64,000 nucleotides of DNA from a virus, in IMG/VR virus record IMGVR_UViG_3300037316_000032, positions 2,559 through 66,558 of that record; one strand, given 5' to 3'. Under the pieces are notes generated by a model. It saw only the letters and a list, made by a program, of their open reading frames with translations. It made no database searches and had not been told where the DNA came from. The stretch's first letter is position 1, and each line of letters starts with the position of its first letter. Shown here one piece after another: positions 1 to 64,000 of this stretch. The translations under genes were made by a program, and so were the position numbers.

Positions 1-64
1 AGAACATGGAACCCTCCCCTTGCTGGTGAGAGTGAACCATAGCTGAAGATGGTTACCGAAAGAT

Positions 65-79
65 TTACCGCGACGGTAA
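65..79. promoter_or_regulatory. TTACCG-N3-CGGTAA palindrome copy 1
   Basis: TTACCG CGA CGGTAA; overlaps a stop codon and lies upstream of a minus-strand ATG at 7. Confidence 0.85.
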
Positions 80-496
80 TTTCGCCTGTCGCAGAAGTTT
101 TTTTACGATACCCAGCAAAACCGGCACCAGGTCGAGCGGTCGCAAACCCGGATGGTCAAACTTGAACTGGAGGATCACGTTCTCCAGGTCGAACTCCAGC
201 ACGCGCAGAAGCGGCACCGGCTCGCGGAAGTGGAACACGTCCTCCTCCAACGGGGGCAAGGTGTCATGTTTCGACGTAAAATGGGGCCCAAAAGGCGTCG
301 GCCCGAGCGCGTTGAACGGCCACGGCTTACCGGTCGGCGGCAAGTCGACGGGCAGTGGCTCGGGTGGCCTCGGCAGCGGGCGCAGAGGAGGCGCCTCCCG
401 CATCTGGTTGGCTCGCCGGAGTTGGTCCAGCGTGCGCCGGCCGAATGGGATCACGTTGGTCCCGCGGCGATCATAGTAGTTTGTGTAGTTCGTCAT
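65..496 (-). CDS. hypothetical protein (Pro-rich)
   Basis: 143-aa ORF with ATGA overlap to the upstream gene; its stop codon lies inside a palindrome copy. Confidence 0.55.
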   Translation of the reverse strand: MTNYTNYYDRRGTNVIPFGRRTLDQLRRANQMREAPPLRPLPRPPEPLPVDLPPTGKPWPFNALGPTPFGPHFTSKHDTLPPLEEDVFHFREPVPLLRVLEFDLENVILQFKFDHPGLRPLDLVPVLLGIVKKLLRQAKLPSR

Positions 497-1419
497 GCTG
501 GTCCTGTGTAGCCGGCAACATAGACCGACTTAAAACCCGCGGCGCCGGTGGGCCCCTGGTAGACAGTCTCTACCTCGCCGCCGTCATTGTCAAGTGATTG
601 GTTGCCAAACCCAAAGGGTCCGGCTGGCCCCGTGGCTTGGATGGTGACAGTACGGAACGTGTGGTCGCCCGCCACGGGAGATTGTATTCGGTAGCCCTTG
701 GCACCTTTTATGGTGGCGGGTGGGGGCGGTGCAGCGGCGGGAACCTGCAAGGCGTCGATCGTTGCAATGTCGCCGGCAGACGTATTACCAGCCGCCCAGA
801 CGTTCCACACCTGGCCGGTTTGAACAGCAGCCAAGGCCACGTATTCAGACACCGTGCCTTCGTTGGACAACGAGTTGGACTGATACAAGCCGGTACAAGC
901 CGGAGACACGTCGAAGCCGGCAGAGACAATCGGGTTGTCCGTAGTCTCGACGGCGAACACGAACGTATTCGGGGTCGTCGTAGAATAGGTCACATTATGG
1001 ACTGTGCGGGCAGTATTGTTGACCTGAGTATGCGCCGGCAACGAAACGTTTGGATCAAATGGATTGTTCAAGTCGCAGCCATTGACGCCGAAAGCCGTGA
1101 GGTTTTGATCCGTGACCGCACCAAAATTCGTGTATGACGCGACGATATTTTTGGCCGACAGCGCGAGAGCAGCGTGCAACCACCACACCGAATGGATGAG
1201 CGGCAGACCGATGCTCGATAGCGTCTGGATATAACAGCGCTGCGTCATCGCAACGCCGTCGCACGTCACGCCCGAGACAGTCACACCGGCTTGGTTGGAA
1301 TGAACGTCGACAATCGCAATGATGATATCGTCCGGGAGCGTCGTCGTCAGGACAGCCGTGGTGGTGCCAACAGCGTTGCTGACTGCATTGACTTTCCCGT
1401 CAAGGGTTGGCGCGGCCAT
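493..1419 (-). CDS. putative virion/structural beta-rich protein with C-terminal Gly-Pro-Thr motifs
   Basis: ATG at 1419 coupled (TAATG) to the upstream stop; Thr/Ala/Val-rich; Pro linker followed by ATGPAGP, QGPTGAAG, YTGPA. Confidence 0.6.
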   Translation of the reverse strand: MAAPTLDGKVNAVSNAVGTTTAVLTTTLPDDIIIAIVDVHSNQAGVTVSGVTCDGVAMTQRCYIQTLSSIGLPLIHSVWWLHAALALSAKNIVASYTNFGAVTDQNLTAFGVNGCDLNNPFDPNVSLPAHTQVNNTARTVHNVTYSTTTPNTFVFAVETTDNPIVSAGFDVSPACTGLYQSNSLSNEGTVSEYVALAAVQTGQVWNVWAAGNTSAGDIATIDALQVPAAAPPPPATIKGAKGYRIQSPVAGDHTFRTVTIQATGPAGPFGFGNQSLDNDGGEVETVYQGPTGAAGFKSVYVAGYTGPA

Positions 1420-1637
1420 TATCGTGGTGTCCCGTCTGGTTGTCGCGTGATCGCTATGTTTGCCCACATGGCATTAGACCTGTGCGCACGCAAGACGAAC
1501 GTCTTGTCTGGGCCTTCCGGCAATAGGCGATCGAGTTCGCGGGCATACTCCGCGGCAGCCTGGCGTGCCTGCTCCATGCTGGCAAGCTGGTCGGTCGTCG
1601 GCTTCAGGTACTCGAAGGTCGATGGGTGCAGTGGCAT
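1419..1637 (-). CDS. Acb2/Tad1-like helical hairpin protein (candidate anti-defence nucleotide sponge)
   Basis: FEYLKP...LLPEGPDKTFVLRAHRSNAMWANIAITR resembles the FxYHxP...PxSREKSLAxTKLEEAxMWANAAIAR pattern; GGAG SD before ATG 1637. Confidence 0.55.
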   Translation of the reverse strand: MPLHPSTFEYLKPTTDQLASMEQARQAAAEYARELDRLLPEGPDKTFVLRAHRSNAMWANIAITRQPDGTPR

Positions 1638-1651
1638 ATCACTCTCCAAGT

Positions 1652-1728
1652 TGGTCGGGGCGGTAGGATTTGAACCTACGGCCTGCTGGTCCCAAACCAG
1701 CCGCTCTGCCAGGCTGAGCTACGCCCTG
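1652..1728 (-). tRNA. tRNA-Pro (anticodon UGG), CCA encoded
   Basis: Minus strand CAGGGCGTAGCTCAGCCTGGCAGAGCG GCTGG TTTGGGA CCAGC AGGCC GTAGG TTCAAAT CCTAC CGCCCCG A CCA; D, anticodon and T arms present; A2-C71 mismatch. Confidence 0.93.
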
Positions 1729-1914
1729 TTATGGTTGTGTGCGGATGACCTGCACATGTCCCTTGATCACCAGCTTCGCGTCAAGAACGTAGCGGGCAAC
1801 CGTTACTGTTTCGTTGATGGCGACGTGATCGTTCAACGATGGCGTGGCGATCAGGAATTTTTCGTTGCCACTGTCTTCGTTGTGGACGTAGATGACTTTG
1901 GGGAATTTGGCCAT
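1729..1914 (-). CDS. hypothetical protein
   Basis: ATG 1914 with GGAG SD; stop abuts the tRNA 5' end. Confidence 0.6.
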   Translation of the reverse strand: MAKFPKVIYVHNEDSGNEKFLIATPSLNDHVAINETVTVARYVLDAKLVIKGHVQVIRTQP

Positions 1915-2120
1915 GAGAAACTCCAGGTTCCAGGTGTCCAAAATTTGTATACAAACTTCGGACAGAAGTCAAGTGGGGTAGGCTCGCCGCGCGCACCAAC
2001 CGTGGCCCTTTACGCTCGAACGCTTACACTATCGAGAAGCCCCCCGTTGGTCGGTGTGACCTTTATACCTTTAAAAAGGGTTAATGAGTTCAAAAAGTTG
2101 GGCTACAAAATTGCGAAGGG

Positions 2121-2229
2121 GGTCTGCCGAAGGCAGACCGGCAGGTCCCGGCCACCCTAGGGGCGGGGTCGCCCCTAGGCTAGTCGGGTTATGGCGTGGC
2201 CATGTCCGGGCAGGTTTTCACCTGCCCGG
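2121..2229. repeat. cluster of three perfect inverted repeats (hairpins)
   Basis: GGTCTGCC-GAA-GGCAGACC (2121-2139), CCTAGGGGCG-GGGT-CGCCCCTAGG (2156-2179), CCGGGCAGGT-TTTC-ACCTGCCCGG (2206-2229). Confidence 0.8.
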
Positions 2230-2237
2230 TATCGTGG

Positions 2238-2414
2238 TTAGCGACCGCAGTTCAGCGAAAGCTTAACGGGGCCGTATCCAGTGAACCCGCCTGTGGTGGC
2301 CACAATGTGCATTTTGCCACCCTTGGAAAGCTCGGCCGCGTCAAGGGCCGCCTTGGACACGTCGATTTCGATTAAGAGCTTGTCGCCCTTGATTTCCGCT
2401 TTGACGTTTTTCAT
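2238..2414 (-). CDS. small protein (58 aa), absent from the supplied ORF track
   Basis: MKNVKAEIKGDKLLIEIDVSKAALDAAELSKGGKMHIVATTGGFTGYGPVKLSLNCGR; strong GAGGAG SD; followed by a GAAA-loop hairpin. Confidence 0.75.
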   Translation of the reverse strand: MKNVKAEIKGDKLLIEIDVSKAALDAAELSKGGKMHIVATTGGFTGYGPVKLSLNCGR

Positions 2415-3206
2415 GGTAGGGAACTCCTCAGTTCAAATCCGATCGGTTGACCGGACACCTATGCCGCGTCGCGCAAAAAAGCGCCCCATTATACCAGCCA
2501 GATCAAGGTGTTAAGGTAAATCTCGCTCAAGATGGTTGCACGCTAGGAAAGTTCCACCCGTTTTAGGTTGTACGTGAAAAGTTCAACCTGGAGTAAATAT
2601 GATAATGTCCCAGTTAATGTCCGACATTTACCCCTCAACGTAAGCCCTTGTAACCTTTACACCTTCTGATTTGGCGAAAGTTAAATGGCCAAATGCCAGG
2701 CGGTTGAAACCGACCGACCATAGTTTACCACACCCCCCTTGCTACCTGCAACTCTCCTCTGTTTTTCGCAACTGGCGGCAAAACAGGCCCGAGCCACCGC
2801 GCAAGGTGAAAAGGTCCAGGACATTATAGTTCTAGCTGTATATCCTATCAAAAATTATATAAAGGTTTATTAAACCTTGAAACCAAGCCAACTCCACCAC
2901 ACCTATTAAGGAAAAGGAGAGTGGGTTAATAAGTGTGGTAATCTACAGGTATGGCAAATCTGAACGCTGGCCTTTGGCCATTATCGACATTATAACCATT
3001 CGCAACTTGGTTGTAGGCGCACCTTCCGTGCGCCGTAAGGTAAACGCAGATCGTTCCCAATATGCCCGGGCGCGCGCCCGTTTTTGCGCGATCGGCCATT
3101 AGCGTCAAGGCGCGCTGGTTCCTACCCCATAGTGCCAACGTCCCCCGATCTTAAAAAATGGGCGGCTCACTGGTACGGGCTTACAAGCTGGGAACCGGCG
3201 CAAAAT
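2415..3206. other. divergent non-coding control region (candidate origin, early promoters or genome terminus)
   Basis: Strand switch point; AT-rich core about 2820-2910; palindrome AAGGTTTA-T-TAAACCTT 2862-2878; AAGGT-N3-AAGGT repeats. Confidence 0.55.
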
Positions 3207-3221
3207 TTACCGTCACGGTAA
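3207..3221. promoter_or_regulatory. TTACCG-N3-CGGTAA palindrome copy 2
   Basis: TTACCG TCA CGGTAA, 19 nt before ATG 3241, just upstream of AGGAG SD. Confidence 0.85.
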
Positions 3222-3240
3222 CAACCCACAGGAGCGTCCC

Positions 3241-3438
3241 ATGACTACGAAAATCACACTGAAGCGTGTTGAAAACGCTGTCAGGCGTGAAATGTTTGGC
3301 CTAGATAACCCCGGCTTCTGCAAGGCTTGCGGCCATGAGCAAGAAGGCTGTGAGCCCGACATGGAAGGTGGAACCTGTGAAAGCTGTGGTGAACAGCAGG
3401 TCACTGGTGCTTCTAATTTGCTCATGGAAATGATATAA
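3241..3438 (+). CDS. small zinc-ribbon protein
   Basis: CKAC...CESC; AGGAG SD. Confidence 0.75.
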   Translation: MTTKITLKRVENAVRREMFGLDNPGFCKACGHEQEGCEPDMEGGTCESCGEQQVTGASNLLMEMI

Positions 3439-3440
3439 CC

Positions 3441-3683
3441 ATGAACAGGCCGGGTCAGCGCGGGTATCGCTACCAATACCATCCCCGTTTCACAGCTTCC
3501 AGTACGCCACACCTGGGAGAATTGCCCGTGTCACCTGATCTCGACCTAACTGAGATCAGTGGCATGGGCAATGGCTGTTATCACAAGCAAGATCACATCG
3601 CGCAGGAAAGCGAGTATGAGCCTGCACTCGATCGCTGGTCTGATATGCAGGTTCCCGTTTCCAAGCACATGAGGAAGCCATGA
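3441..3683 (+). CDS. hypothetical early protein
   Basis: Tightly packed ORF with ATGA overlap to the next gene. Confidence 0.55.
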   Translation: MNRPGQRGYRYQYHPRFTASSTPHLGELPVSPDLDLTEISGMGNGCYHKQDHIAQESEYEPALDRWSDMQVPVSKHMRKP

Positions 3684-3892
3684 GCAACGGACACAGAGAG
3701 TACTCGCATAGGCGTCCTGAGCTGTTCCAGACGCCTTATCTCATCGCCACTTGGTCTGCTAATGAGCGAGCCAAGTTCAAGCATGATCGGTTTCATGCAC
3801 ATGAAAGCAAGTTCCCCGAGCCCGGCCCGACACCGCAAGAGCGGTTCGAGGCAGCGGTGGCAAGGTGGCATGTGGAGCATCCCAATGGCTGA
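3680..3892 (+). CDS. hypothetical early protein
   Basis: ATGA coupling, GAGGA SD. Confidence 0.6.
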   Translation: MSNGHREYSHRRPELFQTPYLIATWSANERAKFKHDRFHAHESKFPEPGPTPQERFEAAVARWHVEHPNG

Positions 3893-4133
3893 CTTTGGCA
3901 GACGCACCAATCCGAGTGTGTCACGCTCAATCGCTGAGCTTGGTCCCGCCACACCCAAGCATGAGAGTGCGCGTGACACGCTTGGCACTCTTGTTGTGGT
4001 TGACGCAAGGCTGCCACCTTATACGTGGCGCGATAGGCAGCGCCCGTTTGCCGTGATGTGCGGGCACAAGTGTTATGGCAGCTATGCGACTGAGGCTGAG
4101 GCACAGGCGCGAGTGAGCGAGTTGGGCCGATGA
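3885..4133 (+). CDS. hypothetical early protein
   Basis: ATG 3885 with GGAG SD; ends YGSYATEAEAQARV. Confidence 0.55.
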   Translation: MADFGRRTNPSVSRSIAELGPATPKHESARDTLGTLVVVDARLPPYTWRDRQRPFAVMCGHKCYGSYATEAEAQARVSELGR

Positions 4134-4321
4134 GAAAGCTTGTGTGGCATGGATATCATCATCGTGGCCGTTCCACGATATCTCCAAAGCGACGCAAGGA
4201 ATACCGGCACCAACTAATGCGCTATTGCGCTGAGCGCATGGACAAAGCCACAGACGAGCAGCACAGCGATCTGTGGCGTACTCGATACCAGATGCTAGTC
4301 AATCAGTATGGAGTAACCTAA
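4130..4321 (+). CDS. hypothetical early protein
   Basis: ATGA coupling upstream, TAATG coupling downstream. Confidence 0.55.
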   Translation: MRKLVWHGYHHRGRSTISPKRRKEYRHQLMRYCAERMDKATDEQHSDLWRTRYQMLVNQYGVT

Positions 4322-4448
4322 TGACCACAGGTGACAAGGTGATCGACTGTTGCGCATGGACGTTCATCGGCCTGATCGCGTTGGTCTGTGCCACGTTGAC
4401 AGGCATGGTATGGGTAGGATTTATCCAATGAGCTGGGCAAAGAAGGGC

Positions 4449-4540
4449 TGCTCTTGAGAGCATATTATATTTTTGAGGGGATGGCAAGGTTTATGCTCTT
4501 AAAAGCATTTTAAATCAGTTATGGTGCTCTTGAGAGCACC
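4449..4540. repeat. three copies of the palindrome TGCTCT-N2-AGAGCA
   Basis: TGCTCTTGAGAGCA 4449-4462, TGCTCTTAAAAGCA 4494-4507, GGTGCTCTTGAGAGCACC 4523-4540 in an AT-rich gap. Confidence 0.75.
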
Positions 4541-4626
4541 GGACGCCCAGGAACGGGCTACAGTGGGATTGCCAAACAGTTTGGTATTTGTGACACAGTT
4601 GCACGTCGCATCATTAAGGAGCAGTT

Positions 4627-4875
4627 ATGGCGGTAGACAAGACCCCATCGGTTCATGCACTTGGCATGGGCAAGACGACAGGCGGTAAGGCTAAGAAGAC
4701 CCGCAAGGGTCGCAAGGTGGGCCGTAACAGCCTGTCATGCCAACGCTACAAGCTTGAGCATCGGCGTGAGAAGAACAAGCTGCGTCGCTTGACACGCCAC
4801 ATCAAGAAACACCTTGCAGACCTGTGCGCCATCGCGGCGCGTGATGTGTGCAAGGTGGTATTGGGAGTGCGCTGA
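4627..4875 (+). CDS. small basic hypothetical protein
   Basis: AAGGAG SD; Lys/Arg-rich. Confidence 0.6.
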   Translation: MAVDKTPSVHALGMGKTTGGKAKKTRKGRKVGRNSLSCQRYKLEHRREKNKLRRLTRHIKKHLADLCAIAARDVCKVVLGVR

Positions 4876-4876
4876 C

Positions 4877-5260
4877 ATGGCTGACAAGGTGAAACTCGCT
4901 GAGCGTTATGGCGCAAGCGAACATGGGAACTACTACGTGATCGACACGATGGGCGTGCCGCACCCATACGTGATTGGCGCAAGGCATGTTGGCCATGCTG
5001 CCGATCGCTTTGGTGGCGTGCTTGGTGATGCTGCAATACGCTCTGGTGAAATGGCTGGTATCCATTGCGCCATGAAGGGCTGCAAACTGAGTTATGACCA
5101 GCACGAAAAGGCCGCATTGGTATGCTGTAAAGTGGAAGGCAATGGCGCAGACGGCAAAATCAACGCTGAGCTGCATGACTACTTGATCAAGGTGAAGCCC
5201 TTGGCTGAGGAAGATCACTATGCAGGCTTTGCGTTCATCATGGAGAAGAACACCAAATGA
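4877..5260 (+). CDS. hypothetical protein
   Basis: ATG 4877 with GGGAG SD, right after the upstream stop. Confidence 0.65.
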   Translation: MADKVKLAERYGASEHGNYYVIDTMGVPHPYVIGARHVGHAADRFGGVLGDAAIRSGEMAGIHCAMKGCKLSYDQHEKAALVCCKVEGNGADGKINAELHDYLIKVKPLAEEDHYAGFAFIMEKNTK

Positions 5261-5454
5261 CAAAGAGTAGGTTTGAGACTACATCAACGCAATTTCTGCA
5301 AATCATGAACAGGCTCACCAAGGATGATGAAATCTCCTTGATGGCTTACATCTTGCAGCGTGCGCCTATCATGCTGAGTGATCCAGGCGTGGCTATATGG
5401 ATACGCGACAACGCCAGCTATGTCAGCATCCTTGCTGCCTTTGTGCCTAAATGA
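5257..5454 (+). CDS. hypothetical protein
   Basis: ATGA coupling, GGAG SD. Confidence 0.55.
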   Translation: MTKSRFETTSTQFLQIMNRLTKDDEISLMAYILQRAPIMLSDPGVAIWIRDNASYVSILAAFVPK

Positions 5455-5687
5455 GCCGCAGTAGAACAGCCATCAAGCGTTGCTGGGGCAAGCGAAGCGG
5501 CGGCTTAGGTCGTATGGTTGGTGATGCTACGGCCACCTTGATTGTTCGTGGTCGGCGTGCGGCAGCCACAAGACATGAGCATCAAGGGCCACACGGCAGA
5601 CAGCTAGTGTGGTATCCTGGTCGTGCTATTCGGCGTCGCTTAGGCAAGCACGGTATGAAACACCAAGCAAATAGGGGCGGCAAATGA
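5451..5687 (+). CDS. basic hypothetical protein
   Basis: ATGA coupling at both ends. Confidence 0.5.
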   Translation: MSRSRTAIKRCWGKRSGGLGRMVGDATATLIVRGRRAAATRHEHQGPHGRQLVWYPGRAIRRRLGKHGMKHQANRGGK

Positions 5688-5926
5688 GCAGGACACAGAC
5701 CAAGGAGCTGCACGACTGGCAGCGTGTGTTTGCACAAGAGCGCATTGATGGCGCTATTGTGTTGCTGCGCAATGCGCAGTATCACTTGCACGAAAGCCGC
5801 TGCCACGGTATGCCACGGCACCTGATCTCATCGGCCGAGCGCATGGTCAAAATGCGTATAGATCAACTATGGGAAGCGCAAGAGCGCCTTCCCAAGCTCA
5901 AATTGGTGGAGAGCGTAACGCCATGA
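5684..5926 (+). CDS. hypothetical protein
   Basis: ATGA coupling. Confidence 0.6.
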   Translation: MSRTQTKELHDWQRVFAQERIDGAIVLLRNAQYHLHESRCHGMPRHLISSAERMVKMRIDQLWEAQERLPKLKLVESVTP

Positions 5927-6129
5927 CAACACTAGAGAACGAGGTTAAGCTCTATCTGCTGAGCGATCGGCAGTGGAAGCGTGAGCAACGCGAAGCCCAC
6001 GCTCGCTATAAGCTGGACACAGCGGATACGCTGCGCGATAAAGCGTTCTGGCGTGCTGTGGTCAATGCGGTCTCGCTGCCGCGCCCTATACCGTCGCGCG
6101 GTTTGCTCAAGCCGAGTGTATCGCCGTGA
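5923..6129 (+). CDS. hypothetical protein
   Basis: ATG 5923 (ATGA overlap), GGAG SD. Confidence 0.55.
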   Translation: MTTLENEVKLYLLSDRQWKREQREAHARYKLDTADTLRDKAFWRAVVNAVSLPRPIPSRGLLKPSVSP

Positions 6130-6467
6130 CGCTGGATGATCTGATACCGGACGATCAGCTTACCCCTTCTGAAATGGTGAAACTTCTGAGGCCAAGGATG
6201 CACAAGCGGCACTACCAAATGTTTGCCGATGCAATCCCTCAGATCGAACAGGGGATAATTGACCTGCATATCCCCATGCCCGAGCATTATCGTGAGCAGA
6301 TCATGGAGCTTGTGACGGCCAGGATTGCCCTGGTGTGTGCAAAGGACAATGACAAGTTTGACTCATTCCTATTTGCCGACGCGGTGCGCAAAAATGCGCG
6401 ACACGGCATAAGCGCGATACGCGGGAGCGCCCCTCGTAATAGCAAGGGCGCGGGTAAAAGGAGCTAA
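6126..6467 (+). CDS. hypothetical protein
   Basis: GTGA coupling; contains DNDKFD..LF motif. Confidence 0.6.
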   Translation: MTLDDLIPDDQLTPSEMVKLLRPRMHKRHYQMFADAIPQIEQGIIDLHIPMPEHYREQIMELVTARIALVCAKDNDKFDSFLFADAVRKNARHGISAIRGSAPRNSKGAGKRS

Positions 6468-6469
6468 CC

Positions 6470-7219
6470 ATGACCCAATCCACGATACCAAACGCATTGA
6501 CGTTTGACGCTGTGAAAGCGTCAATGATAGAGCTTGGCGAAATGGCCGGACAAGGCAAGGACACGCAAATCAAGGCGCTTATGAAAGTGTTGGAAGGTGC
6601 GTTCCACGGCAGCATTGATTTGCAGGCTGACAAGCACGGCACTGATGTTGACGATTGCACAAAGCTGGCTGAAGCGTATGTGCAAGCTCAAAACAGCGCG
6701 ACCGTGTTCGATGCCAAGGCAATGAACCAGCGCAAGCTGATCTCCACCTACCGGACCGTGACCAAACTAGGTCAATGGCCGAAAGGTGGCAACGGTGAAC
6801 CGTTGGGAACGGCGAATAACCTGATCACCATGCGCCAGAAAATGCGCGCCATCCCTGGTGAAATCAAGAAGCTGGATGATGCTGCCAACACGCTGCTGCG
6901 CTATGCACGCGCACAGCTCAAGCGTGACCAGCTCATTGACGACAAGGAGCTGAAAACCTTCTGTTACAAGAAGGATAGCACGCTGCAAACGCCCAAGCAG
7001 ATTATCGAAGGCGTGCGCAAGACACTCACAGCGTTGAAAGATGGCAAGGCTGCGTCTGGTACGGCGCAGGATGCTTCCCAAGACATACGCGATGCTATTC
7101 GGAGCCTGACTGATCGGCTCAAGAAGATCGCGGACAAGCGTGGCGCTGCCAAAGCGCAGGCTGCGTTCAACGTGGTTGAGGATACGTCGATCCGTGCTTA
7201 TCCGGTTAAGACCCAATAG
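6470..7219 (+). CDS. hypothetical helical protein (249 aa)
   Basis: AAGGAG SD; long ORF, Ala/Lys-rich. Confidence 0.75.
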   Translation: MTQSTIPNALTFDAVKASMIELGEMAGQGKDTQIKALMKVLEGAFHGSIDLQADKHGTDVDDCTKLAEAYVQAQNSATVFDAKAMNQRKLISTYRTVTKLGQWPKGGNGEPLGTANNLITMRQKMRAIPGEIKKLDDAANTLLRYARAQLKRDQLIDDKELKTFCYKKDSTLQTPKQIIEGVRKTLTALKDGKAASGTAQDASQDIRDAIRSLTDRLKKIADKRGAAKAQAAFNVVEDTSIRAYPVKTQ

Positions 7220-7226
7220 GTGAAAA

Positions 7227-7394
7227 ATGGCTATTCGACCGACCTGTAATGCCTGCCAATTAGAACTTTCGGAGCCGGGTGCACTGCTATTCAGCCCGCC
7301 GAATATGGAGCAAGAGGTTATGAAACTGCACCTATGCGTCAAATGCTTTGAAAAAGTCATGGACGTTCTTAAGTCGTGGGTGTCAACCGGATAA
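7227..7394 (+). CDS. small Cys-motif protein (55 aa), absent from the ORF track
   Basis: MAIRPTCNACQLELSEPGALLFSPP...HLCVKCF; AGGT SD. Confidence 0.6.
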   Translation: MAIRPTCNACQLELSEPGALLFSPPNMEQEVMKLHLCVKCFEKVMDVLKSWVSTG

Positions 7395-7678
7395 GCATAC
7401 GTCGATCAATGCGGCGCTGGCACAGGCTGGTGTCCCGACCGTTTGAGCGCGATGGTGCGAGTGACCTTGCCAAAGTAAACTCGCCGTTGACCGCGCTCAA
7501 GGTGCCAAGGTGGTTTGCTCCTCTCCACCTTGGCACCACCCCTTTTAAGGAGCAAGAGGAAGTCCATGCGTCTGAAGCACCACTCGCACCACCTGCCATA
7601 TACGGCGTGGGCGGCAATGATGATTGCCGTTGCGCTGTTCGGCTTGCCGTGGGTTGTTTGGTTTTTTAGTCGATAAAA

Positions 7679-7693
7679 TTACCGCGACGGTAA
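7679..7693. promoter_or_regulatory. TTACCG-N3-CGGTAA palindrome copy 3
   Basis: TTACCG CGA CGGTAA, 21 nt before ATG 7715. Confidence 0.85.
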
Positions 7694-7714
7694 AACCCCG
7701 AAAAGGAGCTAACA

Positions 7715-8857
7715 ATGAACTTACATGAAGCACAAAAGCAAATCCGCATACTGACCCAAGCGGGCAATGCGATATTGCTGGAAGGAAGTTCTGGCCTTGG
7801 CAAATCAGCTATTTGTTTTGCCGAGTTTGAGCGAGCCAAAGCTCAAGGCGCTGCCAAGGGCGAAACATGGGGACTTGGCGTGGTGTTCGCTGCCACGCAA
7901 ACGCCCCCTGATCTAATCGGCTATCAGTTCAAGGGCGAGCATGATTTCGGGGACGGCAAGAAACTGACCGTCACAGAACCAAGCGTTCCCTTGTGGATGC
8001 TGAGCGTTCCCCACGGCGACGATCCTGGTGGCAAGCCAGCCTATATGTACGACAAATTCTGGCTTGTGATCGAGGAATATGGACAGGGCGAGGCTGATGT
8101 AAAGCGCGCAATGGCCGAGATATTCCTGAATGGTGGCACAGCGCCGTGGTATCTGCCAGCAGGGAGTGTACGTGTTGGCTGTACCAACGTGGGCAGCCGA
8201 TATGGCGTGACCAAGGACTTTGACTTCTGTATTGCTCGCAGGTCACGCATCAACATCACTGGCGATATCAACATCTTGCTGCCGTATCTGGACAAGCCAT
8301 ATGAAAAGCATGGCAAGGCGTGGCAGACAATGCCCGTGATGAAGTCTTGGGCTGCAACGCATCCTGAGATCGTGTTTGAGGCCGAGCCAAAGGAACAGGG
8401 GCCGTGGTGTATGCCTCGCACCCTTTGCGATGCTGACCGATACCTGCAATGCGTCATGGCCGAGAATAACGGTGTGATCCCCACGGATGGCGGCACTATC
8501 GAAACGCTGTCGGGTATCATTGGCATGGCTGCTACGCAATCGCTGATCGGCCACTTGCAGTTCCGCTTGGAGCTGCCAAGCTATGCCGAGATCGTTGCTG
8601 ATCCCGACAACACGCCAGTCCCCAAGAAGGCTGACCTGCTGTTGCTGATGGCGTATGAGCTTGCCGGGTATACGCAAATCCCGGACTTGGCAGCCTGCAT
8701 TAAGTACGTGCAGCGCCTGCCCAAGGACATGGCTGTGACCTACGTATCGTCCCTGCTGCGTCGGGACTACAAGAACATCATCAACACCCCCGCCATGCAG
8801 GGTTGGATCAACAAGAACGCTTCGCTGGTAAGCATCATCGCATCGTTGTCACAATAA
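7715..8857 (+). CDS. AAA+ ATPase (MoxR-like)
   Basis: Walker A GSSGLGKS, Walker B LVIEE, sensor CTN, PRT motif; vWA partner downstream. Confidence 0.8.
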   Translation: MNLHEAQKQIRILTQAGNAILLEGSSGLGKSAICFAEFERAKAQGAAKGETWGLGVVFAATQTPPDLIGYQFKGEHDFGDGKKLTVTEPSVPLWMLSVPHGDDPGGKPAYMYDKFWLVIEEYGQGEADVKRAMAEIFLNGGTAPWYLPAGSVRVGCTNVGSRYGVTKDFDFCIARRSRINITGDINILLPYLDKPYEKHGKAWQTMPVMKSWAATHPEIVFEAEPKEQGPWCMPRTLCDADRYLQCVMAENNGVIPTDGGTIETLSGIIGMAATQSLIGHLQFRLELPSYAEIVADPDNTPVPKKADLLLLMAYELAGYTQIPDLAACIKYVQRLPKDMAVTYVSSLLRRDYKNIINTPAMQGWINKNASLVSIIASLSQ

Positions 8858-8910
8858 AGGCGGATTTCGGTTGTAGGTGACGGATTGTAGATCGGCGGAA
8901 CCTTCTACGT

Positions 8911-8925
8911 TTACCGTGACGGTAA
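8911..8925. promoter_or_regulatory. TTACCG-N3-CGGTAA palindrome copy 4
   Basis: TTACCG TGA CGGTAA downstream of the AAA gene. Confidence 0.85.
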
Positions 8926-9092
8926 TGAAAAACAAAACGGCAATGCAATCGCGCACAGCGCGGCACTACAAACTAAGCGGGTTACTTGCTGATCCCGACA
9001 CACTGGATAAGCTGGTAATCTGGCGCATGGGTGACATAAAATACAGACGGCGTACCCGCCGTGAGCAAGACGAGTTCATAAGGAGCGGATCA

Positions 9093-9389
9093 ATGCAACG
9101 CCAATTCACTATTGAGCTTAGGGTAGATTACGCAGACCCTGAGAAGAACGATGCAATGCGTACAGCATTGCAGGCTGCTGCAAGGCATGTCTACGCCACG
9201 GCAACGCTGCTGGCCGAGACTGTCAAGCCGCAGATAGCTATATTTAGCGATGACTTCTTCGCTGGACATGAGCAGATCACGCTGCTGGAAGATACAATCC
9301 AAGCTGGCAAGGAACAGATCGGTGATACCAAAGAGGATGCACCTAGCGATGAGCTTATCCAGGCCATGCGAGACAGTCTCATCAAGTGA
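9093..9389 (+). CDS. hypothetical protein
   Basis: ATG 9093 with AAGGAG SD (ORF is open from 8877). Confidence 0.6.
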   Translation: MQRQFTIELRVDYADPEKNDAMRTALQAAARHVYATATLLAETVKPQIAIFSDDFFAGHEQITLLEDTIQAGKEQIGDTKEDAPSDELIQAMRDSLIK

Positions 9390-9451
9390 ACCGGGCAATG
9401 ACACGTATTCGAGTAGTCAACCGTCCACAGACATACCAATCAGGAGCTAAC

Positions 9452-9790
9452 ATGGACGTTACAAGGTTTCGGTCGTTTGCCGAGCGATACGTGATCGAGC
9501 GAGCAAGCACGTTTAAGAATGACACCGAAATGCAGGACGCTTGGAGCGCAGTAGAGCGAGCCAAGTCGATCTATAAGCATATCGAGAATGTGGCCAACGT
9601 AGAGAACGACAAGGATATGCGGGAAGAACACGCCACGCGCTCACAGGGTATGCAGGCAACGCAAGGCCCACCGGGCGCTACTGGCATGACAGGGCCGAGC
9701 CAAACTATTGCGCGACACCCCATAGGCACCCGCGTTTTGGCGCCGCCCGCTAACAATTCACAAAGCTGGACAAGAAGGAACTCACCGTGA
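9452..9790 (+). CDS. hypothetical protein with short Gly-X-Y stretch
   Basis: AGGAG SD before ATG 9452; QGPPGATGMTGP. Confidence 0.6.
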   Translation: MDVTRFRSFAERYVIERASTFKNDTEMQDAWSAVERAKSIYKHIENVANVENDKDMREEHATRSQGMQATQGPPGATGMTGPSQTIARHPIGTRVLAPPANNSQSWTRRNSP

Positions 9791-11064
9791 CCGATACTCC
9801 CAAGCAAGCTCCCGAGATCGAGAAGATCGAGCCTTGTGGGCTTACGCCAGCGCAGAAGCAAAAGTGGGAAGATACCATGTCTCTGATGGCATGGACCGCC
9901 CCAGGCTTCCGGCACATATTCTACAAGCTGCTGGCAAACAATAGTGGTGACTATGTTGCTGTGCCGACCAAGAGCATCCCTGTCGCGGCAACGGACGCCA
10001 AGAATATCCTGATCAACCCGGACACCTATTTCGAGTACGGGCTGACAGAGCGTGTGTTCATTGCGGGCCATGAGATCGTGCATAATATCTACGCAGACGT
10101 TGAACTACTGCACAGGTGCCAAGCCTCTGGCAAGGTGCCAATGCACGACGGCTCTAGCCTGCCGTTCGACAACGAGGTAATGCAGCACTCTATGGACTAT
10201 CGCATCAACGATCTGCTGGTCGATAGCAAGATTGGTACAGCGCCCAAGGGTTGTTTGCATGACAAGAAGCTGGCCGTGGCTAACGATAGCGTGCTGGACG
10301 TTTACAAGAAAGTCTACAAAAAGAAAAAGGACGATGGCACGTTGGGCAAGGGCGGATTTGATATCGTGCTGGCTCCCGGCAAGTCTACCGGGCAAACACC
10401 GTCCCAAGCCGCAGCGCAGCGCAATGCGCAGCAATGGGCTGTCGAGGTATCGGCAGCGCAAACGCTGGAACAAATCAGGACGCAAGGCAAGCTGGCTGGC
10501 TCACTGCAACGCATGTTCGCTGATATCCTGCAACCCAAGATACCGTGGACTGAGCATATTAAGTCGATCTTCAATCGTCGCGTTGGTTCAGGCAGCTATA
10601 ACTGGCGCAGGCCGGACAGGCGCTTCATTGTGCGCGACCTGTATATGCCGTCCCGCTCCGGTCACGGTGCGGGCTGGCTGGTCATATGGGGCGACACATC
10701 GGGCAGCATTGGCGACGGCGAGCTTAACAGCTATCTGGGCGAGCTGGCTGGTATCATCGAGGACGTGCGCCCCAAGAGGCTGACTGTGATATGGTGCGAT
10801 GCCAAGATACACTATGTCGATGAGTGCGAGGATGCTATGGACTTGCATCGTATCAAATCGCGTGGCGTGGGTGGCAAGGGTGGCACTAGCGTTGATCCGG
10901 TCATGCGCTGGATTGCTGACAGTACTGAGAAGCCTGATATGTTCATTGGTTTCACGGATGGCTGTGTAACGTTTCCTGCAAAAGAGCCTGCGTTCCCTGT
11001 GATCTGGGCGGACGTGGGCGGCACTACGTACCCGTGGGGCGAGGTTGTAAGGATCAAGCCATGA
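9787..11064 (+). CDS. putative metallopeptidase / vWA-domain protein (DUF2201-like)
   Basis: AATD, HEIVH zincin-like motif, MIDAS DTSGS, GGT and FTDG motifs. Confidence 0.85.
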   Translation: MTDTPKQAPEIEKIEPCGLTPAQKQKWEDTMSLMAWTAPGFRHIFYKLLANNSGDYVAVPTKSIPVAATDAKNILINPDTYFEYGLTERVFIAGHEIVHNIYADVELLHRCQASGKVPMHDGSSLPFDNEVMQHSMDYRINDLLVDSKIGTAPKGCLHDKKLAVANDSVLDVYKKVYKKKKDDGTLGKGGFDIVLAPGKSTGQTPSQAAAQRNAQQWAVEVSAAQTLEQIRTQGKLAGSLQRMFADILQPKIPWTEHIKSIFNRRVGSGSYNWRRPDRRFIVRDLYMPSRSGHGAGWLVIWGDTSGSIGDGELNSYLGELAGIIEDVRPKRLTVIWCDAKIHYVDECEDAMDLHRIKSRGVGGKGGTSVDPVMRWIADSTEKPDMFIGFTDGCVTFPAKEPAFPVIWADVGGTTYPWGEVVRIKP

Positions 11065-11483
11065 TAGGTGGCGTGCGCACAATACTGCTGCCTAATGGGA
11101 CGCCATATCAGCGCACTCACGACTATCGTGGGCGTTGCCTGCTGTGCGGGCGCAAGCGGAGCAAGCAAGCCAAGAAGCCTTTCGTGGTCGCCATGACGCT
11201 ACAAAAGGGCTGGCGCTTGATTGCGCGGCCCTTGAGCTATCGAGTGCAGACCCTGAAAATCCCGGTATGGCAGACTAATGGCAACCCGGTATGGACGGAC
11301 GTTCAAAGGTTTCCGCGAACACGCAACGCATGGCTGGATGACGAAATGATGTGCGCAGTGTCAATGCTGCATACCCGTGTACGCGAGTGGAAGGCGGGTA
11401 TTGTTCCGTTGCCGCCCGAGCCGAAGCTGACAAGGGCGCAAAAGTTCATGCTGAAATTTTTGGAGTGGAAAGACCGCCTTTAA
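11061..11483 (+). CDS. hypothetical protein
   Basis: ATGA coupling upstream, TAATG coupling downstream. Confidence 0.5.
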   Translation: MIGGVRTILLPNGTPYQRTHDYRGRCLLCGRKRSKQAKKPFVVAMTLQKGWRLIARPLSYRVQTLKIPVWQTNGNPVWTDVQRFPRTRNAWLDDEMMCAVSMLHTRVREWKAGIVPLPPEPKLTRAQKFMLKFLEWKDRL

Positions 11484-11839
11484 TGCCTTACCTGTCACGT
11501 AAAATAACGATGAACTGGCACGCGATCGCGACGGAAGCTGATCTGCGTAAGGAAATCCTTATGCGGCTACAGCAACATTCGCGCGTTGCATGGTCGCATC
11601 GTATGTATGTTGGTCTACTGGCCGCTCACGGTGGCCCGCGTCGGTACACGATAGGGTTTAAGGGATGCAGCGATATAATTGGCCAGCTAACGAATGGCCA
11701 GCTTTTGGCTATCGAGGTAAAGACCGCTAACGCAGGCCCCACAAAAGACCAGCAGGACTTTCTTGATCTTGTGAACAAAAATGGTGGAATAGGTTTTGTG
11801 GCGCGTTCCGCCGCAGATGTGAGCAGGAACATTCCCTAA
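11483..11839 (+). CDS. VRR-NUC domain nuclease
   Basis: GCSDIIG...AIEVKT...PTKDQQDFL...GGIGFVARS. Confidence 0.8.
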   Translation: MPYLSRKITMNWHAIATEADLRKEILMRLQQHSRVAWSHRMYVGLLAAHGGPRRYTIGFKGCSDIIGQLTNGQLLAIEVKTANAGPTKDQQDFLDLVNKNGGIGFVARSAADVSRNIP

Positions 11840-11884
11840 GTTCATGCGATGAACTTACCACTACGTCGAACGAAAGTCAACCCG

Positions 11885-11899
11885 TTACCGTCACGGTAA
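11885..11899. promoter_or_regulatory. TTACCG-N3-CGGTAA palindrome copy 5
   Basis: GTTACCG TCA CGGTAAC, 24 nt before ATG 11924. Confidence 0.85.
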
Positions 11900-11923
11900 C
11901 ATCAAAGTGAGGAGAGATTAAAT

Positions 11924-12625
11924 ATGCCGCGAAGCAAGAGCGTGTTAGGTGGACACCACCTGGCTGTTGCAAGGTCCAAGATCGAGAGCTTGTGCCAGCG
12001 GTCGATAAAGGTGCTGGCCCCGTTCGATCCTGCCTTGCAGAGTGTGTTGGGCTGGTGTTTTTCTAATGATACATTTAATACGTTGACACATGCGCACGGA
12101 TTGGTGAAGATTAACGGGTACTATAGTGGGTTGTCCATGAGTGGCAGCTATAAAATAGCTGAGGGCACAAACCTAGAATTGGAGTTTGAGTCGGTTAATA
12201 TGCTGGCACCCAAAGAGGAAATGTTTATACTACATGAGCAAGGGCTAGGTGTCCCGTTGCTGGCTGCAATAGAGGAAATTAGGGCAATCAAGAGCAAGTT
12301 TGATCTGGCCGAGCATGTGCTGGACTGGCTGGACAGGCATGTGACGGCAGGGGCTATGCGCTACTACTGGCCGACCGTGCTATCCCTGGCCCCGCAAGCA
12401 CCTACACTGGCGGGCGAGATACCGTCCAGGCATAACACACCTGATAACATTGCGCCGTTCCTGCCCTTCATCAGGGAGAGTGCTGGCACCATTGCGTCGG
12501 CCCTAATGCTGGCTGAAGACGTGGAGATCAACCCCAAGAAGGGAATGGCCCTGGTACTGTCGGGTGGTGGTCAGAAGATTGGCGAGGACGTTCTAAACGG
12601 CGTCAAACGAACGGTCCACATATAG
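11924..12625 (+). CDS. hypothetical protein
   Basis: GAGGAG SD; 233-aa ORF. Confidence 0.7.
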   Translation: MPRSKSVLGGHHLAVARSKIESLCQRSIKVLAPFDPALQSVLGWCFSNDTFNTLTHAHGLVKINGYYSGLSMSGSYKIAEGTNLELEFESVNMLAPKEEMFILHEQGLGVPLLAAIEEIRAIKSKFDLAEHVLDWLDRHVTAGAMRYYWPTVLSLAPQAPTLAGEIPSRHNTPDNIAPFLPFIRESAGTIASALMLAEDVEINPKKGMALVLSGGGQKIGEDVLNGVKRTVHI

Positions 12626-12626
12626 G

Positions 12627-12654
12627 TTGACACCGCAAGGTGAAAAGGTATACT
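12627..12654 (+). promoter_or_regulatory. sigma70-like promoter upstream of EndoVII-DNA polymerase
   Basis: TTGACA-N16-TATACT; ATG only 8 nt downstream with no SD. Confidence 0.6.
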
Positions 12655-12662
12655 GTTCGCCA

Positions 12663-13013
12663 ATGGACAAAACCCCCTCACGGCCTAACCAGAACGCTGA
12701 TAAGGTTCGCCGCTGGCGTAAGCGCCACCCTGAAAAGGTGCGCGCTTATGGCCGTGTGAATAACAGGGCACGAAGGTTGCGGTTGCTTGGAATGACCCTA
12801 GCGGATTACGATAAAGCGTTCCAGGCGCAGGGGTCTATGTGTGCAATGGGCCACCACAAGCGCCACAAGTTGGACTACATGGTAGACCACAACCACAAAA
12901 CCGGAACGTTTCGCGGTATTCTATGTGGTCATTGCAATTCAGTCATTGGTCATGCACAGGACGATCCAAAGCTGTTGCGTAAGCTGGCACGATATTTGGA
13001 GAAGCACAAATGA
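12663..13013 (+). CDS. recombination endonuclease VII-like protein
   Basis: VDHNHKTGTFRGILCGHCNSVIG...DDPKLLRKLARYL. Confidence 0.85.
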   Translation: MDKTPSRPNQNADKVRRWRKRHPEKVRAYGRVNNRARRLRLLGMTLADYDKAFQAQGSMCAMGHHKRHKLDYMVDHNHKTGTFRGILCGHCNSVIGHAQDDPKLLRKLARYLEKHK

Positions 13014-14887
13014 AGCTGCTTTTCCTTGACGCGGAAACGTATTTTGACCAGGATTATTCCCTGAGCAAGATGCCTACACCTAATTATATTCTTGACCCAC
13101 GATTTGAGTTAATCTGTGTGGCTGTCAAAGAGGACAGGCAACCGGCCAAGCTGATCGATGGTCCTGATTTCCCCGCCTTCCTGGCGCAGTATGATCCAAA
13201 TGACACTGTGACAGTGACCTTCAATTCTCTCTTTGATAATAGCATATTTGCATGGCGCTACGGGTTTGTCCCGCGCGTCATGCTGGACGCGATGGGCATG
13301 GCGCGGGCACTCCTGGGCCACAAGCTGCGGAGCTTTTCGCTGTCGAGTGTCGCGGACTACCTACAAATAGGGAGCAAGGGAACGTCGCTATTGAAGGTCA
13401 AAGGTATGCGGCGGGCCGAGATAAAGAGCGAGCCTCTGTTGTGGGGCGAGTTCTGCCACTATGCCGTTGGCGATGTGAACCTATGTGCTGGAATTTACGA
13501 TAGGCTTTCCCCGCGTTTCCCCGCAGCCGAGCGCCGCGTCATGGACTTGGTATTGCGTTGCTGTGTCGAGCCCAAGTTCCAAGTCGATATCCCTATGCTC
13601 ACGCAACATTTGCAGGACGTGAAGGACGCCAAGAGCGCGATGCTTGCAGTATCAGGTGCGACTGTGGATGAGCTTATGTCCACCAAGAAGTTCACCGAGC
13701 TGTTGACCGGGCTTGGAGTTTCGATCCAGAACAAGCTGTCGCCTACCGGGAAGATGATCCCGGCGCTGGCGAAAACCGACCAATTCATGGCCGAGCTTCA
13801 AGAGCATCCCGATATGAGGGTGCAGGCTCTGGCGTGCGCGCGGCTAGGGCATAAGTCTACGCTCGAAGAAACGCGATCCGAGAAACTCCTTTCAATCGCG
13901 CAGTTGCCGTGGGCGCGTTACCTTGACGGTAATCCGCGCCTCTACAGTGGCGGCACAATGCCGGTCCCCCTCCGGTACGGTGGCGCGCATACCCACCGGC
14001 TGAGCGGCGACTGGGGTATGAACATGCAGAACCTCCCGACCGAGCGCGGGAGCAAAGGGAAATCAAAACTGCGTAAATCTTTGGTCGCGCCACCCGGACA
14101 TAGCGTGGTGGTGGCGGACTTGGGCCAAATCGAAGCGCGGCTGTGCGCCTGGATATGCGGCGAGTATCGGCTGTTGCAGCAGTTCATCGACAAGAAAGAC
14201 CCCTATGCGCTGCTGGCGGAAGATATCTTTGGTTACAAAGTTGACCGCAAGGTGCAGAAGCTGGAAGGGTTCATTGGCAAAACGGGTATTCTGGGCCTAC
14301 AATATGGCGCGGGAGCAGACAAGTTCTACAACATGGTGATCGTCCTGGCCCGCAACGCTGAGCTTGATCTGGGAACGATGTGGACGCCTGAGCTTGCCAA
14401 GAAGTCCGTGGACACATACCGCCGCAAATACAATCAGATACCCGCAGGCTGGCGTCGTCTGGACTGGATACTAGCAGCGCCGTGGCTGCACAAGCACCTT
14501 GGGCCGTCCAAGTTCGGCCCATGCCTAATCTCCTACGGCAAGGTGGAAGGCCCTGGTGGGCTCTGTCTGGAATACGATGATCCCAAGAAGGAGACTTACC
14601 GCTACGGTAAATTCACGCATAAAATCTACGGGGCGAAGTTCCTGGAGAACATCGTGCAGTTCCTCGCACGCATCATCGTAATGAACGCCGCGTTGCGCCT
14701 TCGGGATAGGGGACTTAGGTTTGTTCTTCAAGCGCACGACGAGCTTGTGTTCATTGTGCCGAACGAGGGACTTGACAACGCTAAAAAGATCGTGCATGAG
14801 GAAATGACACGAAGGCCGTCATGGGCACCTGATCTGCCCGTTACAGCCGAAGTCGGTTCCGGTCCCTCTTACGGAGATTGTAAATAA
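13010..14887 (+). CDS. DNA polymerase family A with 3'-5' exonuclease domain
   Basis: Exo DAETY; THRLSG..NMQNLP; motif A ADLGQIEAR; motif B GKTGILGLQYG; motif C QAHDELV. Confidence 0.95.
   Translation: MKLLFLDAETYFDQDYSLSKMPTPNYILDPRFELICVAVKEDRQPAKLIDGPDFPAFLAQYDPNDTVTVTFNSLFDNSIFAWRYGFVPRVMLDAMGMARALLGHKLRSFSLSSVADYLQIGSKGTSLLKVKGMRRAEIKSEPLLWGEFCHYAVGDVNLCAGIYDRLSPRFPAAERRVMDLVLRCCVEPKFQVDIPMLTQHLQDVKDAKSAMLAVSGATVDELMSTKKFTELLTGLGVSIQNKLSPTGKMIPALAKTDQFMAELQEHPDMRVQALACARLGHKSTLEETRSEKLLSIAQLPWARYLDGNPRLYSGGTMPVPLRYGGAHTHRLSGDWGMNMQNLPTERGSKGKSKLRKSLVAPPGHSVVVADLGQIEARLCAWICGEYRLLQQFIDKKDPYALLAEDIFGYKVDRKVQKLEGFIGKTGILGLQYGAGADKFYNMVIVLARNAELDLGTMWTPELAKKSVDTYRRKYNQIPAGWRRLDWILAAPWLHKHLGPSKFGPCLISYGKVEGPGGLCLEYDDPKKETYRYGKFTHKIYGAKFLENIVQFLARIIVMNAALRLRDRGLRFVLQAHDELVFIVPNEGLDNAKKIVHEEMTRRPSWAPDLPVTAEVGSGPSYGDCK
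13918..13932. promoter_or_regulatory. TTACCG-N3-CGGTAA palindrome, 1-mismatch copy
   Basis: TTACCT TGA CGGTAA inside the polymerase gene. Confidence 0.55.
14596..14610. promoter_or_regulatory. TTACCG-N3-CGGTAA palindrome copy 6
   Basis: TTACCG CTA CGGTAA inside the polymerase gene (YRYGK). Confidence 0.75.
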
Positions 14888-14888
14888 G

Positions 14889-15131
14889 ATGCCCTACATC
14901 AAACAGGATCGTCGCATCCCTCTGACGATAGCCTGCCCGCTAACTCCTGGCGAGTTGAACTATGCGTTTACCCGCATGGCGCTTGGGTACATCGAGCGGC
15001 ACGGCAAGGACTATCAGCATATCAGTGAAGTGATTGGCGCGTTTGAATGTGCCAAGCTGGAGTTCTACCGCAGGCTGGCCGCGCCCTACGAGGACAAAAA
15101 GATCGCTGAGAATGGGGACGTATTTCCATGA
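14889..15131 (+). CDS. conserved phage protein (DUF6899-like)
   Basis: MPYIKQ..R...PGELNY...LEFYRR.AAPYEDKKI.ENGDV pattern. Confidence 0.7.
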   Translation: MPYIKQDRRIPLTIACPLTPGELNYAFTRMALGYIERHGKDYQHISEVIGAFECAKLEFYRRLAAPYEDKKIAENGDVFP

Positions 15132-15805
15132 ACGCCGGTCATAGGTCCACACGCGGAGGCACAGTTGCCCGCCGAAAGTGGCTCTTAAAATATCCCGAGG
15201 CAAAGGTGCTTAATTCAGCACGTTCAAGCGCGTGGTATTATGATCGAGAGTTCTCGCTAAAGCAGAGCGATATTGTCATTCCGCCTACTTGCCCGGTGCT
15301 TGGTATTCCCTTATTTTTTACTCCTGGACGGAGGACAGCCAACACCCCGTCGCTGGATAGGCTGGACAATTCAAAGGGATATACCAAAGACAATGTTGCA
15401 GTTGTGAGTTGGCGTGCTAACGACGCCAAGGGGGACTTGTCCCTACCTGAGCTAAAAAAGTTGGCGGCATTTTATTTGCCGGTACAGCATCCCCGCTTGT
15501 ACTTGGCCGGGCCAATGAGGGGATATAAGGACTACAATTTTCCTGCCTTTGACTACGCAGCAAAGCTGTTACGCGCAGAGGGCTACTTTGTTTTTTCCCC
15601 CGCTGACAACGATAGGGCGAAGGGTCGTAAGGACCCACCAATCCGAGACTGTCTGCTTGACGACACACACTGGATATGTAAACATGCTGATGTAGTCGCG
15701 CTTTTACCCGGTTGGGAAAAGAGTACCGGGGCACAAGCGGAACGGTCCCTTGCCCTTGCACTAGGTTTATCTGTCACAATCTTAGGAAGGAAATACTATG
15801 TCTAA
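15128..15805 (+). CDS. fusion of an HNH-like domain and a DUF4406 / nucleoside 2-deoxyribosyltransferase-like domain
   Basis: N-term CPVLG...SLDRLDNSKGYTKDNV...AN; C-term LYLAGPMRG..YNFPAF...SPA...LPGWEKSTGAQAE. Confidence 0.75.
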   Translation: MNAGHRSTRGGTVARRKWLLKYPEAKVLNSARSSAWYYDREFSLKQSDIVIPPTCPVLGIPLFFTPGRRTANTPSLDRLDNSKGYTKDNVAVVSWRANDAKGDLSLPELKKLAAFYLPVQHPRLYLAGPMRGYKDYNFPAFDYAAKLLRAEGYFVFSPADNDRAKGRKDPPIRDCLLDDTHWICKHADVVALLPGWEKSTGAQAERSLALALGLSVTILGRKYYV

Positions 15806-16175
15806 GTCCACCCCATCGCGCGCGCGTTCTTTAAAATCCGCCGCCGCGCCGCTGCCGACCGATAGCGCCGCCCGCAAACGCATACCCATCGTCACCGGCG
15901 TACTGGATTATTTCCCTGATGCCGTGGCGGCTGTCGCTGAGGTTTCGTTTGTCGGTAACGAGAAGCACAACCCCGGCCAGCCGCTGCATTGGTCCCGCGA
16001 CAAGTCGCCCGACCACGCCGACTGTATCGGACGGCACCTGTTGGAACGCGGCACGTTGGACCCTGGGACGAAGGTTCGCCACAGCGCCCAACTTGCATGG
16101 CGCGCACTTGCATTGTTGCAAATCGAAATCGAAGCCGAGCGAGCTGCCGTTATGGGGTCTGAACGCAAGATTTGA
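15798..16175 (+). CDS. dATP/dGTP diphosphohydrolase-like protein (DUF5664 family)
   Basis: GVLDYFPDAVAAVAEVS..GNEKHNPGQPLHW.R.KS.DHADC..RH...H.A.LAWRALA. Confidence 0.75.
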   Translation: MSKSTPSRARSLKSAAAPLPTDSAARKRIPIVTGVLDYFPDAVAAVAEVSFVGNEKHNPGQPLHWSRDKSPDHADCIGRHLLERGTLDPGTKVRHSAQLAWRALALLQIEIEAERAAVMGSERKI

Positions 16176-16178
16176 AAT

Positions 16179-16193
16179 TTACCGGGACGGTAA
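16179..16193. promoter_or_regulatory. TTACCG-N3-CGGTAA palindrome copy 7
   Basis: TTACCG GGA CGGTAA, intergenic. Confidence 0.85.
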
Positions 16194-16230
16194 TTCGCTG
16201 GTTGCGCCGGCCTGGTATACAGAGTGAAAT

Positions 16231-16512
16231 ATGACCCCGCAAGCCGCGCGTGTAGCGCAGACAAACCGAGAAATGGAGCGCGGCCGTGCAATGGTCGAGC
16301 GAAGCACAAGGTACGCGCTGGTCGAGAAGTGGCTGGCGGAAAAGCGGATACTCGTCGCGGATCCGATAGACAAAGAGTACGACAATGTTGCACATGGCCT
16401 GCGCCCGACGTTGGTATCGATCGGGACGCAGACATTTAGGGAGCCGACCGAGAAGTTCCCGAGCAAGAAGATGATCGCAGACGTTTATCTAGCGTTGGAG
16501 TTCAACAAGTGA
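16231..16512 (+). CDS. hypothetical protein
   Basis: 93-aa ORF in operon orientation. Confidence 0.55.
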   Translation: MTPQAARVAQTNREMERGRAMVERSTRYALVEKWLAEKRILVADPIDKEYDNVAHGLRPTLVSIGTQTFREPTEKFPSKKMIADVYLALEFNK

Positions 16513-16542
16513 CTTCGATCCAGGCGGGATTGGAATACTGAC

Positions 16543-17223
16543 ATGGCAAAAGCATTTGCATGGTCATTCTCAAAACTCAAGAATTTTGAGACTTGCCCGA
16601 AGCGGCATGAGCAGATTGACATACTCAAGAACTACCATGAGGACGAAGAACCGGGTGGTGCGCTTGAGTGGGGCAACCGAGTGCATCATGCCCTTCATGC
16701 CACGCTTGGTAAGGGCACGCCCTTGCCGTCCGAAATGAAGGATTACCAAAAATACGTGGACATGGTGGGTAAGCTGCCGGGCAAACTGTATGTGGAGCAA
16801 AAATATGCAATCACAGTGGACTTTGGCCCCACGACATACTTCGCCCCCAACGTCTGGTATCGCGGGATAGGCGACGTTGTGAAGATTGCCGGGACACGCG
16901 GCACGATCTTGGACTGGAAAACGGGTGCCATCAAGGTGGACTCTGTTCAGCTAATGCTGATGGCGCAATGCGTGTTCAGTCATTTCCCGCAGGTACAGCG
17001 TGTCCATACCGGCTACATCTGGCTCAAAGAGGACGCCACGACCGTAGAGATTTATGACCGACGCGACATGGCTACCAGTTGGGTCGGGTTGTTGGACCGC
17101 GTAGGGCAACTCGAACATGCAGCAGTGACGCAATCATACCCGGCAAAGCCGAGCGGGCTGTGCCTCAACTGGTGCCCGGTCGCAAGCTGTCAGTTCTATA
17201 AGAAGGGCGCGCGACGACGATGA
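16543..17223 (+). CDS. PD-(D/E)xK exonuclease (Cas4/RecB-like)
   Basis: WSFSKL..FETCP, WG..VH, VEQK, GIGDV, ILDWKTG, QL, C-terminal C..CP...C. Confidence 0.85.
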   Translation: MAKAFAWSFSKLKNFETCPKRHEQIDILKNYHEDEEPGGALEWGNRVHHALHATLGKGTPLPSEMKDYQKYVDMVGKLPGKLYVEQKYAITVDFGPTTYFAPNVWYRGIGDVVKIAGTRGTILDWKTGAIKVDSVQLMLMAQCVFSHFPQVQRVHTGYIWLKEDATTVEIYDRRDMATSWVGLLDRVGQLEHAAVTQSYPAKPSGLCLNWCPVASCQFYKKGARRR

Positions 17224-17305
17224 CATACACCGATAAAATGACATTGTGGGGCGTGGCCCTGTGGTCGAGCGTGGTGATATTTCTGCTGATCCTATGGTGG
17301 ACAGT

Positions 17306-17470
17306 ATGAAAGAGGCCATTTGTTTTATCATCGTCGCTGCCGCTGTGGTGTGGGTGTTTCACGCCGAGTACGCGCGCAAGCACCCCGATTTTACCGCGAC
17401 GGTAAATTGCGGGGGAAGCTATTCCACGTTTGGACGCAACGCGACCGACAACGGGCAGGACTGTAAATGA
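17306..17470 (+). CDS. small membrane protein
   Basis: N-terminal hydrophobic segment; ATGA coupling downstream; start uncertain. Confidence 0.4.
   Translation: MKEAICFIIVAAAVVWVFHAEYARKHPDFTATVNCGGSYSTFGRNATDNGQDCK
17391..17405. promoter_or_regulatory. TTACCG-N3-CGGTAA palindrome copy 8
   Basis: TTACCG CGA CGGTAA. Confidence 0.85.
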
Positions 17471-17778
17471 AAGACTTTGTTGGACCGAGGATGCCGCTGG
17501 ACATTCCGCTGTTCCTGATCATACCGCAGGAGGAACGGAACCAATCGTGGAAAGGTCGCACGGTCACAAGCCAGTTCCACAGCGAAACAGAAGATGCTTG
17601 GCGAGTTCGGGAGCAAGAACGACGCGATCTCATTGCTGCCGAGATCAAGGCCAAGAACGCGCGCGGGCTGGCTAGATTAAAGGCGCAGCACGAAGGCCAG
17701 AAGTATGACCGCAAGACACGGACTTGGGTAAGGGTCGATGAGTTAATGGAGGATGCCGATGCGTTACCTGTCGAGTGA
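17467..17778 (+). CDS. hypothetical protein
   Basis: AGGA SD; LDIPLFL motif. Confidence 0.6.
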   Translation: MKDFVGPRMPLDIPLFLIIPQEERNQSWKGRTVTSQFHSETEDAWRVREQERRDLIAAEIKAKNARGLARLKAQHEGQKYDRKTRTWVRVDELMEDADALPVE

Positions 17779-17953
17779 ACGTGGTGAGCAACAAGCAAAA
17801 CTGGCGCTAGGAATAGGAATGATTGTTTTTCCTTGTCTTGGCGCTGCCGCTTTTCTAGGTGGATGGCACGGATTTTTTCTCGCACTTGGTCTTTGTGTGG
17901 CAACGATAATGGTAATTAGCGGGATCATCGTAATCCTTCAAGCTCTGGATTGA
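17753..17953 (+). CDS. small two-TM membrane protein
   Basis: Two hydrophobic segments. Confidence 0.5.
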   Translation: MPMRYLSSERGEQQAKLALGIGMIVFPCLGAAAFLGGWHGFFLALGLCVATIMVISGIIVILQALD

Positions 17954-18210
17954 CGGAGAGAATTGTGCGTTGGCAAAGCGAGACATATCAACAGTGGGAA
18001 ACCCGCTGTTCCGAGTGGCACGAATGGTTCGCATGGCGTCCAGTGAAGGACCGCGAGAACGGTTACCGCATGTGGATGGAAAAGGTGTTGCGCAAGCTAA
18101 GCAAAAGTCCACACCGCTTATGGGACTTTAGGCCCATCACCATTCTGGAGAGTGACCTGAAATCACAGGCGACCATAGATGCGTGTATTCGGCGGGGAAC
18201 TCGCAAATGA
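17950..18210 (+). CDS. hypothetical protein
   Basis: WHEWFAWRPV motif common in small phage proteins; TTGA overlap. Confidence 0.6.
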   Translation: MTERIVRWQSETYQQWETRCSEWHEWFAWRPVKDRENGYRMWMEKVLRKLSKSPHRLWDFRPITILESDLKSQATIDACIRRGTRK

Positions 18211-18497
18211 CGCCCGAAAAAAACAAAGTGCGCTGCGCCGAGTGTGATTGGTTCGGCAAGGCCGAGCAGATCGACCGGGTAAAGGACCCCTATCCCGGCA
18301 GCGACATGGTGTGGGATATCTGTCCTCGATGCCGCAACGCCGAGTGCGTCCATGCAGTATGCGACGAGCCCGGCTGTACCCGTGAAGTAAGCTGTGGAGC
18401 GCCGTCTGAGGATGGCTATCGCTCGACCTGTAGTGAACACTCAATGTGGAGGAAAGAGCAACGTGACGCCCGAAGGCAAAGTCAAAGCGAAGGTTAA
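18207..18497 (+). CDS. Cys-rich zinc-binding protein
   Basis: CAEC, CPRC, CDEPGC, CSEH; ATGA coupling. Confidence 0.65.
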   Translation: MTPEKNKVRCAECDWFGKAEQIDRVKDPYPGSDMVWDICPRCRNAECVHAVCDEPGCTREVSCGAPSEDGYRSTCSEHSMWRKEQRDARRQSQSEG

Positions 18498-18762
18498 CGC
18501 CGCGCTTAAACCACTTATTGAGAAGGGGCTGGTATGGAAGTTCATGCCAGTCCAGTCGGGGTACGGAACCCCGGCCTTGGACTATTTGCTATGCGTTAAT
18601 GGCCGTTTCATAGTGATCGAAACTAAGGAAACGGGAAAGAAGCTGACCGGGCGCCAAACGACCACAGCCTGTGCTATGATAAATGCAGGTGCTGTTGTGT
18701 TCGTGGTCGATGGGCCAATTTCACTTGACCGAGCAATAGGAAAAATACTCAAATGTCTTTAG
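18463..18762 (+). CDS. VRR-NUC / Holliday-junction resolvase-like nuclease
   Basis: TPEGKVKAKV...G.PALDYL.C.NGRF..IETK..GKKLTGRQ; GGAGG SD before GTG. Confidence 0.8.
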   Translation: MTPEGKVKAKVNAALKPLIEKGLVWKFMPVQSGYGTPALDYLLCVNGRFIVIETKETGKKLTGRQTTTACAMINAGAVVFVVDGPISLDRAIGKILKCL

Positions 18763-19004
18763 AACACACCTTCGGGTTACAGCCCGACGCCAAGCAAAAA
18801 GTCGCCAAGATGGATGCCAAGGTGCGCAAGTTCATTAGCCGCTGTCTGGTCGAGGGCGACACGGCTGTAACCTTGGCTCCAGCACTCCTGGCGGCCGGGT
18901 GCGACATGCTGGAAACCGCAACGGGCAACCACGACAAAGCGGTACTCGCCCTCAAGGCGATGACCTTTATGTTCTCGCAGGCACATAAGACGAAGCCACA
19001 CTGA
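18753..19004 (+). CDS. hypothetical protein
   Basis: TGATG coupling to the helicase. Confidence 0.55.
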   Translation: MSLEHTFGLQPDAKQKVAKMDAKVRKFISRCLVEGDTAVTLAPALLAAGCDMLETATGNHDKAVLALKAMTFMFSQAHKTKPH

Positions 19005-20560
19005 TGCCGGTAATCGTTTCCAAAGCCACGAAACAACTCTTGGTGCCGCGCGTTACCGCGGTGGTAAATCTTTTTCCCGAGGCCGACACGCTGACTCACC
19101 AGTCGCAAGATTACCTCGTCTTGCCGCACAAGCTGCGCGAATATAAAATCCTCAAGCATCTGGGCTTCAAACTCCCCAACCCGTTCCTGACGTATTACGA
19201 TTGGAAAGGTGGCAAGCCCTTCGCCGTGCAACGCTCGACGGTTGGACTTTGCACCACCAACCCGCGCGCCTATGTGTTGAATGACATGGGCACCGGCAAG
19301 ACCAGGGCGGCGCTGTGGGCGTGGGATGCACTGAATGACGAAGGGTATGCGAAAAAACTCTTGGTCGTCGCACCCTTGTCTACTCTCAATTTCGTGTGGG
19401 CGCGGGAGTGTTTTGCGACACTTCCAAGGCGCAAGGTGGTCGTGCTACATGGCACGAAACAGCAGCGCCTAAACAAGCTGGCCGAGAACGCCGACATTTA
19501 CGTCATCAATCACGATGGGATAAAAGTGATCCACGAAGCGTTGGAAGCGCGCATGGATATCGACACGCTGATCCTCGATGAGTTAGCTGTGTATCGGAAC
19601 AACTCTGATCGCTCCAAGCTCATGCGCAAGTTCGCAGAACGCTTCCAGTGGGTCTGGGGTATGAGCGGCGAGCCGATGCCCAACTCACCTGTCGATGTGT
19701 GGTCGCAATGCAAGATCATCACTCCGTCCAGTGTGCCGAAGTACAAGCGGCAGGCCGAGGACATGCTGATGACCCGCGTAAGCCAGTTCATCCTGCGCCC
19801 TAAGCCCGATGCCGTGGACACAGCGTTTCGCTGGATGCAGCCGGCAGTTCGGTTCGCCCTCGATGATGTGGTGGAGCTACCGGATAGTATCTCGCGCACG
19901 ATCGACGTGGAGCTGAGCGCCCAGCAGAAAGAAATCTACCACAAGGTAGCGACCGAGTTCCAGGCGATGGTCAAGGACAAGTCCATCACCGCGTTGAACG
20001 CCGGGGTGGCCATGAACAAGCTCCTTCAGATCGCGGGCGGGTGGGTTTACTCTGGTTCGCCAGTTCAGACGATTAAGCTCGATAACAAGGCGCGGATTGA
20101 CACTCTTGTAGACTTGGTAAATTCTGCCGCGCGCAAGGTGTTGGTGTTCGCACCGTTCAGGCACACGATCCAAGGCATATCGGAAGTGTTCTCCGGTCTG
20201 AAAGAACCCATCGAGCATGTGGTCATACATGGGGATGTGGCCGACCGGGACCAGATATTTAATTTGTTCCAAAACACCGACAAATACAAGGTGTTACTGG
20301 CGCACCCACAGTGCTTGGCGCACGGCCTGACTCTGACAGCCGCTGACACTATCATTTGGTACTCGCCAACGGCGTCTTTGGATATCTACGACCAAGCGAA
20401 CGCCCGCATCCGGCGCGTGGGGCAGCATCACAAACAACAAATTCTTCATATCCAATCAACTCCTGTTGAACGGAAGATTTACTCTTTACTTCGGACCAAA
20501 ACTAAGATACAGGATCAACTACTGGAAATGTTTGAGAACGCAACGGAGAAGGCAACATGA
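19004..20560 (+). CDS. SNF2-like superfamily 2 helicase
   Basis: DMGTGKT, VVAP, ILDELA, MSGEP, HGLTLTAA, QANARIRRVGQ. Confidence 0.92.
   Translation: MPVIVSKATKQLLVPRVTAVVNLFPEADTLTHQSQDYLVLPHKLREYKILKHLGFKLPNPFLTYYDWKGGKPFAVQRSTVGLCTTNPRAYVLNDMGTGKTRAALWAWDALNDEGYAKKLLVVAPLSTLNFVWARECFATLPRRKVVVLHGTKQQRLNKLAENADIYVINHDGIKVIHEALEARMDIDTLILDELAVYRNNSDRSKLMRKFAERFQWVWGMSGEPMPNSPVDVWSQCKIITPSSVPKYKRQAEDMLMTRVSQFILRPKPDAVDTAFRWMQPAVRFALDDVVELPDSISRTIDVELSAQQKEIYHKVATEFQAMVKDKSITALNAGVAMNKLLQIAGGWVYSGSPVQTIKLDNKARIDTLVDLVNSAARKVLVFAPFRHTIQGISEVFSGLKEPIEHVVIHGDVADRDQIFNLFQNTDKYKVLLAHPQCLAHGLTLTAADTIIWYSPTASLDIYDQANARIRRVGQHHKQQILHIQSTPVERKIYSLLRTKTKIQDQLLEMFENATEKAT
19053..19067. promoter_or_regulatory. 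TTACCG-N3-CGGTAA palindrome, 1-mismatch copy
   Basis: TTACCG CGG TGGTAA near the helicase 5' end. Confidence 0.55.
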
Positions 20561-20766
20561 CAATCCCCAAACAGACAAAAGCGCGCATGGCAGCGTACAA
20601 AAAGAAAGCCATGTGGTCCCCGCCCGCATGTACCTACTGTGGCACAAAATTCGGTGGCCGCGACCTCGGGTCACATGTAGACAACGAGCATAGGTTTACC
20701 CCCCTCTGTTGCGGGTGTTATTATGATGATCCGCGTCGGCGTGCTACAAGGTGGACGATGCCGTGA
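20557..20766 (+). CDS. small HNH/zinc-finger-like protein
   Basis: CTYCG...HVD...LCCGC. Confidence 0.45.
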   Translation: MTIPKQTKARMAAYKKKAMWSPPACTYCGTKFGGRDLGSHVDNEHRFTPLCCGCYYDDPRRRATRWTMP

Positions 20767-21209
20767 GGCGAAGTTACGCAGGAATAGGAAACCCGAAGTT
20801 TCGCCACGGCGAAACTGGTTCGCGGCGATGGCGCGCGTGGGTAGATATGCGCCTACGTTGTACCAACAAGAACCGAAAAGATTTTAATAATTATGGTGGC
20901 CGCGGTATTTGTGTCTGCAAGCGGTGGGAGGACTACGATGCCTTTGCGGTTGACATGGGGCCGCACCCAGGCAAGGGGTGGACACTTGACCGGCGAAACA
21001 CCAACGGCCACTACTGCAAATCGAATTGCCGGTGGGCTACTCGCACGACCCAGAATAGGAACCAGCGACGTACAAAATTTACTGCCTTGGTAGTCGGAGA
21101 AATCCGTAGCCGGTATGCGGCTGGAGAAACACAAGTCGCCCTTGCTAAAGAGTTCAAAACGTGGCAGGGGTATATCTCTAACTTGATCAGTCGGAGGGTA
21201 TGGAAATGA
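20751..21209 (+). CDS. HNH homing endonuclease with C-terminal HTH
   Basis: HGET...MRLRC...NYGGRGI.VC.RW..F..DMG...TLDR.N.NG.Y...NCRWAT...QNRN. Confidence 0.85.
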   Translation: MDDAVRRSYAGIGNPKFRHGETGSRRWRAWVDMRLRCTNKNRKDFNNYGGRGICVCKRWEDYDAFAVDMGPHPGKGWTLDRRNTNGHYCKSNCRWATRTTQNRNQRRTKFTALVVGEIRSRYAAGETQVALAKEFKTWQGYISNLISRRVWK

Positions 21210-21607
21210 GCGACCTTCAAACTACAATCGATAAAAGAGTGGACCAGTATATCCAGGTTCGCAACGCGCTCAAAAAGCTTGATGATGAGTTTGAGCAGAA
21301 GCGGAAACCTCTCGTTGAGGTTCAACAAATGTTGAGCGGCTGGATGCAGGCGTTCTTAACGAAGGCAAAAGCAGATAGTGTTAAGACCGCGCATGGGACT
21401 TGCTACCAGTCCACGCGATACACCGCGTCGTTGGCCGACCCCGAGGCATTTATGAATTTCGTGATCGCCAATCAGGCGTTCGATCTCATTGACCGCAAAG
21501 CTAACGCTACAGCTTGTAGGGACTATGCGACCGAACACAAGACATTGCCGCCCGGCGTAAATATGAGCGCCGTCAAGACCGTGGGTGTTCGTAGCCCACG
21601 CACCTAA
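21200..21607 (+). CDS. conserved phage replication-module protein
   Basis: Coiled coil, SVKTAHGT, ADPEAF..FV, LPPGVN pattern. Confidence 0.7.
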   Translation: MEMSDLQTTIDKRVDQYIQVRNALKKLDDEFEQKRKPLVEVQQMLSGWMQAFLTKAKADSVKTAHGTCYQSTRYTASLADPEAFMNFVIANQAFDLIDRKANATACRDYATEHKTLPPGVNMSAVKTVGVRSPRT

Positions 21608-21608
21608 A

Positions 21609-21623
21609 TTACCGTGACGGTAA
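21609..21623. promoter_or_regulatory. TTACCG-N3-CGGTAA palindrome copy 9
   Basis: ATTACCG TGA CGGTAAT, 20 nt before ATG 21644. Confidence 0.85.
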
Positions 21624-21643
21624 TCAACCCCCAGGAGAACCCG

Positions 21644-22738
21644 ATGGGAACGGAAATGGAAGTGTTCAAAAACTCTAAGCCCGCGCAGGCTTTTACCGGG
21701 GAACCGGTGGAGAGCTTGGCCGAGGGCATTGGCTCCAGTTACGGGGTCATCCACTACAAAGGGAAGGTGTGGTCGCTGCGCTACCGCGGCGAACAGTTCA
21801 CCTTTACTCGCCCCGACGATGGCACCCCGGTAGGGCACATCGACGTGATCATATTGGGAAAGGGCAAACAAAAGTCCAAATCCTACTATGAAGCATATGA
21901 CCAGAACGCCACTGGTGGGCGCCCGATCTGCGCCTCTATCGACGGGGTTGTGCCCGACGATGACGTGACCAAGCAACAGTCAGTAGCGTGTGGCATCTGC
22001 CCGCGCAACGTCTGGAAGACCAACGCCGAGGGTCGCAAGAGCCGGGAATGTTCCGACTATATGCGCCTTGCCGTCCTGCTCCTGCCGACGCAGACCAAGC
22101 TCGCTATTGGCTCTGCTCTGATGGAGCCGGTGTTCCTCCGTGTCCCGCCTGCATCGCTAAACAATCTGGCGGTGTTTGGCGAAACCATGAGCGGGCAGGG
22201 CTGGCCGATGCACTCGTTCGTGACCCGCATCCGGTTCAACCCGGACGTGGCGCACCCCGAAATGGTGTTTTCGGCGCTCCAGGCCCTGACCGATGCCGAA
22301 GGCCCTGTGATCAACCCTCTGCGCAAGGACGCGCTTACCCTGCGCATTACAGGGGGCGATCAGGCTCCCAGGGAGCAGCCGGTGGCCCTGGCAGCCTCAG
22401 CGGCCCCGCCAGCGGCTCCAGCGCCTGCGCCTGCGCCTGTTACCGCCACGGTAATCCCCCCGAAGCCTGTTGAGCCCACAACGGTAGATACGGGCCTATC
22501 CAGCCTGACGGGCAAGGATACGTTGATCAAGATCGTGGAACCCCCGCCGCCGAAGGTACAGTTGGCTGAAACGGTTCAGGTAGACCCGCCTCTGGCTGGT
22601 CCAATCCTGGATTTGACCGCCAACCCCCCGGCAGCTCCGGCTCCGCAAGCAGCCGCACAAACTGTGCAAGATACCGGTGAACCCGAGGTAAGCGATGCAG
22701 CGTTGGACGCGCGGATTTCAGGTCTTCTGAAAATCTAA
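21644..22738 (+). CDS. putative ssDNA-binding/recombination protein
   Basis: SKSYY...PICAS.DGVVP...C..CP.N.W...C; LRVPPASL; Pro/Ala-rich acidic tail; sits between helicase and primase. Confidence 0.6.
   Translation: MGTEMEVFKNSKPAQAFTGEPVESLAEGIGSSYGVIHYKGKVWSLRYRGEQFTFTRPDDGTPVGHIDVIILGKGKQKSKSYYEAYDQNATGGRPICASIDGVVPDDDVTKQQSVACGICPRNVWKTNAEGRKSRECSDYMRLAVLLLPTQTKLAIGSALMEPVFLRVPPASLNNLAVFGETMSGQGWPMHSFVTRIRFNPDVAHPEMVFSALQALTDAEGPVINPLRKDALTLRITGGDQAPREQPVALAASAAPPAAPAPAPAPVTATVIPPKPVEPTTVDTGLSSLTGKDTLIKIVEPPPPKVQLAETVQVDPPLAGPILDLTANPPAAPAPQAAAQTVQDTGEPEVSDAALDARISGLLKI
22440..22454. promoter_or_regulatory. TTACCG-N3-CGGTAA palindrome copy 10
   Basis: TTACCG CCA CGGTAA, intragenic (VTATVI). 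Confidence 0.8.
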
Positions 22739-22743
22739 GTCCA

Positions 22744-25700
22744 ATGGCTACATTAAGCGAGTTCATGTCCCGAGTTGTGGCGTGGCCGTCCGATCCAACG
22801 GGCGGCTACGTCAACTTGCATTGGAAAACCCGCAACCCAAAATATCCGGGGAAAGAGTTCTGGAGCGGCAGGCCGACGCAGACAGTGAAGGGGTTCGTTG
22901 ATATTGTTCATTGGTCAGTGGGCAGCAAAAATATCACGGATATCTATTACTGCCTGTCCACACAGAACGCGATTGGCAAGGACAGTCACGGCCGTACTAA
23001 GGTGCTAAGGTTGCAAGACAACGCCACGGCGCTCAAGGCAATCTGGCTCGACATTGATATCAAGACGCCGCCACACGGCTACGCTACAATAGGGGAGGCC
23101 CTCGATGCACTGGAAAACTTCATCCGAGCCGCCGCCCTACCTGTGCCTACTGCCCTTGTCGGTAGCGGCGGCGGTCTTCATGTGTACTGGATTAGTGATC
23201 GTCCTCTTACGGTAGCGGAATGGAGGCCATATGCGGAAGGGCTTAAAACAGTTGCTCTCCAATTCGGATTGCGTTGCGATGCCGGTGTCACTACTGACTG
23301 TGCCAGGGTGCTTCGCGTACCCGAAACATCCAACTTCAAATCAGAGCCACCCAAGCCGGTACGCCTCCTCGGCCTCCGAGCCGACGATTATGTTTTCGCA
23401 ACAGACCTTTCTGCGCTGGCTCAAGTGGCGCCGACAGCTCCAAGCCCCGTACACCCGAAAACGACGCTTGATGAAACTAAATTCCCCAAGCGCCCCATTC
23501 CTCCTGGGGGCATTGAAAGCCTTGCAGAAGGACTTGGATATGAGGATGGCCCGCCTTTAGACCCGAAGCCAATAATCAAAGGGTGCCCGTTCCTGCGCAC
23601 GGCCTTTGTCACTGGCGGCAAAGACTACACACAGCCGATGTGGAACCTCTCGACGTTGGCCGCAACATGGATGGAGAACGGACATGCGCTCGCTCATCAG
23701 TTTGGCAATAAGCATCCTGGCTACAGCGTGGACAGTACTGAGGCTCTTTGGAACCGGAAAAATAAAGAGCGCGAGGTTCGTAACCTCGGATGGCCATCAT
23801 GTACCGCTATCCAAGCTGCCGGCTGCGCTGCATGTGCTAGTTGCCCGCACCTTGCGAAACGAAAATCGCCGCTGAATTTGGCTGCGCCAGTAGTGACAAA
23901 TGTGTCACAGCCCGCGCCTGGAGTTGTCGTTCAGAAAAGCGATATCCTGCTTCCGGCTGGATACTCGCTCGACCCGAATGGGTTGATCAGCAAGATCGTT
24001 GAGGAGCCGGTAAAAGGGGGACCGCCGATCACCAAGTTGGTCCCGATATTTCACTGTAAGATCACAGCCCCGTGGCACCAGCTTGGGCCCGAGGCTTTGA
24101 ATTTCACAGTGTCCACAGATAAAGGAAACTTGAAAGCAGTATCAGTGCCGATGAAAGATATGGCCACCGCGTCCGATCTCATGCGATGGATGCTTGGTCA
24201 CTCGATTACCCCTTGCGTCAAGCACGCAACAACCGTACAGGAGTTCGCCGTGAGCTGGATATCAAAACTGCGCGACGCGCAAAAGGCTACTTCATCGCTA
24301 CCGTTTGGCTGGCTGTATGACCAGGGCAAGCGCCGTGGGTTCGTCTACGGCGGCATAATCATGAAGGACGATGGCACCGACAGCCCCTCTGGGTATGGCG
24401 ATGCCGAAATCCGCAAGCAGTACAGCCCGACCGGGCAACTGACGCCGTGGCTGGATGCGCTCAAGGTCATCCTCGATCAGAAGCGCCCCGAGCTGGAGTG
24501 CATCGTGGCGACAGCTTTCGCGGCGCCGCTGATGGTCTGCCCCGGCGAGTATAACATGCTGCTCAGCGTGTATGGAGAAACCGGCGCTAACAAATCCTCA
24601 GCTATGAACGTGGCGACGGCTGTGTGGGGGCACCCCAAGCTGGCGAAGGAAGTCACCTTGACGACTTCCCGATCAGCCGTTGGCAAGATGGGCGAGATAA
24701 GGAACCTGCCATTGTATTGGGACGAAATCAAGAACAAGAAGACCCAGGTCAAAGTTTTCGATGCCATCTTCGGCACCGAGGGCGTCGGCCCTGGTCGCAT
24801 GGCCTCTGACACATCGCAGCGTCCCAAGACTGATTGGCAAACGATGATGTGCATCTGCGCCAATATCAGCTTCATCGACTGCGTGGCCAAGGAGTTGCGG
24901 CAGTCAGCGGCGGGCATGCAGCGCGTCATGGAATACAAGATCAAGAAGCCGCCAGCCGGGGCACCAGGACAGCTACAGTCTTACGATGCCACCCGCATCA
25001 TGCAGCATCTGGAACACAACTACGGGGTCATGGGCCTCAAGTATGCCAAGATGCTCGCGTCAGACCCGGTGGCGATTGACGGCTACGTCATGCAGGTCGT
25101 GGACTCGTTCGCCAGGGAGCTTGGCATGGTTCCGGAAGAACGGTTCTGGGCGGCGGGAGCGGGCGTGATCCTGGCCGGTGCTGGTCTGGCTAACGAGCTG
25201 TTGAAAGTATCAGGCTTCGCTGGGCAGTTCGATATACCCGGTCTGCGCAAGCTGCTCAAAGCGACAGTCATCCACATGCGCACCCGCATCCTCACCGATA
25301 ACGTGGAAGGTGGCACGGAGGACAATACCGAGAGTGTGCTGACCGGGTTCCTCAAGGCGTTCACCGCCGAGACTGTCTACACGGACACCTATCCGATGGG
25401 CCAAGGCAAGCCGAAGCTGGTGACGGTCTTGGAGCCGTCGCCGTCGCTTCAGCACCCGAAGCCGATCCAGGTTCATTGGGCGGTCCAGGACAAGCTGTTG
25501 CGGATTAGCCGGGATGCTTTTACCGAGTGGTTAGGCACCAACAACATGTCCGTGGCAGACGTGATGGATGGGCTAAAAAATCATTTCAAAATGACCACCG
25601 TGAAGTCTCGGTTGGCGGCTGGGACGCTCTATCCGTGCGGGCGAGAAATGCTCATGCACATTCCAGTCCCTGACGACTCGCCACTGGCCGAGCAAATGTA

Positions 25701-25854
25701 CGCGCACGGCGGGGCGCCCGATGGGTGGACCCCGCCAGTTACCGCGGCGGTAACGCCCAAATTTGAAGGGACACCGGCGCCGCTTAGCGTGGACATGGAT
25801 AAAGCCCGCGCGCAGGCAGTGAAGGACTTAGAACTTGTCAGGAGTCAAACATGA
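22744..25854 (+). CDS. AEP/RepB-like primase fused to a DUF927 helicase-like domain
   Basis: WLDID, SGGGLHVYW, D.ARVLRVP.T.N.K, C...C..CPH Zn site; FGW, variant Walker A GETGANKS, WGHP, LPLYWDE. Confidence 0.85.
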   Translation: MATLSEFMSRVVAWPSDPTGGYVNLHWKTRNPKYPGKEFWSGRPTQTVKGFVDIVHWSVGSKNITDIYYCLSTQNAIGKDSHGRTKVLRLQDNATALKAIWLDIDIKTPPHGYATIGEALDALENFIRAAALPVPTALVGSGGGLHVYWISDRPLTVAEWRPYAEGLKTVALQFGLRCDAGVTTDCARVLRVPETSNFKSEPPKPVRLLGLRADDYVFATDLSALAQVAPTAPSPVHPKTTLDETKFPKRPIPPGGIESLAEGLGYEDGPPLDPKPIIKGCPFLRTAFVTGGKDYTQPMWNLSTLAATWMENGHALAHQFGNKHPGYSVDSTEALWNRKNKEREVRNLGWPSCTAIQAAGCAACASCPHLAKRKSPLNLAAPVVTNVSQPAPGVVVQKSDILLPAGYSLDPNGLISKIVEEPVKGGPPITKLVPIFHCKITAPWHQLGPEALNFTVSTDKGNLKAVSVPMKDMATASDLMRWMLGHSITPCVKHATTVQEFAVSWISKLRDAQKATSSLPFGWLYDQGKRRGFVYGGIIMKDDGTDSPSGYGDAEIRKQYSPTGQLTPWLDALKVILDQKRPELECIVATAFAAPLMVCPGEYNMLLSVYGETGANKSSAMNVATAVWGHPKLAKEVTLTTSRSAVGKMGEIRNLPLYWDEIKNKKTQVKVFDAIFGTEGVGPGRMASDTSQRPKTDWQTMMCICANISFIDCVAKELRQSAAGMQRVMEYKIKKPPAGAPGQLQSYDATRIMQHLEHNYGVMGLKYAKMLASDPVAIDGYVMQVVDSFARELGMVPEERFWAAGAGVILAGAGLANELLKVSGFAGQFDIPGLRKLLKATVIHMRTRILTDNVEGGTEDNTESVLTGFLKAFTAETVYTDTYPMGQGKPKLVTVLEPSPSLQHPKPIQVHWAVQDKLLRISRDAFTEWLGTNNMSVADVMDGLKNHFKMTTVKSRLAAGTLYPCGREMLMHIPVPDDSPLAEQMYAHGGAPDGWTPPVTAAVTPKFEGTPAPLSVDMDKARAQAVKDLELVRSQT
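25739..25753. promoter_or_regulatory. TTACCG-N3-CGGTAA palindrome copy 11
   Basis: GTTACCG CGG CGGTAAC, intragenic (VTAAVT). Confidence 0.8.
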
Positions 25855-25977
25855 GTCGGAAGCACCAAGGATATTCGGACTTAGCGATGGCGTTCGGGCG
25901 CGCTTGTGGGTTTATTTTAGTCGTTAGCTTCAGCGCGTTCGTTGCAATCTGGAGCATCAGTTGGATCATCAAGGCTG

Positions 25978-26424
25978 TCAAAATAATTTACGCCAGTATA
26001 TAGTGTGGCGGAACCCCCACGGCGTTTTTGGCGCGTAGATTTTATAGCCCTCGTTGATCAAGCTGTTGGCCGACGCCGGTGTGTCACTGGTGTCAGATAC
26101 GCACCCTTTCCATTTTAGTTTTCGGGCATAACGTTCACGCACCCTGATCATTCGTTGCTGGATGCCCTGGCCGCGATATTTCGGATGCACACCGGCCCGC
26201 GCAAGGTAGCCAAACCCTTTATTCAGTTTGCCCGGCAGGAGGCCAGCAAAGGCAATCGGCTTGGCGTCGTCAAAAACGAGCCACCAATAGCCGCCTTCAA
26301 ATTCTTCAGTTTTTAGACGGGGGCAAGTGTCGTCCGTAAAGCAAAGGGCGTGGAGAGCGTGCAGCTCCTCAGCCCAAAACTCATCAGTAGCGTCCACACG
26401 CTTGATGGCGAACGGCCTATACAT
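25978..26424 (-). CDS. GNAT-family acetyltransferase
   Basis: YLARAGVHPKYRGQGIQ acetyl-CoA motif; SANSLI..GYKIY; ATG 26424 after GGGGG SD. Confidence 0.85.
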   Translation of the reverse strand: MYRPFAIKRVDATDEFWAEELHALHALCFTDDTCPRLKTEEFEGGYWWLVFDDAKPIAFAGLLPGKLNKGFGYLARAGVHPKYRGQGIQQRMIRVRERYARKLKWKGCVSDTSDTPASANSLINEGYKIYAPKTPWGFRHTIYWRKLF

Positions 26425-26437
26425 AATCGCCCCCCGG

Positions 26438-26767
26438 TCATCGCTTGAGGACCTTCGCGGTATTCTTCGGCACGACACCGGGGCTTTTGGTTCCCTTGCC
26501 AAAGTCTTCATCTGAGGATTTGTTCTTTTCCGTGGTGAACTCGTTCGGCGTTTTCAGAAAGTCAGTCGTGCGCCCGAGAACGGACCCACCCTTGGCATAT
26601 TTGACATTGGCGATATCGCCACCTTTTGCATATGACATGTGCCGCCCCTTGTCTGCTTGGTTGAAGTCTTTCGCTACTGAAACGGGCGGTCCGCCGCCAC
26701 CTGGTTTATGCCACCCGTGGGCCACTGCGGCCATCAGGCGGGCTTGAGCTTTTGATGTGCTTGGCAT
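26438..26767 (-). CDS. small basic phage protein with YAKGG repeats
   Basis: MPSTSKAQARLMAAVAH...SVAKDFNQADKG; two YAKGG; GGAG SD. Confidence 0.7.
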   Translation of the reverse strand: MPSTSKAQARLMAAVAHGWHKPGGGGPPVSVAKDFNQADKGRHMSYAKGGDIANVKYAKGGSVLGRTTDFLKTPNEFTTEKNKSSDEDFGKGTKSPGVVPKNTAKVLKR

Positions 26768-26787
26768 AACACGCTCCCCTTAAAAAG

Positions 26788-29700
26788 TTATTTATGCCCA
26801 AGGATGCTGTTTAGCCAGCCTTCCACGGGGTTCGAAGGATGGGCATAGCGGGTAACGGCGGCCTGCTCGTTCTTGCTGGGGGCCATCTTTTCATAGGCGC
26901 GCGATTTGGCACTTGGGTTCTTGATACCCAGGGCCTGGTCGCGGATGCCCTTCAGGATGCCCTGATTACGGCTGGCATTTACTGCGGTGCCGACCGGACT
27001 CACCAGCCCCTGCGCAGTATGGAGCCCTTCCTGAGCGGCCACGCGAACGCCTGCCCTGGCGCTCCCGTGCAGCGCGGTCGTAACATCACCTGGTTCCACG
27101 ATATTCTTGTTTGCAAAGTCCTTATTGTGGAGAGCTTCAAGACCCGTGTTGGCCAGCGGCGGAATGGTAAAGGTGTCCCGCGCTGCCTGCAACGCATCGC
27201 CTGTACCAGCTCGGGCTCGCGCAATCGCGTTCGGGATCGCTATTGGGCCACGGCGATACACAGACGCATCCGGGTTGTTCGTGATCCACTGTGCCACCTT
27301 GTCGAGGGCGGGGTAGATGCCAAAGGCCAAAACACCCATCATCAGTAAATGGCCGACTGCTTCTGCGCGATCCTTCCCAGTCGCGTTCGGACTGAGCAGG
27401 TCCTTTGCGACATTGGCGTAGGCGTTCCACACGCCAGCATGGTAGCGGCCGAACGCTGACAGTTCAGGCGACTGCATCACTTTGGATAGGAAGCGTGACC
27501 CCATCAGGCGCGACGCCACCCGATAATTGGGGAAGTATTTCTCAGCCTGGGTGATCGCGTCCTCCATTGACATGCCGTTGCGCATGTTCTCTTTAAGATG
27601 CTGGACCAAGAACACGTCATTGGAATACCACATGGCGTGCTTCGACGCATTGTAGATGCCCTTCACCATATCGTCCACGCCGACACCAAATGTCTTCGCA
27701 ACCGGCCCCCATGTCGCTGGATCGCTTTTTATAGTTAGACCGGCTGCATGGGCGATTTGTCCGACGATATCCTGAGTGACCGTGCTGCCGTAAATAAGCC
27801 CGGCGCCCTTGTCCAGCGCTTCCTTGTAGAACGCATCCTGGGTCATCACGGACTTCATTGCGTCACTGCCGTCCAAATAAAGGCTCTTATAGCCCCGAGG
27901 ACGAAGCCACTCCAAGCCGCGTGCAGTGAACCAATGGGTTCCCACGTTCTCGAAATGGGCTGTCGGCAACCAGAACAGGAGCTTGGTGACTTGCTGCGAG
28001 AACCGCCGCACTTTATCCCAGGCACTATCGGCAGCACCAAAGCCGGGCCGCTGGAAGTCGTCCATGACTTCGGCAAGCCGCGGGTGCATATACCAGCCCT
28101 TGAAGGCTTTAAGGTCTGTCGTCTGCCATTTATTTTCCGCTCCCAGCTTGGCGTTCTGAGTGGCAAGCTGCCGATCGCCGGACTGGAACTCAGGCGAAGA
28201 TTTCTGTTTGTCGATATATTCCAAATGCCGCAAGACAGTAGACAAGCGTTGTTCCGCCAGGATCGCTGACATGATGGCGCTCTTATGGTACTTGACGCCA
28301 GTCTGCGCTTCGATCTCGTCGGTCGTAGCCTGCCCCATCTTATAAGTGTTCTGGCCATTGGTGTACGTGTCCCCGTCTTTGAACTCAAAGGTGGGGTCCT
28401 TGACCATGTGTGGTTTGCCGTTGCGCCACGACAGGAAGCCACCCTTCTCGGAAGGTGAAATAACGAAACGCTGCCCGTCCGAACGCTCCAACCCAACGAA
28501 CTTGCGTTCGTACATGGGTCCCACCTTGCCACTATAGAGCGGGTTGGTAGTACCTTGGATAGGGTCGCCACTGATACCGGTTTTCAAGTTATCGGGAGCC
28601 AGCTCATCGCCCTCACCGCCGATACGCATACGCCAGATATGGTTTGCCACTTTTGGGCCGAGCAGCCCTGGTGCAAGCTTTTCGATCTTGGCAAACATCG
28701 TATCGGCGTTATCAAGGTGGGGTTTGATCCAGCGGTCAAACAGCGTCTTATCGCCCTTATTCAGGCTGCTTACTGTGTCCGTGTCCTGCGCCTTATAGAG
28801 TTTGCCGTCGATGGCCTGGACTTCTTTCGGCATATTCTTCGCGGCCTGGCGTGCGTCAATCTTGTCGCGTGTGTCCCCACCCCGTAGATTGGCAAAATCC
28901 TGGCTCAAAGAATTGGCATAGTCCTCCTCGGCCGACCGGGACCCCTTTGCGGCATAAGTCTTGGACTTAGGCGCGTCGAACGTCTTGGCGATTGCCTTCG
29001 GATTTAGACTGCCAGCCTCGTCAGTGAACATCGTCTTAAGCGTGTTAGCCGCGGGTTCTTCCTTGACACCACGCTCCAGCGCTTGCAGCTCAGACTCACG
29101 CTGGGCTTGCTCCTTGACTTCTTTCGACTTGCCAGCGTACTTCGCCTTGATCTCGTCCGTTACCTCTACCTTGCGTACCTCGCTTGGCTTGTCCTCGGGC
29201 GCCTTCGTAGCGGTCTTGGCCGCAAGAGTACGGGCCTCCCGTTGCCGCTTCTGCACAGCCATTTTCTCTTGCTGCGCGGCCAAGCGATCGTTGTTCTCTA
29301 GCTCCCACTTCGACTTTGCCGGTTGGCCAGTCAGGTCATCGGGAGCGTTCACCAGTCCCTCAGTGGTCTTCGCCATGTCCGCTTTAATGTCCGCCTGCTT
29401 AGCCGCGGGCAGCTCAGCGATATCAAGGGTCTTCGTGCGCTCAACCGGGGCCAAGTCCGCAGCCTTGACCGGCACAGGAGGCGTGTCCTTCTCGGCTTCC
29501 TCATGCGGTGTCTCGCCGGGGAACTTACGCGCCTGCTCAGCTTCAGCGCCGGCAAGAGCAGCGTCGCCCGATCGCGGGTTGTTGGCGGTTTCGCCTTCGC
29601 CCCGCTTGTCAGCCTTGTAGGCAGCGATATCTTCCTCGCCGCCGCGCAACAACTTTTCATTGGCGACAAATTTGGCGATCTGTTTCTCAGTCATACGGCC

Positions 29701-32067
29701 CTTGATCAAGCGTTGGGCTTCATTCAACCAATGCCAATGCTCGGGCGGGTCCTGTGGCCGATACGCGGCTACGGCGTCCTTGTCATCGTTCGCGGCTTTC
29801 GCTTCGCCTACTGCCCGAGTTAGGCGCGCGCGTAGCTGGTCTTTAGTCTCCGTGCCCTTTGGCGTGTTGTTATCAAACGCCTTCTCAACAGCTTCGATCG
29901 CCTTAGTACGCGCGTCGGCCAGTTTCTGGGTCTTGGCAGTGACACCAAGATCATCAATCTCGAACCCGGTCTTGTCCAGGCGTGGCGTAGCCAGCGTTTT
30001 TGTGAAGTCTGCCTTTCCGCCCCGGCTGTTGAGCAGTTTTGCAGCTTTACCGGCTTCGGATATTTGTTTAGCCCGCGGTAGGTCACGTATTTTGGTTTCA
30101 AGAGCATCAGCCGCTGGTCGTGACTTTTCGTTTGCACGTAGTCCTTCGAGAGTACGCTTCACAAACTTCGGATAGGTTGGCGCCGCAGGTGCCTTTGCAG
30201 GTATTTCGGCGGTCTTGAACCCCTCGATCTGTTTTTGGAACGCATCGGCGTCATAACCGCGCTTCTCCAGCCACATACGTTCGGCATGGAGGCCAGCTTC
30301 CTTCGACGCCTCAAGCTGGGTAGCGAAGGGCATTTTTTGCTCAGGCTCTTTACCGAGCATGTCAAGAATTTGGCGGCGGGTATTTTCACGGATAGCCAAG
30401 GCGTGCGCCGGGTCAAGCGATTTAGTTGGCTGCTCGCTGCCAGGTACAGTCTTTGCCTCGATCACGCGCGGTACGCGCGGATCAATAAGCGCTTCGGTGT
30501 TGGCCCGGTTCGACGCCACCATATTCGGCGCCGGCTGCTCGCGCCGTATAAGTGTGCCACGCATAGATTGGTCGACATGAGGGTAGGAGTCGCCTACCCC
30601 AGGCGCCTCATAAGACGTAGGCTTGGCGCCAGTAGGAATAGTTTCCGAGTCGGCCGACTCGGGGGCAGTCGCAGCTTTCGCTGGGCGCTCAGGCACCGCG
30701 GCTTGTTCGGCTGTCTCCGGCTTGAACGCTTCACCCTTTTGCGGGGCGGTGACTTTTGCCTGGACCTTGGCGCCAGCTTCCCGTTGTGCTTTGGAAGCGT
30801 CAACCAGGTCCTCATCAGACGTGCGGCTCAAGTCGGCCTCGGGCGCCGTAGCCTTGGCGTTCTTGTTGAACTCAGGTGTCTTGGGCGCAGCTTCAGCAGT
30901 CAGTGGTTCCACCTTCCCAGGGGCCCGCACACGGGGGAATTGAGCGTCTAATTTTGCTCCGTCTTGTGTCGGCGCGTTCTCAGTGTTATCGTTGGCCGCG
31001 GGAGGCGCGGTCTGTGAAACAGGCGATCCAGTAGTGGACTCCTTGGTGGCGTCCGCCGTAGAGAGTACGTCCTGGAACTCTTGCGACACGCCGTTTTGCA
31101 CGTTTTCAACGGCCGCTGAGCCATCTGACACAGGCGCCTTTTTCGCGTATGATCCGTCATTGCCGCCATCGCGCTCACCCGGCTGCGTGTCCGTATTGCC
31201 TATACCAGGCACGTCTTCCTTGACCGGCGTGGCTTCTTGCGCAACGCCACTGGCGGCCAGCGGACCGGGCGTGCCGTGACCCATATATTTAACGATACGA
31301 TCTCCAACAGTTTCACCAAGCTTGGCGAGCTTTGTAGGAAGGCCACCGCGGACTTCGTTGAACACGCCACCTTCCAACGCAGAAAGGGCAATAGCTTTCG
31401 GGTTATACCCCTCGCCTTCCACAGCTTGTTGTGCAGTGGTGACACCGCCCATGAACCCAGCGGTGGTCAAGTGCGACGCGATATTAGCCGCGCCCTTCCA
31501 CGCACCAGACTTGAACCCGGCAACGACGCCTGGCACACTGCCGAGCAAAGCGGCGTTGGGGTTTGCTTCCGCATTTACGCGCTGCTGTTCCGTGTCATCT
31601 ATGCCAAGCACACGCTTCACAATGTCCTGAGCCTTGGTAAGCGCGCCGCCTGCAATCAAGCCACCGCCGAGTGCGCCGATGCCCATACCAACGAACCCAC
31701 CTACCGGGTTGCCGCCAGTGAGCGCTAGACCAGCGACGCCGCCAACACGGGCGCCAGCGGTCATAGCCGGGATCGCGCCAACGGCTGGAATGATATCGCT
31801 CGCGGCGGCGCGCGCGGTAGTCATAGTCGGGCTCTCGGCTGCTGGATGGGCCGCCATATCAGCATCAGAAATGAAGTCCGGCGACGCCGCTTGCTGCGGC
31901 TGCGACCGCTGCATATCAGCGTCAGAAATGAAGTCAGGTTGGGCAGATTGCTGCTGTGACTGCTGCATATCAGCATCAGAAATGAAGTCACGGCTCTGCG
32001 AGTCCGGTGGCGGTGGAAGGCGCGCCCCCTGTTGCATTTCACTGTCTGGAATAAAATCAGCAGCCAC
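26788..32067 (-). CDS. large internal virion (ejection-type) protein, 1759 aa
   Basis: Size, position at the end of the tail module, Ala/Lys/Glu-rich, N-terminal DFISDADM repeats, Gly/Ala hydrophobic segment. Confidence 0.7.
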   Translation of the reverse strand: MAADFIPDSEMQQGARLPPPPDSQSRDFISDADMQQSQQQSAQPDFISDADMQRSQPQQAASPDFISDADMAAHPAAESPTMTTARAAASDIIPAVGAIPAMTAGARVGGVAGLALTGGNPVGGFVGMGIGALGGGLIAGGALTKAQDIVKRVLGIDDTEQQRVNAEANPNAALLGSVPGVVAGFKSGAWKGAANIASHLTTAGFMGGVTTAQQAVEGEGYNPKAIALSALEGGVFNEVRGGLPTKLAKLGETVGDRIVKYMGHGTPGPLAASGVAQEATPVKEDVPGIGNTDTQPGERDGGNDGSYAKKAPVSDGSAAVENVQNGVSQEFQDVLSTADATKESTTGSPVSQTAPPAANDNTENAPTQDGAKLDAQFPRVRAPGKVEPLTAEAAPKTPEFNKNAKATAPEADLSRTSDEDLVDASKAQREAGAKVQAKVTAPQKGEAFKPETAEQAAVPERPAKAATAPESADSETIPTGAKPTSYEAPGVGDSYPHVDQSMRGTLIRREQPAPNMVASNRANTEALIDPRVPRVIEAKTVPGSEQPTKSLDPAHALAIRENTRRQILDMLGKEPEQKMPFATQLEASKEAGLHAERMWLEKRGYDADAFQKQIEGFKTAEIPAKAPAAPTYPKFVKRTLEGLRANEKSRPAADALETKIRDLPRAKQISEAGKAAKLLNSRGGKADFTKTLATPRLDKTGFEIDDLGVTAKTQKLADARTKAIEAVEKAFDNNTPKGTETKDQLRARLTRAVGEAKAANDDKDAVAAYRPQDPPEHWHWLNEAQRLIKGRMTEKQIAKFVANEKLLRGGEEDIAAYKADKRGEGETANNPRSGDAALAGAEAEQARKFPGETPHEEAEKDTPPVPVKAADLAPVERTKTLDIAELPAAKQADIKADMAKTTEGLVNAPDDLTGQPAKSKWELENNDRLAAQQEKMAVQKRQREARTLAAKTATKAPEDKPSEVRKVEVTDEIKAKYAGKSKEVKEQAQRESELQALERGVKEEPAANTLKTMFTDEAGSLNPKAIAKTFDAPKSKTYAAKGSRSAEEDYANSLSQDFANLRGGDTRDKIDARQAAKNMPKEVQAIDGKLYKAQDTDTVSSLNKGDKTLFDRWIKPHLDNADTMFAKIEKLAPGLLGPKVANHIWRMRIGGEGDELAPDNLKTGISGDPIQGTTNPLYSGKVGPMYERKFVGLERSDGQRFVISPSEKGGFLSWRNGKPHMVKDPTFEFKDGDTYTNGQNTYKMGQATTDEIEAQTGVKYHKSAIMSAILAEQRLSTVLRHLEYIDKQKSSPEFQSGDRQLATQNAKLGAENKWQTTDLKAFKGWYMHPRLAEVMDDFQRPGFGAADSAWDKVRRFSQQVTKLLFWLPTAHFENVGTHWFTARGLEWLRPRGYKSLYLDGSDAMKSVMTQDAFYKEALDKGAGLIYGSTVTQDIVGQIAHAAGLTIKSDPATWGPVAKTFGVGVDDMVKGIYNASKHAMWYSNDVFLVQHLKENMRNGMSMEDAITQAEKYFPNYRVASRLMGSRFLSKVMQSPELSAFGRYHAGVWNAYANVAKDLLSPNATGKDRAEAVGHLLMMGVLAFGIYPALDKVAQWITNNPDASVYRRGPIAIPNAIARARAGTGDALQAARDTFTIPPLANTGLEALHNKDFANKNIVEPGDVTTALHGSARAGVRVAAQEGLHTAQGLVSPVGTAVNASRNQGILKGIRDQALGIKNPSAKSRAYEKMAPSKNEQAAVTRYAHPSNPVEGWLNSILGHK
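31855..32058 (-). repeat. four DFI(P/S)D(S/A)(E/D)M repeats
   Basis: Near-identical DNA repeats catatcagc(a/g)tcagaaatgaagtc x3 plus one degenerate copy. Confidence 0.8.
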
Positions 32068-32079
32068 CGTAACACCCTA

Positions 32080-34323
32080 TCATTGTGGCGGCTGAGAAGA
32101 CCATCCGCCCTGGACCTTGTAGTACGTCTTCCCATCCTTCTGCATCGTGGGAACATTTGCAGACGGTGCATTAGCGGTGGCACCTGGAGGAGCAGCGCCC
32201 CTAGCTGGAGCCCCTTGTGTTTTATCCAAGAAGTATTTCGCAATAGCTTTACTCTGCGCCGATCGCTCTGTTCCAAGTAACCCAGCGGTTTTTTCCTCAG
32301 CGTTATACACGCTTGCAAGATGGGCGTCCTGCGCGCTTGCACCCGCTGAATTGGCTTTCGCCAATTCACCAGCCAGCTTCTGGTCGGCCTGGTAGTCCTT
32401 CCCCTTCACATAATTATCGCTGGAGTACATCTTGGCCTTGGCTCCCTCTTGAGCGCCATACAAGCGTGAGTTCTTGGCCACTGAAAGGGAGCTTGCGTGC
32501 GTGGCCTGTGCAGCCATCGTGTCTTGAACATACTTCTGACGACGCGGATCACCGGCCATTGGATATATGTCCGCCGCGTCCTGTTTGATTTGCTGCATTG
32601 ACTTTGAGTTGAACCCCATTGGATCATCAGGATCAGCCGACTTCTGCGGTGTCTGCCCAACCTGGTCACTCTGGACAGACGTTTGCTTCTGTTGTCGTTC
32701 GCGCAACCACTGTTGCGGGCTAACGGTTGCGCCGGGTTGGTCGCCTGTACCCTTGTCAAAATAAGCTTCGTGCCCGCTGTCCGTGTTCGGACCAACGTTG
32801 TCGCTGTAGACCTTCGTCTTGCCACCATACGGCGCGGACTCAACGTGACGGCCTGGCGGCTGCCAGACGCCGTTCGGGTCCTGGACCCACCCCTGCGCTT
32901 TCGCTGCCTGGGGGTCAGTCACCTGGCCCTGTTTATTGAACTGTAGCGACTGGCGGCCTTGCGGCTGACCTTGCCCTTGCGTCTGATCGGCCTGACCCGG
33001 CGCCTGGCTGGAACCCTGCGTCTGATCTGCCTGACCCTGTGGCTGTGACTGGCCGCCGCTCTCGTTGAGCCGTTGCGCCGGCACAGACATGTTCTTTTGC
33101 TGTTTGAGCGTCTGGAGAACAGGCGTCAGTCCGCGCTCATACAGATTATCATACAGACCGCTTTTGCCCATATGCAAAAGATCATCGAATTGCTGTGTGT
33201 TCAGATCGACTGGCGCTGCCGGTTTATCTTCGCCCAATGTTTTTACCGCCACGGTAACACCAGTGGCAGTCGGAGTGAACACCGCACTTTTGCCGTCGAG
33301 CATGTGCGTGAACGCCTGCGTCGCGGCCTGGGCGGCAGCAGGAATATCGGGTGCCTTATTAGGGCTGCCATTAAGCGCTGCGCGCGCGAACGCCTGTTTA
33401 GCGTTAAACGACTGCATGTTGGCGGCAACAACTTTAGCGGCTGCCTCCGGGCCACCATCTTCATGGGCGGCTTCGACCGCTTTCAGGTTGCGCGTATCAG
33501 GGTCCATCTGGCCTTGCGGATCGACCTTCTGCGCCATCTGGTTCGCCAGGTTCTGGTCGCCGTCACCGCCCCTAATGTAATTGATGAGCCGCTGGGCGCC
33601 CTGGCGTAGCAGTTGATGTGGCGCCGTTCCGCCTGGGAATGAAGGTTGCCCCTGTTCCGGGATAGCCTGTTGCGGCTGCCCCTGGCTGGATTGGTCGGTG
33701 CTGTCATCCGAACCCTGCTGGATCGGCTGTGGCGCCGGCGCGGGTCCGCCCGCCTGGTCAGTACTGTCATCCGAACCCTGTTGTAGTTGGTCTTCTACCG
33801 AGCCGCCTGGATCGAACGCCTGGACCGAACCACCCTTGGCGAGCGACTGGGTATCCTCGTCGCCGGTATCGAGCGCTGAAGTCTTCTGCTTGTTTATAAA
33901 CGCACGCGGATCAAACTTGATAGGGCCGCGCACAGTCTGAGTTGCGGCGTTCCCACCCCACGACTGGGGACTGTTGTCATTGATCTCCGACTGCGAGGCT
34001 GGCATAGCGCGCGTCTTCGGGGTATCCGCAGCGGCGACTTGCTGGTTGCCGCCGCCGAGCCCGTTCTGTTGCCGGCGCAAGCCAATCGCTTCCTTGACAA
34101 TATCTAGCGCCGAGGAAACGTCCCCAGTGTCTTGGGCCTGACCTTGACCCTGATCGGAACCAGCGCTGGCCTCAGTCGGAATAGCTCCTTGAGCTTGCGA
34201 GTTATCGCCTCCACTACCTTCGTCATCGACTGGTCCCCCCATATCAAACGCTTGCGCAGCGCCAAAGTCTGCTGACGCGCCGAGATAGGGTTTCGTCGGG
34301 TTCACTGTATAGGAATTGGACAT
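32080..34323 (-). CDS. Gln-rich internal virion (ejection-type) protein
   Basis: ATG 34323 with GGGAG SD; low-complexity Q/G/D; internal duplications QQGSDDSTDQ and GQADQTQG. Confidence 0.65.
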   Translation of the reverse strand: MSNSYTVNPTKPYLGASADFGAAQAFDMGGPVDDEGSGGDNSQAQGAIPTEASAGSDQGQGQAQDTGDVSSALDIVKEAIGLRRQQNGLGGGNQQVAAADTPKTRAMPASQSEINDNSPQSWGGNAATQTVRGPIKFDPRAFINKQKTSALDTGDEDTQSLAKGGSVQAFDPGGSVEDQLQQGSDDSTDQAGGPAPAPQPIQQGSDDSTDQSSQGQPQQAIPEQGQPSFPGGTAPHQLLRQGAQRLINYIRGGDGDQNLANQMAQKVDPQGQMDPDTRNLKAVEAAHEDGGPEAAAKVVAANMQSFNAKQAFARAALNGSPNKAPDIPAAAQAATQAFTHMLDGKSAVFTPTATGVTVAVKTLGEDKPAAPVDLNTQQFDDLLHMGKSGLYDNLYERGLTPVLQTLKQQKNMSVPAQRLNESGGQSQPQGQADQTQGSSQAPGQADQTQGQGQPQGRQSLQFNKQGQVTDPQAAKAQGWVQDPNGVWQPPGRHVESAPYGGKTKVYSDNVGPNTDSGHEAYFDKGTGDQPGATVSPQQWLRERQQKQTSVQSDQVGQTPQKSADPDDPMGFNSKSMQQIKQDAADIYPMAGDPRRQKYVQDTMAAQATHASSLSVAKNSRLYGAQEGAKAKMYSSDNYVKGKDYQADQKLAGELAKANSAGASAQDAHLASVYNAEEKTAGLLGTERSAQSKAIAKYFLDKTQGAPARGAAPPGATANAPSANVPTMQKDGKTYYKVQGGWSSQPPQ
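33243..33257. promoter_or_regulatory. TTACCG-N3-CGGTAA palindrome copy 12
   Basis: TTACCG CCA CGGTAA, intragenic (VTVAVK). Confidence 0.8.
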
Positions 34324-34324
34324 A

Positions 34325-35569
34325 TTAGGCTCCCATCGCCTGCGAGGCAAACGCCGGCGCACCTTGCGGGGGTGCAACGCCGCCTGGCTTGCCGTGCGCT
34401 GGCGCCGTCATGCGGGCTTTGCGCGACTGCGCGATAAGCTTCTGGAAGAACTCCTCGCCCTTCCAGCGGGCCACGTCACGCGGCACAACGAACTCCTCGG
34501 CGTTCAACTGCGCCGGAACGTCATCGGTCTGCATACCTTGGCTCGGGCTGGCGTCCTGGGGAACTTGTCCGCCAGATGTGCTATCGTCCCCGATCGCGCC
34601 GCCCGCTGCATACCCAGTGCTGTCATACTGTGACGGATCGCTATATCCGCCTGGACTATCTGACAGACTTGGATCAGTAGTAGGATCAAGCGAGCCCCCG
34701 CCACCGCCGCTGCTGTCGGGGGTAGTACCCCAATCATAATTCGAAGGCACATTCTGGATGCCGCTGCCGCCGCCACCGCCGCTGCCGCCACCACCGGATT
34801 GCGCGCCGGTATTGTCTATAAGCTGGCCGCCGCTGTAGGCGCCACTATCTTGCGGGTTTATACTATCCGCAGTCGAGCCACCGCTGCCACCGCTGCTGCC
34901 ACCGCTGCTGCCACCGCTGCTTTTACTTGGCTGCGCCGGGTCCGTCGACCGGCTGGACGAAGTAGAGCTACCCGTACCCTGGGAATTGCTAACCGTGTTC
35001 TGGGCGGTCGGCGCATATTTAAGCGCGTTGGCAGCAGTGTTCTCGAAGCCACCCGCAACTTGCTTCCCGGCCGTTGCCGTATTCGTGTTAGCCAAGCTCG
35101 CATTGACAGCCTGAGCCCGGAGCTGTTGGCCCATAGTGATAGTGCGATCTCGCGCGGTCTGTCCAGCGCCGGCTTGCGCCGCTGCCTTTTGAGCAGCCTG
35201 GGCGGTCTTGGTGGCGATCGACATACCCGAGTCCGGGTTCACGCCATACTGGCGAAGCTGTTCCGAGGCATTGGCCGCGCCGGCGTCCATCGCCTGACCG
35301 GTATCAGTCTCGGCTTTGCCCATTTCCGAGCCAATACGGGACTGGCTGGAATAGGTGTTGGCGTCATTGACCATTGCGTCCGTAACCTGGGACGTTTTGG
35401 CAAATTGGTCATTGGCCCACTTATAGGTGTCGGCCGCGTACCCTTGGGCCGCGCCGGACAAGTTCTGGAGAAGCCCAGCAATTTCCGTGTTAATTGGCGC
35501 CACGGATGGCGTGGAGGTACTGGAGCTGGTGCTTTGGTTGACTGAATTTGAACCTGATGTAGACGCCAT
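34325..35569 (-). CDS. Ser/Gly-rich internal virion / DNA-transfer protein
   Basis: YGVNPDSG motif; C-term YAAGG...DDVPAQLNAEEFVVP..V resembling the tape-measure GG...D.IPA.LS.GEFV motif. Confidence 0.65.
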   Translation of the reverse strand: MASTSGSNSVNQSTSSSTSTPSVAPINTEIAGLLQNLSGAAQGYAADTYKWANDQFAKTSQVTDAMVNDANTYSSQSRIGSEMGKAETDTGQAMDAGAANASEQLRQYGVNPDSGMSIATKTAQAAQKAAAQAGAGQTARDRTITMGQQLRAQAVNASLANTNTATAGKQVAGGFENTAANALKYAPTAQNTVSNSQGTGSSTSSSRSTDPAQPSKSSGGSSGGSSGGSGGSTADSINPQDSGAYSGGQLIDNTGAQSGGGGSGGGGGSGIQNVPSNYDWGTTPDSSGGGGGSLDPTTDPSLSDSPGGYSDPSQYDSTGYAAGGAIGDDSTSGGQVPQDASPSQGMQTDDVPAQLNAEEFVVPRDVARWKGEEFFQKLIAQSRKARMTAPAHGKPGGVAPPQGAPAFASQAMGA

Positions 35570-35637
35570 GTGCAGCCCCCGCGACAGTCGGTGGAATAGC
35601 TTTATAGCGAAGGGGTTTACAGGAGGTTAACCCCCAT

Positions 35638-36210
35638 TTAGAACACAAATGCTGGGTCAGCCACGTCAGACGCTCCAGAGGAGGCGAGGGCGGCATTGGA
35701 GAACGCGGGTGGCCGCGTAATCGTATACGTATAAATGGGCGGATAGCCCCTCTGGCCGAAGGTGACAGTGGCAGTATCCACCGCTGGGTTTGCTATCAGA
35801 TAGCGCCCAACGGCGAAATAGGGTGTCCAGTGGACCGAACACAGCGCGGCCTGTACTCCGAGGACTGTCCCATATGTCCCGGTCAAAGTGGCAAAAAGCA
35901 TGTTGCCATTTACCAGTGCTTTACGTTTTTCCACCGTGTCCATGATACTTCGGTCGCCAATGTTGGCCGACGAAGACAAGGTTCCTATGGGAGTTATTAA
36001 ATCATAAAACGTACCGGGAGGGCCCCAAGTAGCGTTTGCATCAGCTTCAGAAACGGGAGCATCGACCGTGGGAAGCTCACCAGGTAAAGGCGCCCTACCG
36101 CCGTTAAGGGCTCCCTGCCACACCCAAGATGGTTTGAGCGGGTTCCAATGAACACCGACGATGGTCTGAAGAAAATCCTCCTGGAAAGAAGTCATCGGTT
36201 CCACTGCCAT
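35638..36210 (-). CDS. hypothetical tail-module protein
   Basis: 190-aa ORF overlapping the upstream gene. Confidence 0.55.
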   Translation of the reverse strand: MAVEPMTSFQEDFLQTIVGVHWNPLKPSWVWQGALNGGRAPLPGELPTVDAPVSEADANATWGPPGTFYDLITPIGTLSSSANIGDRSIMDTVEKRKALVNGNMLFATLTGTYGTVLGVQAALCSVHWTPYFAVGRYLIANPAVDTATVTFGQRGYPPIYTYTITRPPAFSNAALASSGASDVADPAFVF

Positions 36211-36548
36211 GAGTCGCCCGTGATGCCATCTTTCATCGACAGACTCTTGATACGCTCGATCTCCACGTACTGTGATGGGTCATCCGGGTTGGTAATTTTC
36301 ACCTTCTCAGTGGTGCGCGTGGCCTGGGTCCAACGAGGCTGCTTCACAGGCGGCGTAGTGTTAATTGTCTGACCCCCACCGCCGTTGTCTATATGCGGCT
36401 GCGTGAGGTTTTCCACAATCTGTTTCAGCACAGAAATCGCAGCTAGTGCGCTTTTCAAATCAGTCGCAACCGGGATCGCCGGATGCTGCTTCGGCGGCGG
36501 TTGGATAATCACTTGATCGCGTGAGTCGTGGCAAACTGGAGCGCCCAT
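36192..36548 (-). CDS. hypothetical tail-module protein
   Basis: RTTEKVKITNPDDPSQYVEIERI motif; GAGAG SD. Confidence 0.65.
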   Translation of the reverse strand: MGAPVCHDSRDQVIIQPPPKQHPAIPVATDLKSALAAISVLKQIVENLTQPHIDNGGGGQTINTTPPVKQPRWTQATRTTEKVKITNPDDPSQYVEIERIKSLSMKDGITGDSWQWNR

Positions 36549-36657
36549 GTTAATCTCTCAACTTGTTCGGTTGTATTTGCGGATTATCGCGTTGACCGTC
36601 GCGTTGATGCCGCGAAAGATCATGACGATGACGACTAGAGCAAGTAGAGCTTCCATT

Positions 36658-39648
36658 TTATGCCCCTCCAGCTTGCGCTAGTTCTTTGACGCTTGTTGCA
36701 ATATGCACACTGGAGATCGCCACGCGCCCCTCTAACTCAAAGTACCACTGGTCAGCTTTGAAGCCGGCAAGGATACGCAGAAGTTCACCAGAATTGCGAA
36801 TTTCGCGCGTTGTAACTAGCACGTTGTCCGCATACACCCGGACGATGCCATACTGGTTGGCGCCCAACGTAAGCCAACTTGGGTCGAGCGTTGGAGTCTC
36901 ATTGCGCACAGCGCTCTGAGTTGGCGAGCCTGGCGGTATGTCGAAGAACACCTTCATCGCGGCATAGTTGTTCTTGGTCTGCGACTGATAGGTCTTAGAG
37001 CGCCACTTGTACGGCGTGATGGTCGGCGCAGTGTCCGTGAAGTCGTAATACCAAATTTGACCGTTCTGGATGATCAACCCAATGCCGGTCCACTGGTCAA
37101 CGAACAGGTTGTCGATATCGTAGCCGTTCGGCGCTGTGAGCTGGCAGAAGCCGATGCGATGCCCGCCTGGCTGTGGCCAGATCGTGAAGCTCTGGGCGTC
37201 AGCAGGGTTGATCTCGATCGTATACCCCATGCGTGCGATCCCTGGGGTAGGGTCGGAAGTCGTCCCAAAGGCAAAGTAGCAGGACGATTGCATGATCGCC
37301 TGGATCGACGGCGACGCAGGAACGAGTTTTTTCCACTTCTCGCGGGTGATCCACAGCTCTGTAGTGTTAGACGCTACACCTGACGGCGCGACCTTGATCA
37401 GGCCGTTGGGAGACTGATAGTATACGCCATCGGCGGCGCTCACCACGGAGCAGCGCGCGATGCACGGCTCGGGAAACATGATCTTCTGCACGGACATAGA
37501 AGACGGCGAAGCGCCTTGCGCGATGTATGGATAGGCGCTGGTGCAAGCCACAACAGCTTGCCCTACGACGCCGATACCCACGATGGGAAACTCCGTGGTC
37601 TGCACGTATCCGATCGGCCAAGCGTGCGGCCGATAGGGCTCGCAGAACCACAGCTCGTTACCTTTCCAGGCGACGGTGACGCCGTTCGGCATTGACTTGA
37701 AGCCCTGCAACCCCGCGGGCGGCGGGAACCAGTTTGTGCTGGCAAGCTGATAGTTTAACGCGATCACGCTGTCATCCACATTGTCAACATACTGCGCGGT
37801 GCCAACCGGCACATCCGCGACCCAGTAGTAGACTGCGTTGCCAGTACTGCCGCTAATCGTGCGGTAAATCCTGACTGTCTTGATGTTGCGCACCTTACCC
37901 ATATCGTCCGCAGGCGGCTGGAAAAGGTCAATAGTCCAGGTCGCATTAGACCATCCGGTGATCAAGGTAGGCGGGCTTGGCGGGCCCTCCTCGTCATACT
38001 CGGTGACATAGGTGTAGAAATACGCGCGCGCTTCGACAAGCGACGCGGTAGACAGGTCGGCCCACATTTGCAGGTTGAAATTGTGCTTGATCGGCGGCGA
38101 TACACCGCCAACAGGGGCGCCCGTAATCGACCCTGGATTGGTCAAATCCGTAATGGCAATGCCAACCGCAGGGCAGCCTTGTCCAATAAAAACCTGTATC
38201 TCTATGACCGTGGCGCCAGCGGGTGCATCAGCATAGACAACGGCAAACAGACCGTACACGATACCGTTCTGCATGGTGCCATATTTAAGGCTATCACCTT
38301 TGTACACCGGACCAGCGAGCGGGGTGTCAAGCGTGACCGTGAACAGAGAATGGGGTTTGTCTGTCGCTACAACGTTCGTTACCTTGACCGGATGTTCTAC
38401 AGGCGGCGCAGAACTTGGTATCGAAGTGAACGGCGTCTTGAACGTATATCCAGACGGCGGGGGGATGCCAGGCGGTATTGAGTTTGGCGTATTTGACTGT
38501 TGAATTTGGATACCAGTATCACAGACCAATCCAATCCAGTAGGGCACGCCCTGGGTCAAACCGGGTGGATTTGAAAACGAGAGGATCATGTTCTGCTGTG
38601 ACGGGGCTGGCGTCAAAACGTCACCGGTACTCAGGAGCGTGCCAGGCACACCATTATCGTCCGAGTAGAGAAGCGCAGCTATGTGAATAGTTAGCGCGTC
38701 GGCGCCTTGAAAGTTGAACGTTACGTCCTGAAGGCTCATTGCACCAGGCGGCGTAATCTGCATCAGATACGCAGTGTTAGCGTTCAACTGAAATATATCC
38801 GATGTTTCTGTATTGACGTTCCCTAGGCTAGCAACGTCGCCCCCGCCAGTTACATCGACACCAGGCGCGCAGCCTGGAGGCGGCACACCAAGCAGCCACC
38901 ACGGCATACCGGCGTCGATACGATCGTGGGTGTTGTATTGCGGCGGCAGGCTGGGGCTCGCCGCGTAATAGCGATCGAACGTGTCGCCAACGACAGGCGA
39001 CTTCATAACATCCGTGTTCTGGTCCAAGAACTCCAGCCACGTCGATGGGCCTGTGATCGTGTTGTCGGCAGTCGGGTTGTGGCCGCCAACGAACGTAGGG
39101 TTGTCCCACGCCATGTTCGCGCCAACGGAAGACACCGTGGTTGTATTATACTGCTCCCCGTAGTCAGGCGCTTTTATGGTGATTACGCTTCCATTCACCG
39201 TATTATCTGCGGTGATTATCGAGATCGACGGGTTGGCCACTGTGGCGCCGCCGTATAATAGTCCTTCACCGACGCCGACTGTCAGGGCGGCAAAGAGATT
39301 AGCAGCGCTATCAGGTGCGCTGGCCCCGAGCAGCACGTCATAGGGGTTTGTTACCGTGGCGGTAAACGTGTAGGTTTCCTCGCCCACCGTCACTGTGTTG
39401 CCCGCGACCACGTTCGAAGTAAAGCGCAACGTCGCAGTGGCCGCGGCCTTGGTGATCTTCGGGATACGGAACGCGGCTTGCGCCGAGGAGTTGTTGAGTT
39501 GGCGAAGAAGCTTGGGCTGGCGCCAACCGGTCAACCCGCCAGAGAACAGGTAGCCGTTGATCGACAACGACGCCTGTCCGTGCGGCAAAAGAGTGTTGTC
39601 CCAGGCGGGTAGCATACCGCCAAACTGCTCAAGCTTAATCGCAGACAT
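36658..39648 (-). CDS. tail tubular/stabilization (nozzle-like) protein
   Basis: MSAIKLEQFGGM.P start, RAYFYTYVT..DEEGPPS, ELWFCEPYRPHAWP, YKWRSK; podovirus tail context. Confidence 0.75.
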   Translation of the reverse strand: MSAIKLEQFGGMLPAWDNTLLPHGQASLSINGYLFSGGLTGWRQPKLLRQLNNSSAQAAFRIPKITKAAATATLRFTSNVVAGNTVTVGEETYTFTATVTNPYDVLLGASAPDSAANLFAALTVGVGEGLLYGGATVANPSISIITADNTVNGSVITIKAPDYGEQYNTTTVSSVGANMAWDNPTFVGGHNPTADNTITGPSTWLEFLDQNTDVMKSPVVGDTFDRYYAASPSLPPQYNTHDRIDAGMPWWLLGVPPPGCAPGVDVTGGGDVASLGNVNTETSDIFQLNANTAYLMQITPPGAMSLQDVTFNFQGADALTIHIAALLYSDDNGVPGTLLSTGDVLTPAPSQQNMILSFSNPPGLTQGVPYWIGLVCDTGIQIQQSNTPNSIPPGIPPPSGYTFKTPFTSIPSSAPPVEHPVKVTNVVATDKPHSLFTVTLDTPLAGPVYKGDSLKYGTMQNGIVYGLFAVVYADAPAGATVIEIQVFIGQGCPAVGIAITDLTNPGSITGAPVGGVSPPIKHNFNLQMWADLSTASLVEARAYFYTYVTEYDEEGPPSPPTLITGWSNATWTIDLFQPPADDMGKVRNIKTVRIYRTISGSTGNAVYYWVADVPVGTAQYVDNVDDSVIALNYQLASTNWFPPPAGLQGFKSMPNGVTVAWKGNELWFCEPYRPHAWPIGYVQTTEFPIVGIGVVGQAVVACTSAYPYIAQGASPSSMSVQKIMFPEPCIARCSVVSAADGVYYQSPNGLIKVAPSGVASNTTELWITREKWKKLVPASPSIQAIMQSSCYFAFGTTSDPTPGIARMGYTIEINPADAQSFTIWPQPGGHRIGFCQLTAPNGYDIDNLFVDQWTGIGLIIQNGQIWYYDFTDTAPTITPYKWRSKTYQSQTKNNYAAMKVFFDIPPGSPTQSAVRNETPTLDPSWLTLGANQYGIVRVYADNVLVTTREIRNSGELLRILAGFKADQWYFELEGRVAISSVHIATSVKELAQAGGA
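39351..39365. promoter_or_regulatory. TTACCG-N3-CGGTAA palindrome copy 13
   Basis: TTACCG TGG CGGTAA, intragenic (FTATVT). Confidence 0.8.
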
Positions 39649-39651
39649 TCT

Positions 39652-40029
39652 TCACCCCTTGAAAGGCACAGCATTTTTACTTTCGTGCTGATATTCGTGG
39701 GGGCGGAAGACCGGGGTCATCGTTCCGTCAGTCGCGCTCGGCGCGGGGCGCGCCGGGCGTCGTAGTTCTTGTTCCTGGGAGTATTTCACACGCTCAGCAC
39801 CCTTCGCCATTTCGCGTGTGGTCTGGTCGAGCTGGCGGGTAGTGGCCTGCTCGGGCGGCGGCGGCGCCGGTTGGGGCTTGCGCGCTTCAATTACTTGCTG
39901 GACGAAGGCTTCCTTGCGCAGCTCGTCGCCAGTCTTTTCGACAGGCGCAGTTTGCTTAAGCTGGGGAAGGTCAGCGGCAGCTTCGACTAGGCCAGTATCG
40001 AGCGGGTCAGAGAGGGGGTCTTTTGACAT
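39652..40029 (-). CDS. hypothetical protein
   Basis: AGGAG SD; 125 aa. Confidence 0.65.
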   Translation of the reverse strand: MSKDPLSDPLDTGLVEAAADLPQLKQTAPVEKTGDELRKEAFVQQVIEARKPQPAPPPPEQATTRQLDQTTREMAKGAERVKYSQEQELRRPARPAPSATDGTMTPVFRPHEYQHESKNAVPFKG

Positions 40030-40068
40030 GGGTATCTCCTGCGGTTTGTGTCCCGCTGAGGCTACCCG

Positions 40069-40230
40069 TCAACCCTTTACCCTTCGTAAACGTGGGTTCT
40101 TAGCCTTCGCTTTGGCCGACGCTTTACGGGTGCTGGACGCCAGTATGGCGCCGGCAGCCTGGGACGAAACGCCACGTTGGCTGGCGATCTTGGCCTGGAC
40201 GGCCGAGAAGCCGGGATGGGCGCTGGACAT
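40069..40230 (-). CDS. small basic phage protein (53 aa), absent from the ORF track
   Basis: MSSAHPGFSAVQAKIASQRGVSSQAAGAILASSTRKASAKAKAKNPRLRRVKG. Confidence 0.65.
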   Translation of the reverse strand: MSSAHPGFSAVQAKIASQRGVSSQAAGAILASSTRKASAKAKAKNPRLRRVKG

Positions 40231-40233
40231 GGC

Positions 40234-40485
40234 TCAAACCTTCACGTTTAGGACACTAGGGCAGTGGAGCCCAGTCCAGACCTGGTTTCGCTGTTTCAGG
40301 TCCAGCACCAGCGTCTTGCCGGCGTACCGGAAGCTCTGGGGCTTGGACGAATTGTAGCGGATCGGGCCGATCAGGGCCTTGCATATCGTCTTGATCGTGG
40401 CCTCGTCTAGCCCCTCAGCCGGGTCGCAGGCCGTGAGCAGCGGCAGCGAAAGGGTGAGAACGAGCAGTATGGCTATGCGTTTCAT
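40234..40485 (-). CDS. o-spanin-like lipoprotein
   Basis: MKR + hydrophobic stretch + lipobox LTAC; follows endolysin and a membrane protein. Confidence 0.7.
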   Translation of the reverse strand: MKRIAILLVLTLSLPLLTACDPAEGLDEATIKTICKALIGPIRYNSSKPQSFRYAGKTLVLDLKQRNQVWTGLHCPSVLNVKV

Positions 40486-40486
40486 G

Positions 40487-40861
40487 TCAATTCTCCGGGT
40501 CATCAAAGGGGTCTTTGGCGGCGCGCGCAGCAGGTGTCTTAGTCTTTTCCACCACTTTGTCAACCGTTTTTTCCACAATGACCTGTTTGGCTACATCGTG
40601 CAAGGCGGTGTCTTTGGCGCCCACGAACATGCCACTCAGGAACACGGCAACAACGAAGGCCACTGCTAGGAAATCCCAGCGCAGCGGCTTGAGCGCATTG
40701 GCGATCGGCAAGCCGATCACAGGGATCGCGGCGAACAGGGTCGTGCCAAAGGCGCCCAGGAAACAAAGGAGGATGATCGCAACGCCGCTGCCCCAGTGCC
40801 AGATAGTAGCCCAGGCACCGGCAAAGAGCATGTGAACCCACCCAAAGAGGAAGTATTCCAT
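40487..40861 (-). CDS. i-spanin-like membrane protein
   Basis: Hydrophobic N-terminal half, soluble C-terminal part; lysis cassette position. Confidence 0.55.
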   Translation of the reverse strand: MEYFLFGWVHMLFAGAWATIWHWGSGVAIILLCFLGAFGTTLFAAIPVIGLPIANALKPLRWDFLAVAFVVAVFLSGMFVGAKDTALHDVAKQVIVEKTVDKVVEKTKTPAARAAKDPFDDPEN

Positions 40862-40862
40862 T

Positions 40863-41582
40863 TTACCTCTCCATAAGCCAGTCTTTGACGCGCTGCCCAG
40901 CGCTGGGCTGCGGCTGCGGCGCCGGCTCGGGCACCACGATAACCTTTTCCTTATCGGGAACGACCGAGATTATAGGCTGTGGGTTATCGGGCCGCAAGAT
41001 ATCAATGTGCAGCTCGGGCGGCACGGGCGGGCCCGCCTCTATGGTGGCGTTCGGGTTATTTGCGTCAGACAAGCACATGATGCGCTCAGCTTTCCGGCGC
41101 CGTTCCAAGCCAGGAATGATCTTGCCGTTGGCGCGGTCATAGAGCAGTAGCGCGTTACAGCCGCCCTTCACGTCGCCGGCGTTCAATTTACGCGCCACGC
41201 TAGAACCACAAAGGCCACCTTTTGCAGGTCGATTATGCGTAGCCGGCTTGCCGCCGCCCACATTGTAGGTGAACGAGAGGATCGCCGCATGACGATAGTC
41301 CGGCATGGGGACATGGATACAGCGCTGAACCATCGCTTCATAGCGTGGCAGGTCCTTCGCCAGCATGTCCTTGCACTCAATTCGAGTGTACCGATCGCCA
41401 ATATGCACGTCCTCAATATGACCAGTGCAAACCGTGTTGACACCGGGCGGATCAATCCTGTCGTGATATCCGACTAGGACCGTACCTTCCAGTGTCAGCA
41501 AGACCGCCACCGCTATCGGCACATAACCCTTACCGCGAATTAGCGTAGTTCCGGGTGGAAGTGGGGGAGGAATGTCGGTCAT
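40863..41582 (-). CDS. endolysin, GH24 (T4/P21-type lysozyme), possible SAR anchor
   Basis: Hydrophobic IAVAVLL then EG...Y.D...T.C.GH; SFTYNVG; GLERRRKAER..C. Confidence 0.9.
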   Translation of the reverse strand: MTDIPPPLPPGTTLIRGKGYVPIAVAVLLTLEGTVLVGYHDRIDPPGVNTVCTGHIEDVHIGDRYTRIECKDMLAKDLPRYEAMVQRCIHVPMPDYRHAAILSFTYNVGGGKPATHNRPAKGGLCGSSVARKLNAGDVKGGCNALLLYDRANGKIIPGLERRRKAERIMCLSDANNPNATIEAGPPVPPELHIDILRPDNPQPIISVVPDKEKVIVVPEPAPQPQPSAGQRVKDWLMER

Positions 41583-41896
41583 AGGTCAGTGCCTTTTTGG
41601 TTCATCAGGCGCGTAATCCCGAGCGCGCAAACAATTACCAAGCACAGCAGCGCGAACATGCGGGGCGGAACCCAATTTACGAACGCAGGAACAGCCAGTT
41701 CAGCCGCCGACAATAACATGACAAGGAACGCCAGTCGCAGCGACCACAGCTTATGGAAGTCACGCCAGTTAGGATCGAACCATAGAACAGCTTTTTGTCG
41801 CGCTGTCTCGACGCCAATCTGCGTCGGGTCAGTCTGCACGACGCGAGCGGGAGCGACTTCAAGAACGATTGGGGCGGGGGCACCGGTTGGCATCAT
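41579..41896 (-). CDS. putative holin
   Basis: NWR...KLWSLRL plus two TM segments, R..NQ end; directly upstream of the endolysin. Confidence 0.7.
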   Translation of the reverse strand: MMPTGAPAPIVLEVAPARVVQTDPTQIGVETARQKAVLWFDPNWRDFHKLWSLRLAFLVMLLSAAELAVPAFVNWVPPRMFALLCLVIVCALGITRLMNQKGTDL

Positions 41897-42138
41897 GCAC
41901 CTTTGTCGGGGGATTTTACCTTTTTAACCAGGTCCGCAATCTCCTCCTGGTTCATGCACGCGCTGACTTTGACCACAAGGTCCTTCTCGGCCAAACGATT
42001 ATTGAGCATGGCCACTACAGCGGGACGAGCCGCCATACATTCCTCCTTGCTCATGTACGAAGCCTGATTGTACAGCACCGCGGAAACAGTATGCCCTGTT
42101 GACGTGGCAAGTATCAGGACGAGAAAGATCGTGGCCAT
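41893..42138 (-). CDS. small exported/membrane protein
   Basis: ATG 42138; hydrophobic N-term; SKEECMAA...SAC. Confidence 0.55.
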   Translation of the reverse strand: MATIFLVLILATSTGHTVSAVLYNQASYMSKEECMAARPAVVAMLNNRLAEKDLVVKVSACMNQEEIADLVKKVKSPDKGA

Positions 42139-42139
42139 A

Positions 42140-42427
42140 TCACTTCCCCGTGGCGCCGCGATACCGCGTTGGGCCAGTCGGACCAGACGGACCAGTGGTG
42201 CCCGTTGCGCCATGTGGCCAACGGCCGCCTGGACCAACGTCAAACACGCCCTTGCCGCCAGTCGTACCTTCGTAAGCAAGGTGTTCCCTGGACGGATCAA
42301 CAGCCCGCTTCGGCGCATCGCCATGTGGCTTCAGCGGCGGCGGGTTTGGTTGGGGCGCGGAGCCTACGATTGGAGCCGGAACGGGACCAAACGGCACAGC
42401 AGCCGGAACGCGAATTGGATCGGACAT
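42140..42427 (-). CDS. small Pro-rich protein with collagen-like tail
   Basis: AGGAG SD; GATGTTGPSGPTGPT. Confidence 0.6.
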   Translation of the reverse strand: MSDPIRVPAAVPFGPVPAPIVGSAPQPNPPPLKPHGDAPKRAVDPSREHLAYEGTTGGKGVFDVGPGGRWPHGATGTTGPSGPTGPTRYRGATGK

Positions 42428-42439
42428 GGGAGTCTCCTG

Positions 42440-42718
42440 TTATGGTGCGACAACGAAGAAGGTCATGGTGTCGTTTTTGACCCCCGTTTTGCTGTCTACC
42501 ATAGATATCGAAGCGGTAAATTCTTCGTTAAGAACACCCCCATTAACGAAGAAAATTACCCAGTTACCGGCCACAGACACGGTATCAATCGTCGCCGTCG
42601 ATGACGAAGATGTGACCGTGGCACTGACCACCGTGACACCTTCATCCAGCCAATCCTCATAATTGACCCGGTATCGGCGCCTATTTCCGACCGTGTGCGG
42701 GCGCTTTGCTTGCATCAT
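42440..42718 (-). CDS. tail-fibre adaptor-like protein
   Basis: RRRYRVNYEDWL.EG.TV.S...FFVNGG; paralogous to the N-terminus of the long fibre. Confidence 0.65.
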   Translation of the reverse strand: MMQAKRPHTVGNRRRYRVNYEDWLDEGVTVVSATVTSSSSTATIDTVSVAGNWVIFFVNGGVLNEEFTASISMVDSKTGVKNDTMTFFVVAP

Positions 42719-43014
42719 AGCGTAGCTCCGTTTGTTGCCTCCAGCACGTCATCAATTAGCCGGAGGATATCCTTGTGCGCCACCCGGAAGGGGCCAGGAT
42801 TGGCGTTGAGCGCGGTCGTGAGAATTGCGTACTCATCGCTATCGAAAGTCACCGTATCGACTGCACCTTCGATCTTATCGAGCATCCGGATGCGCGTTCG
42901 CATTTCAGCCGGGCCCATTCCATGCTGGCTTTGCGATACTGTAACCAGCTCAGCCAGTAAGCGCTTCGCCGGGAAGGCGCCATCCTTAACGGTCAAGGGG
43001 ATAAGTTTCGACAT
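42715..43014 (-). CDS. hypothetical protein (possible fibre chaperone)
   Basis: AGGAG SD; EMRTRIRMLDKIE. Confidence 0.6.
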   Translation of the reverse strand: MSKLIPLTVKDGAFPAKRLLAELVTVSQSQHGMGPAEMRTRIRMLDKIEGAVDTVTFDSDEYAILTTALNANPGPFRVAHKDILRLIDDVLEATNGATL

Positions 43015-43028
43015 AGGGGTATCTCCTG

Positions 43029-43253
43029 TTACGCGCCAGTTGGCCCAGTTGGCCCTGGACGCGCTGCCACTATAACAGATAATACTGCAATGTCAAATAG
43101 GTCCGCCGCCTGCTTCAGCTCGGACTTTTTGAGTTGCAGCGGGTTTGATGTATTTTGAGTCGTCTTCCCATCAACCACATCACCAACGAACACTGTCACT
43201 ACTGGATCAGCATCGGTCGGGTCACATTGAAAACGCCAAATTGCTTGTGTCAT
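43029..43253 (-). CDS. hypothetical protein ending in GPTGPTGA
   Basis: AGGAGG SD; immediately downstream of the fibre. Confidence 0.6.
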   Translation of the reverse strand: MTQAIWRFQCDPTDADPVVTVFVGDVVDGKTTQNTSNPLQLKKSELKQAADLFDIAVLSVIVAARPGPTGPTGA

Positions 43254-43265
43254 TGGAGCCTCCTG

Positions 43266-46200
43266 TTACCATATAATCCAAGTATCGGTCGCTATCTTTT
43301 GCATACAGACACCTTTGACGGTCGAAGAAGCAGCGCCGACCCACCACAACAAGGCTGATCCACGGATTGTGACACTTGCCCCGGATATTGTCAAGGTGCC
43401 TGTCCCTGTGCCGCCCGTGACAGTCACGAAGATTTTTGTCCCAATCACGAACGGCACGGAAGCGTTCGTTGGGATCGTTAACGTGCGCGCCGTTGTCGCC
43501 AAGGCGAATGTGAGTTCCTTCCAAGCGTCAGTGAGGAGCAACGTATAGGACACATCGCCCTTTGCAACTGAAGTAGGCACAGCATCATAAACATGGCCGC
43601 CGATCCACACGTCACCACCGATACCCACGCCGCCTGTAACAACCAAGGCACCTGTGCCAGTCGTAGTCGCTGCGGTCGCAGCAGTAAGGGAAACAATACC
43701 AGACGCTCCTATCGTTGTCACACCCGTTAGAGCGCCCGCTATTGTGAGCGCCCCATTTATGTTCGCCAAGCCACCAACCCACAACGCGCCCCCGATACCC
43801 ACGCCGCCTGTAACAACCAAGGCACCTGTGCCAGTCGTAGTCGCTGCGGTCGCAGCAGTAAGGGAAACAATACCAGACGCTCCTATCGTTGTCACACCCG
43901 TTAGAGCGCCTGCGATTGTCAGAGCCCCGGCTATGTTCGCTAAGCCACCAACCCAGAGAGCGCCAGAAATACCGACACCACCCGTCACAACCACCGAACC
44001 AGTAGTCGTGCTAGAACTAGCGACGCCGCCGAGGAATGAGAACACGCCATTCACGTCACATGTCAGCGTAAAGCCGAAAACGCTGTTATAGATGAAAAAT
44101 TTGCTTGGCTGACCAGACGTGGTGCCTCCATAGCCGAACTGATAAAACGTTCCAGCATCGTTTGCGAGAATGACTTGATTGTAGCCAGCCGCACCGGCGT
44201 CACTAATGGAGACACTACCAGGCACGAAGACTGCATAGTTGGGTCCTCCAAAAGTGCGGAAGTTGACACCCACTCCATCCAAATACGCACTGCCACCACC
44301 AGCAAAGTCTACATATAAATTGCCGGCCACGCCGCCAACTTCCAAGGCAGACAAGCCCGCAGTGACGTTAGCGATATGCACACCGCCGCCTACGTACAGC
44401 TTACCAGCTATGCCAACGCCGCCTGCAACAACAAGCGCACCAGTCGCGGTCGAAGTTGAAGCGGTCGTTGCTAGGATACTGCCCATCGCATTGATGGTGA
44501 ATAGAGAAGCGTTTACAGTTGCCGCAGCTTTAGCGTGAAAGATGTTATCACCAAGCAAAACAGAATAGGCGCGAAACTTGTCTGCCACAGCAGCGTCGGA
44601 GCCAAAAAACCAACGATCCGCTCCCGTAGTGATACTCCCGCACCAAAGACCGGCCCCAGTGCCGCTAACAAACGTGAAATGGGCGTTGATACCAACATAG
44701 AGTGCGCCGCCAATACCAACGCCGCCCGTAACTTGAAGCGCACCAGTCGTGGTCGAAGTGGAAGCTGTCGTAGCGGGGATTGTCATGCCGCTCACATAGA
44801 GCGACATAAGCAACGTAGCCGCTGAAGCCCCGGTAAGCTGATAGAACTCATATGAGAGCGTAGAGAGAATATCGGTATTGAAAAGGGCTATTTCCCGATG
44901 CCCGCTCGAATAATTCCATCCGGCAGCAAGAGCGGAATGGCCGACTGAACTTGGATAGGAACCGCCCGAATTAAAGTCTCCATAGTAGGACCACGCTCCA
45001 AAACTGTGATTGCCTGTCCATGCTGGCGAAATTGTTACGTCGATGGCTGGCGCGCCATCAGACCGCATTGCCGTTGGCAGGCTGCCGTTGACCGCCGTCA
45101 GTTTGACCAGCCCAGTTGGATTTGCAAGCACAGCGCCGGCGCCTGTTGCACCTGTTGATCCAGTTGGTCCCGTGTTGCCAGTGGGCCCTGTAGCGCCTAC
45201 GCCGCCCACGCCACCCGCCGTACCCTGGGAGCCAGTCGGTCCTGTGCTGCCGGTTGGCCCAGTGCTGCCGGTTGGTCCTGCGCCGCCCGCCGCGCCGCCG
45301 CTACCCGCTGAACCTGTTGGCCCAGTGCTGCCGGTAGCGCCCGCTGCGCCATTCGAGCCAGCCGTACCCTGCGAGCCTGTTGGTCCAGTCTTGCCAGTTG
45401 GGCCAGTCGCACCCGCCGCGCCGCCAGAGCCTGCGCTGCCGGTGTCGCCCGTGTTGCCGGTCGCGCCGGTGGGCCCAGTGTTGCCAGTTGAACCGCCTGG
45501 CCCATTCGCTCCAACATCGCCGGTGACGGTAATGTTCCAACCAGTGTAGGGGCCAAAGACACCGGCATTGAAATCAACCAACACCTGCATCGTTGTGCCG
45601 TCATAATACGTACAAGTGCCCTCGAAATAAATTACAGGGTTGGTTTGATAAGCCACGCGCACCCGAGTACCCGGCAGATAGGCCAGGTTCGGCTCGTTTG
45701 GCGTAATATATTGATATCCGTTGACTGGGAATGTCCATGTGTCGGACGTTGTTGCAACAAAAGTAGGAGCATCAAGGCCAGTCGCGCCGGTTGGCCCGGT
45801 GCTACCTGTTGCACCTGCCGCGCCCGCTGTACCACCGCTCCCGGTGTCGCCCTTGTTGCCAGTCGCGCCGGTTGGCCCGGTGCTGCCAGTGCCGCCCGCT
45901 GCGCCCGCCGTGCCGCCTGCGCCGGTGTCGCCCTTGTTGCCAGTCGCGCCGGTTGGCCCGGTGCTGCCGGTTGGCCCGGTACTGCCAGTGGTCCCGCTAC
46001 CGCCGCTCCCGCCGCCGCCCGGCCCAGTGGGACCAGTACCGCCTGTAGGCCCAACGATAGAAAGCATGAGGGCCTTATTTTCTGCATCAACAGTGGGCCC
46101 ACCGTTGATCTCAACGAAGAACTCCATGTGTCCGTAACGAATTTGGGAAAATGACGTAGTGAACTCTATGATCACATTAAATTGATCACCAAGATCACCG

Positions 46201-46382
46201 CCGTTCAAGAAAAACACCGCGGTATCGCCGCCCTCGATTGAAGTCGTGTCGACGGTCGCGCTTCCCTGGTCGACCGTGTATACAACGCTGGTCAAGACTT
46301 CGCCATCAGCCAACCAGTCACAATCGACTGCGTGCCGCCTGCGGTCCCCCACTTTTTGATGGTGACGACCTAGGTTCATCAC
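43266..46382 (-). CDS. tail fibre with collagen-like (Gly-X-Y) segments and STTTGALVV.GGVGI repeats
   Basis: Adaptor-like N-term, two G-X-T runs, repeated T.[19 protein letters not shown] units, C-terminal [12 protein letters not shown] domain. Confidence 0.85.
43618..43910. repeat. exact 119-bp direct repeat (period 174 bp) in the tail fibre
   Basis: 43618-43736 is identical to 43792-43910. Confidence 0.85.
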
Positions 46383-46561
46383 ACCCTCCGGACATACAGA
46401 AGGGTGTCGTCCTCCGGGTCAATGTTAATGCAAGACGGCGCTTCTGCGGCAACTATGATTGTGGCAGGCTGATCGGGTGGCATGTCCAACGTGAAACATT
46501 CAGCGCCGAGGCTTATTTCGGAGCTGTCGGCTTGGACATGGATTTCCTCGTCCTCGTACAC
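46379..46561 (-). CDS. small acidic hypothetical protein
   Basis: GTG start; ends with a 4-nt overlap into the fibre gene. Confidence 0.5.
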
Positions 46562-46571
46562 CTTGTCACCT

Positions 46572-47072
46572 TTACGTACCGAGCGTTCCAGATTTGATCA
46601 GGTCATTGATCAGACCCATAATGGTTTGCGCGCATTGCTGCGTCGTCGCGGTGGATGTATCCAACGTCGCGCGATTGATTACACCAGTCCAATTATGCCA
46701 GCCAGTTTGTGGCCCAGTAGGACCGCTAGAACGACCTGTCGGGCCCGTGGCGCCCGTGTTACCTGTACCCGGCCCAGTTGGGCCTGTTACACCGGCAGCG
46801 CCAGCAATCCCGGTATCACCAGCAACGCCAGGTGATCCGTCAGTACCCGCGGGACCAGTGGGACCTGGCGTACCGGTTGGACCTTGGGCGCCGGTCGTCC
46901 CCGTGGCCCCGCCGCCCGTTGGCCCCGTGCCAAACGGACCGGTCGGACCGGTTGGGCCAGGGCCAGTCGGGCCAGTGCTACCAGTCGGGCCTCCAGCAGG
47001 CCCGGTTGGGCCGCCAAGCAAGATGATCGGCAGAGCCGAGACAGGTGATGGTGAAACATCGGTGACTGGCAT
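46572..47072 (-). CDS. collagen-like protein
   Basis: Long G-P-T / G-X-T run; C-terminal GLINDL...G helix. Confidence 0.75.
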
Positions 47073-47076
47073 GACC

Positions 47077-47442
47077 TTACCCCGTTACGCCTTGGCGTAC
47101 TTTGAGTTCACCGCGCATCAGCGGCACGCGAATAGCAGGAGTTGACCCGTCGATCATGACCAGATCATATTGATATTCAGCAACGGGCAACGTAGACAGG
47201 ATCGTTGCATCGGGCACATGGAAGTGAAGTATACGTTGCACAACATCATCGACAACAATCGTGCCCCCGGCCGAGGTAAGCGATAGGATCGGCGTCACAT
47301 CGTACTTGTTCGCCTTGATATCCATCTTGAACGTCTGGCCAGTGAAGCTCCATGACGTATCGCCCGTGGTGCCAAACATGAAGGCATCCTCGAACGTGGC
47401 GTTGTTGGCAATCTCAATGTCTACGCGCGCTGCTGTGAGCAT
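47077..47442 (-). CDS. virion structural protein (fibre-attachment type)
   Basis: DI.I...ATF...SFTG.T.KM.IK...YQYDL...L.RG...V..GVT pattern. Confidence 0.65.
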
Positions 47443-48077
47443 TAGAATGTCACCGGGTTGCCAACGCTAGTGCCGCCGCGTTGATTACGGGTACGATACG
47501 TCTGTGGGAAATTCCAAGACTGGGAACCGAACGTGTTGCGGCGGAACGTGGCGATCTTCGCCAGCCCAATACCGTCCTTGAATTGCGCGAGATCAAACAC
47601 GCCACCCTTCATATCCGAGTAGCTTTTGTTCATCTGGCCTTTCATCTTGCCAAGCAGGCCGCTGAGGATCGTGCGGCCATACAACGGCAGAACCCAGTCG
47701 GGCACATCCGGAGTCGCTTGCTTATCTACCGGAAACTTGACGTTCTTGATGACGACCACTGAATAAGTCTGCGCGATGTTCACTGGGTACATCAGATGCA
47801 AGACGCCTACTTCCACCATGAGAGCCGGAACGGGAACTGTGTTGAGATCGAGAACGCCACCTAGCCGAATAATCTGCCCGCTGCTTGGCACAATGTTGTA
47901 GTCCACCACGCCGGGGATAGCCATAACTGAAATGGTTTCCACCCAGGAGTCCGAGTCGTTGAAGAACTCATGGAACACATCGAACAGCTCGCCCTTGAGG
48001 CCAGCATCCGACGAGCCCGGAAGTTTGGTCCGCGCTTGGTCGAGCAGATGATCGAGATCAACCTGACGAGCGCTCAT
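47442..48077 (-). CDS. head-tail adaptor / tail tubular protein A-like
   Basis: LPG...EFF..S..W; position after the capsid; TAATG coupling. Confidence 0.65.
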   Translation of the reverse strand: MSARQVDLDHLLDQARTKLPGSSDAGLKGELFDVFHEFFNDSDSWVETISVMAIPGVVDYNIVPSSGQIIRLGGVLDLNTVPVPALMVEVGVLHLMYPVNIAQTYSVVVIKNVKFPVDKQATPDVPDWVLPLYGRTILSGLLGKMKGQMNKSYSDMKGGVFDLAQFKDGIGLAKIATFRRNTFGSQSWNFPQTYRTRNQRGGTSVGNPVTF

Positions 48078-48484
48078 TTTCGCACTCCAGCACCGGGCGT
48101 AGCGCCCATGATTGGGATCGGTTTAATACCAGTCAACATTTCCGTGAACATCGCATTAAAGGATGTGGCCCGCTGATCCTGAACGTCTTCCTGGTCACGC
48201 ATGATCGCATGAGAGGCGCCGGCAAAAACGAAGGCCAACCGGAACATCGGCTCGATATTCACTTCAGTATTATCTACGGTTTTGAAGCTGGGGACCTTCG
48301 AATGATGGGAGTACACAAACAGGTCGGGGCGCACGCGCCGCCCTTCAAGCAGCGCCACGTTGAAGGCTGTCAGCAACGAGGGGTCATCGTACCGATACGG
48401 CTGCACCACATCTTGGAGGAGCGTCCGGATATCGGTGACGTAATCCTGCACGGTTTCTAGGGTGGTCTGCGGCTGCACGGGCAA
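48074..48484 (-). CDS. head completion/adaptor protein
   Basis: RTLLQD...YRYDD..LL..FN......RRVRPDLF. Confidence 0.65.
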   Translation of the reverse strand: MPVQPQTTLETVQDYVTDIRTLLQDVVQPYRYDDPSLLTAFNVALLEGRRVRPDLFVYSHHSKVPSFKTVDNTEVNIEPMFRLAFVFAGASHAIMRDQEDVQDQRATSFNAMFTEMLTGIKPIPIMGATPGAGVRK

Positions 48485-48493
48485 CTCCCAAAT

Positions 48494-48508
48494 TTACCGT
48501 GACGGTAA
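48494..48508. promoter_or_regulatory. TTACCG-N3-CGGTAA palindrome copy 14
   Basis: TTACCG TGA CGGTAA between the capsid terminator and the GGGAG SD of the next gene. Confidence 0.85.
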
Positions 48509-48534
48509 GACAGAGGAGTTAAGAAACTCATAAG

Positions 48535-48563
48535 AAAAAGCCGGGGTTTTACCCCCGGCTTTT
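48535..48563 (-). terminator. rho-independent terminator after the major capsid gene
   Basis: AAAAGCCGGGG-GTAAAA-CCCCGGCTTTTT on the minus strand; T-tracts on both strands. Confidence 0.8.
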
Positions 48564-48590
48564 GTGTTCATTACCAGTTATTACCGGTTA

Positions 48591-49616
48591 TTAGCTGTTC
48601 GGATGGACGCGGGCTTCGGCCAGCGCCTTGCCGTCCAGGACCGAGTAGCCATAGACCTGCAATCCGCGCAGGATTTGGCCAAAGGTCAGCTCGGACCGCA
48701 GGGTTTCCACCTTGCTGATCTGGCTCGCAAACGTCAGTGCGTGCGCGTGGCCGGCAAAGATCGGCCATTCACCCGCAGCGAAGTCAGCGGCGTCCGTACC
48801 GTGGTTCGGCAGCAAGTTCGACACGTAGATCGTGAACCGATCAACCATGCCGAGGCGGCCGTTACGCAGCATCGAAACGCTGTCACCAGACAGATACGCC
48901 TGGCGAAGTTCGGACTGCTTGATCATACGACCAGCCCATGACGGGAGGACGACCCAGCGGCCTTCCTCCGGGATGTTCTGCTCGTCCAGGACCTGACCCA
49001 GACGCATAAGAACGTCCAGGAGTTCCACGTCGCCGGCGCCTGGGTTACGACCCACGACCGACAGCGGGGAGCCACCGGCGCCCAGGTTGATGCTTCCGGA
49101 GATCACGCCGGCAACGGTGCCACGGTTGTTGACGGCAGTGGCGCCGTTAACGATACCCTGGAGAACGTCGCGGTCGACGGTGATCTTGAGCTGTTGCGCC
49201 GCATCGTCCGACCACATGGACAGAATGTTCAGATCGCTCTGAATTTCCATCACGTCATCGAGGATGAGCGAGAAGTACTTGCCCGTGCCGATATACAACT
49301 CCACGCTGGCGCCGACTGGGCGATCGAGCCCGAGCAAGCTGTCAGCAGTGTAGTCATGGATGGTGATCGTCGGCTTCGTGCGGATTTTGACGCGATCGCC
49401 CTTGGTCTTGATCTCGCCCTCGTAATCGGTATTCGAGATCGCGGCCAGCACCGTGCTGGCATAGAACTTCTCGATCAGCTTGCCCGACCAAATTTCCGGA
49501 ATAAACCCGGCCTGTTGGAAGACGTTGCCTGACGGAGAGGCGACAAACGTCGACGTACCCGGAGGATTTGGGTAGGACGTTGCGGAACCTGGAAAACCTG
49601 AAGTATTGCTTGGCAT
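48591..49616 (-). CDS. major capsid protein
   Basis: FIPEIWSGKL..KFY..TV...ISNTDYEGEI...GD.V.IR; RGLQVYG..V; follows scaffold, followed by terminator. Confidence 0.9.
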   Translation of the reverse strand: MPSNTSGFPGSATSYPNPPGTSTFVASPSGNVFQQAGFIPEIWSGKLIEKFYASTVLAAISNTDYEGEIKTKGDRVKIRTKPTITIHDYTADSLLGLDRPVGASVELYIGTGKYFSLILDDVMEIQSDLNILSMWSDDAAQQLKITVDRDVLQGIVNGATAVNNRGTVAGVISGSINLGAGGSPLSVVGRNPGAGDVELLDVLMRLGQVLDEQNIPEEGRWVVLPSWAGRMIKQSELRQAYLSGDSVSMLRNGRLGMVDRFTIYVSNLLPNHGTDAADFAAGEWPIFAGHAHALTFASQISKVETLRSELTFGQILRGLQVYGYSVLDGKALAEARVHPNS

Positions 49617-49669
49617 TGGAAGCCCCTGTAGCGTTGTGGGGCTCTCACGTTATTGTGATATGCCCCGAT

Positions 49670-50779
49670 TTAACCCCTGACGCGCCCTTCCCGTTGCGCC
49701 GCGAAAATCTCTTGTTCGTCGCGGGCTTTGTCCTTATCCCTACCGCTGTACACGCCTTTGCGCACATCGGTATAGAAATTTTGGATTTGGGTGCGTGTGA
49801 AAACTGGCTTGTCAGCGGGTCCAGGCGTATTACCTGTGGCCGGCCTTGCCCTTCCAGGAGCTGCCAGAGTTTCCAGTTGGACCGCGGCTTTTCGAGGCGC
49901 TGTGTGCGGCTCGGGCTGCGGGACTAGATCGGCATCGCCCGTGGCTGTCTCGTCTTTCAGAAAACCTTTGAAAAAAGCCAACACCGTAGGAGCGTCCGCT
50001 GCTTGGTAGGCTTCATCCAACATGCTATGACGTACATGACGAGAGTAAACGTCTGGTAAACGAAGCCAAGAAATAAATCGCGGGTCCTTATTGATCACCC
50101 GCCAGTTCGGCAGAGCGATAGTGAGCGCGTCGAACATCTTCCGCTTGGCCTCAGTGATAACCCTTTGTTTTAATTCCTTATTTTCGTTTTTCAGGGTATT
50201 CAGCTCCGGCCCGATAGCCTGGCGCGCGGCGCGCGTCGCCAGGTCGATCAGCTCGGGGCCATAGGCGGCCTCATCCTCGGGGGTGATCAGCTTGGGCGTC
50301 TGCGTATCCGGGACACGCTCAACCTGTTGATTTCGCACCATTTCTTGGGTCCGGACGAGTTCGTCGCCCAGCTCGGCCATCTGCTGTTGCAGGGAGCCCA
50401 CATTGCGCTGGGACGCTTGAAACCGCCCCTGCATCGAGAGGTATCGGTGCTGCCAGCTTTCCTCAGTCACGTTATCGTGAACGGGCTCGGGGGCGGGCGG
50501 CGCGGCGTCGGCAGCCGGCGCGGGCTCGGGCCGGGGCTCTAGCTCGGCCTCAGCCGCAAGGGAGGGGGTGAGTGGCTCGACAGGCGCATCCGCGGGCGGC
50601 GCTGCCGCTGCGGGAGCCGGGGGTGCTGGCTCGGTTGTGCCTGGTTGAGGGGCCGGAGTCTTTCCGTAGAAGCTCTCGGCTTTGGCCGCTGCACGTTTGA
50701 CGGCGGCGGGGACAACGACTGACGTATCAATAGGTGGCTGCGGCTTAACGGGGCCGTCCCGAGTTACTTCGGTAGGCAT
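49670..50779 (-). CDS. capsid scaffolding protein
   Basis: Pro/Ala-rich N-term, W.HRY.SMQGR coiled coil, C-term IFAAQREGRV; directly upstream of the capsid gene. Confidence 0.75.
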   Translation of the reverse strand: MPTEVTRDGPVKPQPPIDTSVVVPAAVKRAAAKAESFYGKTPAPQPGTTEPAPPAPAAAAPPADAPVEPLTPSLAAEAELEPRPEPAPAADAAPPAPEPVHDNVTEESWQHRYLSMQGRFQASQRNVGSLQQQMAELGDELVRTQEMVRNQQVERVPDTQTPKLITPEDEAAYGPELIDLATRAARQAIGPELNTLKNENKELKQRVITEAKRKMFDALTIALPNWRVINKDPRFISWLRLPDVYSRHVRHSMLDEAYQAADAPTVLAFFKGFLKDETATGDADLVPQPEPHTAPRKAAVQLETLAAPGRARPATGNTPGPADKPVFTRTQIQNFYTDVRKGVYSGRDKDKARDEQEIFAAQREGRVRG

Positions 50780-50802
50780 GACACTCTCCTATGCGCACAC
50801 GG

Positions 50803-51051
50803 TCAGGGGGACAGCGGTGTGGGCTTGGTTGGTTTCACTTTATCGCACTCACGTAGAACACGCAGTATAGCCCGGCATTGCTGAGCGCGACCTTGCATCA
50901 CCAGGACCGTATCGGGGCCGGCTTCCGTTACCGCCACGGTAACTTCGTCCGTGTACTCCCCAAAAACCTGCAGACAATGCTCAAACCCCTCCGGGTTCGC
51001 ATTGCGTAGTCCGAGGAAAGAGTTGCTTAAAAGTTCAACGTTTGTAGCCAC
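50803..51051 (-). CDS. conserved head-module small protein
   Basis: QGRAQ motif; position between portal and scaffold. Confidence 0.6.
   Translation of the reverse strand: MATNVELLSNSFLGLRNANPEGFEHCLQVFGEYTDEVTVAVTEAGPDTVLVMQGRAQQCRAILRVLRECDKVKPTKPTPLSP
50928..50942. promoter_or_regulatory. TTACCG-N3-CGGTAA palindrome copy 15
   Basis: GTTACCG CCA CGGTAAC, intragenic (VTVAVT). Confidence 0.8.
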
Positions 51052-51303
51052 TTAGCCTCCGGGGGGCCCAAAGGAGCCTGGGGTCGACATGTCGTTAATG
51101 TCGGGGGAGTCCAGGTTGGGGTTAGCCATAGGGGTTGCTTTGGAGTAATTCTGCATCGTGCGTTGAGCGGGGTCGCCAGCCGTCAGAGTGTTGAGGGCGC
51201 CACGCGATGGCAGCGTTTGCTCGACTGCGCCCTTGCCTTTGTGAACATTGATCTGACCACCCTTGGTGAGGGGGGTCAAGCTCTTTTTGAAAACACGGGA
51301 CAT
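51052..51303 (-). CDS. hypothetical head-module protein
   Basis: AGGAG SD. Confidence 0.6.
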   Translation of the reverse strand: MSRVFKKSLTPLTKGGQINVHKGKGAVEQTLPSRGALNTLTAGDPAQRTMQNYSKATPMANPNLDSPDINDMSTPGSFGPPGG

Positions 51304-51304
51304 G

Positions 51305-51523
51305 TCAGGTTTCTCCTGTCAGGCCAGTAGTGCCAAACCCAGTTGATTGCTGGGTTTTCCCGTAATTACGCTGGCCAGTCATCGGCTGGACGCGCGGTGC
51401 CATATTTTGGGGGGTGTTCCCCACCGGAGCAATAGGCGGAACGGCCTGGTTAGGCAGCCGATCCTTGATCAGGAACGGCTTCGCCTTCCATTTAGTAACC
51501 GCCCTTGGTATACGGACGGACAC
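51305..51523 (-). CDS. hypothetical head-module protein
   Basis: GTG 51523 directly after the upstream stop; RNYGK resembles QNYSK of the neighbour. Confidence 0.5.
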   Translation of the reverse strand: MSVRIPRAVTKWKAKPFLIKDRLPNQAVPPIAPVGNTPQNMAPRVQPMTGQRNYGKTQQSTGFGTTGLTGET

Positions 51524-51524
51524 C

Positions 51525-51752
51525 TTAGCGGGCGCCCGTAATGCCCGCGCGCGCCGGCAGCGACGGCGAGTAGCCATACATCTTGCGCGAGCCGCCCGCG
51601 GCGAACTTGGCACCCGGAGCGCCGCCCTTGGCTTCGGTATCGGTAACGCCCGGCGTCTGCGGGCCAGCAGCCTGCTTGCCGAACATGTGGCTATTACCAC
51701 CCTCCGCGAACTTGGCGGATTTCGTGGTTTCCTTCGTGAATTTTGCAGCCAT
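51525..51752 (-). CDS. small protein with two KFAxGG repeats
   Basis: GGGAG SD; AKFAEGGNSHMFG and AKFAAGGSRKMYG. Confidence 0.65.
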   Translation of the reverse strand: MAAKFTKETTKSAKFAEGGNSHMFGKQAAGPQTPGVTDTEAKGGAPGAKFAAGGSRKMYGYSPSLPARAGITGAR

Positions 51753-51816
51753 GACAGTTCTCCCAAGGAGTTGAAACTCGATACGGACACCCTGCCACAG
51801 AGCTACTAATGAGGAG

Positions 51817-52485
51817 TTAACGTGGGGGGCTCGCTAGCAGCGCTCGTATCCGGTCGTACATTTGCACCTTCTCGGCGCTTTGGTTCCAAGCATGAACAGC
51901 AATCGGGTCCCCCTCTTTGAACACGGGATTGAACGCGCCGCGCTCATAGGTCGCGTCCATAGTGGCAGTGCCATAAATTGGGTGATTGGAGTGTGTGATC
52001 ACATCCGGCAGAACGCGAATAATTCCAAAGTCCTTCCCAATCATGCTCCACACAACATCAGAGTAATTGTGGTGAACACCAGCAATAGGAAGGATACCGT
52101 TCATTGCTCGCACTAGATCACCACCAAAACACGGGGCGCCAGGCAACGCCGCGGTCACGCCGGGCTCAGTCGACGTAGCCAAGTATCGTGATCCAGCCGC
52201 AGCTTCAAGTTTTTCCCACCACTGCGGCGTCATGGGCACTTGGTCGTCAGTGAGCAGGCCATAACAAGACTCATTCGGAAAATGCGGCAGTATCCACCGT
52301 AGCACATCACCAAACGATGTGGCGGAAATTTCATGTTTTTCGAACGGCCAACAATTATACTCACAAAGCTTTGGGTCTTCGAGGGTGAGCAGAACTTGAA
52401 ATTTATCCCACGGTGGAAGGCCACCTGGCGATGACACCAACTGGTCAAGATGGTGCGGGCGTCCGTAAGTTGGCATGAACCACAT
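51817..52485 (-). CDS. putative GT-A fold glycosyltransferase
   Basis: MPTYGRP start, LLTDD (DxD-like), H.YSD..W and H.NHP motifs. Confidence 0.6.
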   Translation of the reverse strand: MWFMPTYGRPHHLDQLVSSPGGLPPWDKFQVLLTLEDPKLCEYNCWPFEKHEISATSFGDVLRWILPHFPNESCYGLLTDDQVPMTPQWWEKLEAAAGSRYLATSTEPGVTAALPGAPCFGGDLVRAMNGILPIAGVHHNYSDVVWSMIGKDFGIIRVLPDVITHSNHPIYGTATMDATYERGAFNPVFKEGDPIAVHAWNQSAEKVQMYDRIRALLASPPR

Positions 52486-52496
52486 TTCGTTTATCC

Positions 52497-53204
52497 TTAA
52501 ACTGGAGAAAGCAGCAGCATCCCGTTTCCAACAGCTAACACATGCGTCCGAATGTTTTTTCGGTTTTTGTAGTAGGTAAGTAAATCACGACAGCCCCGCC
52601 CCTTGTCTGAACCTGGCACGGCGTTGAGCGCATCGCCATGAAAAAACACGTCATCAACGACGAGAAGACCGTGGGGGGACAACAGGCGTTCGCAATCCAA
52701 AGCAGCAGCGAGATAGTCCTGCTTGCCGCCATCAAGAAAGATAAAGTCAAACTTGCGGTGTGCGACCGCGAGGCGCGGGAGAACTACCTTTCCGTCGCCA
52801 ACGATCAGCTCAATCTTGTGAGCCAGATCGTTAGCCAAAAAATTCCGTGCGGCTATACCCGCGAAATCGGGACCTTTCTCAATAGTCGTTACACGCGCGC
52901 CATCGCCGGCCGCCACTGCCAGGTGCATCGTAGTGGAACCAAGAAGGGTGCCGACTTCCAAGATTGATTTTGCTTTGGTGAGCCGAATTAGGAACGACAA
53001 AAAAGCCACTGCCGCAGGCGTACTGGTCAGCCGCTTAATGTCTACCCCAGGAGGTTTTTCTACGGTGAACTTGTCTGATGAAAAATTAGCCGAAAAATCC
53101 AACAGCATCTGAGCTAGTTTTTGCTCATAGTTCTCCGGGTCATCAGCGAGATTTTTGAAAAAGGGTTGAGTAGGGAACATTTTATCTACATACCCGACCA
53201 TCAC
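52497..53204 (-). CDS. SAM-dependent O-methyltransferase (Methyltransf_3 / COMT-like)
   Basis: ILEVGT..G.T, VTTIE, FDFIFLDGGK..Y, GLLVVDDV. Confidence 0.88.
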   Translation of the reverse strand: MMVGYVDKMFPTQPFFKNLADDPENYEQKLAQMLLDFSANFSSDKFTVEKPPGVDIKRLTSTPAAVAFLSFLIRLTKAKSILEVGTLLGSTTMHLAVAAGDGARVTTIEKGPDFAGIAARNFLANDLAHKIELIVGDGKVVLPRLAVAHRKFDFIFLDGGKQDYLAAALDCERLLSPHGLLVVDDVFFHGDALNAVPGSDKGRGCRDLLTYYKNRKNIRTHVLAVGNGMLLLSPV

Positions 53205-53881
53205 GGCCTCCCTTGGTAGTTGTCAAACATCGTGTTGTTGTGATCGGCAGAGTACCATCGGATAGGCAATATGTTCGCACGCTCGATGCGCGCCCAGGAG
53301 TTGACTTCCCACCCAATGGTATTTGTCTTGATTATATTTTGCTTGCTCTCGGCCGCTGCTTCAATCGCAAACGGTCCAACCAGCGACCGGGGACAAATAA
53401 CGACACCGCCGCAGAAGCGCCAGCACGGGCTACTGTTGTTGTCCATGAAGAAGTCCGACCGATTGCCTTTATCCCAGCATCCCGGCATGACGATCTCATC
53501 CATACTGCCGGACTGCTCGACCCGGTGCAGCATGGCAGAAATGCACTCCTCCGTCACGCCATAGCAGTGCATGATCCCGTAGTCGATCCACACAAAGATA
53601 TCTGTCTCGGGGTCCTCTTGGCGTGCCTGCAACATCCACATCAGCTTTTGTTGTTGAATACATACACCATCCCGTGGGGTTTGGTCCGGCCAATAGAAGA
53701 ACCTCGCATTAGGAACTGATTTCAAGAAAGCGTACAGCCAGCAATTCTCCAGAGCGCCAAAGAACACCCTCTTGGAGAACGGAAGCGCTTCCAGGCGCGC
53801 GCCAAGCGCCATGAACTCCTCATGCGAGCGGCGGTGGTTGTCTGACAGCGGAACATATCCGCTCACGATTTTGATTTTCAC
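53201..53881 (-). CDS. HtrL/WlaTC-like putative glycosyltransferase
   Basis: K..WM..A...DP....FVWIDYGI, WRFCGG, WEVN.WA..E, WY.ADHN. Confidence 0.65.
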   Translation of the reverse strand: MKIKIVSGYVPLSDNHRRSHEEFMALGARLEALPFSKRVFFGALENCWLYAFLKSVPNARFFYWPDQTPRDGVCIQQQKLMWMLQARQEDPETDIFVWIDYGIMHCYGVTEECISAMLHRVEQSGSMDEIVMPGCWDKGNRSDFFMDNNSSPCWRFCGGVVICPRSLVGPFAIEAAAESKQNIIKTNTIGWEVNSWARIERANILPIRWYSADHNNTMFDNYQGRP

Positions 53882-55890
53882 GGGTGCAACATTTCTATCA
53901 GGTCGTGATCATCAATGGTGGCAACCCAAGCTTCCTTATCCGCGACGCCGTAGGAAACGATAATCCTCTTTCGGTCGGGGTGGCGCGCGAGCCCGTTGGC
54001 AAACTCGATCTGCTTAGAGTGGAACACGAACGGCAGGCTGATGCACCGCGCGTGATAAGCTGCATCAAAAAACACGAACCTGTGCTGGTAGTAGCGTGTC
54101 ACCTTGTCAACTTGGTAACGGGCTTCATGAACAAGGCCAAGCCAGCCGCCCTTGAACGGAATGACCTGTGAGCTGCCGCTCATGTGGTCTACCGCAAACG
54201 GAAGAAGGCTCTTGTTAACCGGCTGACCATAGCTGTCTACCAGCTCATCCAGTCGATAGGCAAAACGCAAGTTGGCGCCGTCAACCCACGGCATCCAGTT
54301 CTTTTCATGTTGACGCCGGTTGGGGAGCATCTGGCTCCACTCGATGATGTGCGGCTGCGTCGTGCTGCGGTCAATCTTCGCCAGTACTTGCTCGCACCAG
54401 CCCTCTTTGTTCAGTTCTCGAACCGTGGACGTACTCCACATGGCGCCGCGCCATTCAAAAATGCGCATGTCCTCGAAGCCAAGCACCATAGGGTATTCCG
54501 GTTTCGGCAGGAGGGGCGGAAGAATTTCATTCACAGTTTGAATTTCAAGCTCGTTGCTAAGTTTGGCTAAGTAATTCCGGGTCCGAACGGGATGGTCCGC
54601 CGAGATTTCCCCATTGTTGACCAGGTAGCGGCCGTCTTTGTCCATCTTATAGTTGACAGTTCGGACCGTTGTGTATACTTCTTTGTTGACAACGGCCACA
54701 GAGGGATTGAGTAGTGCGTAACCAGTTGGGTGGAACCCGGTTGGTCCAGCCGTCGCCGCCTCCATAGGAACGAACTCCAGCCGCTTCGGCGTGAAGGATG
54801 GCGCCAGCTCCTTGAGCGGCTTCAGATAGTGGAACAGGTTCGTGCGCGCCAGCTCGCGCGCTCCGGTGTACTCCGTCTTGGACAGCGCCAACTTATTACA
54901 TACGTCAAATCCCTGCTGACGTTTAGCTATATTATAATAAGCACTGATCGAGAACTCCTCAGCGGCGCCAACTGTGTGAGCATAACGGTTGATGAACAGA
55001 ACATCGTCTGGATACGGCAGAGAGAGGATGGGCTCAGAGAACAAAAGGCTGGCCATGTTCTTCCCCTTCATGCGGTAGTAATGCGCCAACTCCCACGGCG
55101 CCTCGGCGCGCGTCGGGCGCAAGTTATACGCATTGAGCAAAGTGCGTATAAAGCCTGCATCGTCGCCGGTAGCCAGCAGGCTGTGGGCCAACTTCACATG
55201 GGAAATGTAAATCTCCTCAGCAAAGCCGCCCAGCTCTATTCGTTTGCGGTAGGCCGCAATCGCGCCTTTGTGTTTGCCGCTGTCACCGTAGGACTGGGCA
55301 AGATAAAACCAATAGCGCGCGTTCTTCGGTTCTTTCTTCAGCGCGGCCACCAGCAGCAGAATATCTCGGGAAAATTTGTCCTTCCGGTTGGCGCCATCTG
55401 CATGATCTATGAAGTAAATTCCATGCAAAAGCTCCTCACCAGAAATGGCAAGATATTCGTGCGTGACCCCGACATACTTGCCGGTGGTCGATCGCGCGAT
55501 GAGGCGCCGGTTGCTGTAGGAAAGCGTGCCACCCTTTTGGACTACATCGTAAGCTTGCGCCGTAAGCGTTTCACGAAACGCTTTATCGTCCGCCACCAAC
55601 TCCATATCTGCATCAACCAGCAATAAATAATCCCACGGAATGGTGGATGCACGGGCGTAGGCGAGGGCGCTATTGCGAGCTTGTTCGAAATTAACGAAGG
55701 GTCCGCGATGGATTTCACCGGGAACACCACGTTCGTCAAAAAATCGCTCAATAAGTGCCAATGTGTCATCGGTCGATCCTGTGTCAAAAATTACATAGGC
55801 GTCGATGAACGGCACAACGCTGGTGAGACAGCGCACGATCCGCGCTGCTTCGTTCTTCACTATCATGTTCAGGCAAAGTTTTGGTCGCAC
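53878..55890 (-). CDS. GT2 glycosyltransferase - TPR - beta-propeller fusion
   Basis: LNMIVKNEA..I.RCL.SV, DTGSTDDT, F..ARN.AL, VDAD, HE; TPRs (ARYWFYLAQSY); C-term NPS, GFEDMR, EKNWMP, IEF..GL, SYGV.D. Confidence 0.88.
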   Translation of the reverse strand: MRPKLCLNMIVKNEAARIVRCLTSVVPFIDAYVIFDTGSTDDTLALIERFFDERGVPGEIHRGPFVNFEQARNSALAYARASTIPWDYLLLVDADMELVADDKAFRETLTAQAYDVVQKGGTLSYSNRRLIARSTTGKYVGVTHEYLAISGEELLHGIYFIDHADGANRKDKFSRDILLLVAALKKEPKNARYWFYLAQSYGDSGKHKGAIAAYRKRIELGGFAEEIYISHVKLAHSLLATGDDAGFIRTLLNAYNLRPTRAEAPWELAHYYRMKGKNMASLLFSEPILSLPYPDDVLFINRYAHTVGAAEEFSISAYYNIAKRQQGFDVCNKLALSKTEYTGARELARTNLFHYLKPLKELAPSFTPKRLEFVPMEAATAGPTGFHPTGYALLNPSVAVVNKEVYTTVRTVNYKMDKDGRYLVNNGEISADHPVRTRNYLAKLSNELEIQTVNEILPPLLPKPEYPMVLGFEDMRIFEWRGAMWSTSTVRELNKEGWCEQVLAKIDRSTTQPHIIEWSQMLPNRRQHEKNWMPWVDGANLRFAYRLDELVDSYGQPVNKSLLPFAVDHMSGSSQVIPFKGGWLGLVHEARYQVDKVTRYYQHRFVFFDAAYHARCISLPFVFHSKQIEFANGLARHPDRKRIIVSYGVADKEAWVATIDDHDLIEMLHP

Positions 55891-55927
55891 TTGGGGGTCT
55901 TCCTCGTTAGGGTCCGAGGACTATAGC

Positions 55928-56578
55928 TCATCCTTGCGAAACACGCAAGGCCCCTGTTGCACCTGCCGCGGCGAATGTTCCGGTGGCGCTATAAACTGCG
56001 CCAACCACATGCGGATCATTGGTCGGTGGCGTGTACGAAGTGTTGAGGACTGGGCCAGCCGGGCCTTGATATCCGGTAGGTCCGGTTGCACCGGTCGCGC
56101 CGAGTGCGCCGTTCGCGCCAGTCACGCCGATACCGCCTGCGGGACCAGAAGGACCAGAAGGACCAGTAACTCCCGTGGCTGCGGCTGGACCAGTAACACC
56201 AACAGCACCGTATGGCCCCTGATCTGGCCCTATAGCGCCGGTTGGACCAGACGGCCCAGTAGTACCAGTCGCGCCAGTATTGCCAACTGCACCAGCCGGG
56301 CCTGGATAGCCAACGTTTCCGGTAGGACCAGTAGGGCCAGCCGGTAAAGCGTTCGGCCCTTGCGGACCCGCAGTGCCGGCCGGGCCGGTAAAGCCTGTCG
56401 TGCCAGCCGGGCCAGTGGCGCCGGTTGCCGCACCAGTAGGACCAGTGGCCCCAGGCGGACCTTGAAGGCCCGAAGGGCCCTGAATGGCATCAACGACTTG
56501 TTTCAGGACCGACCCTTCGATGTTGTCATCATAAGTGTCGAGAGCGCCCAGCGGGCCGGGGCTTGGAATGTTCGCCAT
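55928..56578 (-). CDS. collagen-like protein
   Basis: About 140 aa of G-X-Y rich in GPT/GAT; N-term GSVLKQVVD; C-term PPTNDPHVVGAVY. Confidence 0.85.
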   Translation of the reverse strand: MANIPSPGPLGALDTYDDNIEGSVLKQVVDAIQGPSGLQGPPGATGPTGAATGATGPAGTTGFTGPAGTAGPQGPNALPAGPTGPTGNVGYPGPAGAVGNTGATGTTGPSGPTGAIGPDQGPYGAVGVTGPAAATGVTGPSGPSGPAGGIGVTGANGALGATGATGPTGYQGPAGPVLNTSYTPPTNDPHVVGAVYSATGTFAAAGATGALRVSQG

Positions 56579-56590
56579 GTCAAACCCCTA

Positions 56591-57193
56591 TTATGGACCG
56601 CCTGAAATTGTCAGCACGCCGCCGTTGCTCCAGACCTGGCCAGTGACGCCAGGATTGGAAGTCGGCGGAATGAACAAGGCGGGATTGTTACCTGTCGGGC
56701 CTGTTATGCCTTGGGCACCGTTATTACCTTGAGCGCCGGCAGCACCAGCGTTACCTTGCGGGCCAGTTGGACCAGCAGGGCCAGTGACGCCAGTCGGGCC
56801 GGCTGGGCCGGTTGCGGCACCAGTAGGACCGGTCGCACCTTGCAGACCTGTTACGCCGCTCGATTGACCAGCAGGGCCTTGTGGACCCTGGACACCTGCA
56901 TAACCTTGCGCGCCAACCGGACCTTGCGGACCTGTGGCACCAGTGGCGCTAGTGGCACCAGCGGGACCACCTGGGCCTGTTGGGCCAACGGCGGGGCCAG
57001 TGGCACCAGTCACACCAGTCGGACCAGTCGAACCTGTGGAGGCGCCGGCTGCGCCAGTCGGGCCGGCTGAACCTGTCGGGCCAGCAGCGCCAGTCACGCC
57101 ACCGGTGGGACCTGCATTGATAAAGTCCACGACCTGTTTCAGAACAGGACCAATTTGGTTGCGATCATAATTGTTTGAGGACAAGATCGTCAT
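56591..57193 (-). CDS. collagen-like protein
   Basis: G-X-Y run; N-term GPVLKQVVD; C-term [22 protein letters not shown]. Confidence 0.85.
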
Positions 57194-57205
57194 GGCAAAC
57201 CCCTA

Positions 57206-57403
57206 TTACGGTCCTGTCGGACCAGTTGCACCCGCCGTACCAGTCGGGCCAGCAGGCCCCGTTGGTCCACCCGCACCAGCATCGGCGTTCAAGATGAGAA
57301 CAATGTCTCGAAGGATCGAGCCAATCGCGTTTACGTCCGGCCGTTCCGGAACAGGAAGCGGAAGGGTCGGCATATAGTTCGGATCGGTTGCGCCTGTCGG
57401 CAT
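57206..57403 (-). CDS. short collagen-like protein
   Basis: GGAG SD before ATG 57403; GSILRDIV then [20 protein letters not shown]. Confidence 0.7.
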   Translation of the reverse strand: MPTGATDPNYMPTLPLPVPERPDVNAIGSILRDIVLILNADAGAGGPTGPAGPTGTAGATGPTGP

Positions 57404-57453
57404 GGTGAACTCCAAATCTGTAGTTGGTCTATCTGCTATTCCTTACGAACTCC

Positions 57454-59724
57454 TTAACCGACCCCACCATGAACCGGCAAAGCGTTCGGCCCCTTCATAT
57501 TGCCCGTAAGCGCGGTGGTCGGGCCCATCTGGTGGCCCGAAATGCGTGATGGTTGAGAGCCTTGCGCCTGGGCCGAGGCAGTGGCCATATCCAGTCCTCC
57601 GGTGGATGCGGGTCCCTGGGCTCCCTCGGGCGTGCCAATATGAGCAGGCGGACCTTCCGGCATGTGGGCGCGCGCGGCCAGTACACCGGCTGTCAGTTCG
57701 GTGGCGATGCGCTTAACACCCGCGTCGACGCCGGCCTGGACAGCCTTCTGGATCGCTTCGTCCACGCCGCCTTGCTGCTGTTGCTGCTGTTGCTGTGCTT
57801 CCATTTTCTCGATCACATCTTCGGGCGGCACAATGTCGCTGCCCATACCAATCGTCGCGGCGATAGACCGGATGATATTGGCGCGACCCTTGAGCCCGAT
57901 GATCTTCATGTCGACAGGGTTCTGCGTGGCCTGCGCAAACTCGATCTGGCGCTGGCGCTGTGTCTCGCGCTGGATGGCTACGTTGACACCCTGGACGGTT
58001 ATCTTCTCCTCGCCGGTGAGCAAGCCGCTCGTATCCGTGAGCATGATCAAGTCGCCCAACTGCATGAGGGCCGTTTCCAGCACGTCACGGTCTATATTGG
58101 CGCTAACAGTCTGCAAAATCTTACTGGCGTTGCCCATTAACATCGCAAGGCCAGACGCGGTACGCCCAGCCCCGCTGCCCGCTTGTCCACCTACGTATTT
58201 TGGTATGGCGGAAACGTCGTCCGAAATACTTACAAACTCCTGGAACACGGAGATCAGTTGTTGCGCGTTCGACTGCGGCTGGAAGAACGTGATCGGTAGC
58301 GATTTGTTGTCGCCTACCGGATCGTTGCGCACATGCCATCGTTTCCACGGGTACATATCCTCCCCATTTTCCTCCGGCGACAGACGAGAGTCGTTGACCA
58401 CGACCTGCGGACCCGACGCGATGCTGAGATTGTTGATAAGGCTGCGCAGCGTGCTGTTGGCCGCGTCCTGCAAGTCCGAGAGCAGATCGGTCAGTCCATT
58501 TCCAATGGGCGTACCAGGTACTTTTTCGAATGATGTAATGAAGTACGGGTGGCGCTGGCGCGGCGACGGCGACAAATGCGCCTTGATAACGTGACTACCC
58601 ACAACCCAAGCCTGAATGGAATAATCACGCAGTTCGTCAGGAACTGCAAGGCCATACTCCTGAAGGACACGTCCTTGAACATTGCCATTGAACTCCATCA
58701 TCGAGATCAAGCCTGACCGGTTCCAGGCGGGATTTTCGCGGCTCTCCAACACGGCACGCTCGGCGTCCGTGGTATCCCAGTTGTCGTACAGGCCGCCGCG
58801 GCCATACTCATCCAAGACCGCTTTTACTTCGTCTTGGTTGTAGCCCGGCAGATCGAGCAGATCATTCAGCTCGGCGCGCGTGATGCGCAGCTTCTCGATC
58901 ACGTTTGCGTTTTCGATATCAGCGACGCCGGGCGTAAACCATAGGTCGAACGGCGAGACACGGTTCCATGTAAGTGTTGGCTGTTGCACAACAGTAGGCT
59001 GTCCACCCCCTTCGGGCCAGACCACCGCAGGTATGACTTTAACCACCGGGCCCTTGAGGCAGGCGAACGGAAAAATAGGGAGATCGACAAGGAACTCTGC
59101 GAGCGCATGATAGAACCCTCCTTCACGCAATAGCCCCTCGATCTTGTCTTCGCTGTCGCGGGCCTGCTCTACTGCTTTCTTTTTCGCTGCTTCCTTCGCG
59201 CTCTCCAACAGCGCGCGCTTGCGCTCGGCGGTATCTGATGGGTCAGGCGGCTTACCCTGTTGGTGCTGAGTGACTTGCTGCGCCTCGGACTGCATCAACT
59301 GGTCGATGTTCTGAAGGATGTTCTGCGGAATGTCCGGGTCGGCGGACGGCCGGATGGCCCACGGCCGATCTTCCCCGAGGTACACGTCACGCAAAAGTGA
59401 ACTGGCGGCGCGGCACTTCTGGGCGATCAGGCGGGCATAGATTTCGCTGCCATTGAACTTCTTCAAGTCCTGGAGCTTCTGAGGATCATATTGTCCATTA
59501 AACGTCCGCAGAGCCGATAACAGGCGCTCAGACCACCCGTTCACCGTGTTGCGGTGGTTGCGGAAAATCTCGAACTGCCCTTTAATGTAGCCCGCCAGCG
59601 GCGTCACGTCCGGCTCGGCAGGCTGCGCGGCAGCGGCCTTATCAGTGGCTTGCTGCTGGAGCTGCTGTTCGAGGGCGGCGGGCGGCACCACGGAGATAAC
59701 GCCAGATTGACCAAGGTCTGCCAT
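57454..59724 (-). CDS. portal protein
   Basis: About 756 aa, first gene of the head module; V.PFD.W..P, R.L.NN.SIASGPQV, PWKRW, RTASGL.MLM. Confidence 0.85.
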   Translation of the reverse strand: MADLGQSGVISVVPPAALEQQLQQQATDKAAAAQPAEPDVTPLAGYIKGQFEIFRNHRNTVNGWSERLLSALRTFNGQYDPQKLQDLKKFNGSEIYARLIAQKCRAASSLLRDVYLGEDRPWAIRPSADPDIPQNILQNIDQLMQSEAQQVTQHQQGKPPDPSDTAERKRALLESAKEAAKKKAVEQARDSEDKIEGLLREGGFYHALAEFLVDLPIFPFACLKGPVVKVIPAVVWPEGGGQPTVVQQPTLTWNRVSPFDLWFTPGVADIENANVIEKLRITRAELNDLLDLPGYNQDEVKAVLDEYGRGGLYDNWDTTDAERAVLESRENPAWNRSGLISMMEFNGNVQGRVLQEYGLAVPDELRDYSIQAWVVGSHVIKAHLSPSPRQRHPYFITSFEKVPGTPIGNGLTDLLSDLQDAANSTLRSLINNLSIASGPQVVVNDSRLSPEENGEDMYPWKRWHVRNDPVGDNKSLPITFFQPQSNAQQLISVFQEFVSISDDVSAIPKYVGGQAGSGAGRTASGLAMLMGNASKILQTVSANIDRDVLETALMQLGDLIMLTDTSGLLTGEEKITVQGVNVAIQRETQRQRQIEFAQATQNPVDMKIIGLKGRANIIRSIAATIGMGSDIVPPEDVIEKMEAQQQQQQQQGGVDEAIQKAVQAGVDAGVKRIATELTAGVLAARAHMPEGPPAHIGTPEGAQGPASTGGLDMATASAQAQGSQPSRISGHQMGPTTALTGNMKGPNALPVHGGVG

Positions 59725-59811
59725 GAATGTCCCGGATGAAAAATGATGCGCTCCAGGCACGCTACCTGCTACCCGCTAACAATTTCTTAAGATATTTGAC
59801 TTGCTTTTTTA

Positions 59812-59826
59812 TTACCTTCACGGTAA
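59812..59826. promoter_or_regulatory. TTACCG-N3-CGGTAA palindrome, 1-mismatch copy
   Basis: TTACCT TCA CGGTAA in the divergent portal/terminase gap. Confidence 0.65.
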
Positions 59827-59857
59827 AAGGGGGGCATCCTCCTGGGAAGAAAGACCA

Positions 59858-60403
59858 ATGCCCGAACCGTTCCAAGCGCTTGTCCCCATCGACACCGGCA
59901 TAGTGGCGCCGGTCGCGCTACCCGCCCTCTCGCCCCCCGAACTCGGCGCTCTGGCCGCCGAGATCGCGCGTGATCTCCGTGATCTGGAGCTGGTCCTGGC
60001 TGACTACAAGCTCACCCTAGAGCAGTACAACTACCTGAAATATAATCCTTTTTTTAAGAAAATCCTTGAAATTGCCATAATTGACTGGAATAGTTCGAAC
60101 TCGGTTCACAAACGACTTCAAATCGAGGCAGCCACCTACCTTGAACAGGGTATGCCCGTCATGGGCGCCCGCATGTTGAACGAACGGGAGGAACTGAAAG
60201 ATGTTGTTGAAACAGCGAAAATGTTTGCCAAAGTCGCAGGTATCGGGGAAGATAAAAGCTCGGTCGGCACGGGCGAAAAATTCTCGATCCACATCGACTT
60301 GGGTGGCGACAAAACCCTCCGAGTTACGAAAGATATCACTCCAGCATCAGGCGCAAAAGAAAGCGCGGCTGGCGACGAACCGCCCAAGGGTGGCGTTCTT
60401 TGA
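59858..60403 (+). CDS. putative terminase small subunit
   Basis: Helical protein with C-terminal FSIHIDLG; upstream of TerL. Confidence 0.6.
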   Translation: MPEPFQALVPIDTGIVAPVALPALSPPELGALAAEIARDLRDLELVLADYKLTLEQYNYLKYNPFFKKILEIAIIDWNSSNSVHKRLQIEAATYLEQGMPVMGARMLNEREELKDVVETAKMFAKVAGIGEDKSSVGTGEKFSIHIDLGGDKTLRVTKDITPASGAKESAAGDEPPKGGVL

Positions 60404-61124
60404 TATCGAAAACGGCCCGTCGCTCGGCTACTTCTGGGGCAAGCTGTGGGAAACCAGCATCCTGCGCGTCGAGCAGCCGTGGTACATGCTCTCGTTCTCG
60501 TACAAGTGGCTAGGCGAAAAGAAAGTCTACACCCACTCACTCCCAGAATATCCTGGGTACAATCGAAACCCAGAAGACGACAGCTCCCTGTTGCGGGACC
60601 TGCACAAACTATTTGATGAAGCAGACGTGTTGATTGCGCACAACGGCGATCGGTTCGACATTCGAAAATCAAACGCCCGCTTCATTATCAACGGCATGAC
60701 GCCGCCGTCGCCTTATAAGACGATTGACACGCTGAAAGTAGCGCGCCGCTATTTTCACTTCGAGAGCAACAAGCTAAATGACCTAGCCAGGTATTTCGGG
60801 CTCGGCCAAAAGCTCGTCCACACTGGGTTCGATCTGTGGGCCCGGTGTATGCGCAAAGACCCCAAAGCGTGGGACATGATGTGCCGCTACAATCGCCACG
60901 ATATCGTTTTGCTGGAAGGCGTCTATCAGCGCCTCAAGCCATATATGGTTAATCACCCCGATTTAACCTTATATACAGACAAACCGGACAATCCTGAGTG
61001 CCCAACGTGCAAGTCTACGCACGTCACCCGTCAGGGCTTCAAGGTAAGCCGGACCAGGAAATACCGGCAATACAAGTGCCAGGACTGCGCTTCGTGGTTC
61101 CAAGGCGCCCTCATAAAGGACTGA
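60201..61124 (+). CDS. RNase H-like (DEDD) 3'-5' exonuclease with C-terminal zinc ribbon; start uncertain
   Basis: FFDIE, AHNGDRFD, IDTL, SNKLND, YNRHD; CPTC...CQDC; 5' part overlaps terS. Confidence 0.8.
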   Translation: MLLKQRKCLPKSQVSGKIKARSARAKNSRSTSTWVATKPSELRKISLQHQAQKKARLATNRPRVAFFDIENGPSLGYFWGKLWETSILRVEQPWYMLSFSYKWLGEKKVYTHSLPEYPGYNRNPEDDSSLLRDLHKLFDEADVLIAHNGDRFDIRKSNARFIINGMTPPSPYKTIDTLKVARRYFHFESNKLNDLARYFGLGQKLVHTGFDLWARCMRKDPKAWDMMCRYNRHDIVLLEGVYQRLKPYMVNHPDLTLYTDKPDNPECPTCKSTHVTRQGFKVSRTRKYRQYKCQDCASWFQGALIKD

Positions 61125-61128
61125 CCCC

Positions 61129-62589
61129 GTGGCTGACTTAGATTACGTCGCACCCCCGACCTGCGCAGCGTTCATGAAATCAGATGCGTTCGGTCGTCTT
61201 ATCGCTGGCCCAGTGGGTTCCGGCAAGACGACCGCGTGTGTGATCGAGCTGCTGCGCCGGTCGATCCTTCAGACACCGGGCAAGGACGGCAAGCGGTACA
61301 CCCGCCACGCCGTTGTCCGGCAGACATTGAAGCAGTTGAAGGACACCGTTCTCAAAGACTGCCGCGCATGGCTCGGCCATTTAGGCGAATGGAAAGTGTC
61401 CGAGGGCACCTTCCACCTTCAATTCGATGACGTGATCTCCGAATGGATTTTCATCCCGTTGGAAGACGCCGCCGATCAAGCACGGTTGCTTTCAATGCAG
61501 CTCACAAACGCATGGCTATCGGAAGCCATCGAAATGAACCTCGACGTGGTGGGACCTATCTCGGGCCGGCTTGGCCGCTTCCCCTCAGGCGCGCAAGGCA
61601 CGCCAACGTGGTTCGGCATGATCGCTGACACCAACATGCCGACTGAAATGTCGCCGTGGCACAAGTTCATGACAGAACCGTGGCCAAACTGGCAGATGTT
61701 CGTGCAGCCCTCGGGGCTTGCACCGAACGCTGAGAACCTGAACTACCTCGTCCAGAACGAGAAGACGATCCTGCTGCCGATCAACCACCCTGATCGGATG
61801 GCGCAGGGTCGCAAGTATTACGAACGTTTTGTGGAAATGTACGGCGAGGACAGCGACTGGGTGAAGCGCTACGTGAAGGCGCAGTATGGCGACGATCCAT
61901 CCGGTATGGCGGTGTTCAAGGCGACCTGGCATACCGACTACCATACAGTCGATGATACGCTCCTTATCCCCGGCTATCCTATCATCATCGGCCAGGACTT
62001 CGGTCGGAACCCCTGGTCATTGATCACACAAGTCGACCATATGGGCCGCCTACTCGTCCATGAAGAAGTACCGGCAACAAATGTTGGTTTGGAAAAACAT
62101 GTCCGGGAGTCTCTTATCCCGCGCCTCATGTCTGACAAATATCAGGGCTATAAAGTCATGCTGGTGGGCGACCCGTCAGGTGTCGCCAAGGGCAGCGTGT
62201 CCGAGGAAAGCAACTTCGACGCGCTCGGACGCATGGGCTTGCCCTGGATGCCCGCACCGACGAACGATATCGACCCGAGGCTGCGCGCCGTTGAAGCGCT
62301 GCTAGGCCAGCAGATTGGCGGCGGCAAGCCGGCGCTGATGGTCAGCCGCAAAGGCTGCCCAATGTTGATCCGCGGCATGGCGGGCGGCTATCGGTTCACC
62401 AAGACCAAACTGGGCGCCCTCCGCGCGGTGCCCGAGAAGGATGACCCGGAAGGGTTCTCCCACGTAGCGGACTGCTTGCAATATGTGTGCTTGGTTGCGC
62501 ATGGCGGGCTCGCCACCGAGATCGCTATCCGGCTGCGGCCGCGGCAGAGCAAGAAGCGTCCGCCTATGCCAGCGAGTGCCTGGACCTAA
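61129..62589 (+). CDS. terL: terminase large subunit
   Basis: Walker A GPVGSGKT, VVRQT..QLKDT, WLSE, DTN.P, nuclease GQDFG, GDPSG, SHVADCLQY. Confidence 0.92.
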   Translation: MADLDYVAPPTCAAFMKSDAFGRLIAGPVGSGKTTACVIELLRRSILQTPGKDGKRYTRHAVVRQTLKQLKDTVLKDCRAWLGHLGEWKVSEGTFHLQFDDVISEWIFIPLEDAADQARLLSMQLTNAWLSEAIEMNLDVVGPISGRLGRFPSGAQGTPTWFGMIADTNMPTEMSPWHKFMTEPWPNWQMFVQPSGLAPNAENLNYLVQNEKTILLPINHPDRMAQGRKYYERFVEMYGEDSDWVKRYVKAQYGDDPSGMAVFKATWHTDYHTVDDTLLIPGYPIIIGQDFGRNPWSLITQVDHMGRLLVHEEVPATNVGLEKHVRESLIPRLMSDKYQGYKVMLVGDPSGVAKGSVSEESNFDALGRMGLPWMPAPTNDIDPRLRAVEALLGQQIGGGKPALMVSRKGCPMLIRGMAGGYRFTKTKLGALRAVPEKDDPEGFSHVADCLQYVCLVAHGGLATEIAIRLRPRQSKKRPPMPASAWT

Positions 62590-62819
62590 CCGCAATCCTT
62601 CGGCGTGGGATCAACATCGCAAACGTCGTGGTGGCACGGGGCGTACACGTTCTTGAGCGTGCCATCGTGGCGTTGGTAGAACCCAATCAAGTGTTTGCAC
62701 GGCGGCGGGCCATTATGGATGCCGCCAAAATAGATGCCAGCGATCACGACGATGACTATCATCACCAGCATGATCGCCAGGCTATCAATCGCCGGCCGCT
62801 TGCGCGGGTACGGTTTCAC
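62586..62819 (-). CDS. small membrane-anchored protein
   Basis: One TM segment plus a Cys-containing tail. Confidence 0.5.
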   Translation of the reverse strand: MKPYPRKRPAIDSLAIMLVMIVIVVIAGIYFGGIHNGPPPCKHLIGFYQRHDGTLKNVYAPCHHDVCDVDPTPKDCG

Positions 62820-62989
62820 GTCACTACTGGGCCAAAGATTTTCCAGCCGAGCAGGCCGGACAAGAGTAGCTCAATGGCGCCGCCGCCGATCGCGCCGGCA
62901 TAGACATGCCCCTGCGGAACGAACGTAACGCCAGCCCAGGCCAGCAAACAGATCACCCAGACCACCCAGAATAAAAGACCTTTGTCCAC
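62816..62989 (-). CDS. small two-TM protein, absent from the ORF track
   Basis: GTG with AGGAG SD; DKGLLFWVVWVICLL...LLGWKIFGPVV. Confidence 0.6.
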   Translation of the reverse strand: MDKGLLFWVVWVICLLAWAGVTFVPQGHVYAGAIGGGAIELLLSGLLGWKIFGPVVT

Positions 62990-63258
62990 GGGACTCTCCT
63001 ACGGTTGAGAACCAGATCGGGAGGCTTACTCCCAACTACTTAATGCTTCGTTTTGTTTTTGGCAATCCACTTTGCCTTGGCTTCGAGCCGATTGATCTTG
63101 CGGCCATTGACCAGACGGGCTTGTTTGCGCCGGCGTTTGGCGCTGCAACAGACGCTCACGGGGCTTCTCCCTGGGTAAGGATAAACAGATACAACATGAT
63201 CAGGCAGAACATGGCAACCATGATCCACCCTTTACTCTCGTCGTCTATAGAAGGAAAT

Positions 63259-63702
63259 TCAAACATGCAAAGGACCAGTTGGTCCGGTGTTACCAGTTGG
63301 ACCAATGCTATCGCTGCTGGGCCCCGTAGGGCCCCGTTCTCCCCGCCTGTTGGGGTATGGTGTCTTGTCCATAAACGTAGTCACAAAAAACACGACCATC
63401 AGAATGAGCAACGCTAAATTCGTGCTGGCCTCAATATGGGACATAGCTGCGGCTGTAGAAGTCAACACACCATATTCAGCTAGGCAAGAAATGATCACGC
63501 CGCCGCCCGCGACAACGTGCATCATCGCTCGGTTGGATATCGCCGGTGTGCGGGACAGCATGACTGCAACGGAAAAAGTCACCAAGATATATTTTGCAAC
63601 GTGGATCGCAGGGGAAAGCGGTCCATCATAGGTGATATATTCGGTGTAGCCGAACACCCCCAAGATCGCGGCTACCAATATCCAGATAAAATAGTTCCTC
63701 AC
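63259..63702 (-). CDS. four-TM membrane protein with collagen-like C-terminus
   Basis: Four hydrophobic segments then GERGPTGP...[11 protein letters not shown]; AGGAG SD. Confidence 0.65.
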   Translation of the reverse strand: MRNYFIWILVAAILGVFGYTEYITYDGPLSPAIHVAKYILVTFSVAVMLSRTPAISNRAMMHVVAGGGVIISCLAEYGVLTSTAAAMSHIEASTNLALLILMVVFFVTTFMDKTPYPNRRGERGPTGPSSDSIGPTGNTGPTGPLHV

Positions 63703-63823
63703 GGCTGGCTCCTGTGGTGTCCGAGATAGTACGATAGCGAGTACCCGGATATGAACGCGAGGAACACGGCCAGATGCCAGCCGATAAGTTCAAGCGCTGT
63801 CTCGTTGCCAAATAAAAAATGCC

Positions 63824-64000
63824 TCATGGCTTTTTCTGCGCCTCCAAAAGAACCTTGGCTGCATCAGCAGCCTTCTCGACTAGTATCTGGGCAGCCTCGC
63901 GCGCCGGCGCAATATCAACTCGATTGTGGGGGTGGGCGACCAGTTCAAGCGCTTCAAGTTTGGCCATTTCAATTTTCAACCTTGCAATCCTGCGCAGGCG
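63824..64000 (-). CDS. partial hypothetical protein (starts beyond the window)
   Basis: Open frame from 64000 to TGA at 63824, ATGA-coupled to a 42-aa ORF at 63699-63827. Confidence 0.45.
   Translation of the reverse strand, partial: RLRRIARLKIEMAKLEALELVAHPHNRVDIAPAREAAQILVEKAADAAKVLLEAQKKP

Follow-up and report, generated by a model that had tools for sequence, protein, structure and literature searches.

A phage-specific palindrome dispersed through the genomes of a family of soil phages and selected at the level of DNA

Related systems

The stoperators of cluster A mycobacteriophages (L5 gp71 and its relatives) are short sites found in more than 20 copies genome-wide, in promoter regions and short intergenic spaces, and are proposed to stop both initiation and elongation. 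As the part of that account used here describes them, they are asymmetric 13-mers in one orientation to transcription only, each bound by a monomer via two domains (PMC9283540). The SAS/ESAS of cluster K is a short conserved repeat of unknown function, present across subclusters and absent from the host genome. In the portion of its description drawn on here, the SAS is non-palindromic and in one orientation, adjoins gene starts at 3-7 bp from the start codon, and is concentrated in, and indeed restricted to, the non-structural half of the genome (PMC3203893).

The DNA considered here, a window of 64,000 nt, comprises bases 2559-66558 of a 66.6-kb virus record and carries many copies of a 15-bp palindrome, TTACCG-N3-CGGTAA. 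A preliminary description of this DNA likened the palindrome to stoperators, and the likeness, as far as the above account goes, holds for the copy number per genome and for the single, dispersed placement of the sites. Unlike stoperators as described there, the sites are palindromic with independent symmetric half-sites, many of them lie inside genes, and the clade to which the window belongs has no detected integrase. The palindrome is comparable to the SAS as a short repeat conserved among relatives, lacking enrichment in host chromosomes, found near gene starts and commonest in the non-structural part of the genome. As with the SAS in the portion cited, some sites in a related clade (the RHph-like clade, see below) supply the ribosome-binding site; the sites differ from the SAS in being palindromic, in lying 10-42 nt upstream of genes in the window's clade, and in being genic in 95 of 153 cases, structural genes included.

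The phiC31 repressor inverted repeats, the P1 C1 operators and the RK2 KorB operators are systems in which one regulator uses many scattered sites. The phiC31 and RK2 sites are palindromes, and all three systems come from temperate phages or plasmids. Neither of the two candidate binding proteins discussed below has apparent homology to the phiC31 repressor (by hhalign, the 249-aa family has a probability of 1.3% and the winged-helix family one of 0.1%) and, unlike in RK2, no ParB/KorB-type domain was found.

The repeat and its positions

The window contains 15 perfect and three one-mismatch copies (13918, 19053 and 59812), 18 altogether, each where the preliminary description had placed it:

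65-79: perfect; its first three bases are the minus-strand stop codon of ORF 65..496, the sole such case among the 95 genic sites
3207-3221: perfect; 19 nt before ATG 3241 of the first rightward early gene, where the 825-bp control region ends
7679-7693: perfect; intergenic, 21 nt before ATG 7715 (ATPase gene)
8911-8925: perfect; inside ORF 8877..9389 in its N-terminal part (frame 1), or immediately upstream of a shorter form of this ORF
11885-11899: perfect; intergenic, 24 nt before ATG 11924
13918-13932: one mismatch, at the innermost pair; within the DNA polymerase gene
14596-14610: perfect; DNA polymerase gene, frame 2 (Y-R-Y-G-K)
16179-16193: perfect; intergenic, immediately past gene 15798..16175
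17391-17405: perfect; within a small ORF, 61 nt before start 17467
19053-19067: one mismatch, at the innermost pair; SNF2 helicase gene
21609-21623: perfect; occupies the space separating the 133-aa and 364-aa genes, 20 nt before ATG 21644
22440-22454: perfect; within the 364-aa gene, frame 1
25739-25753: perfect; DUF927 primase-helicase gene, close to its 3' end, frame 1
33243-33257: perfect; in a variable stretch of the 747-aa virion gene, minus strand, where it encodes a V-T-V-A-V-K cassette
39351-39365: perfect; 996-aa internal virion protein gene, minus strand
48494-48508: perfect; minus strand, 15 nt before GTG 48478, with the capsid terminator on one side and the next late gene on the other
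50928-50942: perfect; 148 nt upstream of the 369-aa (scaffold-position) gene, minus strand
59812-59826: one mismatch; 31 nt before start 59858, in the gap where the portal gene and the putative small-terminase gene diverge

The capsid terminator adjoining the copy at 48494 is genuine, consisting on the minus strand of a hairpin and a T-run after it, as had been noted. The first 26 kb contain 13 of the 18 copies, and the stretch from 50942 to 59812 has none, which agrees with the early crowding and the empty 51-59 kb stretch reported before. The 2558 genome bases outside the window contain no further copy.

No perfect copy occurs in any of 100 dinucleotide-preserving shuffles of the window (n=100), and with up to one mismatch allowed the mean is 0.08 and the maximum 1. 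Codon-preserving shuffles, in which protein sequences and codon usage are kept (n=300), give a mean of 0.03 perfect copies and a maximum of 1 against the 15 observed, so that the excess over chance claimed earlier stands. The spacer is strictly three, N3 alone being present among the spacers of 0-11 tested. Full sites account for 15 of the 26 TTACCG hexamers in the genome, leaving 11 lone half-sites where 15 are expected. Since all three one-mismatch copies differ at the innermost pair alone, the invariant core is TTACC-N5-GGTAA, present in 18 copies.

Placement and selection on the DNA

In 11 genomes, with the genes of the relatives called by a crude caller, 58 of 153 sites are intergenic as against about 11% of the DNA (P=3e-17), and 95 are inside genes. 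The genic sites are read in two frames, as had been claimed: 74 as xTT-ACC-GNN-NCG-GTA-A and 20 as TAC-CGN-NNC-GGT-AA, plus the one that serves as a stop codon. They occupy gapped, variable stretches, where they encode V/I-T-A/V-T/A-V-T/N cassettes in unrelated proteins and force the use of rare codons. Such cassette sites are found in 7 of 10 orthologues of the putative small terminase, 7 of 11 of the primase and 6 of 11 of the 747-aa protein. Six of 11 orthologues of the 747-aa gene have a site in the alignment column of 33243, and five of 11 orthologues of the 996-aa gene have one in that of 39351, with three more carrying a site in a column 15 residues away; of 10 aligned polymerase orthologues, six have a site at the place of 14596. 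The DNA polymerase gene has at least one site in every genome, and alternative positions within one gene swap between genomes. Orthologues that are without a site keep the amino acids and change the codons (GTC for GTA, GGC for GGT). Selection is thus on the DNA, not the protein, which bears out the constraint on nucleic acid proposed earlier.

The most conserved intergenic position is that of the 364-aa gene, which has a site at most 70 nt upstream in 9 of the 15 genomes having the gene. The 249-aa gene has one upstream in 5 of 15 genomes, the putative small-terminase gene has one inside or just before it in 13 of 16, and both divergent control regions of the window carry sites. The distances of 19, 21, 24 and 20 nt before ATG 3241, 7715, 11924 and 21644 are as had been stated, but the stereotyped spot that they seemed to define upstream of the Shine-Dalgarno sequence is looser over 34 sites, where the distance to the start ranges from 10 to 42 nt. 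This loose placement can be explained simply by the fitting of a 15-bp element into short intergenic gaps.

The early module carries 0.34-0.63 sites per kb and the late module 0.11-0.24 per kb in all nine complete genomes (ratio 2.7, P=8e-8). The sites are distributed a little more evenly than at random (all 12 genomes have a coefficient of variation of 0.53-0.93; combined P=1.4e-4), and they are single and dispersed, with a minimum spacing of at least 412 bp in the 11 genomes of the window's clade; site-free gaps of 9-15 kb are also present. The sites do not overlap sigma-70-like promoters, and no conserved -35 or -10 element was found near them.

Mostly genic sites, interchangeable positions and even spacing fit a need for site density as well as they fit gene regulation. 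The palindrome could then be a density-driven 'self' tag with no role in transcription, read at intervals by a phage protein for some DNA transaction, for example the halting or modulation of a processive nuclease or translocase (Chi-like, although independent of orientation) or the organization of replication, priming or packaging. The retention of one or another position within the same gene, with the polymerase gene never without one, the forcing of sites into protein linkers, the lack of clustering and the site at the putative small-terminase gene are all consistent with such a tag. Among the phage's products are several nucleases, as well as an SNF2 helicase and a DUF927 primase-helicase, and the near absence of the motif from host chromosomes would make discrimination between phage and host DNA possible. 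A pure spacing function does not, however, predict the higher early density found in 9 of 9 genomes, and the gaps of 9-15 kb speak against it too. Lone half-sites are not over-represented, so a Chi-like single-strand signal is unlikely, and no candidate reader was found. We regard the tag as an unlikely explanation, although the most probable of the alternatives.

Half-sites versus stem

Pairing of the arms could give a stem of 6 bp and a loop of 3 nt, and the preliminary description offered an RNA hairpin as an alternative. A hairpin in RNA or single-stranded DNA might be a processing or stability signal, a target of translational control, or an N4-type hairpin promoter. The position of intergenic copies just upstream of ribosome-binding sites and the variable spacer length, as in loops, would suit it, and in some sites of the RHph-like clade the right arm itself is the Shine-Dalgarno sequence (6 of 48 sites have the annotated start 2-5 nt beyond them).

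The variation in the arms points the other way. On the sense strand, 41 one-mismatch variants include 13 G·U and 14 A·C pairs, and none of 22 two-mismatch variants is compensatory. At position 5 in the RHph-like clade, transitions affect one arm only (20 G·U, 18 A·C and 2 double changes), and positions 6-8 do not covary (33 Watson-Crick pairs where 32.3 are expected; n=82, P=0.48). As positions 5 and 6 vary independently, just a 4-bp A/T-rich stem would be left. The arms share a symmetric preference, for pyrimidine in the left arm and purine in the right, and in genomes G006 and G007 the core-adjacent G and C are kept even around a 2-nt centre, which is too short for loop closure. Neither a virion nor a T7-type RNA polymerase was found, in searches one of which is weak taken alone as its family control matched nowhere. 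The lack of base-pair covariation and of a sense-strand G·U bias argues for two half-sites read on double-stranded DNA, and makes the hairpin improbable. The dimeric binder proposed earlier remains putative, and symmetric, independent half-sites are what it would be expected to read.

Relatives and hosts

The same motif is present in 7-21 copies each in ten other, very divergent uncultivated phage genomes among 15 records searched, and the reversed motif in none of the 15. The motif-bearing genomes have only 1-7% of 12-mers in common (21% in one pair) and range from 51 to 63% in GC content. The motif is kept by a whole family of soil phages. A spacing variant, TTACC-N6-GGTAA, occurs in Rhizobium phage RHph_TM3_14A (RHph) and in Bradyrhizobium or Xanthobacteraceae prophages, and spacings may be mixed within one genome (15 N5 and 9 N4 in G006, 26 N6 and 8 N5 in RHph, 36 N6 and 5 N5 in K19).

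The motif is specific to phages. In a Bradyrhizobium isolate of 8.7 Mb, nine of the 13 copies of TTACC-N4-6-GGTAA are on a 60.6-kb phage contig and four elsewhere, the reversed control giving 13; in a second assembly 41 of 42 copies are on a 58-kb phage contig. Among 151 genomes of the bacterial order of the Bradyrhizobium isolate, 133 are without a match and the other 18 have at most 2. The host chromosomes of the bacteria tested are not enriched.

These counts bear on the earlier suggestion that a host factor might bind the sites. A conserved host protein would account for a constant core in phages that range from 51 to 65% GC and probably have hosts in different genera, and for the lack of a recognized DNA-binding fold in the 249-aa phage protein described below. 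The host, however, would have no sites of its own: the lysogen-like isolate has no more copies off its phage contig than the reversed control, and no genome of the order exceeds two. Judged on these bacteria, a host regulator is the least probable of the explanations considered.

Candidate binding proteins

The foremost candidate for the binder is a 249-aa early protein (6470-7219, plus strand), which is basic and all-helical. Its family is found in all motif-bearing genomes covering the region, the RHph-like clade included: in 10 of 10 of the window's clade and also in RHph, B16, K19, S18, G021 and G022. The homodimer prediction scores 0.64 against 0.00 for the best control, at a mark attained by 20 of 30 proteins solved as one-chain pairs and, among 23 solved as single chains, by one. 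At least 62% of contacts are common to the runs, and the partner pLDDT is at least 63. The predicted symmetric interface is formed by residues 172-219, a C-terminal helical hairpin that follows a low-confidence stretch. The N-terminal domain has no recognizable fold, and no DNA-binding fold was recognized in the protein (Foldseek is without a match at E<=0.001, the best VIA-align Z is 5.7, and Pfam and PHROGs give nothing). A flexible tether between the two N-domains would agree with the tolerated one-base-pair change in spacing. This universal predicted homodimer fits the earlier surmise that the binder may be an uncharacterized early protein, and 6470-7219 was among the early proteins named there.

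The second candidate lies 770 bp outside the window, in keeping with another surmise, that the gene might be in the missing 2.5 kb. It is a 197-aa protein (G000:C1:1196-1789, minus strand) with an N-terminal helix-turn-helix-like segment and an OmpR/PhoB-type winged helix. It would act in the same manner as the 249-aa protein, only the binder being different. It is the clade's only conserved protein with a recognized DNA-binding domain (Trans_reg_C, E=1e-7, above the Pfam cut-off), is present in 10 of 10 window-clade genomes covering the region, and its distribution matches the clade-specific form of the motif with G/C and N3. It is undetectable, however, in K19 (41 sites) and S18 and reaches only E=0.003-0.008 in B16 and RHph, where Pfam finds no winged helix in the ORFs, although all of these share the TTACC/GGTAA core. 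OmpR-type domains are usually direct-repeat binders, and the genome has a direct repeat of its own in the control region, with 8 unit copies. The gene of the 197-aa protein is itself preceded by a palindrome with 8-bp arms of different sequence. We consider it doubtful that this protein is the binder.

The parS-like role suggested in the preliminary description finds no counterpart, as the ParB_N domain is absent from all five genomes searched.

A possible mode of action

Protein binding, the identity of the binder and an effect on transcription are what we infer from the above. Our preferred reading, held tentatively, is that the palindromes are dispersed operator-like sites on double-stranded DNA for a phage-encoded symmetric dimer, likeliest of the 249-aa protein, in the global control of transcription. 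Several observations count against it. Two spacings within single genomes are unusual for a rigid dimer. A roadblock network is sensible for a prophage, yet no integrase, resolvase or ParB was found in the window's clade. The sites also stand apart from sigma-70-like promoters and have no conserved -35 or -10 element.

In the operator reading, the palindrome would be a recognition site for a phage-encoded protein with two-fold symmetry, each subunit of which would read one half-site, TTACC followed, in the window's clade, by G and a pyrimidine. Together the sites would make up a network of single operators dispersed over the whole genome, with the highest density in the early and DNA-metabolism module, and would be accommodated in short gaps between co-transcribed genes, in the two divergent control regions and in tolerant coding linkers. 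The phage depends on the host RNA polymerase: no T7-type RNA polymerase or credible sigma domain was found, one of the polymerase searches being weak when taken alone. Occupied sites would most likely be roadblocks or promoter-proximal operators acting on this host enzyme. Such a mode would resemble that of the mycobacteriophage stoperators, except that the site is symmetric and that this clade shows no signs of lysogeny. The outcome would be a global, timed control of phage transcription.

The motif and its occurrence in the window

The palindrome TTACCG-N3-CGGTAA is a real, strongly selected cis-element, which is common to a whole family of phages. In the window, it is present in 15 perfect copies and three copies with one mismatch, each at the position that the preliminary description had assigned to it. 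None of 100 dinucleotide-preserving shuffles of the window contains a perfect copy, and copies with at most one mismatch average 0.08 in such shuffles. The excess over chance claimed for the motif also stands when protein sequences and genome codon usage are kept and intergenic DNA is scrambled: perfect copies average 0.03 in 300 such codon-preserving shuffles and never exceed 1, compared with the 15 observed. When spacers of 0-11 were tested in the window's genome, N3 alone was present, and lone TTACCG half-sites are not over-represented (11 vs about 15 expected). The three one-mismatch copies are altered at the innermost pair only, so that all 18 copies have an invariant core, TTACC-N5-GGTAA. 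No further copies were found in the remaining 2.5 kb of the 66,558-bp record, which is rated complete. The genome ends carry no site, and the search for terminal repeats returned only a 123-bp assembly overlap in G002, a related genome.

Distribution in related phages

A scan of IMG/VR for a single exact copy of the 15-mer retrieved many contigs of 62-68 kb. Among 15 IMG/VR records searched with the general pattern, ten contain 7-21 copies and five contain one, and the reversed motif, used as a control, is absent from all 15. The ten motif-rich genomes, which together with the window's genome are called here the window clade, are divergent: pairwise 12-mer sharing among the 11 is 1-7% (21% in one pair), and the GC content of the ten is 51-63%. 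The 11 genomes carry 153 perfect sites and 169 core sites in total.

The N3 form is absent from Rhizobium phage RHph_TM3_14A (MN988472.1), in which a de novo palindrome scan found 26 copies of TTACC-N6-GGTAA and 8 of the N5 core, frequently extended to GTTACCT-N4-AGGTAAC. This phage and its relatives, such as B16, K19, S18, G021 and G022, are called here the RHph-like clade. Two members of the window clade, G006 and G007, mix N5 and N4 spacings. The core is also found in capsid relatives in bacterial assemblies, namely a 60.6-kb contig of a Bradyrhizobium isolate (G016:C42), a 58-kb contig with 41 copies, and prophages within large Xanthobacteraceae and Pseudolabrys contigs. A neighbouring core gene has at least 559 homologues in public data. 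Another contig, G017:C111 from Bradyrhizobium sp., has the structural module alone in common with these phages, the prophage continuing on other contigs; phylogenetic profiling with it was discarded, as the absence of early genes from a prophage split over contigs is uninformative.

Among the public sequencing runs listed for the window, seven are DNA runs available as contigs, the best of them from peat, and none is an RNA run. In the comparison of the contigs of X1 and X2 with window positions 1-20000, of which the cover is patchy, none of the 40 differences listed, out of 65, hits a site.

Two side observations concern the relatives. The 1027-aa product of RHph_TM3_14A 42239-45322, annotated as a 'putative integrase', is a homologue of the DUF927 primase-helicase (33% identity) and matches no recombinase family. 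The Pseudolabrys MAG contig G021:C4 contains a related phage genome twice between about 25 and 137 kb, 61.9 kb apart, with both the capsid gene and the gene of a 249-aa early protein duplicated. An integrase follows the second copy, and the arrangement reflects either a tandem prophage or an artefact of assembly.

No description of the motif was found in the main texts of the open-access papers searched, and none under the names of the Rhizobium phages. Searches for dispersed inverted repeats in phage genomes and for the extended arm strings returned nothing relevant by title or abstract. Among the matches listed for the half-sites, the only one to a transcription factor is a Thermus TetR site, the sequence of which is unlike the motif (PMC7022988).

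Organization of the genome

The capsid protein is 66% identical to those of Rhizobium phages RHph_TM3_14A, TM27A, TM27B and TM29; megablast with window positions 1-25000 gave no nucleotide match to known phages. The genes are arranged as follows:

1196-1789 of the full record (G000:C1), minus strand, outside the window: gene for a 197-aa winged-helix protein
Running out at the window start, leftward: operon of small genes
2415-3240: non-coding control region, 825 bp
3241-25854, plus strand: rightward early and DNA-metabolism module
59724 down to 25978, minus strand: leftward structural module
From 59858, plus strand: rightward packaging genes

The early module encodes an ATPase, a DUF2201 protein, endonuclease VII, a family A DNA polymerase, an exonuclease, an SNF2 helicase and a DUF927 primase-helicase. 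Searches of the window's genome and four relatives revealed no RNA polymerase of the T7 type, no credible sigma domain, no recombinase of the tyrosine or serine type and no ParB. In particular, PF00589 (integrase) has no match in the window's genome and PF00239 none in five of five clade genomes. A tyrosine integrase is carried by RHph-like relatives (G016:C42, G022:C32 and G021:C4), where it sits at the end of the early module. A PHROGs search of the 1759-, 747-, 996- and 392-aa virion proteins found no RNA polymerase; PF00940 (phage RNA polymerase) gave no match, with the family control matching nowhere either.

Several other features lie in the window. A tRNA-Pro gene with the anticodon TGG (1652-1728, minus strand) is situated within the leftward operon, and many short contigs of other organisms from public runs stack there. 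Two adjoining nucleotide-metabolism genes occupy 15128-16175: the first is a fusion of an HNH/endonuclease VII-like N-terminus with DUF4406 (nucleoside 2-deoxyribosyltransferase-like), and the second encodes the N-terminal domain of a dATP/dGTP diphosphohydrolase (PF18909). The pair hints at phage manipulation of the nucleotide pool, or at base modification. The control region contains the sigma-70-like promoter that ranks highest in the first 20 kb (2851-2823, minus strand, 11/12 matches) and a terminator-like hairpin on the plus strand (3067-3080), and a non-coding transcript of about 200 nt between the two is possible.

Probable recognition of the motif as two half-sites

The preliminary description had considered an RNA hairpin as an alternative to a protein-binding site. 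Paired arms predict compensatory variants, or at least tolerated G·U pairs on the functional strand. The 41 one-mismatch variants of the window clade comprise 13 G·U and 14 A·C on the sense strand, and compensatory changes are absent from all 22 of its two-mismatch variants. In 151 relaxed sites from seven genomes of the RHph-like clade, position 5 departs from C:G only via a one-arm transition; G·U was counted 20 times, A·C 18 times and a double change twice, with roughly 3 doubles expected if the arms are independent. Watson-Crick pairs in 82 strict N6 sites from six genomes number 33 at position 6, 23 at position 7 and 26 at position 8, compared with shuffled expectations of 32.3, 21.9 and 23.5, and the outer loop bases of the window clade form fewer pairs than by chance (53 vs 66.2 expected). 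The preference that is kept is symmetric, with a pyrimidine following the left arm and a purine preceding the right one, which suggests that both strands present an identical half-site to the reader. The genomes G006 and G007 retain the G and C that flank the core around a 2-nt centre, which is too short for loop closure.

Since the arms lack compensation, covariation and a G·U bias, we conclude from these patterns of variation that the element is probably read as two half-sites on double-stranded DNA, and the hairpin is disfavoured. The presence of two spacings in one genome is awkward for a rigid dimer.

The loop is asymmetric relative to the direction of the gene. On the sense strand, positions 1 and 3 are C…A in 62 and T…G in 26 of the 153 sites, and about 12 vs 5 in 34 sites upstream of start codons (hand count). 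Codon preference explains the genic part of this bias, not the intergenic part.

Candidate binding proteins

A host factor had been proposed as one possible binder. In the 8.7-Mb assembly of the Bradyrhizobium isolate, nine of the 13 copies of TTACC-N4-6-GGTAA are on the phage contig, and the reversed control gives 13; in the second assembly, 41 of 42 copies are on the phage contig. A match is present in 18 of 151 bacterial genomes, none with more than two, from the order of a relative's host, which may not be the host order of the window's clade. Host chromosomes are thus not enriched in the motif, and a host protein is unlikely to be the reader.

Of the proteins conserved in the window clade, only the 197-aa one contains a recognised DNA-binding domain (Trans_reg_C). 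No homologue of it is detectable in K19, which has 41 sites, or in S18, and those in RHph_TM3_14A and B16 are doubtful. A palindrome with 8-bp arms of a different sequence lies about 20-40 bp upstream of its gene (G000:C1:1807-1831, outside the window) and may be the protein's own operator.

The 249-aa protein (6470-7219, plus strand), which is basic and all-helical, is encoded in each genome of either clade that carries the motif and spans this region; the homologue in RHph_TM3_14A is at 18372-19100 of that record. In 5 of 15 genomes, a site precedes the gene at a distance of at most 70 nt. A symmetric homodimer via residues 172-219 is predicted with a score of 0.64 (best control 0.00), a mark that is reached by 20 of 30 solved same-chain pairs and by one of 23 solved single chains. 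At least 62% of contacts are common to the runs, and the partner pLDDT is 63 or more. Although the model of the N-terminal domain is confident (pLDDT 86.5, pTM 0.82), Foldseek found no PDB match for it at E<=0.001, and VIA-align reached a Z of at most 5.7. There is no convincing Foldseek or VIA-align match for the whole model; the sigma-S chains in its top Foldseek rows (E=0.2-0.4, TM 0.13) were not counted. Pfam gave only a sub-threshold EAD4 match, PHROGs nothing, and a PDB sequence-profile search chance-level matches only. PHROGs and Pfam recognised no regulator among further early and leftward-operon proteins. As modelled, a dimerisation hairpin joined by a low-confidence linker to two reading heads would fit the 1-bp tolerance in spacing. 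The reader of the motif may have a novel fold.

Comparison with known systems

The motif was initially compared with the stoperators of mycobacteriophage L5. Cluster A stoperators are similar to it in copy number, dispersal and intergenic placement; they are described as asymmetric sites that are oriented along transcription, are recognised by a monomer and belong to lysogenic immunity (PMC9283540). The motif, in contrast, is a palindrome, the half-sites of which vary independently and symmetrically, and no integrase was found in the window's genome, although RHph-like relatives have one. The analogy therefore holds for the many dispersed copies, and it does not extend to the symmetric site or to an integrase.

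The start-associated sequences of cluster K phages are also of unassigned function, absent from the host and tied to gene starts; they are asymmetric, have one orientation, contain the Shine-Dalgarno sequence, lie 3-7 bp before the start and accompany only non-structural genes (PMC3203893). The present motif differs in that it is palindromic, lies 10-42 nt before starts in the window clade and is also found inside genes and in structural genes. An overlap with the Shine-Dalgarno sequence like that of cluster K is seen in the RHph-like clade only. There, the right arm …GAGGTAA doubles as a Shine-Dalgarno sequence (RHph_TM3_14A, e.g. 8333, 24197 and 57369), and six of 48 relaxed sites have an annotated start codon 2-5 nt past the site.

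A parS-like role, the other suggestion made for the motif, would call for ParB (or KorB). No protein with a ParB_N domain (PF02195) was found in five of five genomes, while the control matched 11 reference genomes, and this reading is not upheld. Palindromic analogues are the inverted repeats of phiC31 and the KorB operators of RK2. Both candidate proteins are unrelated to the phiC31 repressor c: this Streptomyces phage repressor, a protein-atlas lead at 0.80 (chance level), was rejected for the 249-aa protein (hhalign probability 1.3%), and its comparison with the winged-helix family gave a probability of 0.1%. The motif differs from an N4-type hairpin promoter in that a base-paired stem is not maintained. 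None of the known regulator families accounts for the sites.

Placement of the sites and possible mechanism

As counted with our own simple gene caller, 58 of the 153 sites are intergenic, compared with 9-14% intergenic DNA per genome (P=3e-17). A start codon follows 34 sites on one strand at 10-42 nt, with a peak at 15-17 nt, and the flanks of these sites contain no conserved -35 or -10 element. Several sites occupy nearly the entire gap between a stop codon and the next ribosome-binding site within presumed operons; the clearest of them, before a gene for a 364-aa protein, is conserved in 9 of 15 genomes. The density is 0.34-0.63 sites per kb in the early module and 0.11-0.24 in the late one in all nine complete genomes (ratio 2.7, P=8e-8).

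The sites were also considered as promoters, and this reading was rejected: a sigma-70-type scan of window positions 1-20000 gave 20 matches (12.0 ± 3.3 expected), none of which coincides with a site. A weak CTTACA-16-CAAAAT, read by eye and below the scan threshold, ends at the first base of the copy at 3207.

The mechanism that we tentatively favour, with a probability a little short of even, is based on the following points: the sites are enriched in the early module and lie at module boundaries, the phage apparently relies on the polymerase of the host, and there is an analogy to stoperators. The sites would be operators, dispersed over the genome, at which a symmetric dimer encoded by the phage acts on host RNA polymerase. 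They would serve as promoter-proximal operators at the two divergent control regions and as roadblocks in gaps within operons.

The sites inside genes are found in two main frames (74 xTT-ACC-GNN-NCG-GTA-A, 20 TAC-CGN-NNC-GGT-AA and one with a stop codon in the 11 genomes). They recur at the same alignment column in 7 of 10 orthologues of the putative small terminase, 7 of 11 of the primase, 6 of 11 of the 747-aa protein and 5 of 11 of the 996-aa protein, for which three more of the 11 have a site nearby. These columns are typically in gapped, variable stretches, and the encoded cassette is V/I-T-A/V-T/A-V-T/N. The DNA polymerase gene has at least one site in every genome. It offers two alternative places, T-T-T-V-T, with a site in 5 of 10 orthologues, and Y-R-Y-G-K, with a site in 6 of 10; to the latter is added the copy of the window itself, placed 14 columns off by MAFFT. 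Genomes without a site keep the amino acids with other codons, GTC for GTA or GGC for GGT. The constraint thus acts on the DNA, as had been proposed, and not on the protein.

The sites are never clustered, the minimum spacing in the 11 window-clade genomes being at least 412 bp. The coefficient of variation of the spacing is 0.53-0.93 in 12 of 12 genomes, compared with about 0.93 for random placement (combined P=1.4e-4), and the sites are somewhat more evenly spaced than random. This evenness, the interchangeable positions within genes and the near absence of the motif from host DNA favour the main rival to the operator mechanism, a density-driven 'self' tag for a DNA transaction, which we consider unlikely. 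In its fullest form, the proposal is more improbable still. The motif would then be the tag of a large, mostly uncultivated soil-phage family, read by a homodimeric early protein of unseen fold, and selection would hold the density of sites even where these are written into proteins as V-T-A-T-V-T cassettes. With its DNA marked in this way, the phage could distinguish its genome from that of the host, which almost completely lacks the motif, and could, for example, stop a nuclease or translocase of phage or host, or polymerase traffic, on tagged DNA only. If true, the tag would be equivalent in function to Chi but independent of orientation, acting via protein-bound sites and not via base modification.

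Implications for the phage family

Networks in which one operator is used genome-wide are known from a few temperate model phages. The motif is a new, symmetric version of this theme, and it is common to a large environmental phage family that includes cultivable Rhizobium phages and Bradyrhizobium prophages. The sites are so strongly conserved that they prevail over codon choice and affect the form of protein linkers. The motif is a simple diagnostic for the family in metagenomes, and it could be of use as part of a compact orthogonal protein-operator pair. Were the binder named, an early protein that is universal and of no recognisable fold would gain a function, and the way in which these phages time or protect their genomes would be revealed.
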